In this document: positions 1 to 64,000 of the stretch, piece after piece
Layout: the number at the start of each line of letters is the position of its first letter
How positions within the stretch are numbered: position 1 is the stretch's first letter
Assembly (NCBI GenBank): GCA_965644315.1
Contig: CBFFRQ010000018.1
Location: 1 to 64,000 of the forward strand
DNA from: Caecitellus pseudoparvulus
Taxonomy: Eukaryota; Protista; Bigyra: Bicosoecida
Reading direction: 5' to 3'
DNA: 64,000 nucleotides
Notes under the pieces: model-generated
What the model saw: only the letters and a program-made list of their open reading frames with translations
Databases searched by the model: none
What the model was told of the DNA's origin: nothing
Made by a program: the position numbers and the translations under genes

Positions 1-1750
1 TAACCCTAACCCTAACCCTAACCCTAACCCTAACCCTAACCCTAACCCTAACCCTAACCCTAACCCTAACCCTAACCCTAACCCTAACCCTAACCCTAAC
101 CCTAACCCTAACCCTAACCCTAACCCTAACCCTAACCCTAACCCTAACCCTAACCCTAACCCTAACCCTAACCCTAACCCTAACCCTAACCCTAACCCTA
201 ACCCTAACCCTAACCCTAACCCTAACCCTAACCCTAACCCTAACCCTAACCCTAACCCTAACCCTAACCCTAACCCTAACCCTAACCCTAACCCTAACCC
301 TAACCCTAACCCTAACCCTAACCCTAACCCTAACCCTAACCCTAACCCTAACCCTAACCCTAACCCTAACCCTAACCCTAACCCTAACCCTAACCCTAAC
401 CCTAACCCTAACCCTAACCCTAACCCTAACCCTAACCCTAACCCTAACCCTAACCCTAACCCTAACCCTAACCCTAACCCTAACCCTAACCCTAACCCTA
501 ACCCTAACCCTAACCCTAACCCTAACCCTAACCCTAACCCTAACCCTAACCCTAACCCTAACCCTAACCCTAACCCTAACCCTAACCCTAACCCTAACCC
601 TAACCCTAACCCTAACCCTAACCCTAACCCTAACCCTAACCCTAACCCTAACCCTAACCCTAACCCTAACCCTAACCCTAACCCTAACCCTAACCCTAAC
701 CCTAACCCTAACCCTAACCCTAACCCTAACCCTAACCCTAACCCTAACCCTAACCCTAACCCTAACCCTAACCCTAACCCTAACCCTAACCCTAACCCTA
801 ACCCTAACCCTAACCCTAACCCTAACCCTAACCCTAACCCTAACCCTAACCCTAACCCTAACCCTAACCCTAACCCTAACCCTAACCCTAACCCTAACCC
901 TAACCCTAACCCTAACCCTAACCCTAACCCTAACCCTAACCCTAACCCTAACCCTAACCCTAACCCTAACCCTAACCCTAACCCTAACCCTAACCCTAAC
1001 CCTAACCCTAACCCTAACCCTAACCCTAACCCTAACCCTAACCCTAACCCTAACCCTAACCCTAACCCTAACCCTAACCCTAACCCTAACCCTAACCCTA
1101 ACCCTAACCCTAACCCTAACCCTAACCCTAACCCTAACCCTAACCCTAACCCTAACCCTAACCCTAACCCTAACCCTAACCCTAACCCTAACCCTAACCC
1201 TAACCCTAACCCTAACCCTAACCCTAACCCTAACCCTAACCCTAACCCTAACCCTAACCCTAACCCTAACCCTAACCCTAACCCTAACCCTAACCCTAAC
1301 CCTAACCCTAACCCTAACCCTAACCCTAACCCTAACCCTAACCCTAACCCTAACCCTAACCCTAACCCTAACCCTAACCCTAACCCTAACCCTAACCCTA
1401 ACCCTAACCCTAACCCTAACCCTAACCCTAACCCTAACCCTAACCCTAACCCTAACCCTAACCCTAACCCTAACCCTAACCCTAACCCTAACCCTAACCC
1501 TAACCCTAACCCTAACCCTAACCCTAACCCTAACCCTAACCCTAACCCTAACCCTAACCCTAACCCTAACCCTAACCCTAACCCTAACCCTAACCCTAAC
1601 CCTAACCCTAACCCTAACCCTAACCCTAACCCTAACCCTAACCCTAACCCTAACCCTAACCCTAACCCTAACCCTAACCCTAACCCTAACCCTAACCCTA
1701 ACCCTAACCCTAACCCTAACCCTAACCCTAACCCTAACCCTAACCCCTAA
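1..1750 (+). repeat. Telomeric repeat array (CCCTAA)n / (TTAGGG)n, chromosome end
   Basis: About 290 perfect TAACCC units starting at base 1; one variant unit (CCCCTAA) at the inner edge, 1744-1750. Confidence 0.99.
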
Positions 1751-4678
1751 CTTTCCAAATGTCAAGCTAATCACAAGTTGTGAAGTGCTAACATTGCCTA
1801 ATCCAGGCGCTCGTGCACCCAAGTGTGGTGTTGCACAGTGCTTGCTGGTTGGGTGGTGCGCACCGGGGCGGGGTAGTGCGAATTCCGCACACCATCGCAC
1901 CGTGGCTCCCAGTTTGCGCCCTCGGTCGGGGCATGCACCTGGGATCGACATCAAAAGCATCATTGACAAGCATCATGAACGCCCAAGTGGATCAAGTCCT
2001 GGGGGTCCTCTTCGTGGAGGGGTGCCTGAAGCGCAAGCAAGTGCTCGGCCCCAGAACAGGTGTCTTCACTGACATGCCACGTCGGGGTGCCGCACGCACC
2101 TTCGAGCTTGGAGGACCCCTGCCCAAGACTGATCATGATAGTTCATCTTCGGCACGGGACATGTGGCTCGAGGTCTATGGGGAAGCCGCCGAACGGCTGA
2201 TCCCAGGGCTGAGTGCGGAATTCGGCAACGCCAATGCGGCCCTGCGCCAGGGACCCACCGGATCGCCAACCATCCTCGTCACGCTCGGAAGTGAGGGTGA
2301 TTCACCAACAGTGGCACGTCAACTTCGCATTCTTGCTGCTCAAGAGGACGACTTCGCCATTCGAGTCGGCCAAGGTGGGTTCGTCGCCGTGGCCTACACC
2401 AACACCAAGCAGTTCGCATCGGCGAAGGCGAAAGTGAAGGTGAAGGCCCACCCCACCGCCATCCAAGTGGCCCACCAAGTGACCAAGGAAGCAACCGAAA
2501 TCGCCTGCCAGTCAGGTGATGTTGCCAAGGTCATGTGCCTCGTTAGGTCCCACTTCGACCATGGCCCCGTGCCAGCCCAAGCCGTCCGTCCCAGTGTCAG
2601 ACAATCCGTCCCCTCCGAGGGTGATGCACCTGTCGACACCAAGACACCATCGACCTGGACTGACACTCAGCTCGACAAGGCACCGAAGAAGAAGAAGACC
2701 CGTCGAGGCAAGCGAGGAAAGGGCAAGTCAGCCGGACGATCCCTCACCTTCGAGGACGTCTTCATCAAGAACGTCCGGCCACCTGCACCTCGACCAACCT
2801 CACCACCTGCCACCCAAGGCTCACCCAAAGATACCGTCACCACCCCTGTGGTGCATGCCATGTTGCCTTCATCAAGGGTGCAGCGGGGCGTCGACCGCAA
2901 GTGGCCGTCCCCCACCCCGTCGGGCGAGGCAAGCCCCGAGGTGCACCGGTATCGGCCGTCTGCAGCAGCAGCATGGGAGGTGATCACAAGGGTGGTGCCT
3001 CTTCATGACAGTGTGCGGACACCCGAGCACCTGGCCGAGTACCCCATCAAGCCTGGCCCTCTGGCCGACCTGCTGTCATCGACCCACGTGTACTCTAACG
3101 TGGGGGGGCGGGCCTGTGTCCAGGCCTGTCTCGAGACGGCAGCAGGGGAGAGGGTCTTCGAGGCTGGGGACCTCCTCCTACTCCAGCATGCAGCCACCAT
3201 CAACGCTGCCCAGCTTGCCTTCAAGCACATGGTCAGGCAGCTGGAGGGGGTGGTCAGTGACTCGTCCAGCTCGGACATCATGGACGTCGGCCAGAAGCCA
3301 CCCTCCCCCTTCCGCTCAGACGGGCAACGGGTGGCCGTCTTCCGCAACATGCTGCACCAGCACTCGCCGGATGACACCTTCCTGGCCCCAGGTACACCAC
3401 CAGTCCTGCTTCCCGGCCTGCACCTGCTCATCGACCGCATCAACCAAGGGTACCGTGCCCCAGCCGGGCATGATGACCTTGGCCAGGCCGGCGTCGACCC
3501 CAGCCAGGTTGATGAAGAGGGTGACCAAGAGGGGCACCTCGACGGAGTGCTGTATGCCTTCGCACTTCGAGAGGTGTGGACCGACAACACGGCCCATCTG
3601 CAGCTCATCCTCGTCGACCATGATCGAGGCAAGCTGGTGCTGTGGAACCCCGACATCCCTGACCTCCATGACGAGCTGCCCCTGCACAAGTGCATGACCC
3701 GGCTGGCAGCCGAAGGCATCAACGTCTTGTACCGGATCTGGACCACACCCGAGGCGGGCAGTCCAGCACCCTTCCGGGACAGGCTTCGAGGGGCACTCCA
3801 GTCTCTCCGAGATGACTTCCCCCCCCTGCCTCACAAGGCCACCGACGGCACCGTGCACCCCCAGACCCTCATCGCTGGCAAGGGCACAAGGGTGGCCATG
3901 CCTCATGGGCGGATGACCCGACAGCAGGCCGCCACCCTGGAGGCTGAGGTCAAGGACCCCCTCAAGCGGCTGGTGCCTGAAGACGGCGAGGGTCGCCTGC
4001 CCAAGGTCAAGGATGTGCCCCACATCTCGATCGGGCAGATGGGTGGACGCCTGATGTAAGTCACCTGTGGGGGCATACTCCCTGTGCCACACATGACTGA
4101 AGCTTTGTGTCGCGACCGACGCACATAGCTGACATCGGACATTGGAAAGTCCAACCCAACCTCACCATCACCAACCCAACATCGATACCAACACATCAGG
4201 ACTCGGCTCAGTGGAAGGGGAAGGCACTTGCAGCAAGATCTGTGAGGCCGCCCCCAAACCTGAGCCGAAGGGACAGCCGGGCTGGGTCGTGTGCTTGCAT
4301 CTCAGCAACACCCAGTCCGTGTCGAGTCCATATCCTCCAGCCCACACCGCCACCCAAGCCAAGCAAGTCGGGTCTCCACCCCTGGACATCGGACCGAGAC
4401 GGACGAGACTGGACTGGACGGACAAGACAAGAGTGGACCGAGACCTGGACCTACACCTCAAGACCATCCCACCGGGGCGGGCGCTGAAGCGCCAAGACAG
4501 ACGGCGACTTATACAACGGACACGAGTCTGTGCTAGTCGCAAAGCCGTGCAAGCGGTGCCGTCGTGGTGTCTGTGTCACTGCATTCTGTTGTGGCGCAGG
4601 TGGCACCACATGTCCAAGCCCAAGCTGTACCATGATGTAGCCTGCATGGAGGCAATCTGCAATGCATTGAGTAGCTAA
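1751..4678 (+). mobile_element. Telomeric non-LTR retroelement family A (non-autonomous; no endonuclease or RT)
   Basis: 5' UTR similar to B, including an identical block (TGCTAACATTGCCTAATCCAGGCGCTCGTGCACCCAAGTGTGGTGTTGCACAGTG). ORF homologous to the B N-terminus. 3' end TGCAATGCATTGAGTAG-CTAA runs into telomere repeats. Confidence 0.88.
1975..4059 (+). CDS. Element A protein, 694 aa; homologue of the N-terminal (ORF1-like / putative cysteine protease) region of B
   Basis: ATG at 1975 (MNAQVDQVLG) aligns with B MEAKTSQVLG. Shared blocks: FTDMPRRGAARTFELGG, CVQACLETAAG, PPVLLPGLH, DHDRG..VLWNP. Uninterrupted; stops where the APE domain begins in B. Confidence 0.88.
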   Translation: MNAQVDQVLGVLFVEGCLKRKQVLGPRTGVFTDMPRRGAARTFELGGPLPKTDHDSSSSARDMWLEVYGEAAERLIPGLSAEFGNANAALRQGPTGSPTILVTLGSEGDSPTVARQLRILAAQEDDFAIRVGQGGFVAVAYTNTKQFASAKAKVKVKAHPTAIQVAHQVTKEATEIACQSGDVAKVMCLVRSHFDHGPVPAQAVRPSVRQSVPSEGDAPVDTKTPSTWTDTQLDKAPKKKKTRRGKRGKGKSAGRSLTFEDVFIKNVRPPAPRPTSPPATQGSPKDTVTTPVVHAMLPSSRVQRGVDRKWPSPTPSGEASPEVHRYRPSAAAAWEVITRVVPLHDSVRTPEHLAEYPIKPGPLADLLSSTHVYSNVGGRACVQACLETAAGERVFEAGDLLLLQHAATINAAQLAFKHMVRQLEGVVSDSSSSDIMDVGQKPPSPFRSDGQRVAVFRNMLHQHSPDDTFLAPGTPPVLLPGLHLLIDRINQGYRAPAGHDDLGQAGVDPSQVDEEGDQEGHLDGVLYAFALREVWTDNTAHLQLILVDHDRGKLVLWNPDIPDLHDELPLHKCMTRLAAEGINVLYRIWTTPEAGSPAPFRDRLRGALQSLRDDFPPLPHKATDGTVHPQTLIAGKGTRVAMPHGRMTRQQAATLEAEVKDPLKRLVPEDGEGRLPKVKDVPHISIGQMGGRLM

Positions 4679-4690
4679 CCCTAACCCTAA
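4675..4690 (+). repeat. Interstitial telomere remnant at the A/B1 junction
   Basis: CTAACCCTAACCCTAA. Confidence 0.95.
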
Positions 4691-7600
4691 TGTCAACCTA
4701 ATCATAGGTTGTGCATTGCTAACATTGCCTAATCCAGGCGCTCGTGCACCCAAGTGTGGTGTTGCACAGTGTTTGGGTTGGCAGTGCAGCGCGCGGGTGG
4801 CAGCTGTGCGAATTCCGCACGCCATCACACCAGCGCAAGCAGTGTGCACTCCCCGCGGGAGTCTGCACCTGTGGATACCTGCATCACGTTCCATCATCAC
4901 CATGGAAGCCAAGACAAGTCAAGTACTGGGTGCGCTCTTCGTGGATAAGTGCATTGCTGCGCGAGCAATGCGTGGACCAAGAACGGGCGGATTTACTGAC
5001 ATGCCGCGCCGAGGCGCTGCACGAACGTTTGAGCTTGGCGGAGTGCCCATCGACGAAGACCCTTCAACATCTTCATCAACAATCCGAGATTCCTGGCTTC
5101 AAGTCTTTGGTGAGGCGGCGGAGGCCCAGTTCCCTGGCATCTGTGCGGAAGTTGGGCGTGGTGCAGCGGCGTTGCGCCGCCCACAAGGAACCCCAGCTGC
5201 CCTGCTAGTCTCGCTTGGCGGAGGAAGTGCCAGCGCAGAGCTGGCACGGAGCATACGCGAAGCAGCAGCACGTGAGGACGACTTCACTGTGCGCCTTGGA
5301 CGAGGTGGCTTCATGGCTGTGGTGTTTCCAGACACACGCCAGTTCGCCAACGCCAAGGCCAAGGTGCAGGTGACTGCCTCGGCCCCAGTGCTCAAGGCGG
5401 CCCACCTCCTGATGCCCCAAGCCACGAAGATTGCTGTTGAGACAGGTGACGTAAGCTCAGTCGTGAAGCTCGTCAAGTCCCATCTTCATGGCCACTCGCC
5501 GCCTGCTCGTCAAGACCGCCACTTCGTCCGACATTCCGTCCCCGTCAAGGGCGACGCCGCTGTCGACAAAGTGAACCGGCCTGCTCCACCCAAGCCTGCC
5601 CACACTGCTCATCATGTGCCAGGCAAGCGCAAGAAGGTACGCCGAGGACAGCGCTCGAAGTCTTCGAAGCCATCCAATGTCGTGCCAGGACGAACGTTCG
5701 CTGACCTCTTCAAGACTCCCCCGTCCGAGCCCTCAGCAAGCCGACGCCCCTTCCGTACAGTGATGCCTGCCCCCACCACTTCACCGCGACCCACGACGGA
5801 GGTTGTCCTTCCATCCTCTCGGGTGCGCACTGGGGCTAGCACGCGATGGGACCAACCGCCAACTGCTGAGCAAGACTCAAAGCAACAACACCATGCCCAG
5901 TCAGCAGCCCAACCCGCTCAGGCACCCAGCACTGAAACGGCCAGGACTTTGTTTGTTGGTGCAGACAAGCCAAGTGTCAAGTCTGAACCGCAGGCATGCG
6001 ACACGTTGGACATGCCAGACTCATCACCACCCTCCCCAGGAATCGTTGAAGTCGTTCGGATGGAAGACTGCAGCAGGCTCCCAGCGGATCTCCCAAGACA
6101 CAGAATCCCAACTGGGTCCCCGCTGGAACGCCTCCTTGCATCAAGCACAGTAGCTGGCAACCTTTCCGAGCGCCACTGTGTGCAAGCATGTCTGGAAACT
6201 GCAGCGGGTGCTCAGGTGCTGGAGCCCGAGGATCTTCTCCTCCTCCAACACGCAGCCACAGTGGAAGCAGCGCAACGCGCATTCAAAACCCTGCGCAAGC
6301 GAGAGGCTGCAGCCCTGTCTGACTCGTCCAGCTCGGATGTCCAGTGCCTGGCGCCGACTAGAGGCGTGGCCTCTTCGGATCCCGAGGACCAGCTAGCAGC
6401 ATTGGCCCGACTGCTGTACCGGTTCACTCCGGATGACTCGCTGCTGCAGCCCACGTCTCCCCCAGTGCTTCTGCCAGGTCTCCACATGCTGCTGAACCGT
6501 ATCAATGTTGGGCATGAAGACCTGCATGGCGGGAACAAGCACCATGGCGGTGTGAGTCCACAAGCGGTTGTGGACGAGGACGAGCAAGAGCGGTACTTCC
6601 ATGGCGTCCACTTCGCCTTTGCTCTCCACCGGCCCCAACAAGTCCACGCTGCCCACCTGACTCTCATACTGGCTGACCATGACCGTGGAGTCCTTGTCCT
6701 ATGGAACCCAGACACACCTGATGCATGCACTGAGCTGCCCATGCACAAGTGTATGCAGAGACTCTACGATGACGCAGTGGACATGGTGTACAGAGTGTCG
6801 GCAACCCCCCACACCGGGAACCCAGTCCCTCTTTGTGACAGGATCCGAGACATATTCCACAGTCTGCGCCAGTCCTTCCCTCCCCTTCCCTTTGTGGACC
6901 ACGAGGGGGCTGTCCACCTCAAGACGTTCATCGCGGGGAAGTCTACCAGGGTCACCATTCAAGCAGGCCGGCTCACTCGAGCACAGGCCTCTGCAGCAAG
7001 TGAGGCAAAGGAGCGCGACCCTCTGTTCCAACTCATTCCATCAGACGAGGATGCCATGCCCCCGAGGTGGGAGCAGAGTCCGTACACACCAGTGGGAAAG
7101 TCCAGCAGCATCCCAGTGTCGCTCGTGTCATGGAATGTTGCTGGGTCGTGTGGCCGCAACCTGCACAAGGTTCTCATCTGCGCCCAGTCTGTGTGCCTCC
7201 GTTCATCCAGACTGGTCCTCTGCCTCACGGAACCTGGTGGCCACGGCACACTTGACTCGGAAGTCATGGGGCTCCAATGTTTCAGGCCCTCCCCCAGATC
7301 GTCCACCCGGTCGCAGTGAAGTTGCGCTTCTGGTCGACCGTCGTCTACGCGCCACGCAGATAGTCAACCTTGGACTCGATGGGCGCTGTGTGGTCGCCTG
7401 CTCCATCCCCATGAAGCCAAGGCCCCTTGCTGTTATCGCGGCCTACGTGCCCAACTGGCACACGGCCCAGCGGAAGAAGCCACTTGCAGACCCAGACACT
7501 AAGCTGCCCCACCGCCAAGAGGTCTGGGAGCAGCTGGCCAACGCTGTAAAAAGTCTGCGAACCACGCATATGATCTCCCTCATGGGGGACCTCAACTGCC

Positions 7601-10600
7601 ATCCTGGTGATGGCGGACTTCCTGCTTGGGACGCAACATGCTGGCAGAACCGGACCGATGTCGCTGACCCCATCCCAGATGTCAAGGAGCTCGCAATCGT
7701 GTGCGAGCATGGTAACCTCGAGCCAGCCGGGCTCGCCGGGTGCTCCACCCATGCCACGAACGGCAGAGCCCTGGACCACATCCTTGTCTGCCCACTGCTC
7801 AAGGCCCAGGTCAAGGTGCCACACACAGTGACGACAACCTTCTCCAGTGCAGGCAAGCAGAATCCGGAGAAGTCGATCCTGAGTGACCACTACCTCCTGT
7901 CAGCAACAGTCCAAGTTGTGATCCCTCCACGGCCAAAGGGTGCCCGGCATGCCCACTCTTCCTTCTCTGTGCCGCCATGGTGGGCATCATCTACACGTGA
8001 AGGGCGCAGGGCACAGACCTTGCACAGGCGGCTGCTTGACTCATCCATCACTGGTGCCGCATCCCCCCACCCGGCCAAGCTGCAGACACCCTGCTGTCAG
8101 GCCTGGATGATTTGGTTGCCGACGCTGCCCGACAAGCCCATGCCAAGTGCAAAGTTGTGGCACCCCCGCTGCTTCAGGCCCTTGCCGACATTCGCACCCT
8201 CAGCTCTGTCAAGAAGCGGATGACAGTGAGGACAGGGCGGATCAAGAAGCAACTCCGCAAGCTTCATCGACGCCGGCACCTTCTTCAGCATAGCCAGTCA
8301 CCCCATGCCCCAGCTGACCTACGTTGTGCGGATGAACGAAAGCACATGCTCATGGAGGACCTTGCTGCCACCCATGTTGAAAGGAAGAAGGCGATGCGCA
8401 AGTGTACTCGGCTGGTTGCCAAGAAACACAAGGCCGCCATGTTCCAAGTCCAGCAGCGCATCCGGGACCTTGCCCGGCTTGACCCCTTCACTGCTCACCT
8501 GCATGTGCGGAAGCTGTCCGGCAGAAGGAGGAAGGGCACTTCGTCGTCCATCCAGTCAGTCATGGACGACAGCGGCACCCTCATCACAGACCCATCACAA
8601 GTGCGGGCTGTGGTCAGGGACCAGATGGCCCAGATCATCAGCCCCCCTCCACGGCAAGTCGTGTCCCTGAAGTTCGGACTGGGCCGGCTGCTCCCATCGG
8701 CCCCGACCCACATGTCGACTGAAGCCGCCTGGACCCCGAGCGTGGACCATATCCTGAAGAAGATCCAGTCCCTGAGCCTCCACCGCAACCCTGGCACAGG
8801 GCACTACCAGGCTGAGCATGTCAAGTATGCCAGCGAGGACTTCCGGAAGAGGTACGCTGCCGCTCTTCAACAGGCCATCAGCACCGGTTCATGTCCAAGT
8901 CAGTACCACAGTGGGGTGGGGACACTCATCCCCAAGACCGCCAGCCAGGCCGGGAGGGTGCAGACATACAGGCTCATTGTCTGCCGTCCCCCCAAGCCAA
9001 GCTCTTCTTCTCGGTCGTGGCCTCATGTGTCGAAGACTGGGTGCAGCACTGGATCTCACATGAGCAGGCAGGCTTCACCCATGCCCGCAACACCCACGAG
9101 CAGATCCTGGCCTTGCAGGAGGTGTCCACTGCCCACCTGCGCGCCAAGCCCACTGCCAGTGTCCTTGTCCTTTTCGTGGACTTCAAGAGTGCCTTTGACA
9201 CTGTCAGCCACGAAGCGATACTCGAGATCCTCGAGTCAGCAAGCCTCCCACAGCCCCTGCTCAGCTGCGTGAAGGACTACATGCAGCGCGCCACAGTGGC
9301 CATTCACACTGGCCATGGTCTTTGCGACCCCCTCCCAGTCACCAACGGGGTCCCCCAGGGTGGCGCACTGTCGCCTCTGTTGTTCAAGGTGGCTATTGAT
9401 GTGCTCTCTCAACGCCTGAGAGAGCTGCCAAGTCAGGGAGTGTCAGGGGCAGGAGTGCCGACACCCCGCGGCCACGTCACGCATACGCTCTATGCGGACG
9501 ATCTTGCTTGCCTCGCCACCACCCCTGCTGCCCTCCATCGGATGTTCCTTGAAGTCAAGGCCCTGGGCAGCCGGGTGGGCTTGGCCATCAACCCGCGCAA
9601 GTCCGGGGTCATGGTCCTCACCGGGGCGCAACAGGTCAATGGGGTGTCAGCCACGGAGCGGCGGAAGCTCATCTGGCGGTCCCGCTGGCTGAGGTCAGGG
9701 CAGTCCATGAAGGTCAAGGGGACACCCATCCAACGCACGAGCACCTACTCGTACTTGGGTGTCCCCCTGTCTGAAACTGTCAGCCGAACCCGACTGCTTG
9801 CCACGAGGCAGGCCACTCTGTCCTGCACTCGGGCTGGGTTCGGCTGCGGTGCCCTCCTCAGTAGTGCGTGGCTGAGTCCGATCCTGAAGCAGCGGATCGG
9901 CACTGCCTCCATCAACAGTGCCGCCGACTACATCTTGGCGTCCCAGGTCAGCAACTCGGTGCTACCTTTGCGGGACGTCGATCGTGGACTTGCCATCGCC
10001 TTCAGCAAGGCCCAGCTGGGGATGCAAAGCTCGCTAGCACGTATGCACAACTATGCAAAGCTTGCTGTGTGCGGCGTCTTGCCAACACACATCCGGGCGA
10101 CGAAACTCCGCAGCATTATCTTCATGAAGCTGCTGAAGAATGTCCAAGTGCCCACCCCCATGGCCAAGGCGCTGTCCATCAGCCTGCGCCAAGCCCTGGA
10201 CCTGCTGCCCTCCCCCCTGGACATGGCCAGCATCTTCCTGGCCAATGTCCGCCTCGACAGGCCAGGCGCTGGAGGCATCCCAGATCCATGGGCCTTACAC
10301 GGTCTACTCGACCTCTGGCTCCTTGGATGCCTCCCTGACCGCGCACGCCTGGAGGCTGTGTGCCTGGAGCCGCCGCCTGACTCTGCCCCAGACACACACG
10401 GGGTCGACATCACCGCTGGGATGGACCCCGCCCCCCCCAAGATCCAGCTGCTTGGACTCGCGGCAGCGGAGTCCTCAGATCTGTCGGCTGCCCCCCAGTT
10501 CCCGGACACCACCCCCTGGGCCACTCGGCAACGCGTCGTCGCCTCCTTCCTTCATGTGGCCCAGACGGTCAAGTGCGGTGCAGTTGGCTACACTCCCACG

Positions 10601-12441
10601 GGGGAGATGAAGGCCACCAGGCGTCCGAAGGAGTACCACATCGGTGTGGGTGCTCGCTTCTTCGCCTGGCTGCACCCGATCCCTTCCTCTGTGAACCCAG
10701 TCTTCTGGGTCCACGAAGGCGATCAGGAGAGACGTGTGAAGGTGCACCTGTGGCAGACGCTTCAAGTGTTCAACGGGGATGACACCCCGACACTGTTCAG
10801 CGCCTGCCCCCTGTGCCACAGCGTCTCCTGGTGCAGCCTGCAGGAGCACGTCCTTCTTGACTGCCCCCACCACGCCCTGGTCCCTGCGAGAAGGTCCGCC
10901 CTGTCAGAGGTGCGGAACCTCCTGTCCAGATCCAATGATGCAGTGAGGGGGGTCGCCAACTGCCAGTACCTCGAAGTACCCCCCACTGCTGGATGCTGTT
11001 GTCCACGCCGACGAAGGCCGCTTGTTGGGCCGCCCGTGTCGCCTGCTGCTGCTGCGACTGCTGCTGTGCGGCCAGTGGCCCCATCGGTGGGGCCAGCCTC
11101 CGGCACAACAGCCCTGGAGTCCCGAGGCAGCCGCGGTCCTGAGTAACCCCCATGTCACTCTCCGCGGCTCCTCGGGTCCACTCCGCCCCCCCAAGTACTG
11201 GCGCGAGGCCCTGGTAGCTGCCACGGGCCTCGCGGTATCTGCGTGGGACGCGGTGGTGACGTGCATGCTCAGCCTTACCTCTCGTGCCGACCGTCACATC
11301 CAGAGGCACGCCCGGTACCTCTGGTGGGCGGCGCATGGACGAACGTGTCCTCTCCCAGGTTACTCGGCTCCTGATCCGAGTACTGTGAGGAAGCATGTGC
11401 GGGACGTGAAGACGCGGCGCTTCGAGCGCACTTACTTCCCTGTCAAGTCCCCTCGTCGGCCGCCTCGCTCCTTCACGAGGCAGGCCACCTTGCTCGACTT
11501 CGGGCTGGCACGGCCGGAAGTCCACGAGGAACCTCCGGCACCGTCGATTTCATCCTCGGCGTCGTCCTCTGGGTCGTCCTTGAAGTGTCCATCTGACTCT
11601 GAGTAGCGGGCGATGTGTGTAGAGCGCGGCGCGAGGCGGTGCAAGCTTACGGCGTGGCGTGGTGACAACCACGGTCGTGGCTGAGCGAAGTGCGAGAGCA
11701 GGGTGATGTGATGTCCTTGATGAATGACGGAACCTGCGGAAAGTTGGAAGATGATGAAGTGAATATGTCCAGTATACTTACATGATGGCTCGGGGTCCAC
11801 GTGCAGCCCGAGATAGATTCCTGTGACGGGGCGCGCGGAATTTGGCAGGGTGAACACGCGGGCGCGCGGGGCAACGTCGCAGGCGGGGCGCACAGGTCCT
11901 CAGGGCCTTGAGTGATGAGTCAGCTGGATTATCTGTGAAGAAAAGGAGGTGTTCTTGGTGTTCTTGGTGCGCGGGTGGCGTTGTTCCGGCGGTGCGCGCT
12001 GCTACCACCGGCGTGGTGCAGTGCAACACCGTCGTGAAACGCCACCCGAAGGCGGCCACTGCGGCTCAGGACAGCGCGCAGTGGCCCCAGGCACACGTGC
12101 AGTGCCTGGCAAGGGCCAGGAGAAGCGGGGGGTTTCTGAATTATGAAGCGAAGTGTGGACTGGAACGAAGCAAGAGTGGGCCCGGCCCCCTCTGGCTCAG
12201 CCGACTGAGCCGAGAGGGCGCGGGCGGGGCAGTTCGACACGTATGGGCGGGCGCGGGCGCGCCCTAGCAAGCGGCGGCTCATACAACGGACGTATGTCCG
12301 TGATGGCTGCAGACCCACGAGAGTGGGAGCCGCTGTAGCGCTCCTGGTGTGCCTTGTGCACAGCAGCGAACGCTACATGTGATGCCCAAGCTGTATCGCG
12401 TGCAAGCGTGAAGGCGACATGCAATGCATTGAATGAACTAA
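4691..12441 (+). mobile_element. Full-length telomeric non-LTR retrotransposon family B, copy 1
   Basis: 7751-bp unit repeated in tandem at 12442-20196. Carries APE, RT and CCHC motifs and a ~830-nt 3' UTR ending in CTAA. Confidence 0.96.
4902..11606 (+). CDS. B1 polyprotein (N-terminal region + APE endonuclease + RT + CCHC); four apparent frameshifts, all in C homopolymers
   Basis: APE motifs SWNVAG, LTE, AYVP, GDLN, LDHI, SDH. RT motifs QAGF, VDFKSAFD, GVPQGGALSPLLF, YADDL, YLG. Knuckle CPLC..EHVLLDC. Breaks at C-runs near 7291, 8063, 8988 and 10979 are absent from copy 2. Confidence 0.92.
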
Positions 12442-15400
12442 TGTCAACCTAATCATAGGTTGTGCATTGCTAACATTGCCTAATCCAGGCGCTCGTGCAC
12501 CCAAGTGTGGTGTTGCACAGTGTTTGGGTTGGCAGTGCAGCGCGCGGGTGGCAGCTGTGCGAATTCCGCACGCCATCACACCAGCGCAAGCAGTGTGCAC
12601 TCCCCGCGGGAGTCTGCACCTGTGGATACCTGCATCACGTTCCATCATCACCATGGAAGCCAAGACAAGTCAAGTACTGGGTGCGCTCTTCGTGGATAAG
12701 TGCATTGCTGCGCGAGCAATGCGTGGACCAAGAACGGGCGGATTTACTGACATGCCGCGCCGAGGCGCTGCACGAACGTTTGAGCTTGGCGGAGTGCCCA
12801 TCGACGAAGACCCTTCAACATCTTCATCAACAATCCGAGATTCCTGGCTTCAAGTCTTTGGTGAGGCGGCGGAGGCCCAGTTCCCTGGCATCTGTGCGGA
12901 AGTTGGGCGTGGTGCAGCGGCGTTGCGCCGCCCACAAGGAACCCCAGCTGCCCTGCTAGTCTCGCTTGGCGGAGGAAGTGCCAGCGCAGAGCTGGCACGG
13001 AGCATACGCGAAGCAGCAGCACGTGAGGACGACTTCACTGTGCGCCTTGGACGAGGTGGCTTCATGGCTGTGGTGTTTCCAGACACACGCCAGTTCGCCA
13101 ACGCCAAGGCCAAGGTGCAGGTGACTGCCTCGGCCCCAGTGCTCAAGGCGGCCCACCTCCTGATGCCCCAAGCCACGAAGATTGCTGTTGAGACAGGTGA
13201 CGTAAGCTCAGTCGTGAAGCTCGTCAAGTCCCATCTTCATGGCCACTCGCCGCCTGCTCGTCAAGACCGCCACTTCGTCCGACATTCCGTCCCCGTCAAG
13301 GGCGACGCCGCTGTCGACAAAGTGAACCGGCCTGCTCCACCCAAGCCTGCCCACACTGCTCATCATGTGCCAGGCAAGCGCAAGAAGGTACGCCGAGGAC
13401 AGCGCTCGAAGTCTTCGAAGCCATCCAATGTCGTGCCAGGACGAACGTTCGCTGACCTCTTCAAGACTCCCCCGTCCGAGCCCTCAGCAAGCCGACGCCC
13501 CTTCCGTACAGTGATGCCTGCCCCCACCACTTCACCGCGACCCACGACGGAGGTTGTCCTTCCATCCTCTCGGGTGCGCACTGGGGCTAGCACGCGATGG
13601 GACCAACCGCCAACTGCTGAGCAAGACTCAAAGCAACAACACCATGCCCAGTCAGCAGCCCAACCCGCTCAGGCACCCAGCACTGAAACGGCCAGGACTT
13701 TGTTTGTTGGTGCAGACAAGCCAAGTGTCAAGTCTGAACCGCAGGCATGCGACACGTTGGACATGCCAGACTCATCACCACCCTCCCCAGGAATCGTTGA
13801 AGTCGTTCGGATGGAAGACTGCAGCAGGCTCCCAGCGGATCTCCCAAGACACAGAATCCCAACTGGGTCCCCGCTGGAACGCCTCCTTGCATCAAGCACA
13901 GTAGCTGGCAACCTTTCCGAGCGCCACTGTGTGCAAGCATGTCTGGAAACTGCAGCGGGTGCTCAGGTGCTGGAGCCCGAGGATCTTCTCCTCCTCCAAC
14001 ACGCAGCCACAGTGGAAGCAGCGCAACGCGCATTCAAAACCCTGCGCAAGCGAGAGGCTGCAGCCCTGTCTGACTCGTCCAGCTCGGATGTCCAGTGCCT
14101 GGCGCCGACTAGAGGCGTGGCCTCTTCGGATCCCGAGGACCAGCTAGCAGCATTGGCCCGACTGCTGTACCGGTTCACTCCGGATGACTCGCTGCTGCAG
14201 CCCACGTCTCCCCCAGTGCTTCTGCCAGGTCTCCACATGCTGCTGAACCGTATCAATGTTGGGCATGAAGACCTGCATGGCGGGAACAAGCACCATGGCG
14301 GTGTGAGTCCACAAGCGGTTGTGGACGAGGACGAGCAAGAGCGGTACTTCCATGGCGTCCACTTCGCCTTTGCTCTCCACCGGCCCCAACAAGTCCACGC
14401 TGCCCACCTGACTCTCATACTGGCTGACCATGACCGTGGAGTCCTTGTCCTATGGAACCCAGACACACCTGATGCATGCACTGAGCTGCCCATGCACAAG
14501 TGTATGCAGAGACTCTACGATGACGCAGTGGACATGGTGTACAGAGTGTCGGCAACCCCCACACCGGGAACCCAGTCCCTCTTTGTGACAGGATCCGAGA
14601 CATATTCCACAGTCTGCGCCAGTCCTTCCCTCCCCTTCCCTTTGTGGACCACGAGGGGGCTGTCCACCTCAAGACGTTCATCGCGGGGAAGTCTACCAGG
14701 GTCACCATTCAAGCAGGCCGGCTCACTCGAGCACAGGCCTCTGCAGCAAGTGAGGCAAAGGAGCGCGACCCTCTGTTCCAACTCATTCCATCAGACGAGG
14801 ATGCCATGCCCCCGAGGTGGGAGCAGAGTCCGTACACACCAGTGGGAAAGTCCAGCAGCATCCCAGTGTCGCTCGTGTCATGGAATGTTGCTGGGTCGTG
14901 TGGCCGCAACCTGCACAAGGTTCTCATCTGCGCCCAGTCTGTGTGCCTCCGTTCATCCAGACTGGTCCTCTGCCTCACGGAACCTGGTGGCCACGGCACA
15001 CTTGACTCGGAAGTCATGGGGCTCCAATGTTTCAGGCCCTCCCCCCCAGATCGTCCACCCGGTCGCAGTGAAGTTGCGCTTCTGGTCGACCGTCGTCTAC
15101 GCGCCACGCAGATAGTCAACCTTGGACTCGATGGGCGCTGTGTGGTCGCCTGCTCCATCCCCATGAAGCCAAGGCCCCTTGCTGTTATCGCGGCCTACGT
15201 GCCCAACTGGCACACGGCCCAGCGGAAGAAGCCACTTGCAGACCCAGACACTAAGCTGCCCCACCGCCAAGAGGTCTGGGAGCAGCTGGCCAACGCTGTA
15301 AAAAGTCTGCGAACCACGCATATGATCTCCCTCATGGGGGACCTCAACTGCCATCCTGGTGATGGCGGACTTCCTGCTTGGGACGCAACATGCTGGCAGA

Positions 15401-18400
15401 ACCGGACCGATGTCGCTGACCCCATCCCAGATGTCAAGGAGCTCGCAATCGTGTGCGAGCATGGTAACCTCGAGCCAGCCGGGCTCGCCGGGTGCTCCAC
15501 CCATGCCACGAACGGCAGAGCCCTGGACCACATCCTTGTCTGCCCACTGCTCAAGGCCCAGGTCAAGGTGCCACACACAGTGACGACAACCTTCTCCAGT
15601 GCAGGCAAGCAGAATCCGGAGAAGTCGATCCTGAGTGACCACTACCTCCTGTCAGCAACAGTCCAAGTTGTGATCCCTCCACGGCCAAAGGGTGCCCGGC
15701 ATGCCCACTCTTCCTTCTCTGTGCCGCCATGGTGGGCATCATCTACACGTGAAGGGCGCAGGGCACAGACCTTGCACAGGCGGCTGCTTGACTCATCCAT
15801 CACTGGTGCCGCATCCCCCCCACCCGGCCAAGCTGCAGACACCCTGCTGTCAGGCCTGGATGATTTGGTTGCCGACGCTGCCCGACAAGCCCATGCCAAG
15901 TGCAAAGTTGTGGCACCCCCGCTGCTTCAGGCCCTTGCCGACATTCGCACCCTCAGCTCTGTCAAGAAGCGGATGACAGTGAGGACAGGGCGGATCAAGA
16001 AGCAACTCCGCAAGCTTCATCGACGCCGGCACCTTCTTCAGCATAGCCAGTCACCCCATGCCCCAGCTGACCTACGTTGTGCGGATGAACGAAAGCACAT
16101 GCTCATGGAGGACCTTGCTGCCACCCATGTTGAAAGGAAGAAGGCGATGCGCAAGTGTACTCGGCTGGTTGCCAAGAAACACAAGGCCGCCATGTTCCAA
16201 GTCCAGCAGCGCATCCGGGACCTTGCCCGGCTTGACCCCTTCACTGCTCACCTGCATGTGCGGAAGCTGTCCGGCAGAAGGAGGAAGGGCACTTCGTCGT
16301 CCATCCAGTCAGTCATGGACGACAGCGGCACCCTCATCACAGACCCATCACAAGTGCGGGCTGTGGTCAGGGACCAGATGGCCCAGATCATCAGCCCCCT
16401 CCACGGCAAGTCGTGTCCCTGAAGTTCGGACTGGGCCGGCTGCTCCCATCGGCCCCGACCCACATGTCGACTGAAGCCGCCTGGACCCCGAGCGTGGACC
16501 ATATCCTGAAGAAGATCCAGTCCCTGAGCCTCCACCGCAACCCTGGCACAGGGCACTACCAGGCTGAGCATGTCAAGTATGCCAGCGAGGACTTCCGGAA
16601 GAGGTACGCTGCCGCTCTTCAACAGGCCATCAGCACCGGTTCATGTCCAAGTCAGTACCACAGTGGGGTGGGGACACTCATCCCCAAGACCGCCAGCCAG
16701 GCCGGGAGGGTGCAGACATACAGGCTCATTGTCTGCCGTCCCCCCCAAGCCAAGCTCTTCTTCTCGGTCGTGGCCTCATGTGTCGAAGACTGGGTGCAGC
16801 ACTGGATCTCACATGAGCAGGCAGGCTTCACCCATGCCCGCAACACCCACGAGCAGATCCTGGCCTTGCAGGAGGTGTCCACTGCCCACCTGCGCGCCAA
16901 GCCCACTGCCAGTGTCCTTGTCCTTTTCGTGGACTTCAAGAGTGCCTTTGACACTGTCAGCCACGAAGCGATACTCGAGATCCTCGAGTCAGCAAGCCTC
17001 CCACAGCCCCTGCTCAGCTGCGTGAAGGACTACATGCAGCGCGCCACAGTGGCCATTCACACTGGCCATGGTCTTTGCGACCCCCTCCCAGTCACCAACG
17101 GGGTCCCCCAGGGTGGCGCACTGTCGCCTCTGTTGTTCAAGGTGGCTATTGATGTGCTCTCTCAACGCCTGAGAGAGCTGCCAAGTCAGGGAGTGTCAGG
17201 GGCAGGAGTGCCGACACCCCGCGGCCACGTCACGCATACGCTCTATGCGGACGATCTTGCTTGCCTCGCCACCACCCCTGCTGCCCTCCATCGGATGTTC
17301 CTTGAAGTCAAGGCCCTGGGCAGCCGGGTGGGCTTGGCCATCAACCCGCGCAAGTCCGGGGTCATGGTCCTCACCGGGGCGCAACAGGTCAATGGGGTGT
17401 CAGCCACGGAGCGGCGGAAGCTCATCTGGCGGTCCCGCTGGCTGAGGTCAGGGCAGTCCATGAAGGTCAAGGGGACACCCATCCAACGCACGAGCACCTA
17501 CTCGTACTTGGGTGTCCCCCTGTCTGAAACTGTCAGCCGAACCCGACTGCTTGCCACGAGGCAGGCCACTCTGTCCTGCACTCGGGCTGGGTTCGGCTGC
17601 GGTGCCCTCCTCAGTAGTGCGTGGCTGAGTCCGATCCTGAAGCAGCGGATCGGCACTGCCTCCATCAACAGTGCCGCCGACTACATCTTGGCGTCCCAGG
17701 TCAGCAACTCGGTGCTACCTTTGCGGGACGTCGATCGTGGACTTGCCATCGCCTTCAGCAAGGCCCAGCTGGGGATGCAAAGCTCGCTAGCACGTATGCA
17801 CAACTATGCAAAGCTTGCTGTGTGCGGCGTCTTGCCAACACACATCCGGGCGACGAAACTCCGCAGCATTATCTTCATGAAGCTGCTGAAGAATGTCCAA
17901 GTGCCCACCCCCATGGCCAAGGCGCTGTCCATCAGCCTGCGCCAAGCCCTGGACCTGCTGCCCTCCCCCCTGGACATGGCCAGCATCTTCCTGGCCAATG
18001 TCCGCCTCGACAGGCCAGGCGCTGGAGGCATCCCAGATCCATGGGCCTTACACGGTCTACTCGACCTCTGGCTCCTTGGATGCCTCCCTGACCGCGCACG
18101 CCTGGAGGCTGTGTGCCTGGAGCCGCCGCCTGACTCTGCCCCAGACACACACGGGGTCGACATCACCGCTGGGATGGACCCCGCCCCCCCCAAGATCCAG
18201 CTGCTTGGACTCGCGGCAGCGGAGTCCTCAGATCTGTCGGCTGCCCCCCAGTTCCCGGACACCACCCCCTGGGCCACTCGGCAACGCGTCGTCGCCTCCT
18301 TCCTTCATGTGGCCCAGACGGTCAAGTGCGGTGCAGTTGGCTACACTCCCACGGGGGAGATGAAGGCCACCAGGCGTCCGAAGGAGTACCACATCGGTGT

Positions 18401-20196
18401 GGGTGCTCGCTTCTTCGCCTGGCTGCACCCGATCCCTTCCTCTGTGAACCCAGTCTTCTGGGTCCACGAAGGCGATCAGGAGAGACGTGTGAAGGTGCAC
18501 CTGTGGCAGACGCTTCAAGTGTTCAACGGGGATGACACCCCGACACTGTTCAGCGCCTGCCCCCTGTGCCACAGCGTCTCCTGGTGCAGCCTGCAGGAGC
18601 ACGTCCTTCTTGACTGCCCCCACCACGCCCTGGTCCCTGCGAGAAGGTCCGCCCTGTCAGAGGTGCGGAACCTCCTGTCCAGATCCAATGATGCAGTGAG
18701 GGGGGTCGCCAACTGCCAGTACCTCGAAGTACCCCCCCCACTGCTGGATGCTGTTGTCCACGCCGACGAAGGCCGCTTGTTGGGCCGCCCGTGTCGCCTG
18801 CTGCTGCTGCGACTGCTGCTGTGCGGCCAGTGGCCCCATCGGTGGGGCCAGCCTCCGGCACAACAGCCCTGGAGTCCCGAGGCAGCCGCGGTCCTGAGTA
18901 ACCCCCATGTCACTCTCCGCGGCTCCTCGGGTCCACTCCGCCCCCCCAAGTACTGGCGCGAGGCCCTGGTAGCTGCCACGGGCCTCGCGGTATCTGCGTG
19001 GGACGCGGTGGTGACGTGCATGCTCAGCCTTACCTCTCGTGCCGACCGTCACATCCAGAGGCACGCCCGGTACCTCTGGTGGGCGGCGCATGGACGAACG
19101 TGTCCTCTCCCAGGTTACTCGGCTCCTGATCCGAGTACTGTGAGGAAGCATGTGCGGGACGTGAAGACGCGGCGCTTCGAGCGCACTTACTTCCCTGTCA
19201 AGTCCCCTCGTCGGCCGCCTCGCTCCTTCACGAGGCAGGCCACCTTGCTCGACTTCGGGCTGGCACGGCCGGAAGTCCACGAGGAACCTCCGGCACCGTC
19301 GATTTCATCCTCGGCGTCGTCCTCTGGGTCGTCCTTGAAGTGTCCATCTGACTCTGAGTAGCGGGCGATGTGTGTAGAGCGCGGCGCGAGGCGGTGCAAG
19401 CTTACGGCGTGGCGTGGTGACAACCACGGTCGTGGCTGAGCGAAGTGCGAGAGCAGGGTGATGTGATGTCCTTGATGAATGACGGAACCTGCGGAAAGTT
19501 GGAAGATGATGAAGTGAATATGTCCAGTATACTTACATGATGGCTCGGGGTCCACGTGCAGCCCGAGATAGATTCCTGTGACGGGGCGCGCGGAATTTGG
19601 CAGGGTGAACACGCGGGCGCGCGGGGCAACGTCGCAGGCGGGGCGCACAGGTCCTCAGGGCCTTGAGTGATGAGTCAGCTGGATTATCTGTGAAGAAAAG
19701 GAGGTGTTCTTGGTGTTCTTGGTGCGCGGGTGGCGTTGTTCCGGCGGTGCGCGCTGCTACCACCGGCGTGGTGCAGTGCAACACCGTCGTGAAACGCCAC
19801 CCGAAGGCGGCCACTGCGGCTCAGGACAGCGCGCAGTGGCCCCAGGCACACGTGCAGTGCCTGGCAAGGGCCAGGAGAAGCGGGGGGTTTCTGAATTATG
19901 AAGCGAAGTGTGGACTGGAACGAAGCAAGAGTGGGCCCGGCCCCCTCTGGCTCAGCCGACTGAGCCGAGAGGGCGCGGGCGGGGCAGTTCGACACGTATG
20001 GGCGGGCGCGGGCGCGCCCTAGCAAGCGGCGGCTCATACAACGGACGTATGTCCGTGATGGCTGCAGACCCACGAGAGTGGGAGCCGCTGTAGCGCTCCT
20101 GGTGTGCCTTGTGCACAGCAGCGAACGCTACATGTGATGCCCAAGCTGTATCGCGTGCAAGCGTGAAGGCGACATGCAATGCATTGAATGAACTAA
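12442..20196 (+). mobile_element. Full-length telomeric non-LTR retrotransposon family B, copy 2
   Basis: 7755-bp near-identical tandem copy; the differences I can see from copy 1 are C-run lengths. Confidence 0.96.
12653..19361 (+). CDS. B2 polyprotein (N-terminal region + APE + RT + CCHC); two apparent frameshifts in C homopolymers
   Basis: Track ORFs 12467-15115, 14644-16422 and 16413-19361. Breaks at C-runs near 14556 and 16395 are absent from copy 1. Confidence 0.92.
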
Positions 20197-20224
20197 CCCC
20201 CTAACCCTAACCTACCCTAACCCT
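20193..20224 (+). repeat. Interstitial degenerate telomere remnant
   Basis: CTAACCCCCTAACCCTAACCTACCCTAACCCT. Confidence 0.93.
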
Positions 20225-20726
20225 CTTGCGTGTCCATGAAGTGTGCGGCGCGCTCTGTGACGTGGGCAGTGGTGAATGCGCGGGTGCTGGTGTGCGCGGT
20301 CAAGTTCCGCACCACGCACCCGGCCGAATACCCGCGCAGAGCCGCAGCATACACCCCATGAAGGGCTCAGGGAGGCTCCCGAGAGCCACAGATAACGTGG
20401 GATGTGATTTTGGATTATGGTCTCTTGTCCAGAGTGCTCGGATGCCTGGGTGTGCTCTGGTGTGCCCCAGGTGTCTGGCGCTGGCGGAGCAAGGGATGAA
20501 GTGAAGCGGAGGAGGGCCAAGATGATGAATTGGAGCGGGCAGGGACCTGCCCTAGCAAGCGACGACATATATAACGGGCGCAAGCCTGTGTTTGTTGCGT
20601 ATCCGCGCCAAGCGGTAGCCGCTGTGGCGTCCTACATGTGCAGAGGTGCATTGTGGGGCGCCCGTGTGACGCTCCAGCTGTACAGTGTCAAGCGACGCTG
20701 AGGTGAAATGCATTGTGAATTGCTAA
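20225..20726 (+). mobile_element. 5'-truncated family C element (3' UTR fragment)
   Basis: Diverged match to ~22060-22570; ends AAATGCATTGTGAATTG-CTAA, followed by CCC. Confidence 0.88.
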
Positions 20727-20729
20727 CCC

Positions 20730-21003
20730 AAGCAGGAGTGGACCCGGCCCCCTCTGGCTCAGCCGACTGAGCCGAGAGGGCGCGGGCGGGGCAGTTCGAC
20801 ACGTATGGGCGGGCGCGGGCGCGCCCTAGCAAGCGGCGGCTCATACAACGGACGTATGTCCGTGATGGCTGCAGACCCACGAGAGTGGGAGCCGCTGTAG
20901 CGCTCCTGGTGTGCCTTGTGCACAGCAGCGAGCGCTACATGTGATGCCCAAGCTGTATCGCGTGCAAGCGTGAAGGCGACATGCAATGCATTAAATGAGC
21001 TAA
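20730..21003 (+). mobile_element. 5'-truncated family B element (last ~270 nt of the 3' UTR)
   Basis: Near-identical to ~12168-12441 with a few substitutions; ends in CTAA, followed by CCCTAAC. Confidence 0.92.
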
Positions 21004-21010
21004 CCCTAAC

Positions 21011-21745
21011 ATCCTGCTGCACTGCACCCACCACGAACTCACCCTAGCACGCCAACACACGATGGCCAAGTTCAAGGAACTGGCCAACAGGTCAGCTGTG
21101 CCCGAGTCCGTGGCGGGCCAGGCGGAGTGCCTGCCCATCCCCCCCAAGATCCGTGAAGCCCTTCTCCATGCTCCCGACCCAGAGCCGCGAAGACTGCGGG
21201 ACCTCGAGGTCCTCCACAGGCTCTTGCTCTGCGGGCAGTGGCCCCACCGGTGGGGGCTGGCCGACGACGAGCAGCCCGTCACCATGAGAGAGGCTGCCGT
21301 CCTCTCCTACCCCCACCTCGTCCACCGTGCTGGCCCCACCCGTGTCCGTGCCCCAACTGCATGGCGAGACATCCTGCGAGGCGCGGTCGAGTTCACAGCA
21401 AAGGCGTGGCGGGTGACAGTCACTTACATGATGCGTATGACTGATGCCCACCACCTTGCTGTCCAGAGGCATGCAGAGTACCTGTGGTGGGCAGTACATG
21501 GGCGCGGGGCGCCGCTGCCTGGCCGCACGCAGCCAGTGCGGTCAGCGGCCACGCGGCACACGCGCAGGCCACGCACTCGCCGCAGGGAACGCACCTTCTT
21601 CCCTGCCAAGGCGGGCCAAGTGCCGTCCACGGAGGGCAAGGTGCAGAGGACGCTGCAGCACTTCATGGGGCCACCACCAGCCCATCCAGACGCTGACGAT
21701 GACGGGGAGGGTCTCGGTAGTTCCTGTGAAGAGAGCGAAGAGTGA
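21011..21745 (+). pseudogene. C-terminal fragment of the family C polyprotein
   Basis: ILLHCTHH...RLLLCGQWPHRWG...EAAVLS.PH...QRHAEYLWWAVHGR...ERTFFP matches B VLLDCPHH...RLLLCGQWPHRWG...QRHARYLWWAAHGR...ERTYFP. Confidence 0.9.
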
Positions 21746-22570
21746 GGCGGAACGCAGGCGTACGTGCATGGCGTGGAACAGCCACGCTTGTGGCTGCGCC
21801 TACCCTCCACCCGCGTCCTGACGTGATGAACCTGTGTGAAGCGTGGTGATAACCACGGTAGCAAGAAACAGTCGACCAAGACCTTACCTTTTATCCCCTT
21901 TATAGCCTGCGAGTAGCGGTGGAGTGAGCGGGAGCGTGCCTCGGGCCGCGGTGCGTGTGCAGCCGCAGTGCTGCACGGCCACGGCCCGGCTGGCGGCTGA
22001 CGACGAAGCAAGCCCACTCACCGTGAAACCAGGGCGTGACGGGTTGCAGAAGAAGGTCTTCTTCCTTCCTGTGTGCCTCTTCATGCGCGCGGTGCGCTCT
22101 GTGGTGCGGGCGCATGTGTGCGCGCGGGTGCTGGTGTGCGCGGTCAATTTCCGCACCACGCACCCGGCCGAGTTCCCGCGCAGAGGCGGAGCACACACCT
22201 CATGGAAGGCGCAGAGAGGCCTATGAGGCCCACAGAGGAGGTGGGTGAGGAATTTGGATTATGATCTGTTGTCAAGACTGCGCGGATGCCTGGGTGTGCT
22301 CTGGTGAGCCCCAGGTGTCTGGCGCGAGAGGAGCAAGGGATGAAGTGAAGCGGAGGAGGGACAAGAAGATGAATTGGAGCGGGCAGGGACCTGCCCTAGC
22401 AAGCGGCGGCAGATAAAACGGGCGCAAGCCTGTGTTTGTTGCGAATCCGCGCCAAGCGGTAGCCGCTGTGGCGTCCTACATGTGCAGAGGTGCATTGTGG
22501 GGCGCCTGTGTGACGCTCAAGCTGTACAGTGTCAAGCGACGCTGAGGTGAAATGCATTGTGAATTGCTAA
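21011..22570 (+). mobile_element. 5'-truncated family C element (ORF C-terminus + 3' UTR)
   Basis: Begins directly after CTAACCCTAAC; encodes a homologue of the B C-terminus; ends AATGCATTGTGAATTG-CTAA. Confidence 0.9.
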
Positions 22571-22876
22571 GGCACCCAAGCACCCTACCTATCGAGCTGG
22601 TCGCCGAGTGCAATACCCATACGGCTCAACACGACTGCACGCGAGGTGACTTGCAATACATTGAGCGACATTGCAAAGTCACCATACAGGCCAAGTGTGG
22701 CGCGGGTGAGGCAGTCCCCACATGCCCAGGCCACAACACCCTGGGGAGTCCCAGGATAGAGGGGCCCGAACATGCTGGAGGGCTGCGTGAAGCCTGCCAC
22801 CAGGCTTTCATGCAAAGTGAATTCACTGCGCGAAGAGGAAGATATAGTACTGTGGCGCCCAAACTCGAGCGCCACC

Positions 22877-25800
22877 TTACGTTCTTTTGCTGATTGGGTT
22901 CTGCGCCATGATAATGCTTGACATGCTGCTGGGGGTGCCCGCTTCATCGGTGTGTAAGGTATTGCCTGTGTCCTGTCGGGCAGCCCTCGTTGTAGGCTTG
23001 CTGCTAAGGGAGGATATCCTTGCCTGGCGCACTGGGCTGCGCGTCATCAACATGCCCTGAACACTGGGCCTCGATAGCCTTACTCTTTCCAACCCGGTGG
23101 GAGGGGCAAGGTCAAGGTCGTGGACAATGGATCCTCGTGCCAGGCTGCGCCGGCTGGAGAGGGGGTTCTTTGTCACAAACCTTCCAGCTGTGTCCACTTC
23201 CACAAATGACGGCTTTGCTTTCGAGTCCGCAGGCCCACCACTTGACACTTTCTCGCCCAGGGAATCAACGACGAGTGAGCGCGTTGGGGTCTTCTTCGTC
23301 ATTGCCTGCTTCAGTGCGGGGCGCACCTCCTTGGCTACGAAGGATTGCGCCCAGCGGTAGAGGAGGAACAGGAGGAAGCCAGCATTGGAAATGGTCAAAA
23401 GGACGCTGACTGCCTGCTGTGCGAGTTTGCCGCCGGCAGCCTCCTCCACGCTGCTCGAGACGAGGGCAGAGTCGAACTGAAGCAGGACAGCGCCGCCGAA
23501 GATGGTGATGAGGGACAGAAGCACGGATCCAAGGTCCAGGAGGTTAAAGAGGGGTTTCTCAAAGGGCTTGATCCACGTGCTGAGGGCCAAGGCCAAGGAA
23601 AGAATGACGCCTGCGGCTGAGATCTGCCACAGCAGCCCTGAAGATTGCAGCGCGACAAGGAGCATGGCAAAGAGGGCTTTGCGGACCATGATGACGACTT
23701 CATACCAGTAGAACTCCTTGCGGTACCCAAGGAAGAAGAAGCCGTACGTCCGACGTACAGTGTTGTCGTCAAGCTCGTCCCTGTGCTTTCGCATGATCCA
23801 GTACAGGCCTACAGGCAGGCCGAACACGTAGAGCAGCAGGACAGGCAGGCCGAGGCCGAGTCTCCAGGCGTTGTTGCCAGGGCTGTCGCAGAGCACTTCC
23901 CGGTCGTTCAAGACTCGCTGCTGCCCCCCAACGTCAGAGCATGCAAAGAGCTGCATGACCACCCTCACGATGGGCGTGTAGAAGATGAATGCACACATGC
24001 CCGTTGCAACGATGACGTGCCTGCGGAGCTCTGGGAGCCCCAAGCGCTTCATGAAGAAAAGCGTCACGCTCACAGAGCTGGCAATGAGGGAGAGCAGCAC
24101 CGGCGCGAGCAGGGTGACGATGAGAGTGAGTCGGAATGCTGAGCTCGCAGAATTGGGGACTTCAGAAGTCCGGACGCACTCGGGCGAGGCCAGCTGGCTG
24201 CCCACACTGGTTGCTGAATCGGTGATGCTGAGAACGAAGGAAAACGGGCTGGGCCAGTCAAGTTCAAAGGCCAGCATGAGTGCGACCTGCTGAATGTGAT
24301 TCAGAAGAACCTTCTTGACGACGCTGTGGGCCTTGCGACCAAGCCCACGGGACTTGATTTGGCCGCGGATGACCCACAGCACGACGACACCAATGAGGAA
24401 CGAGATGGCAAACAGCACGCCGATGGACTTCCCTGGGTCGCCGCATTCCTCACATGCAGCTGTGCCAAGACGGCCGTAGCCCACCTTGCACTTCTCACAC
24501 AGGGGGCCCGTGTGCCCGACCGCACACTGCAGCTCAGAGAAAGAGTGCTGGTCGTAGCTGACCAGCGTTGCGTTTCTTACAGAGCGAGGCACTTGCGGGC
24601 AGGCCTCTGGCTGGGGACACTTCTGGAAGATGAGACCATGAGCACTCCACGGCACACGGTAGAAGCCTTCTCGGTTGGTCATGTGCTCCCACCTGAGCCC
24701 GCCGCAAGCTGCACCGGCTGGGCAAGCACGGCAGATGACATACTCCCAGTCTCCTGACGCGACAAACTGTGTGGAGAGGTATTGCTCTTCTTCCCCAGCT
24801 GCAATGCACTGGCTAAAGAGGGGGCCTGCTTCCGCGCTGGTTGGTCCGTCAAGCTGTGGGTTGCTGACTCCTGTCGATGCTGCGACAGCCAACCACGTCG
24901 GCACCGACGGAACGGCCAACAAGCGCACATCATACAAAGTCCCGGCTTGAAGAGATCTCCTGGCTACAGATTCTGCCAGCGCGGGGCACCGCTCGGCAGT
25001 CACCCCAACAGCAGCGGCTCCGCTTGACACCTGGCCATCTGAGACGCTGACACGCCGCTCCTCTTCGACTGATGTCGCGTTTGGGGCAGTTGTCACGCGA
25101 ATAACCCACCCATCGAGGCGGGACACGCGAACGACGTCATCTCCAGGCCACAAGAACGCGAGGTGAGCGACGCCGCCCGCATCCCTGTACGAGCAAAGTG
25201 AAAGAGGCCTTGCTGTGGGTGGGGATGGCGGCAGAATGTAAGAGAAGGCTTGTGCCAGCAGTGAACTCTTCCCGCTGCGCAGTCGGACACGAATGTCAAG
25301 CCCCACTGCGGCAGCCAAAGACACAACTGGAGGAGGGGGAAGGGCCAAGATGCTGATGCTTCCATCGCTGACATACCTCCACTGAGCCGGCGGCACGAGG
25401 CTGTCCCCCACTGACACAGACTCCACATCTCCAGCCTCCCAGCCAAGGTTGGTCCCCGAAACAGTTGCCGCTGCCCCAGGAGCAGCGGCTGAGGGTGACA
25501 CTCGGGTGAGGGCTGGCTCCCCCATGATTCTGAGCGAGCCTGGCGACGACGTGGCATTCAGTCCATCGTTTGTGACGAGGAGGACCCGTGCCAGGACGAT
25601 TTGCCCTGCTGGGGCAGAGAGCCGGTTCAGTAGAAAGTCCTCGCACCGCACAACGCGCGCGTCGCCTTGCAAGTACACCGTCCCACCCGCAGCTGAACAT
25701 GGCAAGTCGCCAAGGTACACCTGGGTGGCGTTTTGAGGAAGGGAGGGGTTTCCCAAAGCTAGTCCCAGAATGGACACTGTCGCTCGCAGAGGTGAATCGG

Positions 25801-28800
25801 GGTGGGCCTGCAGTAGGAGCCCCCCTTCGATCTGAAGAATCTCTGGCAGTGTGTACGACAGTGCGGCCGCAAGCTGCACTGTGTACCCGGACACAAGTCC
25901 GACTTCAACTGCAGCAGGAGACACACCGCCAACGTCTGGGAGGCTGGGACACATACACGTGAGTAGCGCTGGAGAAGAGTGTGCCACGTTGGCGCAGGGC
26001 GCGGAGCCGACGTTGACGAAAGCGATGTCCTGCAATGCGACGCCCAGGTTGCTGCCCAGCAGCGAGATGGTCACGCCACCAGCTGCGGAGACAACAGGCG
26101 GCTGCACTGCTGATAAAGACGGTGCCCCCACCACAACAAGCTGGGCTCCAGGTTCGATGCTGGACGTCTCCCCGTTCACCAGCACTTCCGTGTTGCCGCC
26201 GACAGCCAGGGCCGAGGCGAGCACCCCTACACAGCGCAATGTTGTCTCGTTGACAAACGAAACACTACCGCACGGTGCCCCTCCGACGCTTGCAATGAAC
26301 GTGCGGCCATCTGAGTTGCCAGGCAACGCCACATCAGTCCCAGATAAAAGGAAGTTCAACTGGACAGGGGACCCTGCCGGTGAAGCCAGCGCCTGGCGTG
26401 GGCTGATGGCAGAAAACACTGCTGTCGCAAAAGTGACAGTGTCCATACTGCCAAACGTGACACGCCACCCATCCCGCCGAGACACAGACAGCAGCCCTGC
26501 CCCGCCTGCACCGGATCCCACATCACAAGATATCCGACTGGTATCCTCAACTGTGACGTTTTCGCACAAACGCGCTCCAAACGTGGCATTCACAACGTCC
26601 ATGTACCCATTGCGACCAAAGTTGCTTCCCGCGATTGTCACCCTGCCCCCCACGATGGGCAGTTGGCGAGGGGTCACCGCGAACACCTGAGGAGCAGGGA
26701 CCTGCAGCACTTTCACCGTGGGCGGCACAGACCAGCGAGATCCACGCACACGGAGGTCCACAACACCTGCAGAATCCATGGCACCTGCGTCAAACCCACG
26801 GCACTCGACGCAAGTGGAATTAATAATGAGCATGGCCGCGCAAGGCGCACCGGAAATCGACGCGGACACCTCGCTCGCATTGAACAGGCGCATGTCCGGC
26901 GCCAGCGGCTCGCTTCCACACAAAACGGTATCGCTCGCGAATGTGCCAGGGGACTTTAGGAACTCCGTAGGGAATAGGCTGGCAATCTGACCAGGGGCAA
27001 ATCCAACACTGCCTCGCACTGTGTGCCCACCTCTCAGGTGCAAGACAACTTCCTCGGCGGCGCCTACTCCAGGGGGGGCTGAGCACGCCACTTCTGCATC
27101 ACTCAGCCATGTCACATTTGCACAGACGCCCCAGTCGCCGACTTGCACAAATAGCACATCTGCGGGGGACGCCCCCAGGCGTGTGCCCTGCAGTGTCAAA
27201 GGCGTGAAGGTCTCTCGGGACGCTTGGCCTCCCCCCATCGCCACCACACGCATGCTTTGCGAGGGAGGAGGAGCAACAATTAACGCAGCAGAGTCCAAGA
27301 CCACTTCTCCAAACGCCGTGACTTCAATGCTTGCGCCAGAGGAGGGCGTGGCAGAGAGGCTTGCCAGCGGAAGGTCAGTGCATGAGAGCTGCCACTCCGA
27401 AGAGCTGACCTGTGCCCAATGGATGCTCGGGCACACCGTGCCAGCAACTACCAGCTGGGTCACGTTTGCAGCGGACGGGCCCAAGTACAGCGCAGTCAGG
27501 GTGACGTTCACGACAGCTGAAGAAGTTGGGTGCCCCACTTGCAGTGCGGCAGGCTGAGATGCGAGAACCTTCGGGCTGGAAATAGTGACGGACACGCCCA
27601 CATCACTGGTTTGGCCACCGCAAGCCACCTGTACCGGGACCAGTGCATCTTTCCCCTCTAACAGTCCTGGCGCTGGCAAGAGAGCTGGTCGAGGGGGCGT
27701 GATGCAGAACGCTTCCGAGTCAGAAAATGGGTGGTCGGGGTCAACTAGCAGCTCACAAGGCGCGTCTCCGATCTGCACAGTCACATTCTCGGGCTGCGGC
27801 CCAAAGTTCTTTCCCAGCAAACGTAACACCTGCCCGCCCGCAGGATCTGCGCTAAGGAGAGTGGGGAGCTCTTGACGAGCATCCAGCACGGCAATGTCCA
27901 GTCTGGGAGGAACGAAGGAGACGACCCCAGCACCTGATACCTCTGGCACCCACGCGTCCGGGCCAGACAAAATGGACACGTCAAGGGCAAACCCTACACC
28001 GGCAGATGCGGAGCAGGAAATTGTGTCCCATCCCAGGACCTGCACGCCAGTGCAGGGCAAATCTTCGCCAATGACGACTTCTGGCACGCCCCACATTGTC
28101 ACCCAATGCAGCTGCCCACGAATTTGCAAGGCGGCGCCAGCAGCAGGGAGAGTCACATTGCTAGCCCAGGCAGAGTGGTGGCCTGCAGCGGGCGCCTGTA
28201 GAGCCGTGATGTTCGCAGTCGGGCTCCGCTGCCACCAGACAGGCAGGCTGTGATCATACGAACACAGCGAGTTGGCCCCCCACTGCACGAACTCGCCGCT
28301 GGGACACATGGACGGAATGATGACCGGTCCGCCCCCCACGCCACTGATGGCTGCCAGCGTGTGCAAGCTGTCAGTGTGCAGTGTTGGGACTGCCCTCATG
28401 CCAGGAGACTGGCGAAGATCCACATCTGCAGGCAGGGACAGCAATGACGGGTGCAAAAACCGTGATCCCACCACGCGCAGCTCGCGGCGGTTCCAGTTCA
28501 GGCCCAGCTCTGGGCCAACAAACCCGTTGGTGATGCTGACTGTGTTTCCATTCCCCATGCCCGTCTGTGAGCTCCCAAAGCAGGCAAGCGAGCCGGATCC
28601 CTTGACAACGCAGGAAAACGTATCGGTTGGTACTGCAGCTATCACATCGCCCCCAACAGGAATGCTGATCCCAGACAGGTCTGCAGAGTCGTGCCCTAGG
28701 TTGGACACCCCTGTCGGCTGCCCCAGCCGGCCATTCGTGTTGCTGCCCCAGCATAAGCTGCTACCATCCGCACGGGCAATGCAGGATGTGAACGTTGAGA

Positions 28801-31771
28801 CACTAATCGCGACGGCTTCTCCAACGGGCGCGATGTATGAATCAAGGCTGGGAAATGGGGTGGAAACGCTGCCCTGATACCAGCAGCCTCTGCAGCCGAG
28901 TTTCCCAGTGCTTGTGGTGTCTGAGCCCCAGCAGACAATGGAGCTGTTCACGAGCAACGCACAGCTGTGCAGCGCACCCACAGAAATGACAGCCACTGGC
29001 CCGATAGGAATGCTTGTCGCATTATTCAGCTCGCCTGGCGCATCGCCGATGTTCCCTGAGCTCATCCCATTCCCAAGTCGCCCTGCTTGCGCCAAGCCCC
29101 AGCACACTGCCGTGCCATCTCGACGCACGCCACATGCGTGATCATCCCCAGCAGCGACGCTGGCCATGGGCCCAATGTCTGGAATGGCCAAGGATGGTGT
29201 CAACTCACCAAGGTCATCTCCAATAATGCTCGTGTGCCCAAGCCCCAGCTGCCCACGGTGGTTCAACCCCCAGCACACCGTGGAGCCCTCTGCATCGCCA
29301 CGCACAGCACAGGAGTAGCGGAACCCAGCAGACACAGACACAAAGCCAGAGCCAATGTTCACGCGGCGGGCATCTTGAAACATGGACTCCCGTGTCTCCC
29401 CGATACTGATTTCTGTTCCAGGAAACCCGACAGATCCAGTCTGATAGTTGTAGCCCCAGCATAGGATCTCACGAGTATCAGCTGTGATGCCACAGCCATG
29501 AAAGACTCCCATGTGAACTTGCAACAGCTCACCAGCTGGATGTCGGTAGTCTTCATGCAACTGTCCGGGTAAGGCTCCAATGGGAACGGTCGTCTCCACT
29601 CCAAGACGCCCATTCTGCGAGTTGCCGAAGCAAATCAAACGGTTCAGGCGCGTGCGCGCACAGCAAGATGACACACGATTGCACGTCAACTGCACGACCT
29701 CAGCGTGTTGCCTGTTCTGCAGCACGTATTGGGACGATGAGAGCACAAGCTCACGTTTGGCTTCCAAGTACGTTGACGTGGCAATTGAGCCACGCCCAGA
29801 GCCCTCCCCACTCGCAAGAGCTCCGTCCGCCCCAAGCCCCAAACAGCCAAGGGTGCCATCAGACCGCAGCGCACAGGTGTAGTCCTGGCCGACTGCAAGT
29901 CCAACGGCTGGGCCGCCCCACCAAGAACCGCTGTTCTGTAGAATTTGACCTGGCGCATCCCCTCGCCTTGTATAAGACTGAGATCCGAGCTGCCCTTCAA
30001 AGCCATTTCCCCAGCAGTACATGGCACCATTGGACCGCACACCACAAACGGTCTGGTCACTTGTCGCTAGCGCGACAAAGTCTGTCCCTGCGGGCACTAT
30101 GAGCCCCGGATGAACCTCGCCCGGGCCATCTCCAAGATCAACATCCGAGCCCTGGCCAAGCAAGCCGTCCTTGTTCTTGCCCCAGCACACGATGCCACCA
30201 TCCAGGCGCAGGCCACACGTTGTATCATCAGCGATGTGGATGGCCACTAGCGGCGCAACTGGCACAACTGCAGCTGAAATGTTGTGAGACGGCACGTGCC
30301 CGAAGTAACCCGTGTTTCCGTATCCCAACTGCCCATCCAGTGACCTCCCAAAGCAGACAGTGGACAGATCAGCACGAATAACACACGAATGCCCAATACC
30401 CGCAGCAACGGCATGTGCTGGGCCACCGATCGGGATGGACAGCGATGCATCCAGATTGCCCTCCACAACGCTCACGACGTCTTGATTCCCATACCCACAA
30501 CGCCCCAGCCCCCCGTGACCCCAGCACACAACCGAGCCATCTGATCGGATGGCAAGGGCGTGGATCTGACCCACTTCCACCGCGACGATGCTGTCCCCGA
30601 TCGGAACATGCATGCCTGGCCAGATCTCCCCCGGGTCGTCCCCAAGGTTGTTCGTCGTGTTCTGACCGTGCACTCCGAACTGCCCATCTCCCCAACATGC
30701 CACCCGCCCGTCCCGTTTCAGCACACATGTGTTCAGGTCTCCAACAGATACAGCGCGCACAGGCCCGATCGGCACGGAACGCCCAGCGTGGGTGTGCACC
30801 GTGCCTGGCGTGTTGCCGTACGTGCCCAAGTCCCCTGTTCCCAGCCCTCCTTTGGTCGCATGCCCCCAGCACACAACACTCCAGTCCCGTCTCACTGCAC
30901 AGGCGTGCTTCCACGTGCCGGCTACTTGCATCAGGCGTGATGCAGCGCCGCTCAACGGCTGCAGCGGCATGGAACTCGGTGCTGGGAGACTCCCAGGAGC
31001 GGCGTCACCAGCTTCCCATGCCAGCGCGAGCGTCCTCGAAGCTGAGCTGTCATTGCCGGCAAACAGCACGTCAGTGTCCACGCGCAGCCACATGGCTGGC
31101 TGTGCCCCGGCACACGGATCGTTGTGCAGCCTGGAGGGGTGGCTGCACGGCACCAGCTCGTGGGCCAGTTCGAAGCGGAGCCAGGACGCCTTCGATCCAG
31201 GAACATGCTGTAAGGTGTGCAAATGGGCTTCTGAAATCACAGCAGAAGCAGCAGAGGCGTTCCAGCCTTCGAATCGCAGATGCACCAGGCGCTCCACTGG
31301 CCAGGACAGCGGCAGGTCCAGCCCCGTCACAGACGTGACATTGGTTGTCGACATCAGCGTAGCTTGTGCTGGTGTGCCTGCCTTTGGCCCAACCAGAATC
31401 CAGATACTCCCATTGCCCTCACTCCCAGTCCAGCCGGCGGGCGGCCAGGACAGCTGAACGTCTGTCGTGCCCCAGTACGGCGCCGCCGCCATTGGCACCT
31501 CGCGCACGGCGCCGAGGGCCACGGACAAGCATGACAGCATGCAGAGAAGGTACAGAACATTCCGCGCGAATAGCCCACGGCTTGCATGCCTCTTGTGCAC
31601 TTGCCATTGGGGTGAAGAGGGATGCGCAACCACACCATCCTCAAAGCTTCGGCAGTTCCTCCTCGCGGTGTCCGCATCAGGGCCACCATGGGCCAGCTCT
31701 TGCTCGGCCTGGCCACTGCTACAGCTACCAGTTGCACTGTGAACAGGTTCGCGTGTTCTCCTTGCCGCCAT
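22877..31771 (-). CDS. Large membrane/surface protein: RCC1/BLIP-II-like repeats, IPT/TIG domains, Cys-rich region, multi-pass C-terminal TM domain
   Basis: Open frame 22877-32191. Many H.C.......V.CWG....G.LG repeats; IPT-type 'P...GG..(V/L)T(I/L).G.NFG' units; C..GHTGPLCEKC..GY; several TM helices with GFFFLGY...YWYEVVIM. Hydrophobic signal-like segment near the N-terminus. Start codon uncertain. Confidence 0.85.
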   Translation of the reverse strand: MAARRTREPVHSATGSCSSGQAEQELAHGGPDADTARRNCRSFEDGVVAHPSSPQWQVHKRHASRGLFARNVLYLLCMLSCLSVALGAVREVPMAAAPYWGTTDVQLSWPPAGWTGSEGNGSIWILVGPKAGTPAQATLMSTTNVTSVTGLDLPLSWPVERLVHLRFEGWNASAASAVISEAHLHTLQHVPGSKASWLRFELAHELVPCSHPSRLHNDPCAGAQPAMWLRVDTDVLFAGNDSSASRTLALAWEAGDAAPGSLPAPSSMPLQPLSGAASRLMQVAGTWKHACAVRRDWSVVCWGHATKGGLGTGDLGTYGNTPGTVHTHAGRSVPIGPVRAVSVGDLNTCVLKRDGRVACWGDGQFGVHGQNTTNNLGDDPGEIWPGMHVPIGDSIVAVEVGQIHALAIRSDGSVVCWGHGGLGRCGYGNQDVVSVVEGNLDASLSIPIGGPAHAVAAGIGHSCVIRADLSTVCFGRSLDGQLGYGNTGYFGHVPSHNISAAVVPVAPLVAIHIADDTTCGLRLDGGIVCWGKNKDGLLGQGSDVDLGDGPGEVHPGLIVPAGTDFVALATSDQTVCGVRSNGAMYCWGNGFEGQLGSQSYTRRGDAPGQILQNSGSWWGGPAVGLAVGQDYTCALRSDGTLGCLGLGADGALASGEGSGRGSIATSTYLEAKRELVLSSSQYVLQNRQHAEVVQLTCNRVSSCCARTRLNRLICFGNSQNGRLGVETTVPIGALPGQLHEDYRHPAGELLQVHMGVFHGCGITADTREILCWGYNYQTGSVGFPGTEISIGETRESMFQDARRVNIGSGFVSVSAGFRYSCAVRGDAEGSTVCWGLNHRGQLGLGHTSIIGDDLGELTPSLAIPDIGPMASVAAGDDHACGVRRDGTAVCWGLAQAGRLGNGMSSGNIGDAPGELNNATSIPIGPVAVISVGALHSCALLVNSSIVCWGSDTTSTGKLGCRGCWYQGSVSTPFPSLDSYIAPVGEAVAISVSTFTSCIARADGSSLCWGSNTNGRLGQPTGVSNLGHDSADLSGISIPVGGDVIAAVPTDTFSCVVKGSGSLACFGSSQTGMGNGNTVSITNGFVGPELGLNWNRRELRVVGSRFLHPSLLSLPADVDLRQSPGMRAVPTLHTDSLHTLAAISGVGGGPVIIPSMCPSGEFVQWGANSLCSYDHSLPVWWQRSPTANITALQAPAAGHHSAWASNVTLPAAGAALQIRGQLHWVTMWGVPEVVIGEDLPCTGVQVLGWDTISCSASAGVGFALDVSILSGPDAWVPEVSGAGVVSFVPPRLDIAVLDARQELPTLLSADPAGGQVLRLLGKNFGPQPENVTVQIGDAPCELLVDPDHPFSDSEAFCITPPRPALLPAPGLLEGKDALVPVQVACGGQTSDVGVSVTISSPKVLASQPAALQVGHPTSSAVVNVTLTALYLGPSAANVTQLVVAGTVCPSIHWAQVSSSEWQLSCTDLPLASLSATPSSGASIEVTAFGEVVLDSAALIVAPPPSQSMRVVAMGGGQASRETFTPLTLQGTRLGASPADVLFVQVGDWGVCANVTWLSDAEVACSAPPGVGAAEEVVLHLRGGHTVRGSVGFAPGQIASLFPTEFLKSPGTFASDTVLCGSEPLAPDMRLFNASEVSASISGAPCAAMLIINSTCVECRGFDAGAMDSAGVVDLRVRGSRWSVPPTVKVLQVPAPQVFAVTPRQLPIVGGRVTIAGSNFGRNGYMDVVNATFGARLCENVTVEDTSRISCDVGSGAGGAGLLSVSRRDGWRVTFGSMDTVTFATAVFSAISPRQALASPAGSPVQLNFLLSGTDVALPGNSDGRTFIASVGGAPCGSVSFVNETTLRCVGVLASALAVGGNTEVLVNGETSSIEPGAQLVVVGAPSLSAVQPPVVSAAGGVTISLLGSNLGVALQDIAFVNVGSAPCANVAHSSPALLTCMCPSLPDVGGVSPAAVEVGLVSGYTVQLAAALSYTLPEILQIEGGLLLQAHPDSPLRATVSILGLALGNPSLPQNATQVYLGDLPCSAAGGTVYLQGDARVVRCEDFLLNRLSAPAGQIVLARVLLVTNDGLNATSSPGSLRIMGEPALTRVSPSAAAPGAAATVSGTNLGWEAGDVESVSVGDSLVPPAQWRYVSDGSISILALPPPPVVSLAAAVGLDIRVRLRSGKSSLLAQAFSYILPPSPPTARPLSLCSYRDAGGVAHLAFLWPGDDVVRVSRLDGWVIRVTTAPNATSVEEERRVSVSDGQVSSGAAAVGVTAERCPALAESVARRSLQAGTLYDVRLLAVPSVPTWLAVAASTGVSNPQLDGPTSAEAGPLFSQCIAAGEEEQYLSTQFVASGDWEYVICRACPAGAACGGLRWEHMTNREGFYRVPWSAHGLIFQKCPQPEACPQVPRSVRNATLVSYDQHSFSELQCAVGHTGPLCEKCKVGYGRLGTAACEECGDPGKSIGVLFAISFLIGVVVLWVIRGQIKSRGLGRKAHSVVKKVLLNHIQQVALMLAFELDWPSPFSFVLSITDSATSVGSQLASPECVRTSEVPNSASSAFRLTLIVTLLAPVLLSLIASSVSVTLFFMKRLGLPELRRHVIVATGMCAFIFYTPIVRVVMQLFACSDVGGQQRVLNDREVLCDSPGNNAWRLGLGLPVLLLYVFGLPVGLYWIMRKHRDELDDNTVRRTYGFFFLGYRKEFYWYEVVIMVRKALFAMLLVALQSSGLLWQISAAGVILSLALALSTWIKPFEKPLFNLLDLGSVLLSLITIFGGAVLLQFDSALVSSSVEEAAGGKLAQQAVSVLLTISNAGFLLFLLYRWAQSFVAKEVRPALKQAMTKKTPTRSLVVDSLGEKVSSGGPADSKAKPSFVEVDTAGRFVTKNPLSSRRSLARGSIVHDLDLAPPTGLERVRLSRPSVQGMLMTRSPVRQARISSLSSKPTTRAARQDTGNTLHTDEAGTPSSMSSIIMAQNPISKRT

Positions 31772-32742
31772 GGACCGTGTGGGCTCGCTGCAGCTCCCTT
31801 GCGCCGGACCAACGCGGTCAGCTGCAGTGCCTCTCGGCGGGCAGACCTCTGCTCGCGCCGTGGCGGATTCACACGCGCAGTGCATCTCACACAGACGTGG
31901 AGCCTCTAGCTTGGCATCTACGTTCCACCTGTAGCACAAAGACTGCAACATTGTTGGCTGAAGGACCAAACAACGTGTTGCAGGCGGCGCCTTGTGGCTT
32001 GGCGGGGTGTGCTCCAAGCGAGGACACACGCAGCCCTCGCCAGATCTCGACCCAGGGAACACGAGCTGAAGAAACACACGTTTCTCAGACTCCCTCGACT
32101 GCGCGGGGAATGCGGCAGTCAGCGGCGGCACGGCGTCGCGGTTTGCTTGAGCCTGCCCTGCGGGTCGCTGACGACCAGCAGGCGTTGCCACACAGGGTCA
32201 GCCACGCCGAGCCCGAGCGTGAAGACAGGCGCCTCTCAGAGGGAGCTCAAAAAGTGGCACTCCTCACAGGGCTTCATCCCATTGACGGGTTTTTTGCAGA
32301 TTTGCATGAAGGTCCCATCTGCATGGGTTGCTGAGGGAGGTGTCTCCGTCGCCATCACAACCACGCCAAGCAGTGGCGGACAGTGAGCACATCTAGCCCT
32401 CCAAGGACACGAAAGTGTCATAACTTGACCCCCCTGAGACATGCCGCAACAAGGCTCCCCTCTGTGTAGCCTGGCTGCGCCAGGTTCGTGCGGAAATTGG
32501 TCTGATGCCAAGGTGCCGAAGCTGCTTCACCCTCAACGCCCACAGGACAGCGCTGCGCCTCACGCTGCATGATGGATGGCTCACCAGATCAGCTTGGCGA
32601 AGGTCCCCCTCCAGTCACGTCTACGCCTCCGCACGCAGCGAGTGTCGGGAGACCAGACGTTGCAAGCCAAGCCCGGCGCCCTGACTCGGCGGTAACTCCC
32701 ACGGCAGCCAGGCTACCTCAGGCGCAGAGCTCCGCCGTGCTC

Positions 32743-34726
32743 ATGGCAGGCGGGGCCGATAGTGGGCGGAACGAGACACACCCTGAGACAACTCCGAGTG
32801 AGATCCGGTCTTGGTGAGTTGCCTCGCCTGTCAGCGGCGACCCAAGCACACGCTGAGCACCCTTCTGCCACCTGCGCCAGGATCGCGTATGATTTTGCAA
32901 ACTCAATCTACAGCACTGTCGTACGTTTGCCGCGCCCCGCTCGCCCGCCGGTGCGACGTGACATGGATCCTCTTCCTGCTGTGCAGGCTATCGGCGGCTT
33001 CATGCCTCTGCTGCTTCAGGAAGCTGCTCTGCGCCAAGCGGGATTTCCGCGCTCCGCCTGCGCAAACATTGTGACCAACGCGACGCTGGCTCGCGAGATC
33101 TTCCCCAATGGGGACACCGACACCATGTACCGCATCAAGGACTACACTTTGCCTGCCTGCCAAGACCCAGACAACCCGTCCTGTGCCAGGGGCTTCTGCC
33201 AAGGGCTGCCTGGCAACGCAGACGAGTGCCTTGACCCGACCGGCACGGACCGTGTGGACCTGAGCTTGCCGTTCGGGGCAGGCACCATCACACCAACGGG
33301 CTACGCGTCGCTGTTCATTTCAATTTCTGTGGCAGTGCAGGTGGTCGTGTTCATTTCTTTGGGAGCCCTGACTGACCACGCAGGCTGGCGCAAGCACATC
33401 CTCTTCCTCTCCACCGTGGTGGGGGGTGTGGCCACGGTCGCTTGCATTGGCGTGTGGCCAGCTTCCTGGTGGCTGGGGGGCTTCCTCATGATCATCTCGA
33501 ACGTGGCCTTCGGCCTCTCCATCGTCGTGTACAACGCCTTCTTGCCCCTGCTCGTGGAGGCTCACCCCGCCGTACGGTGCCTCACGGACGCCACTGAGCG
33601 ATACACGCGGGGGCTACGCCTCAGCTCAGATTGGTCCAACAAGGGCTTCGCGGCGGGGTACGTCTCGGGGGTTGTCGGCATTGCCCTGGTGGTGCCCTTT
33701 GCCTTCTTGCTGGACGCGCTGGCGTCCTACCAAGCAGCCAACGTCATTGCCGGCTTGGTGTGGATTGGAGTGGGCATCTATGCGCTGCGAGGCTTGCATC
33801 CACGCCCGGGCCCACCCCTGCCCCCGAAGCCACACTGGCTCGTGCGTTCCTGGGTGGAGCTGTTCCACACGCTCCGCCACGCCTCCCGCCTGCGCACGAC
33901 CTTGAGCTACCTCCTGCTGTGGTTCGTCTTTTCCGACGCGACTTTCGTCATCTCGTCTGTCGGGGCCCTCTTCGCCAACTCAGAAGTGTCGTGGGGCTGC
34001 CTGCCCCGCAGTCTGGGCATCACCATCCTCTTCCTCCTCGTGCCGCTCACGGCAGCAGCAGGGAACATGGGCATGCTGTGGCTGGTCAAGCGCTACCACT
34101 GGACTCCCAAAACTGCCATCATCATCTCCCTCCTCGGCCTGCTGACCCTGCCCCTGTACGGCCTGGTGGGCTTCCTGACCGACAGCTTCGGCCTGCACTT
34201 TGGCTGGGAGACGCTGCTGCTGGGGGCAGTCTTCGGCTTCTTCATGGCGCCCATGCAGGGCTTCTCCCGTGCCCTGTTCGGCACCCTCATCCCCCAGGGC
34301 CAGGAGGGCCAGCTCATGGGACTGTACGAAATCACGGACAAGGGCAGCAGCTGGATCGGGCCCCTGGTCATCGCGGCCCTGGCGGAGACGGTTGGTATCC
34401 GGTACGGCTTCCTGTACGTGTTCTTCGGGCTGCTCATCCCCGTCATCTTTCTGATCAGGCTGGATGTCGAAGCGGGTGCACGAGAGGCAGCGGCCTTCTC
34501 CCTGTCTGCCCTTGTGGAGACGGTGGAAGCAGGCAAGGTGTCTCCAGACGCAGCCCTTGAGCTCCCCAAGCGATCTGCGCCTCAACATCTTGACGCAGCT
34601 CTGCCGGCGACGCGGCAGCCTGGCCCTGCGTCCCCCGAGCCTTCTGACGTGCAGCCGCTGAGTGAGGGCAGGGAGTTCACGACGCCAACGCCCTCCGGCG
34701 TGCAAGTGCAGGTCCCTCATGACTAG
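32743..34726 (+). CDS. Atg22/UMF1-family MFS transporter
   Basis: Splicing GT-AG introns 32814-32880 and 32921-32986 gives EIRSWIAYDFANSIYSTVAIGGFMP; also YNAFLP, SRALFGTLIP.G.E, LYEITDKGSSWIGP. Confidence 0.88.
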
Positions 34727-34973
34727 CAAGGAAGGTATTCAGGTGGTTGCTTTTGTCTACTGACAAGAATGCATAAGTCTCATGACCCAGCGCTCACATG
34801 ACGTCTGTCTTCTCTACAGCTCAGCGCTTCAGCAGCTGGCAACGTTCTCTCGCTCTATCGATCTTCTCCCCGACGCTTGCAAAAATGACAATCACAAGGA
34901 CTGCTGCACATTGATGCCTTCCAGGTCGACCTTTACATTGCGTCCAGCACCGGCTAGCCACCCAGACAGCGCC

Positions 34974-36330
34974 ATGCTTCGCCACGTCGCTGCAGGCGTG
35001 CAGCGCCGCAGCCTTGGCCTTCAGCGTCCACTTGCACGCAGCATGGCCAGCTTGTCTGCGCTGCAGCCCGGGGCTGTCGTGGTGTGGGGCCGCAATGCCG
35101 AGGGCGGTTTTGGCACGTTGAAAGATGGCACGACTTCCAGTGCGCAACCCGTGGCCATGGACACGCTGGACGTTCCGGCACGCAAGGTGTGGCGTTTCGC
35201 GTGCGAAACACCCTCGTGCCCGGTGAAGCCCAGCACTCGCTTTTGCCGTTCCCTCGCAGGTTGCTTGCGGGAAGAAGTTCATGTTCATCATCGGGCAGGA
35301 TGATTCGCTGTATGTGGTGGGGCAGAGCAGTGCGGGCTTGCTGGGGCTGGGGGTGGACGTGCACAGCGCCAGTGTGCCCACGCCAGTGCCTGCGCTGGCG
35401 GGCATTCCCATGCAGGACGTGGCCGTGAGCGAGAGGCACGTGATGGCACTGTCCAAGGAGGGCGACGTGTACACCTGGGGCGAGGGCGCCACAGTCATGC
35501 GCCCCAGCGCTCTGGGGCTGCCCACAGACGCGGCCCAAGCCTCCCCCGCGCTGGTGGAGGCGCTTGCGGACGCAGGTGAGAGCATTTCCTTCATTGGCGC
35601 AGGCAGCAGGCACAGCGTGGCAGTAGGGCAGGGCCAAGTGTTTGCGTGGGGCTCTGGCGAGCTGGGGCGCCTGGGCAACGGCATCACAGACAGCCCCCTG
35701 CCAGCGCCGGTGGAGGTGCTGGAGGGCGTCTCCGTCGCGAGTCTCGCTGTGGGCAAGGGCTTCTCCGCCCTCTCGACGGCGGGCGGATCAGTGTGGAGCT
35801 GGGGCGTGAATGACCAGAACCAGCTGGGCCTCGGGCCCCGTGTCGTCATGGACATGAACAGCATGGAGCCGTACCCTGAGCGGGTGGAGGGCAGCCCCAC
35901 GCCCATTCTGCAGGTGGCTGCAGGCGACTCGCACTGCGTCGCACTGGGCCAGGATGGTGGGGTGTACTACTGGGGATCTGGCGGGTACGCAGACCCCACC
36001 CGCAAGGGGACATTCTCTGAGGAAGACCCGGTGGCGTGTGTGTCAGCTGGCTCGGGTGCCTGCGCCGCCATCACCTCCCAGGGCAAGCTGTTCGTGTGGG
36101 GGAAGAACCTGTTCTCGGGCAACTTGGGCGTGGACTCGCGCCTGGGCACTGCACAGCCTGCTCAGGTGTCTGCGCTGGACGGCGTCTCCATCGCCCAGGT
36201 GCACTTTGGGGAGAGCGTCTCAGCAGCGGTGGTGGGGCAGCCGTCAGCCCCTGCCCCCATCAAGCCTGAGGACGCTGACGCCAGCAGTAGTGCCAGCAGC
36301 GGCGGCTTCCTTGCGGGCCTCTTTGGGTGA
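34974..36330 (+). CDS. RCC1-repeat protein with probable mitochondrial presequence (RCC1L-like)
   Basis: Arg-rich N-terminus MLRHVAAGVQRRSLGLQRPLARSM; intron 35187-35259 joins in frame to VACGKKFM; repeated VY.WG....G.LG motifs. Confidence 0.8.
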
Positions 36331-36370
36331 GCAGGGACGGCGCCGGCGTCGGGGCGCGCTGCAATGCATT

Positions 36371-39300
36371 TCAAGCCCAGGGCTCCCACGACAGCGGCAT
36401 CTGGGCCCGCAGGTGCTGCGAGGTGGCCTGCGTGATGAGTTTGAACACCTGCCCGTCACGGAGGCTGCGCACGGTGTCCTCCGAGGGCGCCGACGCGGGG
36501 TTGCCATCAGGCCCCACCCCAGCAGCCTGCTTGGCTTTCTGCTCGGCAAAGGCGGTGATGGAGAACCAACTCTCAGGGATGAGGGACGTGTCCACCTTCT
36601 CGGGGGGCGTCATGGAGATGAGCCGCTCCTGCATGATGCGCGTGTTGTGCAGCCACACCCTGCGCAGCTCCCCACTGGCCTGCACAAACAGCTTGTCAGG
36701 TGGCGTGCGTCCCCGGCACCGCCAGCTGATCAGCTCGTCACGTAGGTACAGCATGTTGTGGCACTGCACCCAGTCCACACGGTCTTGCAGCGCCACCGCA
36801 CTGGCAATGAACGCGTTGGCAAAGGGGCCGTCAATGGCGAAGGGCGTCATGAAGGCTTGCACGCTGGGCGTCATGCGGAACTGCACAGCATCACAGGGAT
36901 GCAGGCTGCCGTTGGCATGGAACGAGGGCCGTGTGTTCAGCAGCTGGGCGTCTCCACTGCTCAAACTGACGCGCAGGCGATGCGAGGACGACGAGTGCGC
37001 AGAGACGACCCAGGACATGAGCGCGGCCGCACCATACTGGCGCGAGAAGCGTGCCCGGATCTGTGCGAACACGTCGGGGCATGGGGCGCGGGCAGCGATG
37101 TGGTCCCTGAGGGCTGTGGCTGGGCAGCACCCGGCGGACTCCACAGCCTGCAAGCCAGCCACGTTCGCCTGCCGCTGCACTTCCTCAGAGGCAGGGTCGC
37201 CGCCTGCCTCAGCGGCATGCCGCCGCGCAGCCTCGCGGAAGAGCTGCGACGGGGACGTGCGCCTCCCCTTGCCGGCTGCGTGGGCTGCAGCGGCGCTGCC
37301 ACACGTCACCCCGGACGGGTCCAGCGACAGCAGGCGGGAGGTGTTGGAGATGGGCGTCACCGTGGGTTCAGACAGGGACAACTGGCGCCCTCGCGAATCG
37401 TGGTGGGCGCCCAGCACCCTGTTCAGCAGCACCGCTTGCTGGGCGCGGCGGGCACAGGACTCTGTCGCTGCGTTGTGGGCTGCCTGCACCGCGAACATGT
37501 ACGCGTGGCCGTCATCCCCCAGCAACGTGATGCTGCGCTCCGTCTTGTGGTCCAGGGGGTTGTGCGCCACGTGCACGTATGGATCCAAGCCAGCCACCCG
37601 CACCTTGGGGCTGGGCAGTGCGTCCAGCACACTGGCCTGCTGGTACTGCCCCGGCACCTCCAGCGCAGAGTGGTGCAGGTCTGACAAGAAGCTGCTATAG
37701 TGGTACAGCAGGTGAGACCAGGACCGGGTCAGCACCGCTTGCAAGCGCCCCTTCCACTTGGTCAGGGTGCTGATGAGCCCGTCCACGGAGTCGTCAAAGG
37801 CAGGGTTGACTGCTGAGGTGGCGCCCTCCGGCACCTCCACACCCAGCTCCTTGGCCGTGTCTGCAGGTAGCTCGGCCAGCAAGTCTCGGGCAAAGGGCTC
37901 CTTGTACGCCGCGCAGAAGCGCTCGAACGCCGCCCTGTTCGACTCCGACCTGCTGGAGGACGCAGGGAACAGCTGTGCGAAGCCCCGCGCCACGCGCTCC
38001 TTCATCTTGCCCGGCACCTGCACCGCGCTGGGCGGGATCTGCGCCGCCTTGTGCAGCAGGCCGTGCACGAACTCCAGCATTTCCTCCTCCAGCGCCCTGG
38101 AAGTCGCGCCGGGGGACGCGAGGCGGGACGACATGGCCTCGGCAAAGTAGAACATGAGCGTCTCTAGGTGTGCAAACTTGTTCAGCAGCTTGGCGCTCAG
38201 CTTGCTGACGCGTGCGTGGGCGTCTGGCGCTGCTGCCTCGGCAGCACCCCCGCCTTCGGCTGGTGCAGGCTCCGCGGCGGCCGCTGCATCGCCACCCTCC
38301 TCCGACGCATTCCCCGAGACATCTGGTGGCGGCAGCACCTTGAAGCTGGGGCCCTGCCACTCAGTGTGCGGGTCAGCAGTGACGGATGCGGAGGTGCTCT
38401 TCATCAGCACCTTCAATGCCCTCGCATCAGTGCCAGCGCGCACCTTGAAACGCTTGCCTGAACGGGTGATGAGCGTCGTCTCATTCTTTGTCACCAGCGT
38501 GTTCTTGGACTTGCTGCCAGCCTCAGTGCGCGATAGCTTGAAGCTGTGCATCTGGAAGTACACTGCCTGTGGGAAATTCAGCGTCAGCGCAGCAACAATG
38601 GTGCTGGCAGCGTCCGCTGACGGGGTCATGAGCATGTTCAGCAGCTGGGGAACCCACGCCACCCACAACCACGAGGGCACCTGGGCGCCGTACTTGTTCA
38701 GGACTGCCCCAAGGGGGCTGCCCTCCACGTCATTGTCCATCAGCGCCAGCACGTGGGACAGCTGCATGGCGGCGTCCTTGCACCTGTGGTTCACAGCCAG
38801 CAGCATGGCGACGATGGCCTGCTGGGCCAGCGGCAGCACCATCGAGCCAGTCAACGCCCCGCTCTCCGGCAGGGGCGCGTGGGGGGAGCCCTCAGGGGCA
38901 GGCAGGCTCTCCAGCACGCCGCTGGCGCCACGTCGGGCACGAGCCTTGTCGCTCTCCTGCTTCAGGCCGCTCAGGATGGGGAACAGCGCAGCGTCGTGCA
39001 CCGCGTGCAGGAAGCGGCCCCACGTCAGCCACGCCTTGGCCCACCCCGCATCCACCTTCACCGCCGCGGCGAACTGCTCATTTGCTCGCAGCCAGCAGTC
39101 CTGCTGCCCCGTACCGGGCGCCGCTGCCCCGCCCTGCCCTGTGCCAGCCAGCACGTCCACGGGGCCAGGCCCCAGCTCCCACCAGTACAGCCCCTTCATG
39201 CGCAGCAGTTCCGCCTTCTGGTTGCTGTCGAAGAGCCCCATGTCAGTGCAGTTTAGGAGGGACAGCGCCCCGCGCAGCACCACGCGGGCATCGCAGGAGT

Positions 39301-42300
39301 ACAGCCCCTGGCGCGCGGCAGGCAGCGCGACAATCATCTGCTGCCGCGCCTTGGCAAACGCATCGTTCAGGTCCAGCGACCGCACCTCCATGAGCCGAGA
39401 CAGCGTCAGCGCACAGACGCCGGGAAGGTCCAGCTTGCGCGCCGTGTCTGCGACCTTGATGACAGTCCAGGTGGCGTCATGCAGGTCGGAGCCTTCTTCC
39501 GCAGACAAATCGCCCAGCAGGTGGGAAGTCAGGCGGTCCACTGTCGCGTTGAAGACGTGGTGGCGCCAAGTCAGAATGTTGTCCCACACGGGCAGGCCCT
39601 CCCACACGTTGGGCAGGCGCTCTCGCCACGTGCCTAGCACAGGCTTCAGATCGGGGCGCTGTGCACGGCTGATGCTGTTCAGCACGGCATGCGCCACTGC
39701 GATGGCTTCCCGGACCTCCCGCAAGCGCTGGGCGTCTGCGAGCAGTCGTTCGTGAGCTCGGTACGAGGTCAAGCCACCCGGCAGCATGAGCCAGCGCTTG
39801 AGCAAGAGGGACACCGCCGAGGAGGTGTTGCTGCCTTCCAGCGAGCTCATGGTGTGGCTGCTCAGCTTGAAGTCCATCACGGCACACTCCACCTCGTACA
39901 GCTTCACCCTCTCGTTGTACAAGGCGGCAGTCTGCAGTGCCGGCTTGTTCAGCAGGGATTTCAGCGTGTCCCAGTCAGCCAGCTTGCTGCAGGCGTCCGC
40001 ATGCAGCGTGGCGTCCTGCACGCCCTCCGCGTACGCCTTCAGCACCGGCCAGTACGTCAGCTGCTTGCACGCCTCCACCCACCGTTCCTCCCACAAACTG
40101 AGCTCCAGGAAAGACACGTCTGACAGTGCCTCGTCCGCAGCAGACTGAGGCTGCAGCAAGCCATCGCTGGCGCCTGCTTGGCCCTGCTTCACTCGTGGGC
40201 GCTTGCGTCCGCGTGGCGCTGGCGCCTGTGCAGCCTTGCCATAACCCTCCCCAGCCAAAAGGGCCTCCAGAGACAGGTCCTTGCCGGCCAGCGCCTGTGG
40301 GAGGTATGCCGCGCCCGTCTCCTCACTGCCTGACTGTTTCACGGACAGCAACGCCGCATCCAACTTCACGACAGTGGGCGGCCCAGGTGACGGCGCACTG
40401 GCAGCCCGCCGCTTGGCAGCAGAGGCAGCCCGAGAACCCCGTCGAGGGCGCTTCCTGCCCCGTGCAGGAGCGGCATGCACGGCTTCGGGAGTGCCCGACG
40501 AGGCAGCTTTCTTGGCTTGTTGCAGCAGCAGGCGGCCTGCATCCGGCGCTGCGTCACGTTGCGAGCCTGGCGCCGGTGTTGCCTCCACCTGCCACGTTGA
40601 CAGGGCCTTGCCTCCATCAGGCAGGGCTGCAGCCGTCTCGACAGTGGACGAGGGGGCGGCCTTGGCTGACTCGGCAGCATAGGAGGCCGCCTTCTGCATG
40701 GCGCTCGCATACACGCGGTAGGCAACGTTCCACCTGCCGTGGCTCTCCATGGTCAGCGCCAGGCGCGACAGGGGGCTGGCGGCGAAGCGGCGGCGCACCC
40801 CCGCAGCCATGTCGTCAGCGCCCAGTTCAGAGTACAGCGAAATGAGCGCCCGGATGCGAGACTCCTGCTGCGGGCCGCTGCACGCTTCTGCATCCGGAGC
40901 TGACGGTACCAGCAGCGTGTCGTACAGCGCGAAGATGGGGCCGATAGTCTGGCTTGCAGTCTCATGCCGTGCGACCCCGGCCAGGGTCTGTGTCGCGTCC
41001 TGCCGCATGGCACGGGTCAGACGCCTCGCAGCAGCCATGAGGCGAGGCACGTCGTCCTTCCCGCCGGCATCTGCCGCCAATGCAGCAGCCGGCGGCGCGG
41101 GGGGCAGGGGCGCGCTCATGCGGAGGGCCTGGTCCTCCAGCAGGGGCAGCGCCATCTCCCAGCAGCCAAACGTGCGAGCTACATACCTGAGCACTTCCGG
41201 GCGCAGCAGGGGCGTGGGCTTGCACGCCACGACTCCATACATGAGCAGCTGCACGATGTTCATGCCCCAGCTGCCCAGCGCGGCAGTGCCGGTGCCGCTG
41301 TCCGCTTCCACTCGGGGAGCCCGGTTTACGGCGGCAAAGGGCCGGTCACGCGTGGCACCGGCCAGGGCAGCCGACGCTGCCACGCCTCGCCCAAAGCCAA
41401 CCGCCGGGCCATTGGGGCCAGCCCACAGCGGAGCGCCCCAACGCACGTCAGGCACGGCACCGGCCACCGGCCGTGCCGTCTGCTTGGTGCGGAAAGACGC
41501 CACGACGTCCAGCGCGTCTGCTGCCGCGCCGGGGATCTGTAGGTGATGGACATCCTTGCACAGCAGCACGGACAGGTGCGGGAGGAAGAAGCTCCGCTGC
41601 CACGGAGTGAGGGCGGCCCATGCAGCTGGCAGCAGCCCCCGCCACAGCAGCACAGCGACGTCCAGGGACGCGTGCGCTAGCGTGCTGAGCGCTGGCAGCA
41701 CTTGGCCCGCATCCACGAACCCACCCGCTGCCTCTGCCATCCAGGCGCCGTGTTCCTGCGCCAAGTCAGAGGGCGAGACGGGCTCGCGGGCCTCCCTGGG
41801 GGCACTGGGCAACGGCGGGAAAGGCGTGTCTGCGGAGGACAAGCCAGCTGCGCCCGGCTCCAGGCCCCGCATCAGCGCCCGCACAGCGACGGCCAACCAG
41901 ATGTGCGAAGCAAAGGTGTCCCAGCCAGTGCCAAGGAGCGTTGCCAGCGCCTTGGCTGCGCCCGTCGACGGCGCCTCCTCGCTTGTGCTGGCAGCCGCGC
42001 CGCGCCCGATCGGGCATGGCGTGTACGCAAAGGCGAGCAGCTCGCGCCACTGCTCGGCAAGCCGGGCCCGAGTGCGGCGGGTGATGGGGTCTGCCGAAGC
42101 CCCGACAGGCGCATGTGCAGCCCATGCCGCCTGCCACTCCTGGGCATCTGCCACAGCCTTCTCTTGAGCAGCGGCGATCATGATGTCCAGGCACTGGTTG
42201 CGGATCCACTCGTCGCTGGCGAGGCACCCCATCATCAGCGTGCTTTGCAGCATGTGCCGCAAAATGGCAGTCGGCTTGGGCCACGTGTCAGGCGTGGCGG

Positions 42301-45300
42301 GGGTGGGCAGCCACCAGGAAGGCAGGCGCGTGCCATCCGGGCGCTCGCGCACTCTGCCGTGGTACACCTCCAGCGCCAGGTGCAGGTACGCGTACTGCAA
42401 GGGTGCGTACTCCTCGCCCAGGTTCACGGCGCGCACTGCGATGGAGGAGGGCACCCCCCGCACATCGGCTGCCGCGTACACGCCCAGTGTAGACATGGAC
42501 GTGATCAGCGCCAGCTTCTGCTTCTGCGTCAGCCCCACGCCCGTGTCGGGGTGCCCGTCGCCGCCCGCTGACAGCAGCATGCGAATGAGCGGCACACACT
42601 CCCACAGCAGCTGCGAGGAGGGGCTCTTGGGCACTGCCATGTTCAGCAGGTCCAAGAACTGCTGCAGCTTCACTGGTTGCAACACCAGCGCGCGGGAGCC
42701 GAGCAGGCGCAGCAGCAGGGTCAGGCAGCGCAGGCGTGTGGCGAGGAGGGATGCCGTCTCCCTGCTGTTGCCGCCGGCGGCGACGGGGCTGAGGGGCGCC
42801 GCCCCGGAGGGAGCAGCCGGCGGCGTGTTGTCACTGCCCGCCTCCCCCAGGTGCTCCTTCAGCAGCGTGCGCAGCAGCTGCAGCAGCGCAGAAGCAAAAG
42901 CGTCAATAAGGGTGGGGGACTTGGCAGCTAGCACGCACAGCAGCTGCAGCAACGCCAGCAAGTTGTCTTCGCTGGCGCTGACAGCCAGCCACTGCCGCAT
43001 CATGCGCCAGGCGTGGCTGGCCAGCCCGTCGTCGCCCTCGTATGCCGCTGCGCGGTCCGCCTCTGACATGGCTGCGACGTGCGGTGAGTCCACGGTGGGC
43101 ACAGACAGCACGCCGTCGATGTGCGCGTGCTGCTGCGCGCCCGCGGCAAAGCCCTTCCCTGCCGCGGCGGCCGAGGCTGCTCGACGTGCTGGCAGCGGCT
43201 GTGTCTCTGGCTCGGCCACCTCGCTGGCGGTCTTCGCGTACTCCCGTGCGGCGTCCATGGGGTGTCCCACTGTCGTGGACAGGCGGAAGGACAGGCAGGA
43301 GGCCATCCAGGGCCAGAACCTGACATGCCGCATGCGTGCCGCGGGCAGCGCCAGGGGGAACCGCTCCAGCACCGCCGCGAGGAACTTACGCACCATGCCG
43401 TGCAGCAGGGCGACTTCATTGCCGTCGCCCTTCTGCTTCATGGCGAAAGTGGGCGTCAGGAGGTACATGATGTACCCAGCAGCGGACGGGATCATGTCGC
43501 GGGCTTTCCCTGGGCAGGTGACGATGATATGCAGCGTGCGCACGAGCGCCATGGACAGTGGCGCGCTGCTGATTGGAGGCGTGCTGCCCTGGGACTGCTT
43601 GGGCGTGATGTGCACCGTGCGCAGGGCACAGTCAGGCCACAGCTGCAGCAGCGCGTGCAGCAGGCGCAGGCACCGGCGTGTCGTGTGCAGCTCTGCTGGC
43701 GGCCGGGCAGTGTGGAAGATGGCACGCAGCAGGAAGTTGCCCACCTCTGCCGCCTCTTCATCCGACAGGGTGCGGTGGGCGGCCGAGTCAGGCGGCGCAG
43801 GGTGCTTGCCTGGCGGGTCGCTTGCGGCCAGGAGGGAGCTGTTCACACCCGCCTGTCGGGAACGCGTCTCCCAGCGCAGCAGGGTCCCCACCAAGGCCAC
43901 GCTCAGTTCTCGCCGGGAGGTGCTGACGGGCGACTGGAACGCCAGGCCAGGCAGGGAGTGCAGGATGAGGGGGAGGTAGATGGCACGCTGTTCGTAGAAC
44001 ACACGCTCGTGCTGCACAAGGATGCGCCACACCTGCACAAGCTTCTTTGGAGACTTGCACTCGTCGTACAGAATGCGCTTCACCCACTTCAGCGCCATGA
44101 GCAGGTCGGGACGCTTGAGGCGCTCGGGCAATGCAGGCGTGATCGTGCGCAGGGCTGAGCGCACCAGGCCCACCTGGGTCGTGCTGGAGTCCCGCAGCAG
44201 CGCCACAAACACCTGCAGAATGATCTTGGTAGGCGTCACGTACATCTTGATGTACTTGGCCACGGTGATGTACGCCCACTGGCGGCTGAGCTCATGCTTG
44301 CTCTGCAGCAGCGGCCACGCGAACTTGACCAGCGCCTTGCGGTGCTCCAGCGGAATCAGCGTGGACTCCAGGCTGCTGATGAGCATGGCGGCCAGGCGCA
44401 GAACCTGCACCTGCAGCTCCTTCTGCGCCTCGTCGTCGCCGCCCGGCTGCCCCGCCTCGCCTGCCATGAGGCCGGTGATGAAAGCTGCTGCCAGCGTCGC
44501 ATCCACCACGCGCCGCACTGTCGGCTCCCCCGCACCATCCACGGAGATGGGGTATGTCGCCTCCCGCGCTCTCAGGAAGAGTGCTGCGGTCTCCGCCTTC
44601 ATGGCCCCACTCCGCACGCCGGCGTTCAGAGCCTTGATGGCATCCGCCTTCAGGGGGGAGCTACGAACAGCCAACAGCCAGTCAGTGCTGCCTTGGCGCG
44701 GGTCAGTCGCCACAGCCCCTGGTGCCGGCCCCACCTCGCCGCCGCCGCCGCCGCCGTTGCCCCCGTCACTGCCGGAGCTGCGGCTGGGAGGGGTGCCCCT
44801 ACTGGGCTTCTCTGCTCCGCCCCGGCGAGCAGGCGTGCGCATGGCAAGCTGGGGCGACAACAAGCCCCCTGCCTCGCCCCCCGTCGACGCGCGCTGGGGG
44901 CTGGCGTCCAGAGGCGCAGCGCCGTCCTCAACATCAGGCGCAGCTACCACGTGGGGCGTCGTGCCCGGCGCGGGCGTTGGCACTTCCAGGGTCTCGTCAG
45001 CAGGGGGCCCATCGCTTCCAGCCCCGGCAGCTGCAATACCCGCGCCCTGCAGCTGGTTCAGCTGCTGCAAGGCGTCAACTGCGGTGGCTTCGTCACGCAA
45101 GCACTCCGCGAGGACGGGCAGCACAAGGTGGTGCAGGGCATCGCGCTTGGTGCTGGCAGGCACGGTGGCATCGCCGTGCAGGCTGATGTACCGCTGCATC
45201 AGCGCCACACGCAGCTCAGGAGAGATGGTCACTGGCACTTCCACGCTGAGGAAGGTTCGCACGAAGGTCATGTCCACGTGCATGCCCAGCGACATGGCGG

Positions 45301-48300
45301 AGAGAAGGTGCAGGTACACGTCGATGTCGTCCGGCTCCACGCGCAGGTACATGATGAGGATCTTGGCCATGAGGCGCATCTCGTGGGCGTTCCGCACAAA
45401 GTGCTGCGAGTCAGCCGCCAGGCGGGCCCGCCGCGTCGTGTCGCGCCACATGCACAGCACTTGCTTCACCACCTCAGCGCGGTTGCGCAGCAAGAGCTGG
45501 GGCTCAGTCTTGCTCAGCAGGCGCACCAAACGCAGGCCTTGGTACTGCAGCTCCTGTGCACGCTCCTTGGCGCGCTCCTGCTTGGCTGCTGCCTCATCAG
45601 GGATGGAGCCGGGGTTGGCCAGGGGCGCCAGGGGAGTCGGCGTGTCCGCCAGGCCCAAGGCGGCTGCATCCGCCGTCACAGGCGGCGACGGCGCAGGCAG
45701 CTCCGTGCCGGTGGGTGTCTGCGTCTCGGCTTGCTCCGCGCTAGCGATGGCAGCGGGCGTGGCCTTGCGCCGGCGGGAGGACCGGCGGATGGAGGCGTCA
45801 TCGTCCCCACTGCCGTCATCCCCACCGCCCGGCTCAGCCGTGGCCCCCCCTTGTTCACCAGTGGGCGTGTCCACAGCCGGCCCCGATGCCGTCTGCAGGA
45901 AGGCAGGGGACGTGCCTGAACCAGGGGTGGACACTGTCCCCGCGGCGTCCCCCGTCGGCCGGGACTTGGGCTTCACCTGCAAGAGGTGCTTGCAGATGAC
46001 TGTCGCGCCCCAGTCTGACGAGAGCAGACGCCGGATACTGACCGAGTTCGGGTGCCGCACCAGGGCGATGAGCATGTTTGCCACCAACCCTCGAGACAAG
46101 TGGTGGTTCTTGGGATCCAGGAAGAACTTCACCGTCTCCTGCGCGTAGCCCTCCAGCAGCCGCGCAACTGGCTCCAGCAGGGGCGACGACAGCGGGCCGT
46201 ACGTACGGTACCTGTACAGCAGGCTGGCAATGTCACGCCAGAGGGCGATGACCCGCTGAGGCACGCTGGAGCCTTTGCGGCAGGGCAGCAGGTGCAGCAG
46301 GTTGAACAGCAGCGCCGCGACGTCCACCTCCCGTCCCCGGGGCGCGACACGGCCCTCCTGCACCTCCTTGGGCTGCCGCCACTTGGCCAGGCGCTCCAGG
46401 ACAGTGTCTGCAAGGCTCTCGTTGAAGTAGTCGGACAGCAGCGTGAACATGGCGCCCATACCTCGCAGCGTGGCAGTGGAGAAGCGAGGCTTGTCCGTGG
46501 ACAGCTGCTGCAGCTGGGAGCGCAGCAGTCCGTCCGAGCCCTGCAGCATCTCCCGCAGCAGCCCTCTCTGAAAGGTGGGGTGGGACATTATGCGCGCAAA
46601 GGCAGCATGGCAGGCGGCAACCACGCCCGGGTGTGGCGCGAACTGCGACTGCAGCAGCACACGGTAGAAGCGGGAGCGCAGCTTGGCCAGCCAGTCAGGC
46701 GGCAGGCGCCCGATGGGCTTGCCTGGCAGCATGGCGGGGGCGGCGGCCCCCGTGTCGCCATTCCCACCTTCGGGCTTGGGTGCTGGCGTGGGCGCGCCCT
46801 CCCGCAGCATGCGGAAGGGGTTGGCGTCCACCAACGCCTGGATGAGCTCTGCCACGGCACAGCGCAGGATGACTGCAAAGTTGGGCGGCGTGTAGTCCAC
46901 AGTGGGCGTCCCCGTCACGGCAGCGGTGAGGGCGTACTTGGTCAAGGGCGTGAAGATGGCGCTTGGTGCGATGGAGGAGCCGACAGCGCCGGGGAAGATG
47001 CAAGCCACCCCCCGCGTGAGCAGCCCCGTGACGCCGCCGTCCAACAACTCGCTTTCGAACGTGGCGAACCCCAACGTTGGCCAAGAAGCCTCTGCGGCGC
47101 TCTGCGCGGTCTTGGAGTGCAGGCTGTCCTTCAGCGGCACCAGCACGGGCTGGGCGGGTGCCTGTCCGAACACATCGCCAAAGGCTGGGCTGCAGGCACT
47201 GCCCAGCGTGTGCGGCGACGCCAAGACGGAGTCCAGGCCGACCCCTGCCACAGTGGGCGTCGGGTCCAGCACGTCGCTTTGCCGGGCCCGTGTGGCCAGC
47301 CGGTTCAGGCGCGCACACCACGAAGGCAGCTGCTCGTCCCGCGCAGACAGCTCCGGCAGCACACACTCTGCCGTGCAGGTGGGGCCGACGGAGGACGTGC
47401 ACATGGCGCGGGGCGCCCCAAGCGCACCGCGAGAATGTGACGTGGCGCGGTGGGGGGAGTACGCGTGCGCATACTGAATGCGCAAGTCCCCCCTCACGCC
47501 AAAGTGTGGCCAGCCCAGCTCCATGGGGTCAGGCCACAAGTACGGCACAGGGGACACTTGCATGCGCAGGGCGTGGCCAGCTTCTGGGTCTGCGTCAAAC
47601 TCTGGTTCACCCTCAATGGCGCCTACTTTCTTGGCTTCGGAGCGCCCCTTGTAGCTGGTGGGCGCTGGCTCCCGCAGCTGCTCCACGAGGGGCGCACTGC
47701 TTGTGAGAGCCAGCGCGTCAGACAGCATGACAAGGGCTCGCTCGTCCACGGGCAGCACGCCGGGCGCGTGGCGGCACAGGTACGCCATCATGTGCAGCTG
47801 CCCCACCTGCTGCAGCGGGCTCAGGCGCCGGAAGGAGTGCTGGTACACGATGGAGGCGAAGGAGCCTGCCCATGGCGCCAGCATGCTGCTCAGGTCGGTG
47901 CCCTTGCACATGGCGATGCGGTTCGCAAGGGCCATGCAGGCGTGCCGGGCAGGGCCTTCCCTGGCTGCCATGCCCTTGGCCACGGCCTCCAGCACCTGCC
48001 GGTCGGCTTGGTCCATGGCGGGGCTCATGGGCAGCACTGGCAGCACGCTGGACGTGTGGCTGGGCAGCACCTGCTCAGGGTCCACGCCATCGTCGGGCGT
48101 GTCGGGCGGCACGCCGCCCTTGCCCCCCGCGTTCACGTGCGCACGGGCTGCGCGGCGCACGGCAGGCACGTCCTCTGGCACCGGCTGCAACAGGGGCACC
48201 TCATACACTGAAAAGTTCGCAAGGGAGCCGCAGGGCTGGGCCAGCGCGAGGAGGGCCACGCCGTCAGCCTGCAGGGGGTCCTTCACGCCGCTGTCTCCGC

Positions 48301-51300
48301 CAGGCACAGAGATGGACAGGTCTGGCTTGGCGCTGCCGCGGCGGCTGCGGCGCCCTTCCAGCTGCACGTCGCCATCGCTGCCCTCGACACCGTCGGCCGG
48401 AGCGCCACTTGCGTCAGCAGCCCTCGTGGCCGCCAACAACCACTGCCGCGCTTGGTCGGGGGAGCTCGCAAGCACAGACTTCCCAGCTGGCCCCATGAAC
48501 AGCCCCAGCGCCTTCATGCGGCTCAGGGAGTCACCCGCGCCGCCTTCCTCGCCCGCGGTCGTGCCAGGGGGGGTGACGGCCACAGCGAGCACTGCCACAG
48601 CTGAGTACTTGTCGATCTGGCTGATGTTGGGCAGGCCTTTTGCAGGCATGGCCACTTCCGCGGCAGGGTCCGCTGACGCGTGGGGCATCAGCTGGCACCG
48701 CATAGCCCGCGAAGCTTGAGGGTGTGGCCGCAAGCCCGGCAAGGCCAGCGGCACCTTGAGCAACACAGTGCCCTCTGGCAGGGTGGACTTCAGAGACGCC
48801 CACGGGACACGGGCGCAGGGCAGGTACACGGACCGCCACATCATGTCCAGCGCCACACGGGCAGCCAGCAGCGTGGACGCCGAGTGCTGCCGCGCCACAT
48901 CTCGCAGCACGTGGACCATGGCCCGCGTGAGAGCAGGCATGCGGCGCGTGAGCTGGGAGTGTGAGAGAAGCTTCGTCAGTGCGATGCCCAGGCAGCAGGC
49001 GCCAAGCTGGGGATGGTGCGCTCTCACATACGCCGCGTGGGTGATCTGCTCCAACAAGTCGTCCACCAGGAACCAGCCCGGGTAACGTGCACCCTCCGCC
49101 ATGCCTGCCGCCTGTCCCAGGCGCCTCAGGTGCTTCAAGGTGTGCAGCATGACTCCCAGCATGCCCACTGCAACAGGCAGCAGGGCCTTCTGTTCTTGCC
49201 CTGAGACCAGCGTCATGATGACGTCAGTGAGAATGAGCGGGTTGAAGGTGGTGCCAGCCAAGACGCTGGCGCCAGTCCCAGTCGGCAGTGCTGAGGCGAT
49301 GTACGGCAGGCGCGGCACAGCCTTGTTTGCCGAGCGGCGCACCTCAGCTGTGTGCTTCGCAACTGCCAGCAACGTCAAGTGCCGCACCAAGCCGTGCAGC
49401 ATGCCTTGCGCTCCCTCGTGCAGGGCGGCATCCCCCGCTGCCAGGGCGAGAGCCAGCAACAGCCGCCGCATGCTGGCAGTCTGTGCAGCAGCAGCGTCGG
49501 CGGCGATGTGCTTCTCCCCTGCCTCGGCCCCAACCTGCCCCTGAGGCGACTGCTCTCCCGGCGGGCTGACGGGGGTGTCATGTGCGGCGACGGCCTCGGC
49601 GGCAATGGACTCTATGGCAGCCGGCGAGCCCAGTGCGCCAGCATGCTTGCCCAGCAAGCCCTGGAGAGCGTTGCGAAGAAGAGCCCATGCATGTTGCTTG
49701 ACGCAGCGCTTGGCGGCGGGACGGCCACACTGCGAAGGCGCACAGCGCTGCACCGGGGCAATGTCTGGCGCAACATCTGCCGTGTTGCCGTCTTTGGCTC
49801 CCCGGCTGCTGCTGTGGGAGGCCTGCTGGGACTTGGACAGCGCCCCCGGCTGTGGCAGGCCAGACGTCACCCACGCTTGCTCTTCCTCTTCATCGCCCCA
49901 CTCGTCTGCCATGATGCGGGCGATTTCCTCCTCCAACGCACTGCCTTCACCACCCTGTCGTTCGTCTTGACCGACAGGCCCTTCGCCATCGCTGACATTG
50001 GCGCTGCCGGCGATGGCGCCCGAGCCGACGGCGCCCCGCGGCTCAAAGTGCCGATTCAAAATGCGGAAGGCTAGCGCCGACAAGTCGTCAAACGGTAGCG
50101 TGACGCTGGGCAGCGATGCCGCACGCTGCGCCAAGGCCTGCCCTGCAGCTTGATCAGGCATGGCGCCTTGTGCCCTGAGCAAGGCGATTGCACGCTGGGC
50201 AGCGCCCGCGGCACCGCTGTCCTCGCTCGGCAGTGCAAGGTCGACGTCGGCGTCTTCCTCGGAGGTGGGCGGGCTTGCCGCCACAGTGGCCGAAGTGCCC
50301 TTCCACTGCAACATGAGCTGGACGCCCGGTGCCGGCGTGGCGATGTGCGGCATGGTGGGCGGCGCCAGCAGGAAGAGGCGATTGTTGCCGCCCAGCTTGC
50401 CCAGCAGCCGCAGGGCGAGGTCCCCGAACTTGGACGGGGCGGGGCGCAACAATGCCACCAGGGAGCCCATGAAGTCCTGCACGTGGCCGCCCGCCGACAA
50501 CAGGGGGTACAGGTACTCAGGGTTCAAGTTGTCGATCCAGAACTCAAAAGTCTTGAGGGCTTGGGCCTGCAGAGTGCTGTCCCGGGAGCGCAGGCCCAGA
50601 ATGACGGGGCGCACAAAGCGCCGGAGGTGCGGCAGCTGCGCCGTCAGGCGCGCTGGCACAATCAGGCACAGCTCAATGCAGGTGTCGCGGATGGTGGGGT
50701 CGCTGGTGGAGTCGTGCAGCGCCAGCAGGTGGTGTAGCAGTGCCGCCAGGAGGGGCGGGAACTCCTTGTACAGCTGGTCCAGGCTCTTGGAGCTGGTGGA
50801 GTCGCTCTTCGACACAGACTTGAACAGCGCCTTCAGCAGCAGCAGGTGGTTGGTGGGGTTGGACGTGTGCAGCGTATCTCGCAAAACGCCCAACACGATG
50901 GTGGCGACGTATGGTCGCAAGATGGGTTCATGCTTCATGAACAAGTGCGTGATGGAGGCCATGGTGATGCGGAACAGTCGCGTGAGCACGGCAGACCTTA
51001 CCTCCGGCGCGAACAGCACCAGCGGAGTGGCTGGGGAGATGCATGGGGCCAGGGGGTCTGCCAGGCACTGCGCGAAGTCAGCCGGTGAGATGCGCTCCGG
51101 CGCCGGTCGCCAAGGAAGCGGCGACGCCTCGGGGCCTTCTCCCGCGGCAGTGAACGTGTACCCCCGCACCAGGGCGGCAGCTTCACCCCCGCGAGCTGCT
51201 GCGATACTGGGCAGCGACTTTTCAGTGCGCAGGGGTGGTGCTTCCGCGTACGCAGGTGGCGTCATGCTTCCCACCACCACAGGTCCAAACGTGTCACAGG

Positions 51301-53790
51301 CACCCCCCTCCTCTGCCCCATCGTCCGCATCACCCAAGGCAAAGCGAGTGGCTGACCGCAGGGCCGCGGCAGCTGCAATGTGCACGGGCTCGGCCACGAC
51401 GGCCGGGCTGTCTGCGTTCAGGAGGTGGATGTGCCGGACGAGGTACTGCAAGACAAGGTCCGCGAACGGCCGGGCCGCTCGTTCGTTGGCCAGCAGGTGC
51501 TGGGCAATGGTCAGCAGCGACGGGTACCCCAGCAGGTACCGGAACAGGAGGGGCATGTGGGCATTCATGAGGTCTCGGAAGTTGTGCGAGTCCAGGATGG
51601 TGAAGATGCCAGCGAAGAAATTCGTCATCTCCGTCTGCTCAGCCGTGTCAGTCCACAGGGACTGGCTGCTGGTGCTGGGGGGCGTCCGCCGCCCCCGCCT
51701 CTGCGCCTCCACCCCCTGGGCAGCAGCGACCGGCAAGGCAGGCTTGCCCTCCCAGTCCGTGTGGGGGGGAAGGTGTGTGAAGATCATGAGGCAGCGCAGG
51801 CCCCACTTGAGGAACTTGGAGATGAGGTCCAGCTCCCCCTCTGTCAGCATGCCGCCGCCGCCTGGCTGCACGAGCTTGGAGGTGTCGTACGCTGCGCCGC
51901 CGTGCGAACCCTGGGGGGACCGCTTGTAGTTGCTGATGCACCACACCAGCGTCTTCAGGCCCAGCGTCATGAACTTCATCAACACCTTCACGTCCTTCAC
52001 GCACGCCATGGCATCCACGTGTGCCCTGTGGGTGCGCTGGCTGCCAGAGTCACTGCTGGTCATGCCTGCCACCAGCGGGTCATACCCGTGAAAACGCTGC
52101 AGCAACGCTTGGTCCCGCTCCGTCACGCCGTCTCCGAACTCGGTGAAGCCATCCTCGCGCCCTGGCTCTCCACGCACAGCAGTGGTGGAGGTGCCTCGGT
52201 GCACCTTTGCGCGGGTCTTGGCAGCTTGCTGAAGGGCTGGTGCGTCTGCAGGCGCCACCTCCCCCCGGGACACGGCACCCAGCAGTGTCGTGTGGGCCAG
52301 CTGCTCCGCCTTGATGCGGCGGTTGGCGAGGCGCGAGCACATTTGGCGCCGGGCCGCCAGAATGATGTGCGGAATGTATGCCTGCAAGGCGCCGAACTTC
52401 TGCACGAGGGTGGACAGGATGCGGGCGAGGAGGGACCGCCCGATGCTGATGTCCGCGGCTTCGTTGTGGTAGATGGAGTCCACCAAGTTCAGCAGGAGGC
52501 GCACCGAGGCGGACTGAATCGCCGTGGGCAAGGCGGGGTCGTGGGTATACCTGGAGAACAGCGTGATGACAATGGACAGCTGGGCCAGGGACAGCGACTT
52601 GCGCACCTCCTGCAGCAAGTCCACCAGCAGCAGAATGGCCAGGGGCCGCAGGGCGCTGGCTGGCTGGCCACCAGCCGTCTTCCCGATCAACAGAGACTCC
52701 TGCAGCATGGCGTCCACGTGGCCCTCCAGCATGGACTTCAGGGGGGAGCGCAGGAAGTGCCGGGTGGCGACGAGCACCTCCCGCCGCAGGTTGGTGCCGG
52801 CGGGGGCGGGCGGGCAAGAAGCCAGCAGGCGCACGATGGCATTCCCCAGGAGGTCTTTGTGTGGCTCCAGCAGCTTGTGGGACTCCCCCCGCAGCAAGTA
52901 CGTGATGAAGGAGACGCACTTCACCTGTGCCTGCACCAGCTCAACGTGGCGCTGGTGGGCGCCTGCTCCTGTGCCTTGCGGGCTGACTTGCAGAGACCGC
53001 ATCATCAACGGCACGAGCTGCTGCACCACTGTGTTTGAAGGCTGCCGCTGGAACTGCAGCAGGTAGATGACCACGATGGGCAGCTCCGTCGCGACCCGGA
53101 AGGAGGCTGTGGCGGGCAGCAGGCGCTCCCCCGCCGCAAGGGCCGCCGCGTTCTCACCTGTCACACCCATGGCGGACAGGCCTGCTTGGGGCGCTGGGAG
53201 CCCCGCTTGTTGGAAAACAATGCCTGCCGCGGCAGGCAAGGCACCGTAGCACCCCGCGGCGAATGCGAGGAAGGCGCCAGTGTGCTGCGATGCCTGGTCT
53301 CGGTGAGCCTTGTGCAGGTCAAGCACCACGCGCACGATGGCCGTGCCAACCACCTCATCACCTGTCTGCAACAAGCTCATGCAGGCATTCAGTATGCTGG
53401 GAACGTGCGCCTTGACCGCGTCCAAAGAGCCAGCCCGCTGCAGCACCTCCAAGCAAGCCTGCCGCAGCTTCAGGCTGTCGTCCTTGACGAATGTCTGGGG
53501 CAGTTCCGTCAACATGCTCAGCAGGGGTGGCAGCCCGGCTGTCAAAATTGTACTGGGCAGGCGGAGCGGTTGGGCGGTGGCGGCAGGGCAGGCTCAGACA
53601 CGGCAGCAAGTGCGCCTAGCTGCTGGGTTTGAACAAATCCCGCACGCGCTCACCTGCTGGCGGCCCCTGACGAAGAGCCCAGTGCATCCCTGAACGATTT
53701 GAGCGCCGCCAGGCGCTCATCCGTGGTGCATGTTGACGAGGCCAAGTTTGGCAGCCAGTCTAAGGAGGCACCCTCGGTGGCACCAGCCAT
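36371..53790 (-). CDS. TRRAP: TRRAP/Tra1 PIKK-family scaffold (SAGA/NuA4 subunit)
   Basis: HEAT region with SFRVATELPIVV, RREVLVATRH, LRPLA, ELCLIVPARL, TFEFWIDNLNP, ALRLLGKLGGNNR; FAT region WRERLPN..E....W..ILTWR; pseudokinase FRMTP; FATC end LRAQMPLSWEPWA. Short first exon from ATG 53790; intron 53553-53653 keeps the frame. Confidence 0.93.
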
Positions 53791-54142
53791 GACGCCGGTG
53801 CTGGTGTGGGTGCACGCTGCCGCTGGCCACCCCCGGTCGAACGTCCACGGCAGGCGTCGCGAGCGGGAGGCTCAGTGAGGGGTTGCCCTGCCCTGGCCTG
53901 CACTCCACGACTCAGAGCGATCCCGCGCCGATGCTAAGTCGAGTGATTTGCGCTTGCTCTCGGGCGCGTGCGAGGCTCACGGCGGCGGCCGAGGCAGCAC
54001 GAAGGCCCCTTGACAAGGGCTCCGACAGGCACCCCGACAAACCGAGTGCTCACAGCACTTTACACCCCATCACTCCACACTGATCAACGCAGCCAGCTGC
54101 GTCAGGATTGGAACTTCCGATCCTGCGTTGACGAGCCACGTG

Positions 54143-57100
54143 ATGGCCCAAGAGCTGTCATCCATGTCTTTGAACGGAGGCGGCAAAATGGAGGCAACCA
54201 AGCAGCCCCTGCTGGGTGCTGGGGACGGCGCGCCCGATATCGCGCATGCTGACGACGGTCTGGCAGAGGAAGTCGCCTTTGCCAAGCAGCAAGAGAGCAA
54301 GCATGGCTGGACTGAGGACCAGGCCCAAGATATCCTGTTCGTGTCTTGCCGCACTGCAGATTCCGCAGTGCGCTCTGGCTGCACCAGAGCGCCACCTTCT
54401 CTGCCTCTCCAGAAACAAGGATGGCTACAACGAGCTCGAAGAGAAGGAGGAGAACCCCATTCTCCAGGTGCGTGGCTGCATTTTGCACGGGTGTTCCCTG
54501 CATGGTTCTCTCCGCGCTGACCGCCCTGATGAACACGCCGAACCTCGCCTCCCTTGAACTTCGCAGTTCCTCGGCTACTTCTGGGGCCCCATGCCCATCA
54601 TGATCTGGATTGCCATCATCATTGAGCTGGTGAAGGGCATCACCACTGGTAGGTGGCACTCGGCGCTGCTCTTCGTCAGCTGCTGATGGGTCAGATTCCC
54701 CATCCACACCACCAATGTCAGCAGGCGCCCAGCACCACACCCGGCCCGCCCCGCCCTCCCGTGAACAGGCGATGGCTGGGAGGATTTCGGAGTGCTGTTC
54801 TTCCTGCAGCTGCTGAACGGTATTGTGGGCTGGTGCGTGCTTGCAGGCGGCAACGCGGGGCGTCCCCCGCACGACCGCGCTAAGGTTGCAGCTGCACTGC
54901 ACCTGACCCTTGCCTGTCCTTCAAACCTTGCTCCCGCGCTTCTCTCTTAGGTATGAGGAGATGAACGCAGGCAACGCCATCAAGGCCCTCAAGGAGCGCC
55001 TTGCGCCCGACTGCTTCGTGTACCGCAACGGCCAGTGAGTGCCTGCATTCTGCGCTTCTGTTGGCACCTGCTGTTCCCGCCGCACTCCGCCCGGCGTCAC
55101 CGTCGATTCGCACCTTCACCACAGAGGTATGAAGTCCAAGGCCCGCAACCTCGTGCGAGGTGACCTGATTGGCCTGAAGATCGGCGACGTCGTCCCTGCT
55201 GACTGCGTGCTGGTGGGCCCGGATCCCCGCCAGAGCTGCGAGGTGGACCAGGCTGCCCTGACCGGCGAGTCCCTCCCCGTGAACAAGCACACCCACGAGA
55301 AGCTGCTGATGGGCTCCGTCATCAAGCGCGGTGAGCAGGACGCTGTCGTGGTGGCCACTGGCTCCCGCACCTTCTTCGGTAACGCCGCTGGCATGATCAA
55401 CTCTGTCGAGAGCACCGGCCGCTTCCAGCAGATTCTGTTCCGCATCACTCTCGGCCTGCTGGCTGCCTCCCTCATCATGTGCGTCATCATGTTCATCAAG
55501 CTCGTCGTGGTGAAGGAGGATGGCTCCCCCCAGTCTGGCAACAAGTACCTGCGCGCCGTCTCTGTGGTCGTCGTGCTGCTCGTCGCCTCCATCCCCATTG
55601 CCATGCAGGTGGTGTGCACGTCCACCATGGCCGTCGGCGCCCGCCGCCTGTCCGAGAAGAAGGTCATCATCGCCCGCCTGTCTGCCATTGAGGAGCTCGC
55701 CGGCATGACCATCCTGTGCTCCGACAAGACTGGCACCCTGACCAAGAACAAGCTGGAGCTGCGCCCCCCCCGCATGGCCCCCGCTGCCGAGATGGACGAG
55801 GACGCCATGTACTTCTACTCCGCCCTCGCTGCCAACCGCAATATGAAGAACAACGACGCGATTGACAACTGCATGTGCAAGAAGGTCATCCAGCTGGACT
55901 CCCCCGAGGCTGCCACTGACGACCCCAGCGTTGACTGGGACCGCCTGGCTGAGTCTAGCTCTCGCTGGCAGGACCTCAAGGGCTTCAAGCAGGTGGACTT
56001 CCTGCCCTTCAACCCCACCGACAAGCGCGTGGAGGTGACGTGCCTGCCCCCCGCCTCCTCCTCCGGGCCTGGCGGCGACCAGCCCATGTTCAAGGTCACC
56101 AAGGGTGCCCCTCAGATTGTCCTGAACCTGGCCCTGGACGACCCCAACTGCGAGTACACCCCCGAGCAGGCTGATGCCCTCCGCGAGAAGGTCTCCGCCG
56201 ACATCCAGGAGCTGGCCGACCGTGGCTTCCGCTGCCTGGGCGTTGCGTACAAGGACGTTGTCAAGGACACACCTGTGGATGAGGAGGACGTGGACAACAA
56301 CCAATGGAACGGCTGGCGTTTCCAGGGCCTCATCTCCCTGTTCGACCCCCCCCGTGATGACACCAAGCACACCATCGACGAGGCCATGGAGAGTGGCGTG
56401 GAGGTGAAGATGATCACTGGTGACCAAACCGCCATCGCCAAGGAGACCTGCCGAGAGCTGGGAATGGGCACCAACATCCTGGAGTCCCACCAGCTGCACG
56501 CTGTCACAGAGGCCAACCGCATCGCCCTGGTCATGAACTGCAACGGTTTCGCCGAAGTCATGCCCGAGGACAAGTTCGACATCGTCGAGTCTGTGCGGTC
56601 TGCCGGCCACGTCGTGGGCATGACTGGTGATGGTGTCAACGACGCCCCCGCCCTGAAGCGCGCTGACATCGGCATTGCCGTCGAGGGCGCCACCGACGCC
56701 GCCAAGGCCGCCGCCGACATCGTGCTGACCGAGCCTGGCCTCAGCGTCATCATCGACGCCATGCAGCGGTCCCGCAAGATTTTCCAGCGCATGCGCAACT
56801 ACTGCATCTACCGCATTGCCTGCACCATCGAGCTGCTGCTGTTCTTCTTCGTCGCCGTCATGTTCATCAACCCCAACTCCGACAGCTACTTCGGTGCCCA
56901 GCCCAAGGACAAGTGCTGGACCGTGGACAACTGCGACAAGCAGCCAACCCTGGTGGAGCAGCTGAACGCCCACTTCAACGTCTTCACCCTGCCTGTCATC
57001 GCGCTGGTGGTCATCACCATCCTGAACGACGGCACCATCATCACCATCGCTTACGACAAGGTCATCCCCGAGAAGCGCCCCCAGAAGTGGGACCTGTGGG

Positions 57101-57825
57101 AGGTTGTCATCGTGTCCTCCTCTCTCGGCCTCGTCGCGTGCATTGGCTCCATCATCCTGCTGCTCATCATCATGGAGGGCTCCCTGCACAGCAACAACGA
57201 CCAGATTGGCCGCATCTTCGGCTCGTCTGACTTCAACGGCACTCACTTCGTGTCCTTCGGCGAGGCCCAGACGCTCCTGTACCTCAAGGTCTCCCTGTCT
57301 GACTTCCTCACTGTCTTCTGTGCCCGTACTCGCTTCTGGTTCTTCGAGCGCCGCCCCGGCTACGCCCTCGCTGTCGCTGCCGTCGTGGCCATGGGCTCCT
57401 CCACCCTCTTCTCCCTCTTCTGGCCATTCAAGGACCACGCCGCCAACGCTGTCAACAAGCACGCGTACATGGGCCCTCTGTCCGACTCTAAGTATGGCGT
57501 CGTCGTCACCTGGGCCTTCTGCATTGGCTTCTTCCTGGTGCAGGATGCCTTCAAGGTCGTCACGTACTACCTGCTGACCCTGCTCACCCCTGAGGTTGAG
57601 GACCGCATCCAGGACCGCCGCATGCAAGCCATGATGGGCCAGGGCGTCGCTGCTCTGGACCGGGAGGGCCGCTTGCTGCACGGTGTTGCTGGCGGCGGCG
57701 TTGCCCACCGCGAGGGCTACTCCACCGTCAAGACCGCAGAGTACGAGGACCTGAAGAAGCGCGTCGCTGCTCTCGAGAAGTCCCTGAAGTCCATGGCCCC
57801 TGCTGGTGGTGCTGCCAGCAGCTAA
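54143..57825 (+). CDS. Plasma-membrane P-type H+-ATPase (P3A), with several 5' introns
   Basis: GYNEL.E..ENP, FLGYFWGPMP, DQAALTGESLP, IPIAM, CSDKTGTLT, DPPR, KMITGD, MTGDGVNDAPALK, ITILNDGT. 5' exon boundaries are approximate. Confidence 0.93.
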
Positions 57826-58052
57826 GGGACAGCTGTGGACCTGACCACATGACTTGCGCAGGTGCCTTGTGCTGTTGACGGGCCCACACAAGGGATACCC
57901 TCTCGTCGGCAACCCGGCTTCGACGCAAGCCCTCTGCAATGTCACACGTCAAATACCACGAATGACACACCCCATCCACCCCTTGTTCTCCCCGACGCTG
58001 CCCTTGTGCGTGCCAACTTGTGAAGTTCAGTGGTCGGCCTTGCGATTTCCGC

Positions 58053-59177
58053 ATGGCAGCCTTGCATGCGGGGAGCGCTGTCCTGTTAGATGGCGGGTTT
58101 GCCACGCAGTGTGAGGAAGAAGGCGAAGACCTCTCGTCAGTTTTGTGGTCTGCGCTGCTTCTGGAGGAGAAGCCAGACGTGGTGAAGGCAGTTCACGCTG
58201 CCTACGCGTTGGCTGGCGCCCAAGTGCTCATCACCGCTACATACCAGGCAAGTGTTGGGGGATTCGCCTCGCTGGGCATCAACCCTGCTCGAGCTGAAGC
58301 GTGTATGAGGAGCAGCGTCACCATCGCTCGAAAGGCGCTGGCCGAATCTGGGGCGCACGGGCTCGTGGCCGGCTCCATTGGCCCGTATGGAGCAGCCATG
58401 GGAGGTGGCGCCGAGTACCGGGGTGACTACGTGCAGGACTCTCGCCAGCACCAAGCCGAGAAGAGTCCAACAACTCCTGTGATGGGTGCTGAAGGAACGA
58501 TCACGCCTTCTCAACTTGCCGAGTGGCATGTGCCCCGACTAGCTGCGTTGGCGAAGGAAGCGCCTGACCTGCTGGCCTGCGAGACACTTCCCTGCATCGC
58601 AGAGGTGACAGCGATCGGACAAGCGTTGGCCTCCCTGCCTTCCGCTGCACAGACTCCCGTGTGGTGCTCCTTCACCCTGACCGACGCTGCTACGCTGCCC
58701 AGCGGCGAGTCTGCACATGATGCTGTCAAGACGGCAGTGGAAGTGTTCGGCGGGCGCCTGCTGGGAGTGGGCTGCAACTGCGTGCCACCCAGTGTAGTGC
58801 CTGCATTCCTTGTACATGCCACAGAAGCCTTACAGGCTGCAGGCTGCAGTCTGCGACGCCTGGCGGGGCTGGACGACTTGCGGCGAGCGGTGGCAGAGTG
58901 CCAGGAAGGCACACAAGGCCCCACTGCGCACGCAGTGTGCCTTATCACATACCCCAACGCGGGAGAGGCATGGGACGTCCAAGAGAAGACCTGGGTGGCC
59001 CTTGGCCCAGAACATGGGGAAGCCGCCACCCCAGGGCGTCAGGCGTTCGTCGAGCAAGCAGAGCAGTGGGTCGCTAGTGGAGCAAGCCTGGTGGGTGGCT
59101 GCTGCCGAGTTGGCCCAGCAGTCATTTCAGCACTGAAGCAGGCCCTGTCTCTGCAGCCGCCCCTTCCATCAGGCTGA
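58053..59177 (+). CDS. Homocysteine S-methyltransferase
   Basis: LLDGG..T, LWSA, TATYQAS, GSIGPYGA...G.EY.G.Y, ACETLP, GCNC, YPNAGE.WD, GGCCR.GP. Confidence 0.92.
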   Translation: MAALHAGSAVLLDGGFATQCEEEGEDLSSVLWSALLLEEKPDVVKAVHAAYALAGAQVLITATYQASVGGFASLGINPARAEACMRSSVTIARKALAESGAHGLVAGSIGPYGAAMGGGAEYRGDYVQDSRQHQAEKSPTTPVMGAEGTITPSQLAEWHVPRLAALAKEAPDLLACETLPCIAEVTAIGQALASLPSAAQTPVWCSFTLTDAATLPSGESAHDAVKTAVEVFGGRLLGVGCNCVPPSVVPAFLVHATEALQAAGCSLRRLAGLDDLRRAVAECQEGTQGPTAHAVCLITYPNAGEAWDVQEKTWVALGPEHGEAATPGRQAFVEQAEQWVASGASLVGGCCRVGPAVISALKQALSLQPPLPSG

Positions 59178-59897
59178 GCCGGCGTCGGTGCGGGCCCGCT
59201 TGGCTGCTCGAGCTTGGCGCTTGGCGAGGGCGGCCTCCGACAGCTGGCTGCCGTCGTACTGCACGCGCTGCACGGTGTACTTTTCAGAGTTTGCCGGATC
59301 CAGCGGTGCCTGATCATACCCCGCCCAGGTCGCAAAGTGGTGCAGGACGATGCTGCCTGCCACAGTCACATTCAGCGACGCAGTTCCCGTGCCAAAGTGC
59401 TTGATGTACACGAAGTGGTCGCAGATCGACTTCACGGAATCCGCCATGCCTGTACCTTCGTTGCCGAGGAAGAATGCAGTATGTCCACGGAATGGGTGTG
59501 TGGTGACGTCCTCGGAGGCGCCGCCGATTTCCACGCCACACACTGTGATGCCCTCCTCCACAAACCACGCTTTGGCTTCCTGCAGCTTGCTAAAGTGGCG
59601 GACGAACAAGTGGTCCCGGGTGCCTTGCCCTCCAAAGTAACCGATTTTCGTCTTGCCGATGACAATCAGCTCATGGGCGCCGAATGCGACGGCAGAGCGA
59701 ACCAAGTTCCCCACATTAGTCTTCTTGGACACGGCAAAGGAGCAGATGTACATGCGGGGCTTGCCCTCCGTCAGGGGGTTGGGAACGTGAGCTCCGTGTG
59801 GAATCTGCAGGACGCATTGCTTCGTATCAGCGTCTCCGTCAGCAATTGGTGCGCTCAAAGCGCCTGCTTCGCTTCCCTCTGCCGTTGCTGCGGCCAT
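59169..59897 (-). CDS. SpoU/TrmH-family SPOUT RNA 2'-O-methyltransferase
   Basis: NVGNLVRSAVAFG, LGNEGTG, SLNVTVAGSIVLH. Confidence 0.9.
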   Translation of the reverse strand: MAAATAEGSEAGALSAPIADGDADTKQCVLQIPHGAHVPNPLTEGKPRMYICSFAVSKKTNVGNLVRSAVAFGAHELIVIGKTKIGYFGGQGTRDHLFVRHFSKLQEAKAWFVEEGITVCGVEIGGASEDVTTHPFRGHTAFFLGNEGTGMADSVKSICDHFVYIKHFGTGTASLNVTVAGSIVLHHFATWAGYDQAPLDPANSEKYTVQRVQYDGSQLSEAALAKRQARAAKRARTDAGSA

Positions 59898-60164
59898 GCT
59901 GGTGGGGTGCGGAAATCGCTTTCTCTGCTCCCTGAAAGTTGGCAAAGAAAACAAATGCTTCGCGCAGTATCGCTTCTGCGTCGTCAACCTTGACCAGTCT
60001 TGCTTCCTTGTAGACTTCCTATTGATAAGTGGGAGGCTGATTTTGCCTGCTCGTGCGGGTGCTGAGCGATCAGCAGGGGAGACGCTTCACCAGCGAGACG
60101 AGGGAAGCCCCCTCCCACAGATCTCAACGCGCTTCTGGCCGCCCACTGGGCGAAGTTCGAGTGA

Positions 60165-61163
60165 ATGGCAGCATTGAGGTCTTTGGTCGTTGACGCTGCC
60201 AGCGTCGCGGCCGGCAGAAGCACAGCGCCGGCCTCCGCCCCTCTTCCAGGCACACGCACCGCTGTGGTGCTGCATGGCCTGCTCGGCTCGGCTCGGAACT
60301 GGCTTGCCTTTTGCAGGGCTATTGTTCGGAAAGAGCCACGCCTTAGGTTCGTCCTCTTCAACCTTCCAGGCCACGGGCTGCATGACGCAGTTGACTTTCC
60401 CCAGGCGCCCTCCCCTGTCTCCCTGGCCTCAGCTGCGGACAACGTCCTAAGCAGCATAAATTGCGACAAGGTGACTTTCCCCCATGGGATGCAAGATGTA
60501 CAAGCCATGGTTGGACATAGCATGGGCGGAAGAGTTCTGATGCAGCTTTGCGAGGCATACGGAGGTCACTTTTCTCACGGCACGCAGGTGGCTGCGCTGG
60601 ACACCATGCCTGGGCCGTTTGACTACCACAAGCATGACGTAGACAAAAACGGAATCGCAAAGTTGCTGGAGTTCTTAGCATCCATGCCGGAGCTCATCCC
60701 CTCACGGGCGTGGCTGCAGCAAGCTTGCTTGGAAGCTGGCTTCACGCCCAGCATGACGCAGTGGATTTCCACGAACCTTGCCAAGCTGCCAGACGCGCCG
60801 CCCACTGGACCCTTCCGACTCGCAGTGAATGTGAAGGTCGCCAAGATGCTGTGGGATAGTCACCGGGGCCACGCTGGTCACTGGGGTGTTCTGCGACGTC
60901 CACCGGCTGGAGTCACGTTCCATCAAGTTATGGCGACTGGGTCAAGTCGGTGGCAGCACCCTGCCATCCGCGAGCAGGTGTCCTCCTTACGAAGTGCTGA
61001 GCCTGGTTCTCTTAAGCTGCATACTCTTGCTGGGGGTCACTGGTTGCATGTTGACAACCCCCGAGGGCTGGTCGAGCTGCTGCTCAAGCAGGTCCTGCTT
61101 CCGCATCCAAGCGTGGCACCCGTCCCGCAGCAGAAGTTGCCGCCCACAAAATCCACCCACTGA
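60165..61163 (+). CDS. Alpha/beta hydrolase, ABHD11/YbfF-like
   Basis: LHGLLGSARNW, PGHG, GHSMGG, GHWLHVDNP. Confidence 0.88.
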   Translation: MAALRSLVVDAASVAAGRSTAPASAPLPGTRTAVVLHGLLGSARNWLAFCRAIVRKEPRLRFVLFNLPGHGLHDAVDFPQAPSPVSLASAADNVLSSINCDKVTFPHGMQDVQAMVGHSMGGRVLMQLCEAYGGHFSHGTQVAALDTMPGPFDYHKHDVDKNGIAKLLEFLASMPELIPSRAWLQQACLEAGFTPSMTQWISTNLAKLPDAPPTGPFRLAVNVKVAKMLWDSHRGHAGHWGVLRRPPAGVTFHQVMATGSSRWQHPAIREQVSSLRSAEPGSLKLHTLAGGHWLHVDNPRGLVELLLKQVLLPHPSVAPVPQQKLPPTKSTH

Positions 61164-61535
61164 AAACCAGAACCATTCGGATGAAAAGACCTCGCCTGGC
61201 TGAGGTGCCGTGCCGGGGCCCAACTCCTACGGGGCGCTGCCAGGGCCTCTTGCTGCGTAAGCCAGAGCCTGCCGTTTCGCCTTTGCCATGGCTGCGGCAG
61301 CCGCACAGCTCAAGGTCAAAGGTAGGCGGACCGCCCAGACGCTGGTACTAACACCATGTATTGTATACTTGACCCCCCTGTTTCACAGTTCTGGGCATCC
61401 GCCATGCACGTCTCCCGGCTGGTGCGTTGGGTGCTGCTGCTGCCGTTTGCATGATGAAACGCAACCTCTTCACAACCCACCGCAGGCACTGAGCAAGCCA
61501 AAGTCGCCTTAAAACACACACGGCCTGGTAAGAAG

Positions 61536-64000
61536 ATGAAAATCTTCGAGGTTGGTCCGTTCAGGGTGGACCCCAACAAGAAAACAGTCTCCTTCCGCTC
61601 TGAAGCTAGCTTCAAACTGTGGGTTGCTTCTGATGCCTCGCTTCTCCTCGAGCAGTTGCTCACAAGACCTTCCACTCCACAGGAACGTTTCCCCGCCACA
61701 AAGCCAAGATTGGCGCTCTGTAGAGGTGTGTCTTGTCGTGTGCTTCTTCCTGCGCCCCTGTGGTCAGATTCAATCGTTCCGTGCAGGACTCGTTTCGAGT
61801 GGAAGTCTCATTCTTGCAAACCATCGGACGGAGCACTTCTGAAGTGCCGGGGGGAGAAGTGAGTCTACCCTGAGCAAGAAATGTGCCTGTTTGACATGTC
61901 CTACTTCTCTGGCGTGCAGGTGACGGTTCCTGTCTCTGACTTGGTTGATTCCCCACCCAAGCCCGGCAAGCAAGCGGCTTCCGTGTCGAAGAAGAACTTC
62001 CCGCTGAAGTACAGCAGCGCAGGTGATTTGGTGCTGTCAATCGAAAGCACCCTTCCTTCTGGTGCTGGAAGCTACACCGCAGCTGCTGGTGGCCCAGAGT
62101 CATTCGCAGAGGGAAAAGAAGAACAACCGACGGAGCAACCTGAAGGGAAACAGGTGGATGGCCCTCCCGCCCAAAGTGCTTCAGCTTCCGTGCCTCCCTC
62201 AGCCATCAATGACATCGAGCGTCAGTACACGAAATCAGCCATCGTAACGGGCGCTTCTCTCTCCCGGCTGTTCGAAAAGGCGGGCCACCCAGTGGAGCGG
62301 CACGCTCTCGAGGAAGCCTTGCAGTCAACTGGTGCTGGGAAAACCAAGCGCCTGTCCATCGCGACGGTGATTGACGTGTACAAAGAAACACAACGACTGG
62401 CCCCAACCCCAGGCTCTTCCCCAGCCAGGGATGGGTCGGCGCCATTTGGAAACAAAGCAGACTCTCATGCACGCGGGGGCGGTGGCGACTTGCGCGAGGG
62501 CGACGCAGTGGAGGGCAACTTCCGTGGGCGGGGAAAGTGGTACCCAGGCCGCATCCACCGTGTGAACCCTGACGGCACATTCCACGTGAAGTATGCTGAC
62601 GGGGATGAGGAGATGTTTGCGCCCAGTCACCGCGTGCGTGCGGCGGGTGGTGCGCAGGGCGGGACACCAGGGCCTGGTCATGGAGGGAGTGGTGGCGGGG
62701 GCGGGGGCGACTTGCGCGAGGGCGACGCAGTGGAAGGCAACTTCCGTGGGCGGGGAAAGTGGTACCCAGGCCGCATCCACCGTGTGAACCCTGACGGCAC
62801 ATTCCACGTGAAGTATGCTGACGGGGATGAGGAGATGTTTGCGCCCAGTCACCGCGTGCGTGCGGCGGGTGGTGCGCAGGGCGGGACACCAGGGCCTGGT
62901 CATGGAGGGAGTGGTGGCGGGGGCGGGGGCGACTTGCGCGAGGGCGACGCAGTGGAAGGCAACTTCCGTGGGCGGGGAAAGTGGTACCCAGGCCGCATCC
63001 ACCGTGTGAACCCTGACGGCACATTCCACGTGAAGTATGCTGACGGGGATGAGGAGATGTTTGCGCCCAGTCACCGCGTGCGTGCGGCGGGTGGTGCGCA
63101 GGGCGGGACACCAGGGCCTGGTCATGGAGGGAGTGGTGGCGGGGGCGGGGGCGACTTGCGCGAGGGCGACGCAGTGGAAGGCAACTTCCGTGGGCGGGGA
63201 AAGTGGTACCCAGGCCGCATCCACCGTGTGAACCCTGACGGCACATTCCACGTGAAGTATGCTGACGGGGATGAGGAGATGTTTGCGCCCAGTCACCGCG
63301 TGCGTGCGGCGGGTGGTGCGCAGGGCGGGACACCAGGGCCTGGTCATGGAGGGAGTGGTGGCGGGGGCGGGGGCGACTTGCGCGAGGGCGACGCAGTGGA
63401 AGGCAAGGCGTCTGAGACTGAGAAGCCTGCCCGTTCTGATGGGGGTTTTACTGTGCAGTCGCAGGGTCCAGACATGGACGATGAATCATGGCGAAACGAG
63501 GGCTGGGTACATAGAATGGGTGCAACCCTGCTTTCTAAGGTAGAAGATGCTTTCTTTAGGTACTCCTCGAGCATATCTCGAGAAGTGGAAGCGCGGCGAA
63601 ACAGGAAAAGCCTTCCGCCACTTCCACATCGAGGTCGCGTGCTGGCGGTTCGACAGCTTCCTTCGGCACTTAAGGACACTGGGCGGCGTATCACCAGCTC
63701 AAGGCTGCTCGGATGGATGGACATGTTTGGCTTCGATACCAACGATGTCCTGTCTTTGTCTGAGTTTGCTCGTGCCTTTGACTTTTTGTTCGTTTCAGGG
63801 GAGGATGTCGGGAAAGCTGCTGACGCAGTCGAGCATGTTTGGCGTCCAGTTCCGAAGGCCGCCGATACCCAGCATACTAGCACAATCGCCCCAAAGATGC
63901 ATGCAGATGTAGCTGCCCTGAGCGTGTCTGCTGCAGCTGCACGTGTGCTGGTCTCGTATGGGCCAGCGTCAAGTCACGGGGAATCAGATGAAGTTGTGTC
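61536..64000 (+). CDS. Multi-exon gene with tandem Tudor/Agenet-like domains; continues beyond the window
   Basis: After intron 61859-61919 (GTGAGT...GCAG), the frame starting at 61920 appears open to the window end and is absent from the ORF track. Repeat unit reads GDLREGDAVEGNFRGRGKWYPGRIHRVNPDGTFHVKYADGDEE. Upstream exons are uncertain. Confidence 0.7.
62484..63405 (+). repeat. 222-bp coding tandem repeat, 4 full copies plus a partial copy
   Basis: Units start at 62484, 62706, 62928, 63150 and 63372; nearly identical. Confidence 0.95.

Follow-up and report, generated by a model that had tools for sequence, protein, structure and literature searches.

The window analysed here, a 64,000-nt stretch at a contig end of Caecitellus pseudoparvulus, begins with a perfect (CCCTAA)n tract on the + strand (1-1745, by direct reading), in which the G-rich strand runs 5′ to 3′ toward the contig start. 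Between this telomere and the host DNA lie six + strand units in the order A, B, B, C fragment, B fragment, C, all with their 5′ ends pointing to the chromosome end. Self-BLAST and junction reading thereby bear out the polarised stack described in the initial annotation. Unit A (1751-4678, 2,928 nt), delimited by self-BLAST and by the homology of its ORF to B, is non-autonomous and carries the N-terminal domain only. An internal telomere tract of two CCCTAA repeats (4679-4690) separates it from B1 (4691-12441, 7,751 nt), a broken-frame copy of the autonomous element that is 99.9% identical to B2. The autonomous element B2 (12442-20196, 7,755 nt), which carries the Pfam domains Exo_endo_phos and RVT_1, directly abuts the CTAA of B1, with no nucleotide in between (12441/12442). 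Downstream of B2, a degenerate telomere-like tract read directly from the sequence (20197-20226) is followed by the 3′ 482 nt of a 5′-truncated C (~20245-20726), which ends in GCTAA and is 89% identical to 22089-22570, and by the last 274 nt of a 5′-truncated B (20730-21003), which is 98% identical to the B 3′ ends and is preceded only by CCC. A single CCCTAA (21004-21009) then leads into a full unit C (21010-22570, 1,561 nt), a non-autonomous element with the C-terminal domain only, as judged by ORF homology to B. The units are linked through 0-30 nt of telomere-like sequence, and their 3′ ends read ATGCATTG(N)CTAA, that is, ATGCATT(G/A)N3-9CTAA. A weak 22-nt match to the terminal motif (22643-22665, + strand, E 0.036) may be what remains of an earlier, now degenerate 3′ terminus, and no further element copy was found across the remainder of the window. 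The pattern is far beyond chance, and the same architecture is seen at every other contig end examined and in a metagenomic relative.

B, a non-LTR retrotransposon of the APE type, has a single ~2,300-aa ORF that comprises an N-domain, an APE, an RT, a CCHC motif and a C-domain. In B2, the N-domain frame spans 12467-15115, the APE ~14878-15642 (Pfam Exo_endo_phos) and the RT ~16680-17519 (Pfam RVT_1), while the CCHC-like motif and the C-terminal domain extend to ~19361 and are followed by the 3′ UTR (all + strand). B1 and B2 appear to be multi-ORF because the lengths of C/G homopolymers differ between otherwise identical copies, and such runs hold all of the indel differences among five B copies. 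In the sister B copies the frame stays open throughout, at 2,151-2,336 aa; one of them (L006:1665-8591:-) is a single 2,309-aa open frame with the same domains as B2. Moreover, the sister lineages of B in the same genome (B′, D and others) share this polyprotein plan, many lineages carry uninterrupted frames of 2,100-2,390 aa, and intact long ORFs are present in at least eight.

The B RT matches RVT_1 with E values of 6e-31 to 9e-32. Its closest solved relatives are human L1 ORF2p (E 2.5e-21), whose 78-bit match ranks below those of thousands of unnamed proteins, and R2 (3e-16). The APE scores above the Pfam cut-off for Exo_endo_phos (26.6-44.7 bits), and its catalytic set (E46, Y118, D166/N168, H170, D228 and S264-D265-H266) is invariant in six lineages with identities of just 35-68%, with the N of the SWNV motif kept in five of the six. 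This APE is strongly divergent, and none of the solved EEP nucleases matches it by sequence. Self-BLAST revealed no LTR or TIR within the units, and the truncated A, B and C copies all keep the 3′ end. The LINE-type RT, the N-terminal EEP endonuclease with an intact catalytic set and the variable 5′ truncation identify the element as a LINE.

What do the two shorter units encode? Unit A consists of a 5′ leader (1751-1974), an ORF of 694 aa from the first Met (1975-4059) and a 3′ UTR (4060-4678), and its protein shares 42% identity with the initial ~700 aa of the B polyprotein. The ORF of C (21062-21745, 227 aa) aligns with the final ~210 aa of the B polyprotein at 40% identity (E 1e-40) and with the C-terminus of P0001 at 44%. 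C had been regarded as a third family; it is indeed a separate unit, and the relationship that had been missed is that it encodes the C-terminal domain of B. Genome-wide, at least 46 full-length A copies (~100% identity), along with 5′-truncated ones, and at least 29 full-length C copies (84-92% identity) were found, all subterminal. A and C appear to be two families of protein-coding non-autonomous partners of the B-type LINEs.

The N-domain contains a predicted Josephin/C39-like papain-fold module (2980-3786 in the A ORF, + strand), which is also present in B, B′, D and metagenomic relatives. Sequence-profile searches with this module found no match, and a Pfam search of the N-domain found no L1 ORF1 family. 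The AF2 model of the module (pLDDT 75, pTM 0.74) has the ataxin-3 Josephin as its top Foldseek match in the PDB (probability 0.98, E 8e-3). In the wide VIA-align search, ~35 of the top 40 chains were papain-fold proteins (PcJOS Z 7.8, Josephin Z 7.6, staphopain C 7.3, ComA C39 7.3), and the Atlas search likewise returned a Josephin (TM 0.51/0.66). These scores are moderate, and the agreement of the three structure searches points to a papain-like fold. A papain-type site has its catalytic Cys at a helix N-terminus, its His at a strand start and an Asn/Asp ~15 residues further on. In the module, Cys46 and His206 are invariant in seven lineages and an Asn/Asp lies 16 residues past the His, positions that fit the predicted secondary structure of such a site. 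The module may possess peptidase or deubiquitinase activity.

A structured RNA module lies at the 3′ end of A (4479-4678), B (12242-12441 and 19997-20196) and C (20527-20726 and 22371-22570), always on the + strand. The RNAalifold consensus comprises 45 pairs, with 97.8% of the cells paired and compensatory changes at 12 pairs; none of 500 shuffles scored as high, and slid windows were only 30-53% paired. A 3′ UTR structure of ~190 nt, backed by covariation, is therefore common to all of the families. At the other end, a ~100-nt 5′ leader is almost invariant across A and the autonomous lineages, although their proteins are only 42-59% identical. This leader contains isolated CCTAA/CTAA motifs and no run of variant telomere repeats. 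A search of 1746-23000 against Rfam yielded no family at E<=1, and hence no ribozyme. The elements terminate in CTAA with no poly(A). The single-ORF autonomous element, the N-terminus-only partner, the structured 3′ UTR and the tail-less CTAA end, which the initial annotation had listed together, are all present.

Mapping across the 30.6-Mb assembly supports the proposal that the elements are dedicated to telomeres. The 105 RT matches, representing at least eight lineages, lie on the + strand within 21.2 kb of a contig start or on the - strand within 17.3 kb of a contig end, the lone exception being a reversed fragment on one contig (C23). Apart from this fragment, detectable copies are confined to ~21 kb from the contig ends and point their 5′ ends outward, and scattered interstitial copies in random orientation were not found in the assembly. 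The architecture recurs on ~60 contig ends, including those of 0.2-1 Mb contigs, and one otherwise plain end carries a single A insertion (C13). The genome also encodes an intact TERT, with Telomerase_RBD and RVT_1 in an open frame, and the elements coexist with TTAGGG telomeres, as the initial annotation had supposed.

The junctions follow a strict phase. All of the 3′ ends read CTAA and continue into in-phase CCCTAA, and the full-length 5′ ends come after whole telomere repeats, some of these junctions carrying extra A/GAAA nucleotides. Exact A-A and B-B junctions occur, 5′ truncations are many, and the junction tracts differ in length among the ends (0, 7, 12, 13, 24 and 542 nt). The internal telomere tracts have a median of ~12 nt, with 30 of 32 at or below 60 nt, whereas the terminal tracts measure 0.6-1.75 kb; under uniform insertion, the binomial tail for such shortness is 2e-16. 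Two small contigs (C154 and C196) share near-identical unit order and spacing, and contigs of this type may be haplotigs or duplications, so the copies are not all independent insertions.

Where do these elements belong? Only 10 of 1.84 billion proteins reach E<=1e-30 against the element; no named family is close, and neither the RT nor the APE has close sequence relatives in this set. A metagenomic relative (59% aa identity), on a contig from an independent project, is flanked on both sides by CCCTAA in the same phase and orientation, and a distant relative, with the same polarity, is found 7.5 kb away from a CCCTAA tract that terminates its contig. An R1-clade plan was rejected on account of the single 2,151-2,336-aa frame in place of two ORFs, the CTAA end without poly(A), and the absence of a zinc-knuckle ORF1 in the Pfam search of B. 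The CRE group (MoTeR, FoTeR and GilM/T) was rejected because the APE lies N-terminal to the RT, in place of a C-terminal restriction-enzyme-like endonuclease or none at all. The Penelope-like elements (Athena/Coprina), which combine a TERT-like RT with a GIY-YIG endonuclease or none and with hammerhead ribozyme motifs, were rejected because of the APE, the LINE-type RT and the lack of an Rfam match. With the one exception noted above, the copies occupy telomeric tracts and keep to one phase and one orientation, which probably places the element among the telomeric-repeat-specific LINEs.

We consider it probable (roughly 0.7) that the array consists of telomere-repeat-specific APE-type LINEs of an undescribed lineage, together with two protein-coding non-autonomous partner families, which integrate by target-primed reverse transcription. 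In this scheme, the RT would recognise the common 3′ RNA structure, so that A and C could be copied in trans. The APE would nick the G-rich strand of the telomeric duplex, at a site suggested by the observed junction phase CTAA|CCCTAA. The exposed …TTAG-3′ end may then pair with the terminal CUAA of the RNA and prime reverse transcription, a pairing that would fix the polarity, with the 5′ end toward the chromosome end and CCCTAA after the 3′ end. Template jumps could generate the exact unit-to-unit junctions and incomplete copying the 5′ truncations, while telomerase would maintain the TTAGGG cap beyond the array, at the very end of the chromosome. The suggestion that the system extends telomeres was not borne out, since the invariance of the APE catalytic residues across six lineages favours conventional insertion into telomeric repeats that depends on the endonuclease. 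The internal tracts are far shorter than the terminal ones and would not be produced by uniform nicking along the telomere; they need a preference for proximal sites, the loss of long-tract arrays, or end-priming on short telomeres. For MoTeR, arrays in which the interstitial tracts are long have been reported to be lost (PMC7367193).

Could the elements instead be added to chromosome ends, in the manner of HeT-A/TART? The CUAA would then pair with the G-strand overhang of a short or uncapped telomere with no nick, telomerase would re-cap the 5′ end, and the elements would serve as a back-up telomere-extension system. The strict 5′-outward polarity suits this reading, as do the internal tracts of mostly 0-60 nt against ~1 kb at the termini, which are expected if only eroded telomeres receive an element. 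The youngest families, A and B (~100% identity), are distal, with the older C copies and fragments proximal, and the N-domain-only partner outnumbers the RT-bearing element, as HeT-A does TART (PMC4700185). However, a dispensable endonuclease would hardly account for APE catalytic residues that are invariant in deep lineages. In addition, most terminal units have an exact full-length 5′ end directly under a 0.6-1.7 kb telomere, an arrangement that insertion into a tract already in place would be expected to leave, and erosion with subsequent healing would not. Telomerase would find almost no seed in the B 5′ end (…GACA-3′ on the G strand), yet an in-phase repeat always adjoins this end. Short interstitial tracts also occur between endonuclease-bearing MoTeRs, where the breakage of longer tracts explains them (PMC7367193). 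We therefore regard end addition as unlikely.

It is still less probable that retrotransposition has ceased or become rare, and that the arrays were spread and homogenised mainly via subtelomeric recombination, break-induced replication or gene conversion. The ~100% identity among the 46 A copies and among the B copies would fit such a history, as would the shared unit order of contigs like C154 and C196, and break-induced replication and D-loop amplification are documented in MoTeR arrays (PMC7367193). Against it, the unit order, the junction tract lengths and the 5′-truncation points vary between ends, which implies that many events took place independently; at least eight lineages have preserved intact long ORFs, and single A insertions stand at otherwise plain ends such as C13. 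The homopolymer indel errors indicate an assembly built from noisy long reads, and its many small repeat-rich contigs might raise the suspicion of collapsed or chimeric repeats at contig ends. An artefact of this kind is very hard to credit for an architecture found on ~60 ends, long contigs included, with the same termini and telomeric flanks on the metagenomic contig from another project.

TRAS/SART are APE-type telomere-repeat-specific LINEs (PMC2868851, PMC7265360), in which 3′ UTR features matter for the correct start of reverse transcription (PMC2868851, PMC7265360, PMC10088271). The elements described here resemble TRAS1/SART1 of Bombyx mori (R1-clade) in the combination of APE and RT, the insertion exclusively into telomeric repeats, where phase and orientation are fixed, the coexistence with telomerase-type repeats and the several lineages per genome. 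They differ in having one ~2,300-aa ORF in place of a gag-like ORF1 and an ORF2, a CTAA 3′ end without poly(A), an N-domain with a predicted papain-like fold, partners with one polyprotein domain each, and a protist host with TTAGGG repeats. MoTeR1/MoTeR2 of Magnaporthe oryzae are arranged head to tail in polarised arrays, interspersed with short telomere tracts, and include a shorter non-autonomous element with the same termini (PMC7367193). As in our arrays, the 5′ ends of MoTeR and of FoTeR (Fusarium) lie nearest the chromosome end in homogeneous or mixed head-to-tail arrays; MoTeR arrays further share half a repeat to ~20 TTAGGG units between elements, telomere-capped 5′-truncated copies, and TTAGGG telomeres with telomerase (PMC7367193, PMC12857005). 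However, MoTeR and FoTeR belong to the CRE group and use a restriction-enzyme-like endonuclease in place of an APE, the MoTeR2 insert has no obvious function while A and C encode conserved polyprotein domains, and the variant-telomere-repeat run of the MoTeR 5′ end has no equivalent here. HeT-A/TART/TAHRE of Drosophila (Jockey clade) likewise form polarised head-to-tail terminal arrays, but in a host without telomerase or telomeric repeats and by bare-end addition with poly(A) tails, in contrast to the TERT, the TTAGGG caps, the conserved APE and the units embedded in telomere repeats found here.

GilM/GilT (Giardia), Zepp (Chlorella), Tx1-1_ACar (Anolis) and Athena (rotifers) are telomeric-repeat retroelements of telomerase-positive hosts, the GilM/T RT being placed in the CRE clade (PMC10088271), and our elements share with them the accumulation in or at telomeric repeats alongside telomerase. 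Athena elements are EN-deficient Penelope-like elements related to TERT, unlike the LINE-like RT described here. GilM/T are not known to carry an endonuclease. Zepp carries poly(A) and nests in its own tails.

The initial annotation had recognised no described family in the combination; this stands insofar as no named family is close, whereas the kind of system is known from MoTeR1/MoTeR2 and TRAS/SART. An independent evolution of the present elements is plausible. Judged by sequence comparison, the lineage and its architecture appear to be new within a known kind of system, and the array is a protist equivalent of TRAS/SART in the silkworm, MoTeR in rice blast and HeT-A/TART in the fly, and not a wholly new kind.

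The left end of contig C18 opens with a perfect terminal telomere, (CCCTAA)n at positions 1–1745, behind which we placed six units of the retroelement families A, B and C by self-comparison and direct reading. Unit A (1751–4678, +) is separated by two CCCTAA repeats from unit B1 (4691–12441, +). Unit B2 (12442–20196, +) is 99.9% identical to B1 by self-comparison, and adjoins it without an intervening telomere repeat. A degenerate telomere tract of 30 nt lies 3′ of B2, followed by a 5′-truncated C (~20245–20726, +), a CCC and the final 274 nt of B (20730–21003, +), a single CCCTAA, and a full C (21010–22570, +). As every unit is on the + strand, the 5′ ends point to the chromosome end, and the 3′ terminus of all units reads ATGCATT(G/A)N3-9CTAA. 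The initial annotation had described this stretch as six head-to-tail units (A, B, B, C-fragment, B-fragment, C) with outward 5′ ends, joined by CTAA or short CCCTAA tracts and ending in a tail-less CTAA, and our reading of the units and their junctions agrees with it. The segment at 22643–22665 may, judging from its sequence, be a weak relic of a further 3′ end; a search of the window found no A-, B- or C-like sequence deeper inside. The first host gene (22877–32191, −) is an intron-less giant ORF of 3,104 aa with RCC1-like, IPT/TIG and TRP-channel-like domains, and no more than ~300 bp separate its end at 22877 from the nearest unit of the array. A second intron-less giant ORF (36371–53545, −; 5,724 aa) likewise lies just inside the array.

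How are these families distributed in the genome? We surveyed the assembly (30.6 Mb, 215 contigs) by DNA search, and found at least 46 full-length copies of A at ~100% identity, at least 29 full-length copies of C at 84–92% identity, and several full-length copies of B together with many 5′-truncated ones and diverged relatives; the survey concerns contig ends rather than finished chromosomes, and the copy counts are lower bounds. At the protein level, the reverse transcriptase (RT) core as query yielded 105 matches, falling into identity classes of 98–100, 84, 74, 71, 66, 64, 45, 37 and 34%, and many of them sit in open frames of 2,000–3,400 aa, indicating that at least eight lineages coexist. 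All of the + strand RT matches are within 21.2 kb of a contig start, and all of the − strand matches are within 17.3 kb of a contig end, with a sole exception on contig C23. The large contigs (0.24–0.98 Mb) bear copies at their ends only, and each of the 11 fetched ends has a terminal telomere followed by co-oriented units, while the order, number and junctions of the units vary from end to end (for example, a single A on contig C13, and A-A-C pieces on contig C12). The expectation that copies would be nearly confined to chromosome ends, in one polarity and in variable number, is thus borne out genome-wide and, for unit number, among the eleven fetched ends. Among the RT matches, the C23 fragment is the only candidate for an interstitial copy. 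All chromosome ends are apparently loaded with elements.

The C23 fragment (10663–11145, −; ~160 aa, 65% identical), on a contig of 58,771 bp, is the only RT fragment in opposite polarity to its nearest end; an inversion or a misjoin may account for it, or it may represent a rare interstitial copy. Contigs C154 and C196 (units at ~4.4–11 kb), as well as other small contigs, have near-identical unit order and spacing, which suggests haplotigs or a recent subtelomere duplication; the independent chromosome ends are therefore fewer than the ~60 element-bearing contig ends. A far more distant subterminal RT lineage occurs at C147:54635–55606 (−) and C42:707737–708708 (−), and on contigs C134, C136, C138, C171 and C151; its RT core is 37% identical, and its frames, which stay open for as much as 3,394 aa, recall the 3,724-aa metagenomic protein P0131. 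In the whole assembly, 60-nt telomere matches number 12,049 on the CCCTAA strand versus 3,713 on the TTAGGG strand, so most telomere-bearing contigs begin with, rather than end in, telomere. This bias probably reflects an orientation habit of the assembler, not biology.

Family B is the autonomous design. Its polyprotein consists of an N-domain of ~730 aa, an APE endonuclease domain (aa 816–1070), a linker of ~350 aa between the APE and the RT, the RT (aa 1417–1696), a CCHC-like motif at ~aa 2043, and a C-terminal domain (~aa 2100–2300); Pfam recognizes Exo_endo_phos for the APE and RVT_1 for the RT. A PDB sequence search with the APE domain alone gave nothing significant. We read the frames from naturally occurring copies only, and obtained uninterrupted frames of 2,309 codons in the sister copy L006:1665–8591 (−; DNA 94% identical), 2,336 codons in the L009 sister copy and 2,227 codons in the L008 sister copy, in accord with the single-ORF autonomous element proposed initially. 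We rejected the reading of B as a multi-ORF element with three to four overlapping ORFs; the frame breaks are homopolymer artefacts, and the differences among five near-identical B copies are almost all in the length of C or G homopolymers.

The ORF of A (694 aa) is 42% identical to the B N-domain, and its stop coincides precisely with the boundary to the APE, which upholds its description as an N-terminus-only partner. The ORF of C (227 aa) is 40% identical to the B C-terminal domain (E 1e-40) and 44% identical to the C-terminus of the metagenomic relative P0001, a relationship that the first description overlooked. The system thus has a single autonomous design, from which two non-autonomous families derive that each still code for one end of the polyprotein. 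Neither the N-domain nor the C ORF has a Pfam match, and a feature-based Atlas search with the C ORF also found none. A further autonomous lineage, D, occupies ~8.9 kb directly under a telomere (L008:1210–10000 plus L009:1–86, equivalent to C67:1210–10086). It has an intact frame of 2,227 aa, and its protein is only 45% identical to that of B; it bears the same near-invariant 5′ leader and the same 3′ terminal motif.

Next, we investigated the N-domain. Sequence searches other than Pfam were also blank, the AF2 model of the whole A ORF (pLDDT 38) was too poor for use, and a feature-based Atlas search with A pointed no more than weakly to Peptidase_C58/C39 (score 0.76). A 269-aa module (window 2980–3786), modelled with seven lineages, reached pLDDT 75 and pTM 0.74. 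A profile search of this module against the PDB gave nothing significant. With the model, Foldseek against the PDB placed the ataxin-3 Josephin domain at the top (prob 0.98); the wide VIA-align search gave PcJOS (Z 7.8), Josephin (Z 7.6), and staphopain C and ComA C39 (both Z 7.3), with a papain fold in about 35 of the 40 top chains; and Atlas gave Josephin (TM 0.51/0.66), then Peptidase_C39_2 and C70. The three structure searches agree, with Josephin first, and point to a papain-fold cysteine peptidase. All seven lineages have an invariant Cys where a helix begins, an invariant His where a strand begins, and an Asn/Asp 16 residues after this His. Since the structure scores are moderate, we regard the Josephin/C39-like papain fold of the modelled module as likely, and its peptidase activity as putative. 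We know of no report of such a fold in a LINE. Exactly between the N-domain and the APE, at the point where the ORF of A comes to its end, there is a conserved (C/P/H)TPVG(K/R) motif (alignment A3 columns ~745–755; window ~4020–4050; L006 ~6177–6200); it is a candidate for the place at which the papain-like module might cleave.

The families also share RNA modules. The final ~190 nt can be aligned among A, B, C, the sister lineages and the metagenomic relative, and the RNAalifold consensus contains 45 pairs, with 97.8% of the cells paired and compensatory double changes in 12 pairs. None of 500 column shuffles reached the observed values, and sliding the partners lowered the pairing to 30–53%; the structured 3′ UTR suspected from the window alone is hence well founded. 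This common structure is likely the handle by which a B-type RT would copy A and C. Among A, B, the lineages B′ and D, and the metagenomic element, the initial ~100 nt of the 5′ leader hardly vary, although the proteins are only 42–59% identical, revealing a strong constraint on the leader at the nucleotide level. The leader shows no covariation, and might serve either as a promoter or as an RNA structure. An Rfam search of the array detected no family, and no HDV-like or hammerhead ribozyme. The leader (window 1751–1850; likewise in the fetched stretches L006, L008, L009, L010 and L019) contains three telomere-like half-sites, AACCTAATC, GCTAACA and GCCTAATCC, which read as TTAGG-like motifs on the cDNA. 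Speculatively, they might aid second-strand priming or bind a telomere-repeat protein.

As judged from database searches, the B protein family is rare: when 1.84 billion representatives were scanned exhaustively with HMMER, only 10 proteins reached E≤1e-30. The closest full-length relative, P0001, is 59% identical; its 7.7-kb contig, from a marine metagenome, has CCCTAA repeats at both ends, and the element on it has the same termini as here, 5′ CTTTCCAAATGTCAACC... and 3′ ...GCAATGCATTGAACAGCTAA. For the distant 3,724-aa relative, the CCCTAA tract at the end of the contig is 7.5 kb away, and the polarity matches that seen here. A word-indexed search with the RT gave 8 matches, and the exhaustive RT search retrieved unnamed proteins only; the cluster names and Pfam architectures of its distant matches provided no clade.

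How do the units enter the telomere? The catalytic residues of the APE do not vary among six lineages with 35–68% identity, which argues for an endonuclease in use. Each unit ends with its 3′ CTAA followed by in-phase CCCTAA, and the full-length 5′ ends come after whole repeats, with an extra A or GAAA at a few 5′ junctions. Exact 3′-to-5′ unit junctions occur between A and A (at a 2,928-nt period) and between B1 and B2, and 5′ truncations leave remnants as short as 29 nt. As read in sequence, these junctions bear the typical marks of sequence-specific insertion by target-primed reverse transcription. We propose that the G-strand of the telomere would be nicked, and that the resulting ...TTAG-3′ end would pair with the CUAA of the element RNA. 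The cDNA synthesis toward the chromosome end would then set the polarity, and template jumping would best explain the exact tandem junctions. TRAS1, by comparison, inserts between T and A in TTAGG, and has an endonuclease that cuts TTAGGG repeats as well (PMC2868851).

Uniform nicking along the telomere does not fit the lengths of the repeat tracts. The tracts proximal to units have a median of ~12 nt, and 30 of 32 are 60 nt or shorter, while the terminal tracts are 0.6–1.75 kb; long internal tracts between units are seen at C5:10582–10994 (~410 bp) and L012:3763–4302 (~540 bp). The short proximal tracts could arise from a preference for the telomere base, from the loss of arrays with interstitial tracts longer than a few repeats, or from HeT-A-like addition onto critically short telomeres. 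MoTeR arrays, which have junction tracts of similar shortness, are documented to be lost in this way (PMC7367193). An intact TERT is present (C77:25738–26142, −, in the fetched stretch L020), with a 1,389-aa open frame containing Telomerase_RBD and RVT_1, and the terminal caps are therefore presumably telomerase products. Together with the 1,745-bp terminal (CCCTAA)n, this gene substantiates the coexistence of the array with TTAGGG telomeres.

Functionally, this is a telomeric-repeat-specific LINE system. It is closest in its working to TRAS/SART, which also combine an APE endonuclease with repeat-phase-specific insertion, and closest in its look to the MoTeR1/MoTeR2 arrays, which share the outward 5′ ends, the head-to-tail order, the short telomere spacers and a partner with common termini. 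The abundance hierarchy recalls HeT-A/TART/TAHRE. With these parallels, the initial suggestion of a categorically new kind of system does not hold. It departs from the defining features of the R1 clade in its single ORF and its lack of poly(A), and unlike the Drosophila system, it coexists with telomerase and telomere repeats. A CRE-type element is ruled out by an APE rather than a REL endonuclease, and a Penelope-like element by the LINE-type RT and the lack of a ribozyme.

Telomere-specialised retrotransposons are known in few lineages: insects, Giardia, Chlorella, ascomycetes, rotifers and an anole. The present system adds a case that looks independent, in a heterotrophic protist that is GC-rich and poor in introns, and is of interest to transposon and telomere specialists. 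By one gene, the nearest named relatives of this host are bicosoecid stramenopiles; its plasma-membrane ATPase shares 51–52% identity with Cafeteria proteins, and 77–100% with unnamed proteins from metagenomes. It stands out by at least eight coexisting lineages with intact single ORFs of ~2,300 aa and by two non-autonomous families that each retain one terminal polyprotein domain, and the covarying 3′ RNA module in all families would be a natural handle for trans-mobilisation. The small genome could make it possible to test what governs the polarity and insertion-site choice of telomere-targeting elements, and whether their effect on telomere maintenance is beneficial or detrimental alongside telomerase. 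In a joint reading, to which we give a chance of about one in five, this APE-LINE clade would act in a telomerase-positive protist as a universal subtelomere builder and a conditional telomere repair system steered by A. Addition would be preferred at telomeres eroded to a few repeats, through CUAA/TTAG pairing with the G-strand end, and the abundant A would steer the units, with its Josephin-like domain acting on ubiquitin-type marks or in polyprotein processing. If this reading is true, it would represent a second, independent mutualism in the style of HeT-A/TART, operating beside telomerase and not replacing it.

Follow-up and report, generated by a model that had tools for sequence, protein, structure and literature searches.

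We identified a family of telomeric elements in Caecitellus pseudoparvulus, designated A, whose single intact open reading frame (ORF) is kept by purifying selection and which, judged from the assembled genome, is not a deleted copy of a larger element. The absence of a reverse transcriptase (RT) and an endonuclease of its own, together with its numerous copies and the 3' end that it shares with autonomous relatives, indicates that A is a non-autonomous non-LTR retrotransposon, presumably mobilised in trans.

Element A and its telomeric array

The window (the whole 64,000-nt stretch of DNA analysed) begins with a 1,751-nt (TAACCC)n tract that A adjoins directly, and all elements of the array below this tract lie on the same strand as A (Table 1). 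The first-pass annotation had described A as a unit at 1751–4678 with an uninterrupted 694-aa ORF, diverged from the autonomous element B but retaining conserved blocks, that stops very nearly where the APE domain of B starts and is followed by an A/C-rich 3' UTR and conserved termini. Much of this was borne out. The ORF is uninterrupted (1975–4059, ending in GRLM*) and shows 47% identity to the N-terminus of B over 682 aligned codons, with conserved blocks; its last residues align just ahead of VSLVSWNV, the beginning of the B APE domain, and the stop lies within a few residues of the APE start in the single-ORF autonomous relatives. Approximately 165 nt of the 5' end and 200 nt of the 3' end of A are common to B and C. 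The unit itself stood, with its ends corrected to 1752–4675 and TAAC following. The A/C richness proved mild, with an A+C content of 0.56 in the 3' UTR (0.61 in its unique part) compared to 0.445 in the B UTR and 0.55 in the A ORF. Likewise, the outermost position assigned to A applies to the window but is not a rule, as a non-A element was distal to A in 14 of 45 A-containing contigs. No recognisable APE/RT remnant was found in the A 3' UTR, and a 178-aa frame located there was rejected as a gene because indels break it in other alleles.

Table 1. Features of element A and its neighbours in the window.
Feature	Positions	Strand	Remarks
(TAACCC)n telomere tract	1..1751	+	291.7 copies, 99% matches; caps the 5' end of A
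Element A, full unit, 2,924 nt	1752..4675	+	47 full-length matches at ~100%; ends fixed in 30/30 loci
A 5' UTR	1752..1974	+	First 15 nt nearly equal to full-length B; alleles differ by one substitution in 223 nt
5' hallmark, candidate internal promoter or RNA element	1787..1845	+	Conserved across A and autonomous families
A ORF, 694 aa from ATG, ends GRLM*	1975..4059	+	Homologous to first ~740 aa of autonomous polyprotein
N-terminal domain, aa 1-200	1975..2574	+	Conserved in all families; fold unassigned
Basic cluster, aa 238-251, NLS-like	2686..2727	+	Within P/S/T-rich linker; conserved in four families
Candidate papain/Josephin-type cysteine protease, aa 337-640	2983..3894	+	Motif conservation, C58/C39 lead, sub-threshold fold matches
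Cys, His and Asn codons of the candidate protease	C381 3115-3117; H541 3595-3597; N558 3646-3648	+	
A-specific 3' UTR	4060..4473	+	Tolerates indels between alleles; without recognisable APE/RT remnant
Conserved 3' terminal RNA structure	4474..4675	+	Common to A, B and C; no poly(A); TAAC always next
Telomeric spacer A/B1, two repeats	4676..4688	+	
Autonomous relative B1 (N-terminal region, APE, RT, CCHC)	4689..12438	+	Frames split by poly-C indels
Autonomous relative B2	12440..20193	+	99.9% identical to B1
Older 5'-truncated 3' fragments, C and B families	20225..22570	+	Innermost in array

B1 and B2 differ only in indels of poly-C runs, and these break the frames of the two copies at different points. 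A B copy on contig C34 has one open 2,386-aa frame covering the N-terminus and RT, and at least six related families possess frames of 2,200–2,340 aa, with RT identities to B of 82, 69, 68, 67, 60 and 58%. On a metagenomic contig, too, the N-terminal region continues without a break into APE and RT. Since these parents have single open frames, A does not represent a conventional ORF1 but the first third of a polyprotein. B has intact APE catalytic motifs and RT motifs as well as a CCHC knuckle; no second nuclease was detected in B by Pfam, and the part beyond the CCHC motif likewise showed no sign of one. One damaged distal C copy was tested for editing-type hypermutation and gave no sign of it, its differences being mostly gaps. 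The host has a 1,389-aa frame with the telomerase RNA-binding domain (PF12009, 79 bits), i.e., TERT, which makes the element arrays guests in telomerase-made telomeres. Among named organisms, an oomycete has the best relative of the host TRRAP, in keeping with this marine eukaryote being probably a stramenopile.

Copies, parentage and selection

A search of the genome assembly (30.6 Mb, 215 contigs) with the final 24 nt of the A ORF detected 58 A copies on 45 contigs. All 58 were exact over these 24 nt and ran into the same stop codon and 3' UTR, and no match with 1–3 mismatches was found. Every flank examined consisted of telomeric-array DNA. With 51 of the 79 elements that have an intact 5' hallmark, A is the dominant unit, and its copies are essentially identical to one another. 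A is also tiled by short-read unitigs from the source sample, whose listed loose ends include no branch near the stop. No RNA run contained A, and the one run labelled as RNA is probably DNA. In about 22 assembled copies a G7 run is one G short; a frameshifted subfamily was rejected, as a short-read unitig (1811–3283) spans the site without a variant, and we read the missing G as long-read errors.

When the last 169 aa of A were used as a query and all 113 candidates scored, A itself was recovered at 95–100% and the next best at 52–53%, with B at 49% and other families at 41–48%. The nearest autonomous family being only 52% identical, no A-type APE/RT parent has been assembled, nor has any A-type N-terminus fused to APE/RT. 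Family relationships were judged from identities, and for families other than A and B the comparison drew on coordinates, identities and partial flanks. On shared columns A and B were 42% identical, compared to 39–45% among the autonomous families themselves; the 82% family and B were marginally closest to A.

These data bear on the possibility that A arose recently by deletion from a near-identical full-length element, or is an artefact of a long-read assembly that does contain homopolymer errors. We consider this extremely improbable: nothing between 52% and 97% identity to A occurs among the 113 candidates of the assembled genome, four-fold sites of A versus B are near saturation (33% identity, compared to 27% at random), and the structure of A recurs in independent metagenomes and in short reads. 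The deletion-copy reading is refuted for the assembled genome, which leaves room for an unassembled parent. The annotation had argued that A is no fresh deletion but a stable non-autonomous lineage, and the single stop codon of all copies, found again in alleles from other samples, agrees with it.

Four ENA contigs from marine metagenomes contained A alleles ~97% identical to the window copy, whose stop and UTR they share and whose flanks, like theirs, are telomeric, and a JGI contig carried the 3' third of A, also with the same stop. Sequence searches with A otherwise matched nothing but A alleles, and two metagenome scans gave no match. Between the window A and the ENA alleles we counted 40 synonymous and 19–20 non-synonymous changes, corresponding to a dN/dS of 0.16–0.22 (range by transition weighting; binomial p<1e-7). 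By region, dN/dS was 0.20–0.25 for aa 1–200, 0.46 for the linker and 0.10 for aa 345–694. A further (third) allele had 23 synonymous versus 8 non-synonymous codons among the rows listed. As the four ENA alleles represent almost a single lineage, these data amount to two to three independent comparisons. Indels were absent from the 2,082 nt of the ORF, compared to three in 616 nt of the 3' UTR. Because the alleles share the truncation, these patterns show that purifying selection acted on the short element after truncation. A dN/dS well below 1 for A versus the B N-terminus had been named as supporting evidence; we replaced this comparison (0.28–0.44) with that between alleles, as synonymous sites between A and B are near saturation and pre-truncation selection is mixed in. 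Thus, neither a near-identical full-length parent nor a dN/dS of about 1, the two outcomes that the annotation had set against its own reading, was found.

Termini, protein and proposed replication of A

A 27-mer of the 5' hallmark had 79 matches in the genome with 0–2 mismatches, and the first 99 nt of A fold at a z of −2.4. An Rfam search of A matched no family, ribozyme or known RNA. In all 30 loci the 3' boundary of A was identical and followed by TAAC, with no poly(A), and the 5' end was preceded by TAAC (25 loci) or AAAC (5 loci). Spacers beside A could be as short as four bases or comprise dozens of repeats, some of them degenerate, and the neighbour on the inner side varied by locus. 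A was often located just upstream of autonomous elements, and one and the same ~25-nt 3' fragment was present on several contigs. 5'-truncated A copies retained the exact 3' end. The last ~200 nt of A, B and C share a fold in which 96% of cells are paired (32–50% in slid controls) and 14 of 47 pairs have changed on both sides; this covariation comes from only three independent lineages and is supportive rather than proof. The A 3' end by itself folded no better than shuffles (z −1.24), so that covariation is what supports the fold. All elements read on the C-rich strand and have their 5' ends facing outward, and their cDNA would therefore extend the G-rich 3' end, as telomerase does. Many copies with a fixed 3' end, 5' truncations and unrelated flanks, and a 3' end common to the autonomous partner, point to retrotransposition.

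The near-zero divergence among A copies would also fit recombination between chromosome ends. If A were amplified mainly by break-induced replication or gene conversion, its protein could be a host-useful, dominant-negative brake on autonomous elements. Such copying has been shown for MoTeR arrays (10.1101/845669), and the recurrent ~25-nt fragment agrees with it. However, homology between loci stops exactly at the A ends while neighbours differ at each locus, and the 3' fold, the feature for an RT to recognise, has been conserved; this explanation is quite improbable.

Another way in which A could obtain an RT is splicing. A splice-donor-like GTAAGT (4056–4061) overlaps the A stop and is unchanged in alleles, and in read-through transcripts it might join the A ORF to the APE-RT of the autonomous elements that often lie directly downstream, making A conditionally autonomous. 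However, GTAAGT occurs seven times in the window, which equals chance expectation, and five of its six letters here are constrained by the final Met and stop codons or amount to a two-base coincidence. In addition, the A-APE joint was absent from the DNA data and most downstream neighbours are 5'-truncated beyond the APE start, which makes such splicing very improbable.

The A protein consists of three parts, namely two domains, at aa 1–200 and aa 337–640, and between them a P/S/T-rich linker that carries the conserved basic cluster. Pfam searches with the protein, whole and in parts, gave no match; there was no CCHC zinc knuckle in the translation and no Pfam or sequence match to Gag. The domain at aa 1–200 is a candidate RNA-binding or targeting region. 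In the domain at aa 337–640, the CVQAC motif (C381) was invariant in four of four families, and among families with sequence available H541 was conserved in three of three and the WNPD motif (N558) in four of four. We take the order and spacing of Cys, His and Asn to resemble those of papain-fold proteases, Josephin in particular. A low-confidence predicted model (pLDDT 46) placed the Cys at a helix start and the His and Asn on strands; the full-length AlphaFold model was unusable (pLDDT 34). In a language-model search Peptidase C58 came out on top with a score of 0.87, below 0.9 and thus a lead, with C39 also listed. Foldseek with the pLDDT-46 model gave a best E of 0.01, below threshold, in a list composed mostly of papain-fold proteases, and re-alignment of this model matched Josephin-2 (Z 4.8, rmsd 3.3, 94 residues) as well as ataxin-3 and AvrPphB. 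The Josephin HMM (PF02099) matched host genes but no element in the genome, PDB sequence searches with profiles of the domain gave noise, and a wide structure search returned a list filled with helical hairpins. With three converging sub-threshold leads, a papain-fold (Josephin-type) protease at aa 337–640 seems reasonably likely.

We consider the following model probable. A is long-lived and stems from a clade of APE-RT LINEs that have one ORF and target telomeres. A stop codon placed directly ahead of the APE domain reduced the polyprotein gene to one for the N-terminal third, and a short unrelated UTR took the place of the APE-RT region, while both the 5' hallmark and the fold at the RNA 3' end were retained. 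A RNA would be transcribed from its own 5' end, and its shared 3' fold may be recognised by the APE-RT protein of an autonomous family, as polarity and junctions suggest. cDNA would be primed on the telomeric G-strand, the terminal UAAC of A RNA pairing with GTTA of the primer, and the new end would be capped by telomerase. The A protein may act mainly in cis on its own RNA, in RNP assembly, nuclear or telomere delivery and capture of the borrowed RT, and the predicted Cys-His-Asn domain may shield the RNP from ubiquitin-type degradation or cleave a polyprotein. At 2.9 kb, compared to 7.7 kb for its helpers, A could out-copy them.

The first-pass annotation had proposed that A may supply a targeting or processing protein in the manner of HeT-A. 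In Drosophila, TART Gag reaches telomeres only with HeT-A Gag, which targets it (PMC5537684), and the A protein might similarly provide, in trans, targeting or processing needed by the autonomous elements or the host telomere. The abundance of A, its constrained ORF and a stop at a natural domain boundary are compatible with such mutual dependence, and the protease-like domain lends some support to a processing role. However, a need of the autonomous elements for this protein from A is not supported, as every autonomous family encodes the A-type N-terminal domain in its own polyprotein, with the same Cys, His and Asn where sequence is available. Autonomous elements also occur on contigs without A in several arrays (e.g., C67, C105 and C163), and the host carries both TERT and long tracts of perfect repeats. 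We therefore regard mutual dependence as rather unlikely. A cis-selfish role appears to fit better, both because the autonomous families, unlike TART, already encode the region and because element-level selection would explain the constraint as well as the numerical lead of A. In an unlikely variant, A would be a protease-only satellite encoding precisely the N-terminal product set free when the autonomous polyprotein cleaves itself at the APE boundary, and its active protease would cut helper polyproteins in trans, capturing APE-RT for A RNA.

Comparison with known elements and implications

RT-less protein-coding partners are already known as a kind. HeT-A lacks RT, codes for protein under purifying selection and is the most abundant unit in polarised head-to-tail telomeric arrays, with its 3' end centromere-ward (PMC5537684), and ~40% of Drosophila telomeric families are ORF1-only, repeated RT loss seeming particular to telomeric Jockey elements (PMC13534243). 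HeT-A, which occurs with TART and TAHRE, has a Gag-like ORF1 of the Jockey type with zinc knuckles and a 3' oligo(A) tail, and its arrays stand in for telomeric repeats in a host lacking telomerase. A shares with these elements the lack of RT, a constrained ORF and dominance in such polarised arrays. Unlike HeT-A, it arose by a domain-boundary stop in a single-ORF polyprotein and not by loss of a separate ORF2, its protein has a protease-like domain and neither Gag homology nor a zinc knuckle, it has no poly(A) or long 3' UTR, and its host keeps TERT and TTAGGG repeats. The convergence with HeT-A claimed earlier is supported for the RT-less, selected ORF and not for telomere maintenance. HAL1 (half-L1) is a non-autonomous LINE derivative encoding only the first protein (PMC5753468). 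Like HAL1, A encodes only the first part of LINE coding capacity, but it did not derive from a two-ORF L1 with ORF1p (no Pfam match; the parent is one 2,200–2,390-aa frame), is telomere-specific and lacks poly(A). A appears to work like HeT-A and HAL1 but belongs to neither.

Magnaporthe MoTeR1 and MoTeR2 form an autonomous/non-autonomous pair in the TTAGGG telomeres of a telomerase-positive host, in head-to-tail arrays with half to many repeats between elements and shared termini (10.1101/845669). A resembles MoTeR2 in its placement beside an autonomous partner in telomerase-positive telomeres. However, MoTeR1 has a restriction-like endonuclease whereas B has APE, the middle of MoTeR2 is an unrelated 786 bp without known function whereas A retains a homologous, selected ORF, and the termini of MoTeR2 are identical to those of MoTeR1 whereas those of A have diverged from its autonomous relatives.

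TRAS elements are oriented on the C-rich strand, as are the elements of the A array. Bombyx TRAS and SART are APE-type LINEs targeted to telomeric repeats whose 3' UTR is needed for recognition; unlike the A system, they are autonomous, with two ORFs, poly(A) and TTAGG repeats, and no ORF1-only partner is described in PMC4700185. A cysteine protease domain ahead of the catalytic domains in one long ORF, comparable to the protease-like part of B, is found in Dualen/RandI (Josephin-like; PMC8557442) and NeSL/Utopia (Ulp1-like; PMC4640811). Dualen/RandI combine APE with a restriction-like endonuclease, whereas B has APE and no visible restriction-like endonuclease. In A, unlike Dualen and NeSL, the protease-like part is encoded without any RT, and we found no such case described. 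Trypanosome L1Tc and NARTc share the short 5' hallmark Pr77 between autonomous and non-autonomous members (PMC3383444), as A does with its autonomous families; NARTc is short and non-coding whereas A is coding, and A had no HDV-like ribozyme match. Derivation from a polyprotein by a boundary stop, with a protease-like domain kept and in a telomerase-positive protist, was not found described in the literature searched, whose coverage is incomplete.

A is an independent parallel to HeT-A, from a different kind of parent and with telomerase kept. In Drosophila, telomeric elements of the ORF1-only type abound, and many authors see in them partners of a mutualism that maintains telomeres; the independent origin of A speaks for the idea that telomere targeting by itself gives rise to RT-less passengers that code for protein. 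In this protist, cis-selfish and helper roles can be tested without the confound of telomerase loss. Finally, since selection keeps these parts when the enzymes are gone, A provides a hint on what single-ORF LINEs use their N-terminal region and protease domains for.

Ends of A and its short 3' fragments

The stop codon of A, the RT-less telomeric retrotransposon, is overlapped by a splice-donor consensus that was identical in A alleles (A sequences from metagenomes); across the window, the count of this hexamer was at chance level. A short palindrome near the 3' terminus was present in every family, including B and C, the autonomous APE-RT relatives, and its form CAATGCATTG was common to A and B. 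Tiny A 3' pieces (about 10–25 nt, also 100–200 nt) abutted the 5' side of full copies, and several of them shared one start base. These fragments may be either abortive cDNAs with template jumping or copied junctions.

B and C polyproteins and other element families

The C-terminal ends of the B and C polyproteins carry QATLLDFG and QRTLQHFM, respectively, which we take to be PIP-box-like, and, judged from sequence, these ends may possibly bind PCNA. In the single stop-rich distal C copy that was compared, differences were mostly gaps, and the apparent stops in such copies are therefore probably low-coverage long-read errors. The distant RT family had open frames of up to 3,394 aa, and some copies adjoined A arrays; no match to the A N-terminal region was found in a comparison scoring 113 candidates.

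Features in the window and in genome assembly G000 (contigs, C plus number; loci of A copies, L plus number)
Feature	Location	Strand	Details
Splice-donor consensus	4056-4061		GTAAGT, overlapping A stop codon
Palindrome	4663-4672		8-10 nt, few bases ahead of 3' end; coordinates in A, equivalents in B and C
PIP-box-like motif, B	19230-19255		C-terminal; acidic/serine tail follows
PIP-box-like motif, C	about 21645-21670		C-terminal; acidic/serine tail follows
RCC1-repeat, TIG, TRP-like membrane protein	22877-32191	-	3,104 aa
TRRAP/Tra1	36371-53545	-	5,714 aa, intronless, FAT domain
Tandem repeat	62473-63406		222-bp unit, 4.2 copies, 99% identical, within coding frame
Distant RT family	C147:54266-55747; C42:707368-708852; C136, C134, C151, C171		34-35% to B
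Stop-rich distal C-family copies	Ends of contigs C5, C42, C53, C134, C173, C194, C211		
Very short A 3' fragments	Junctions at L008, L013, L007, L027; contigs C140, C187, C190		Ahead of full copies

Host genes and occurrence of A

The RCC1/TIG/TRP-like gene is the first host gene on the inner side of the telomeric array. TRRAP/Tra1 had no Pfam match to PI3K or FATC, both of which are present in relatives. The sequencing runs with A alleles (X5–X18) comprise marine metagenomes, samples from aquaculture and runs whose labels name five other organisms; the host of A is therefore widespread and often a contaminant.
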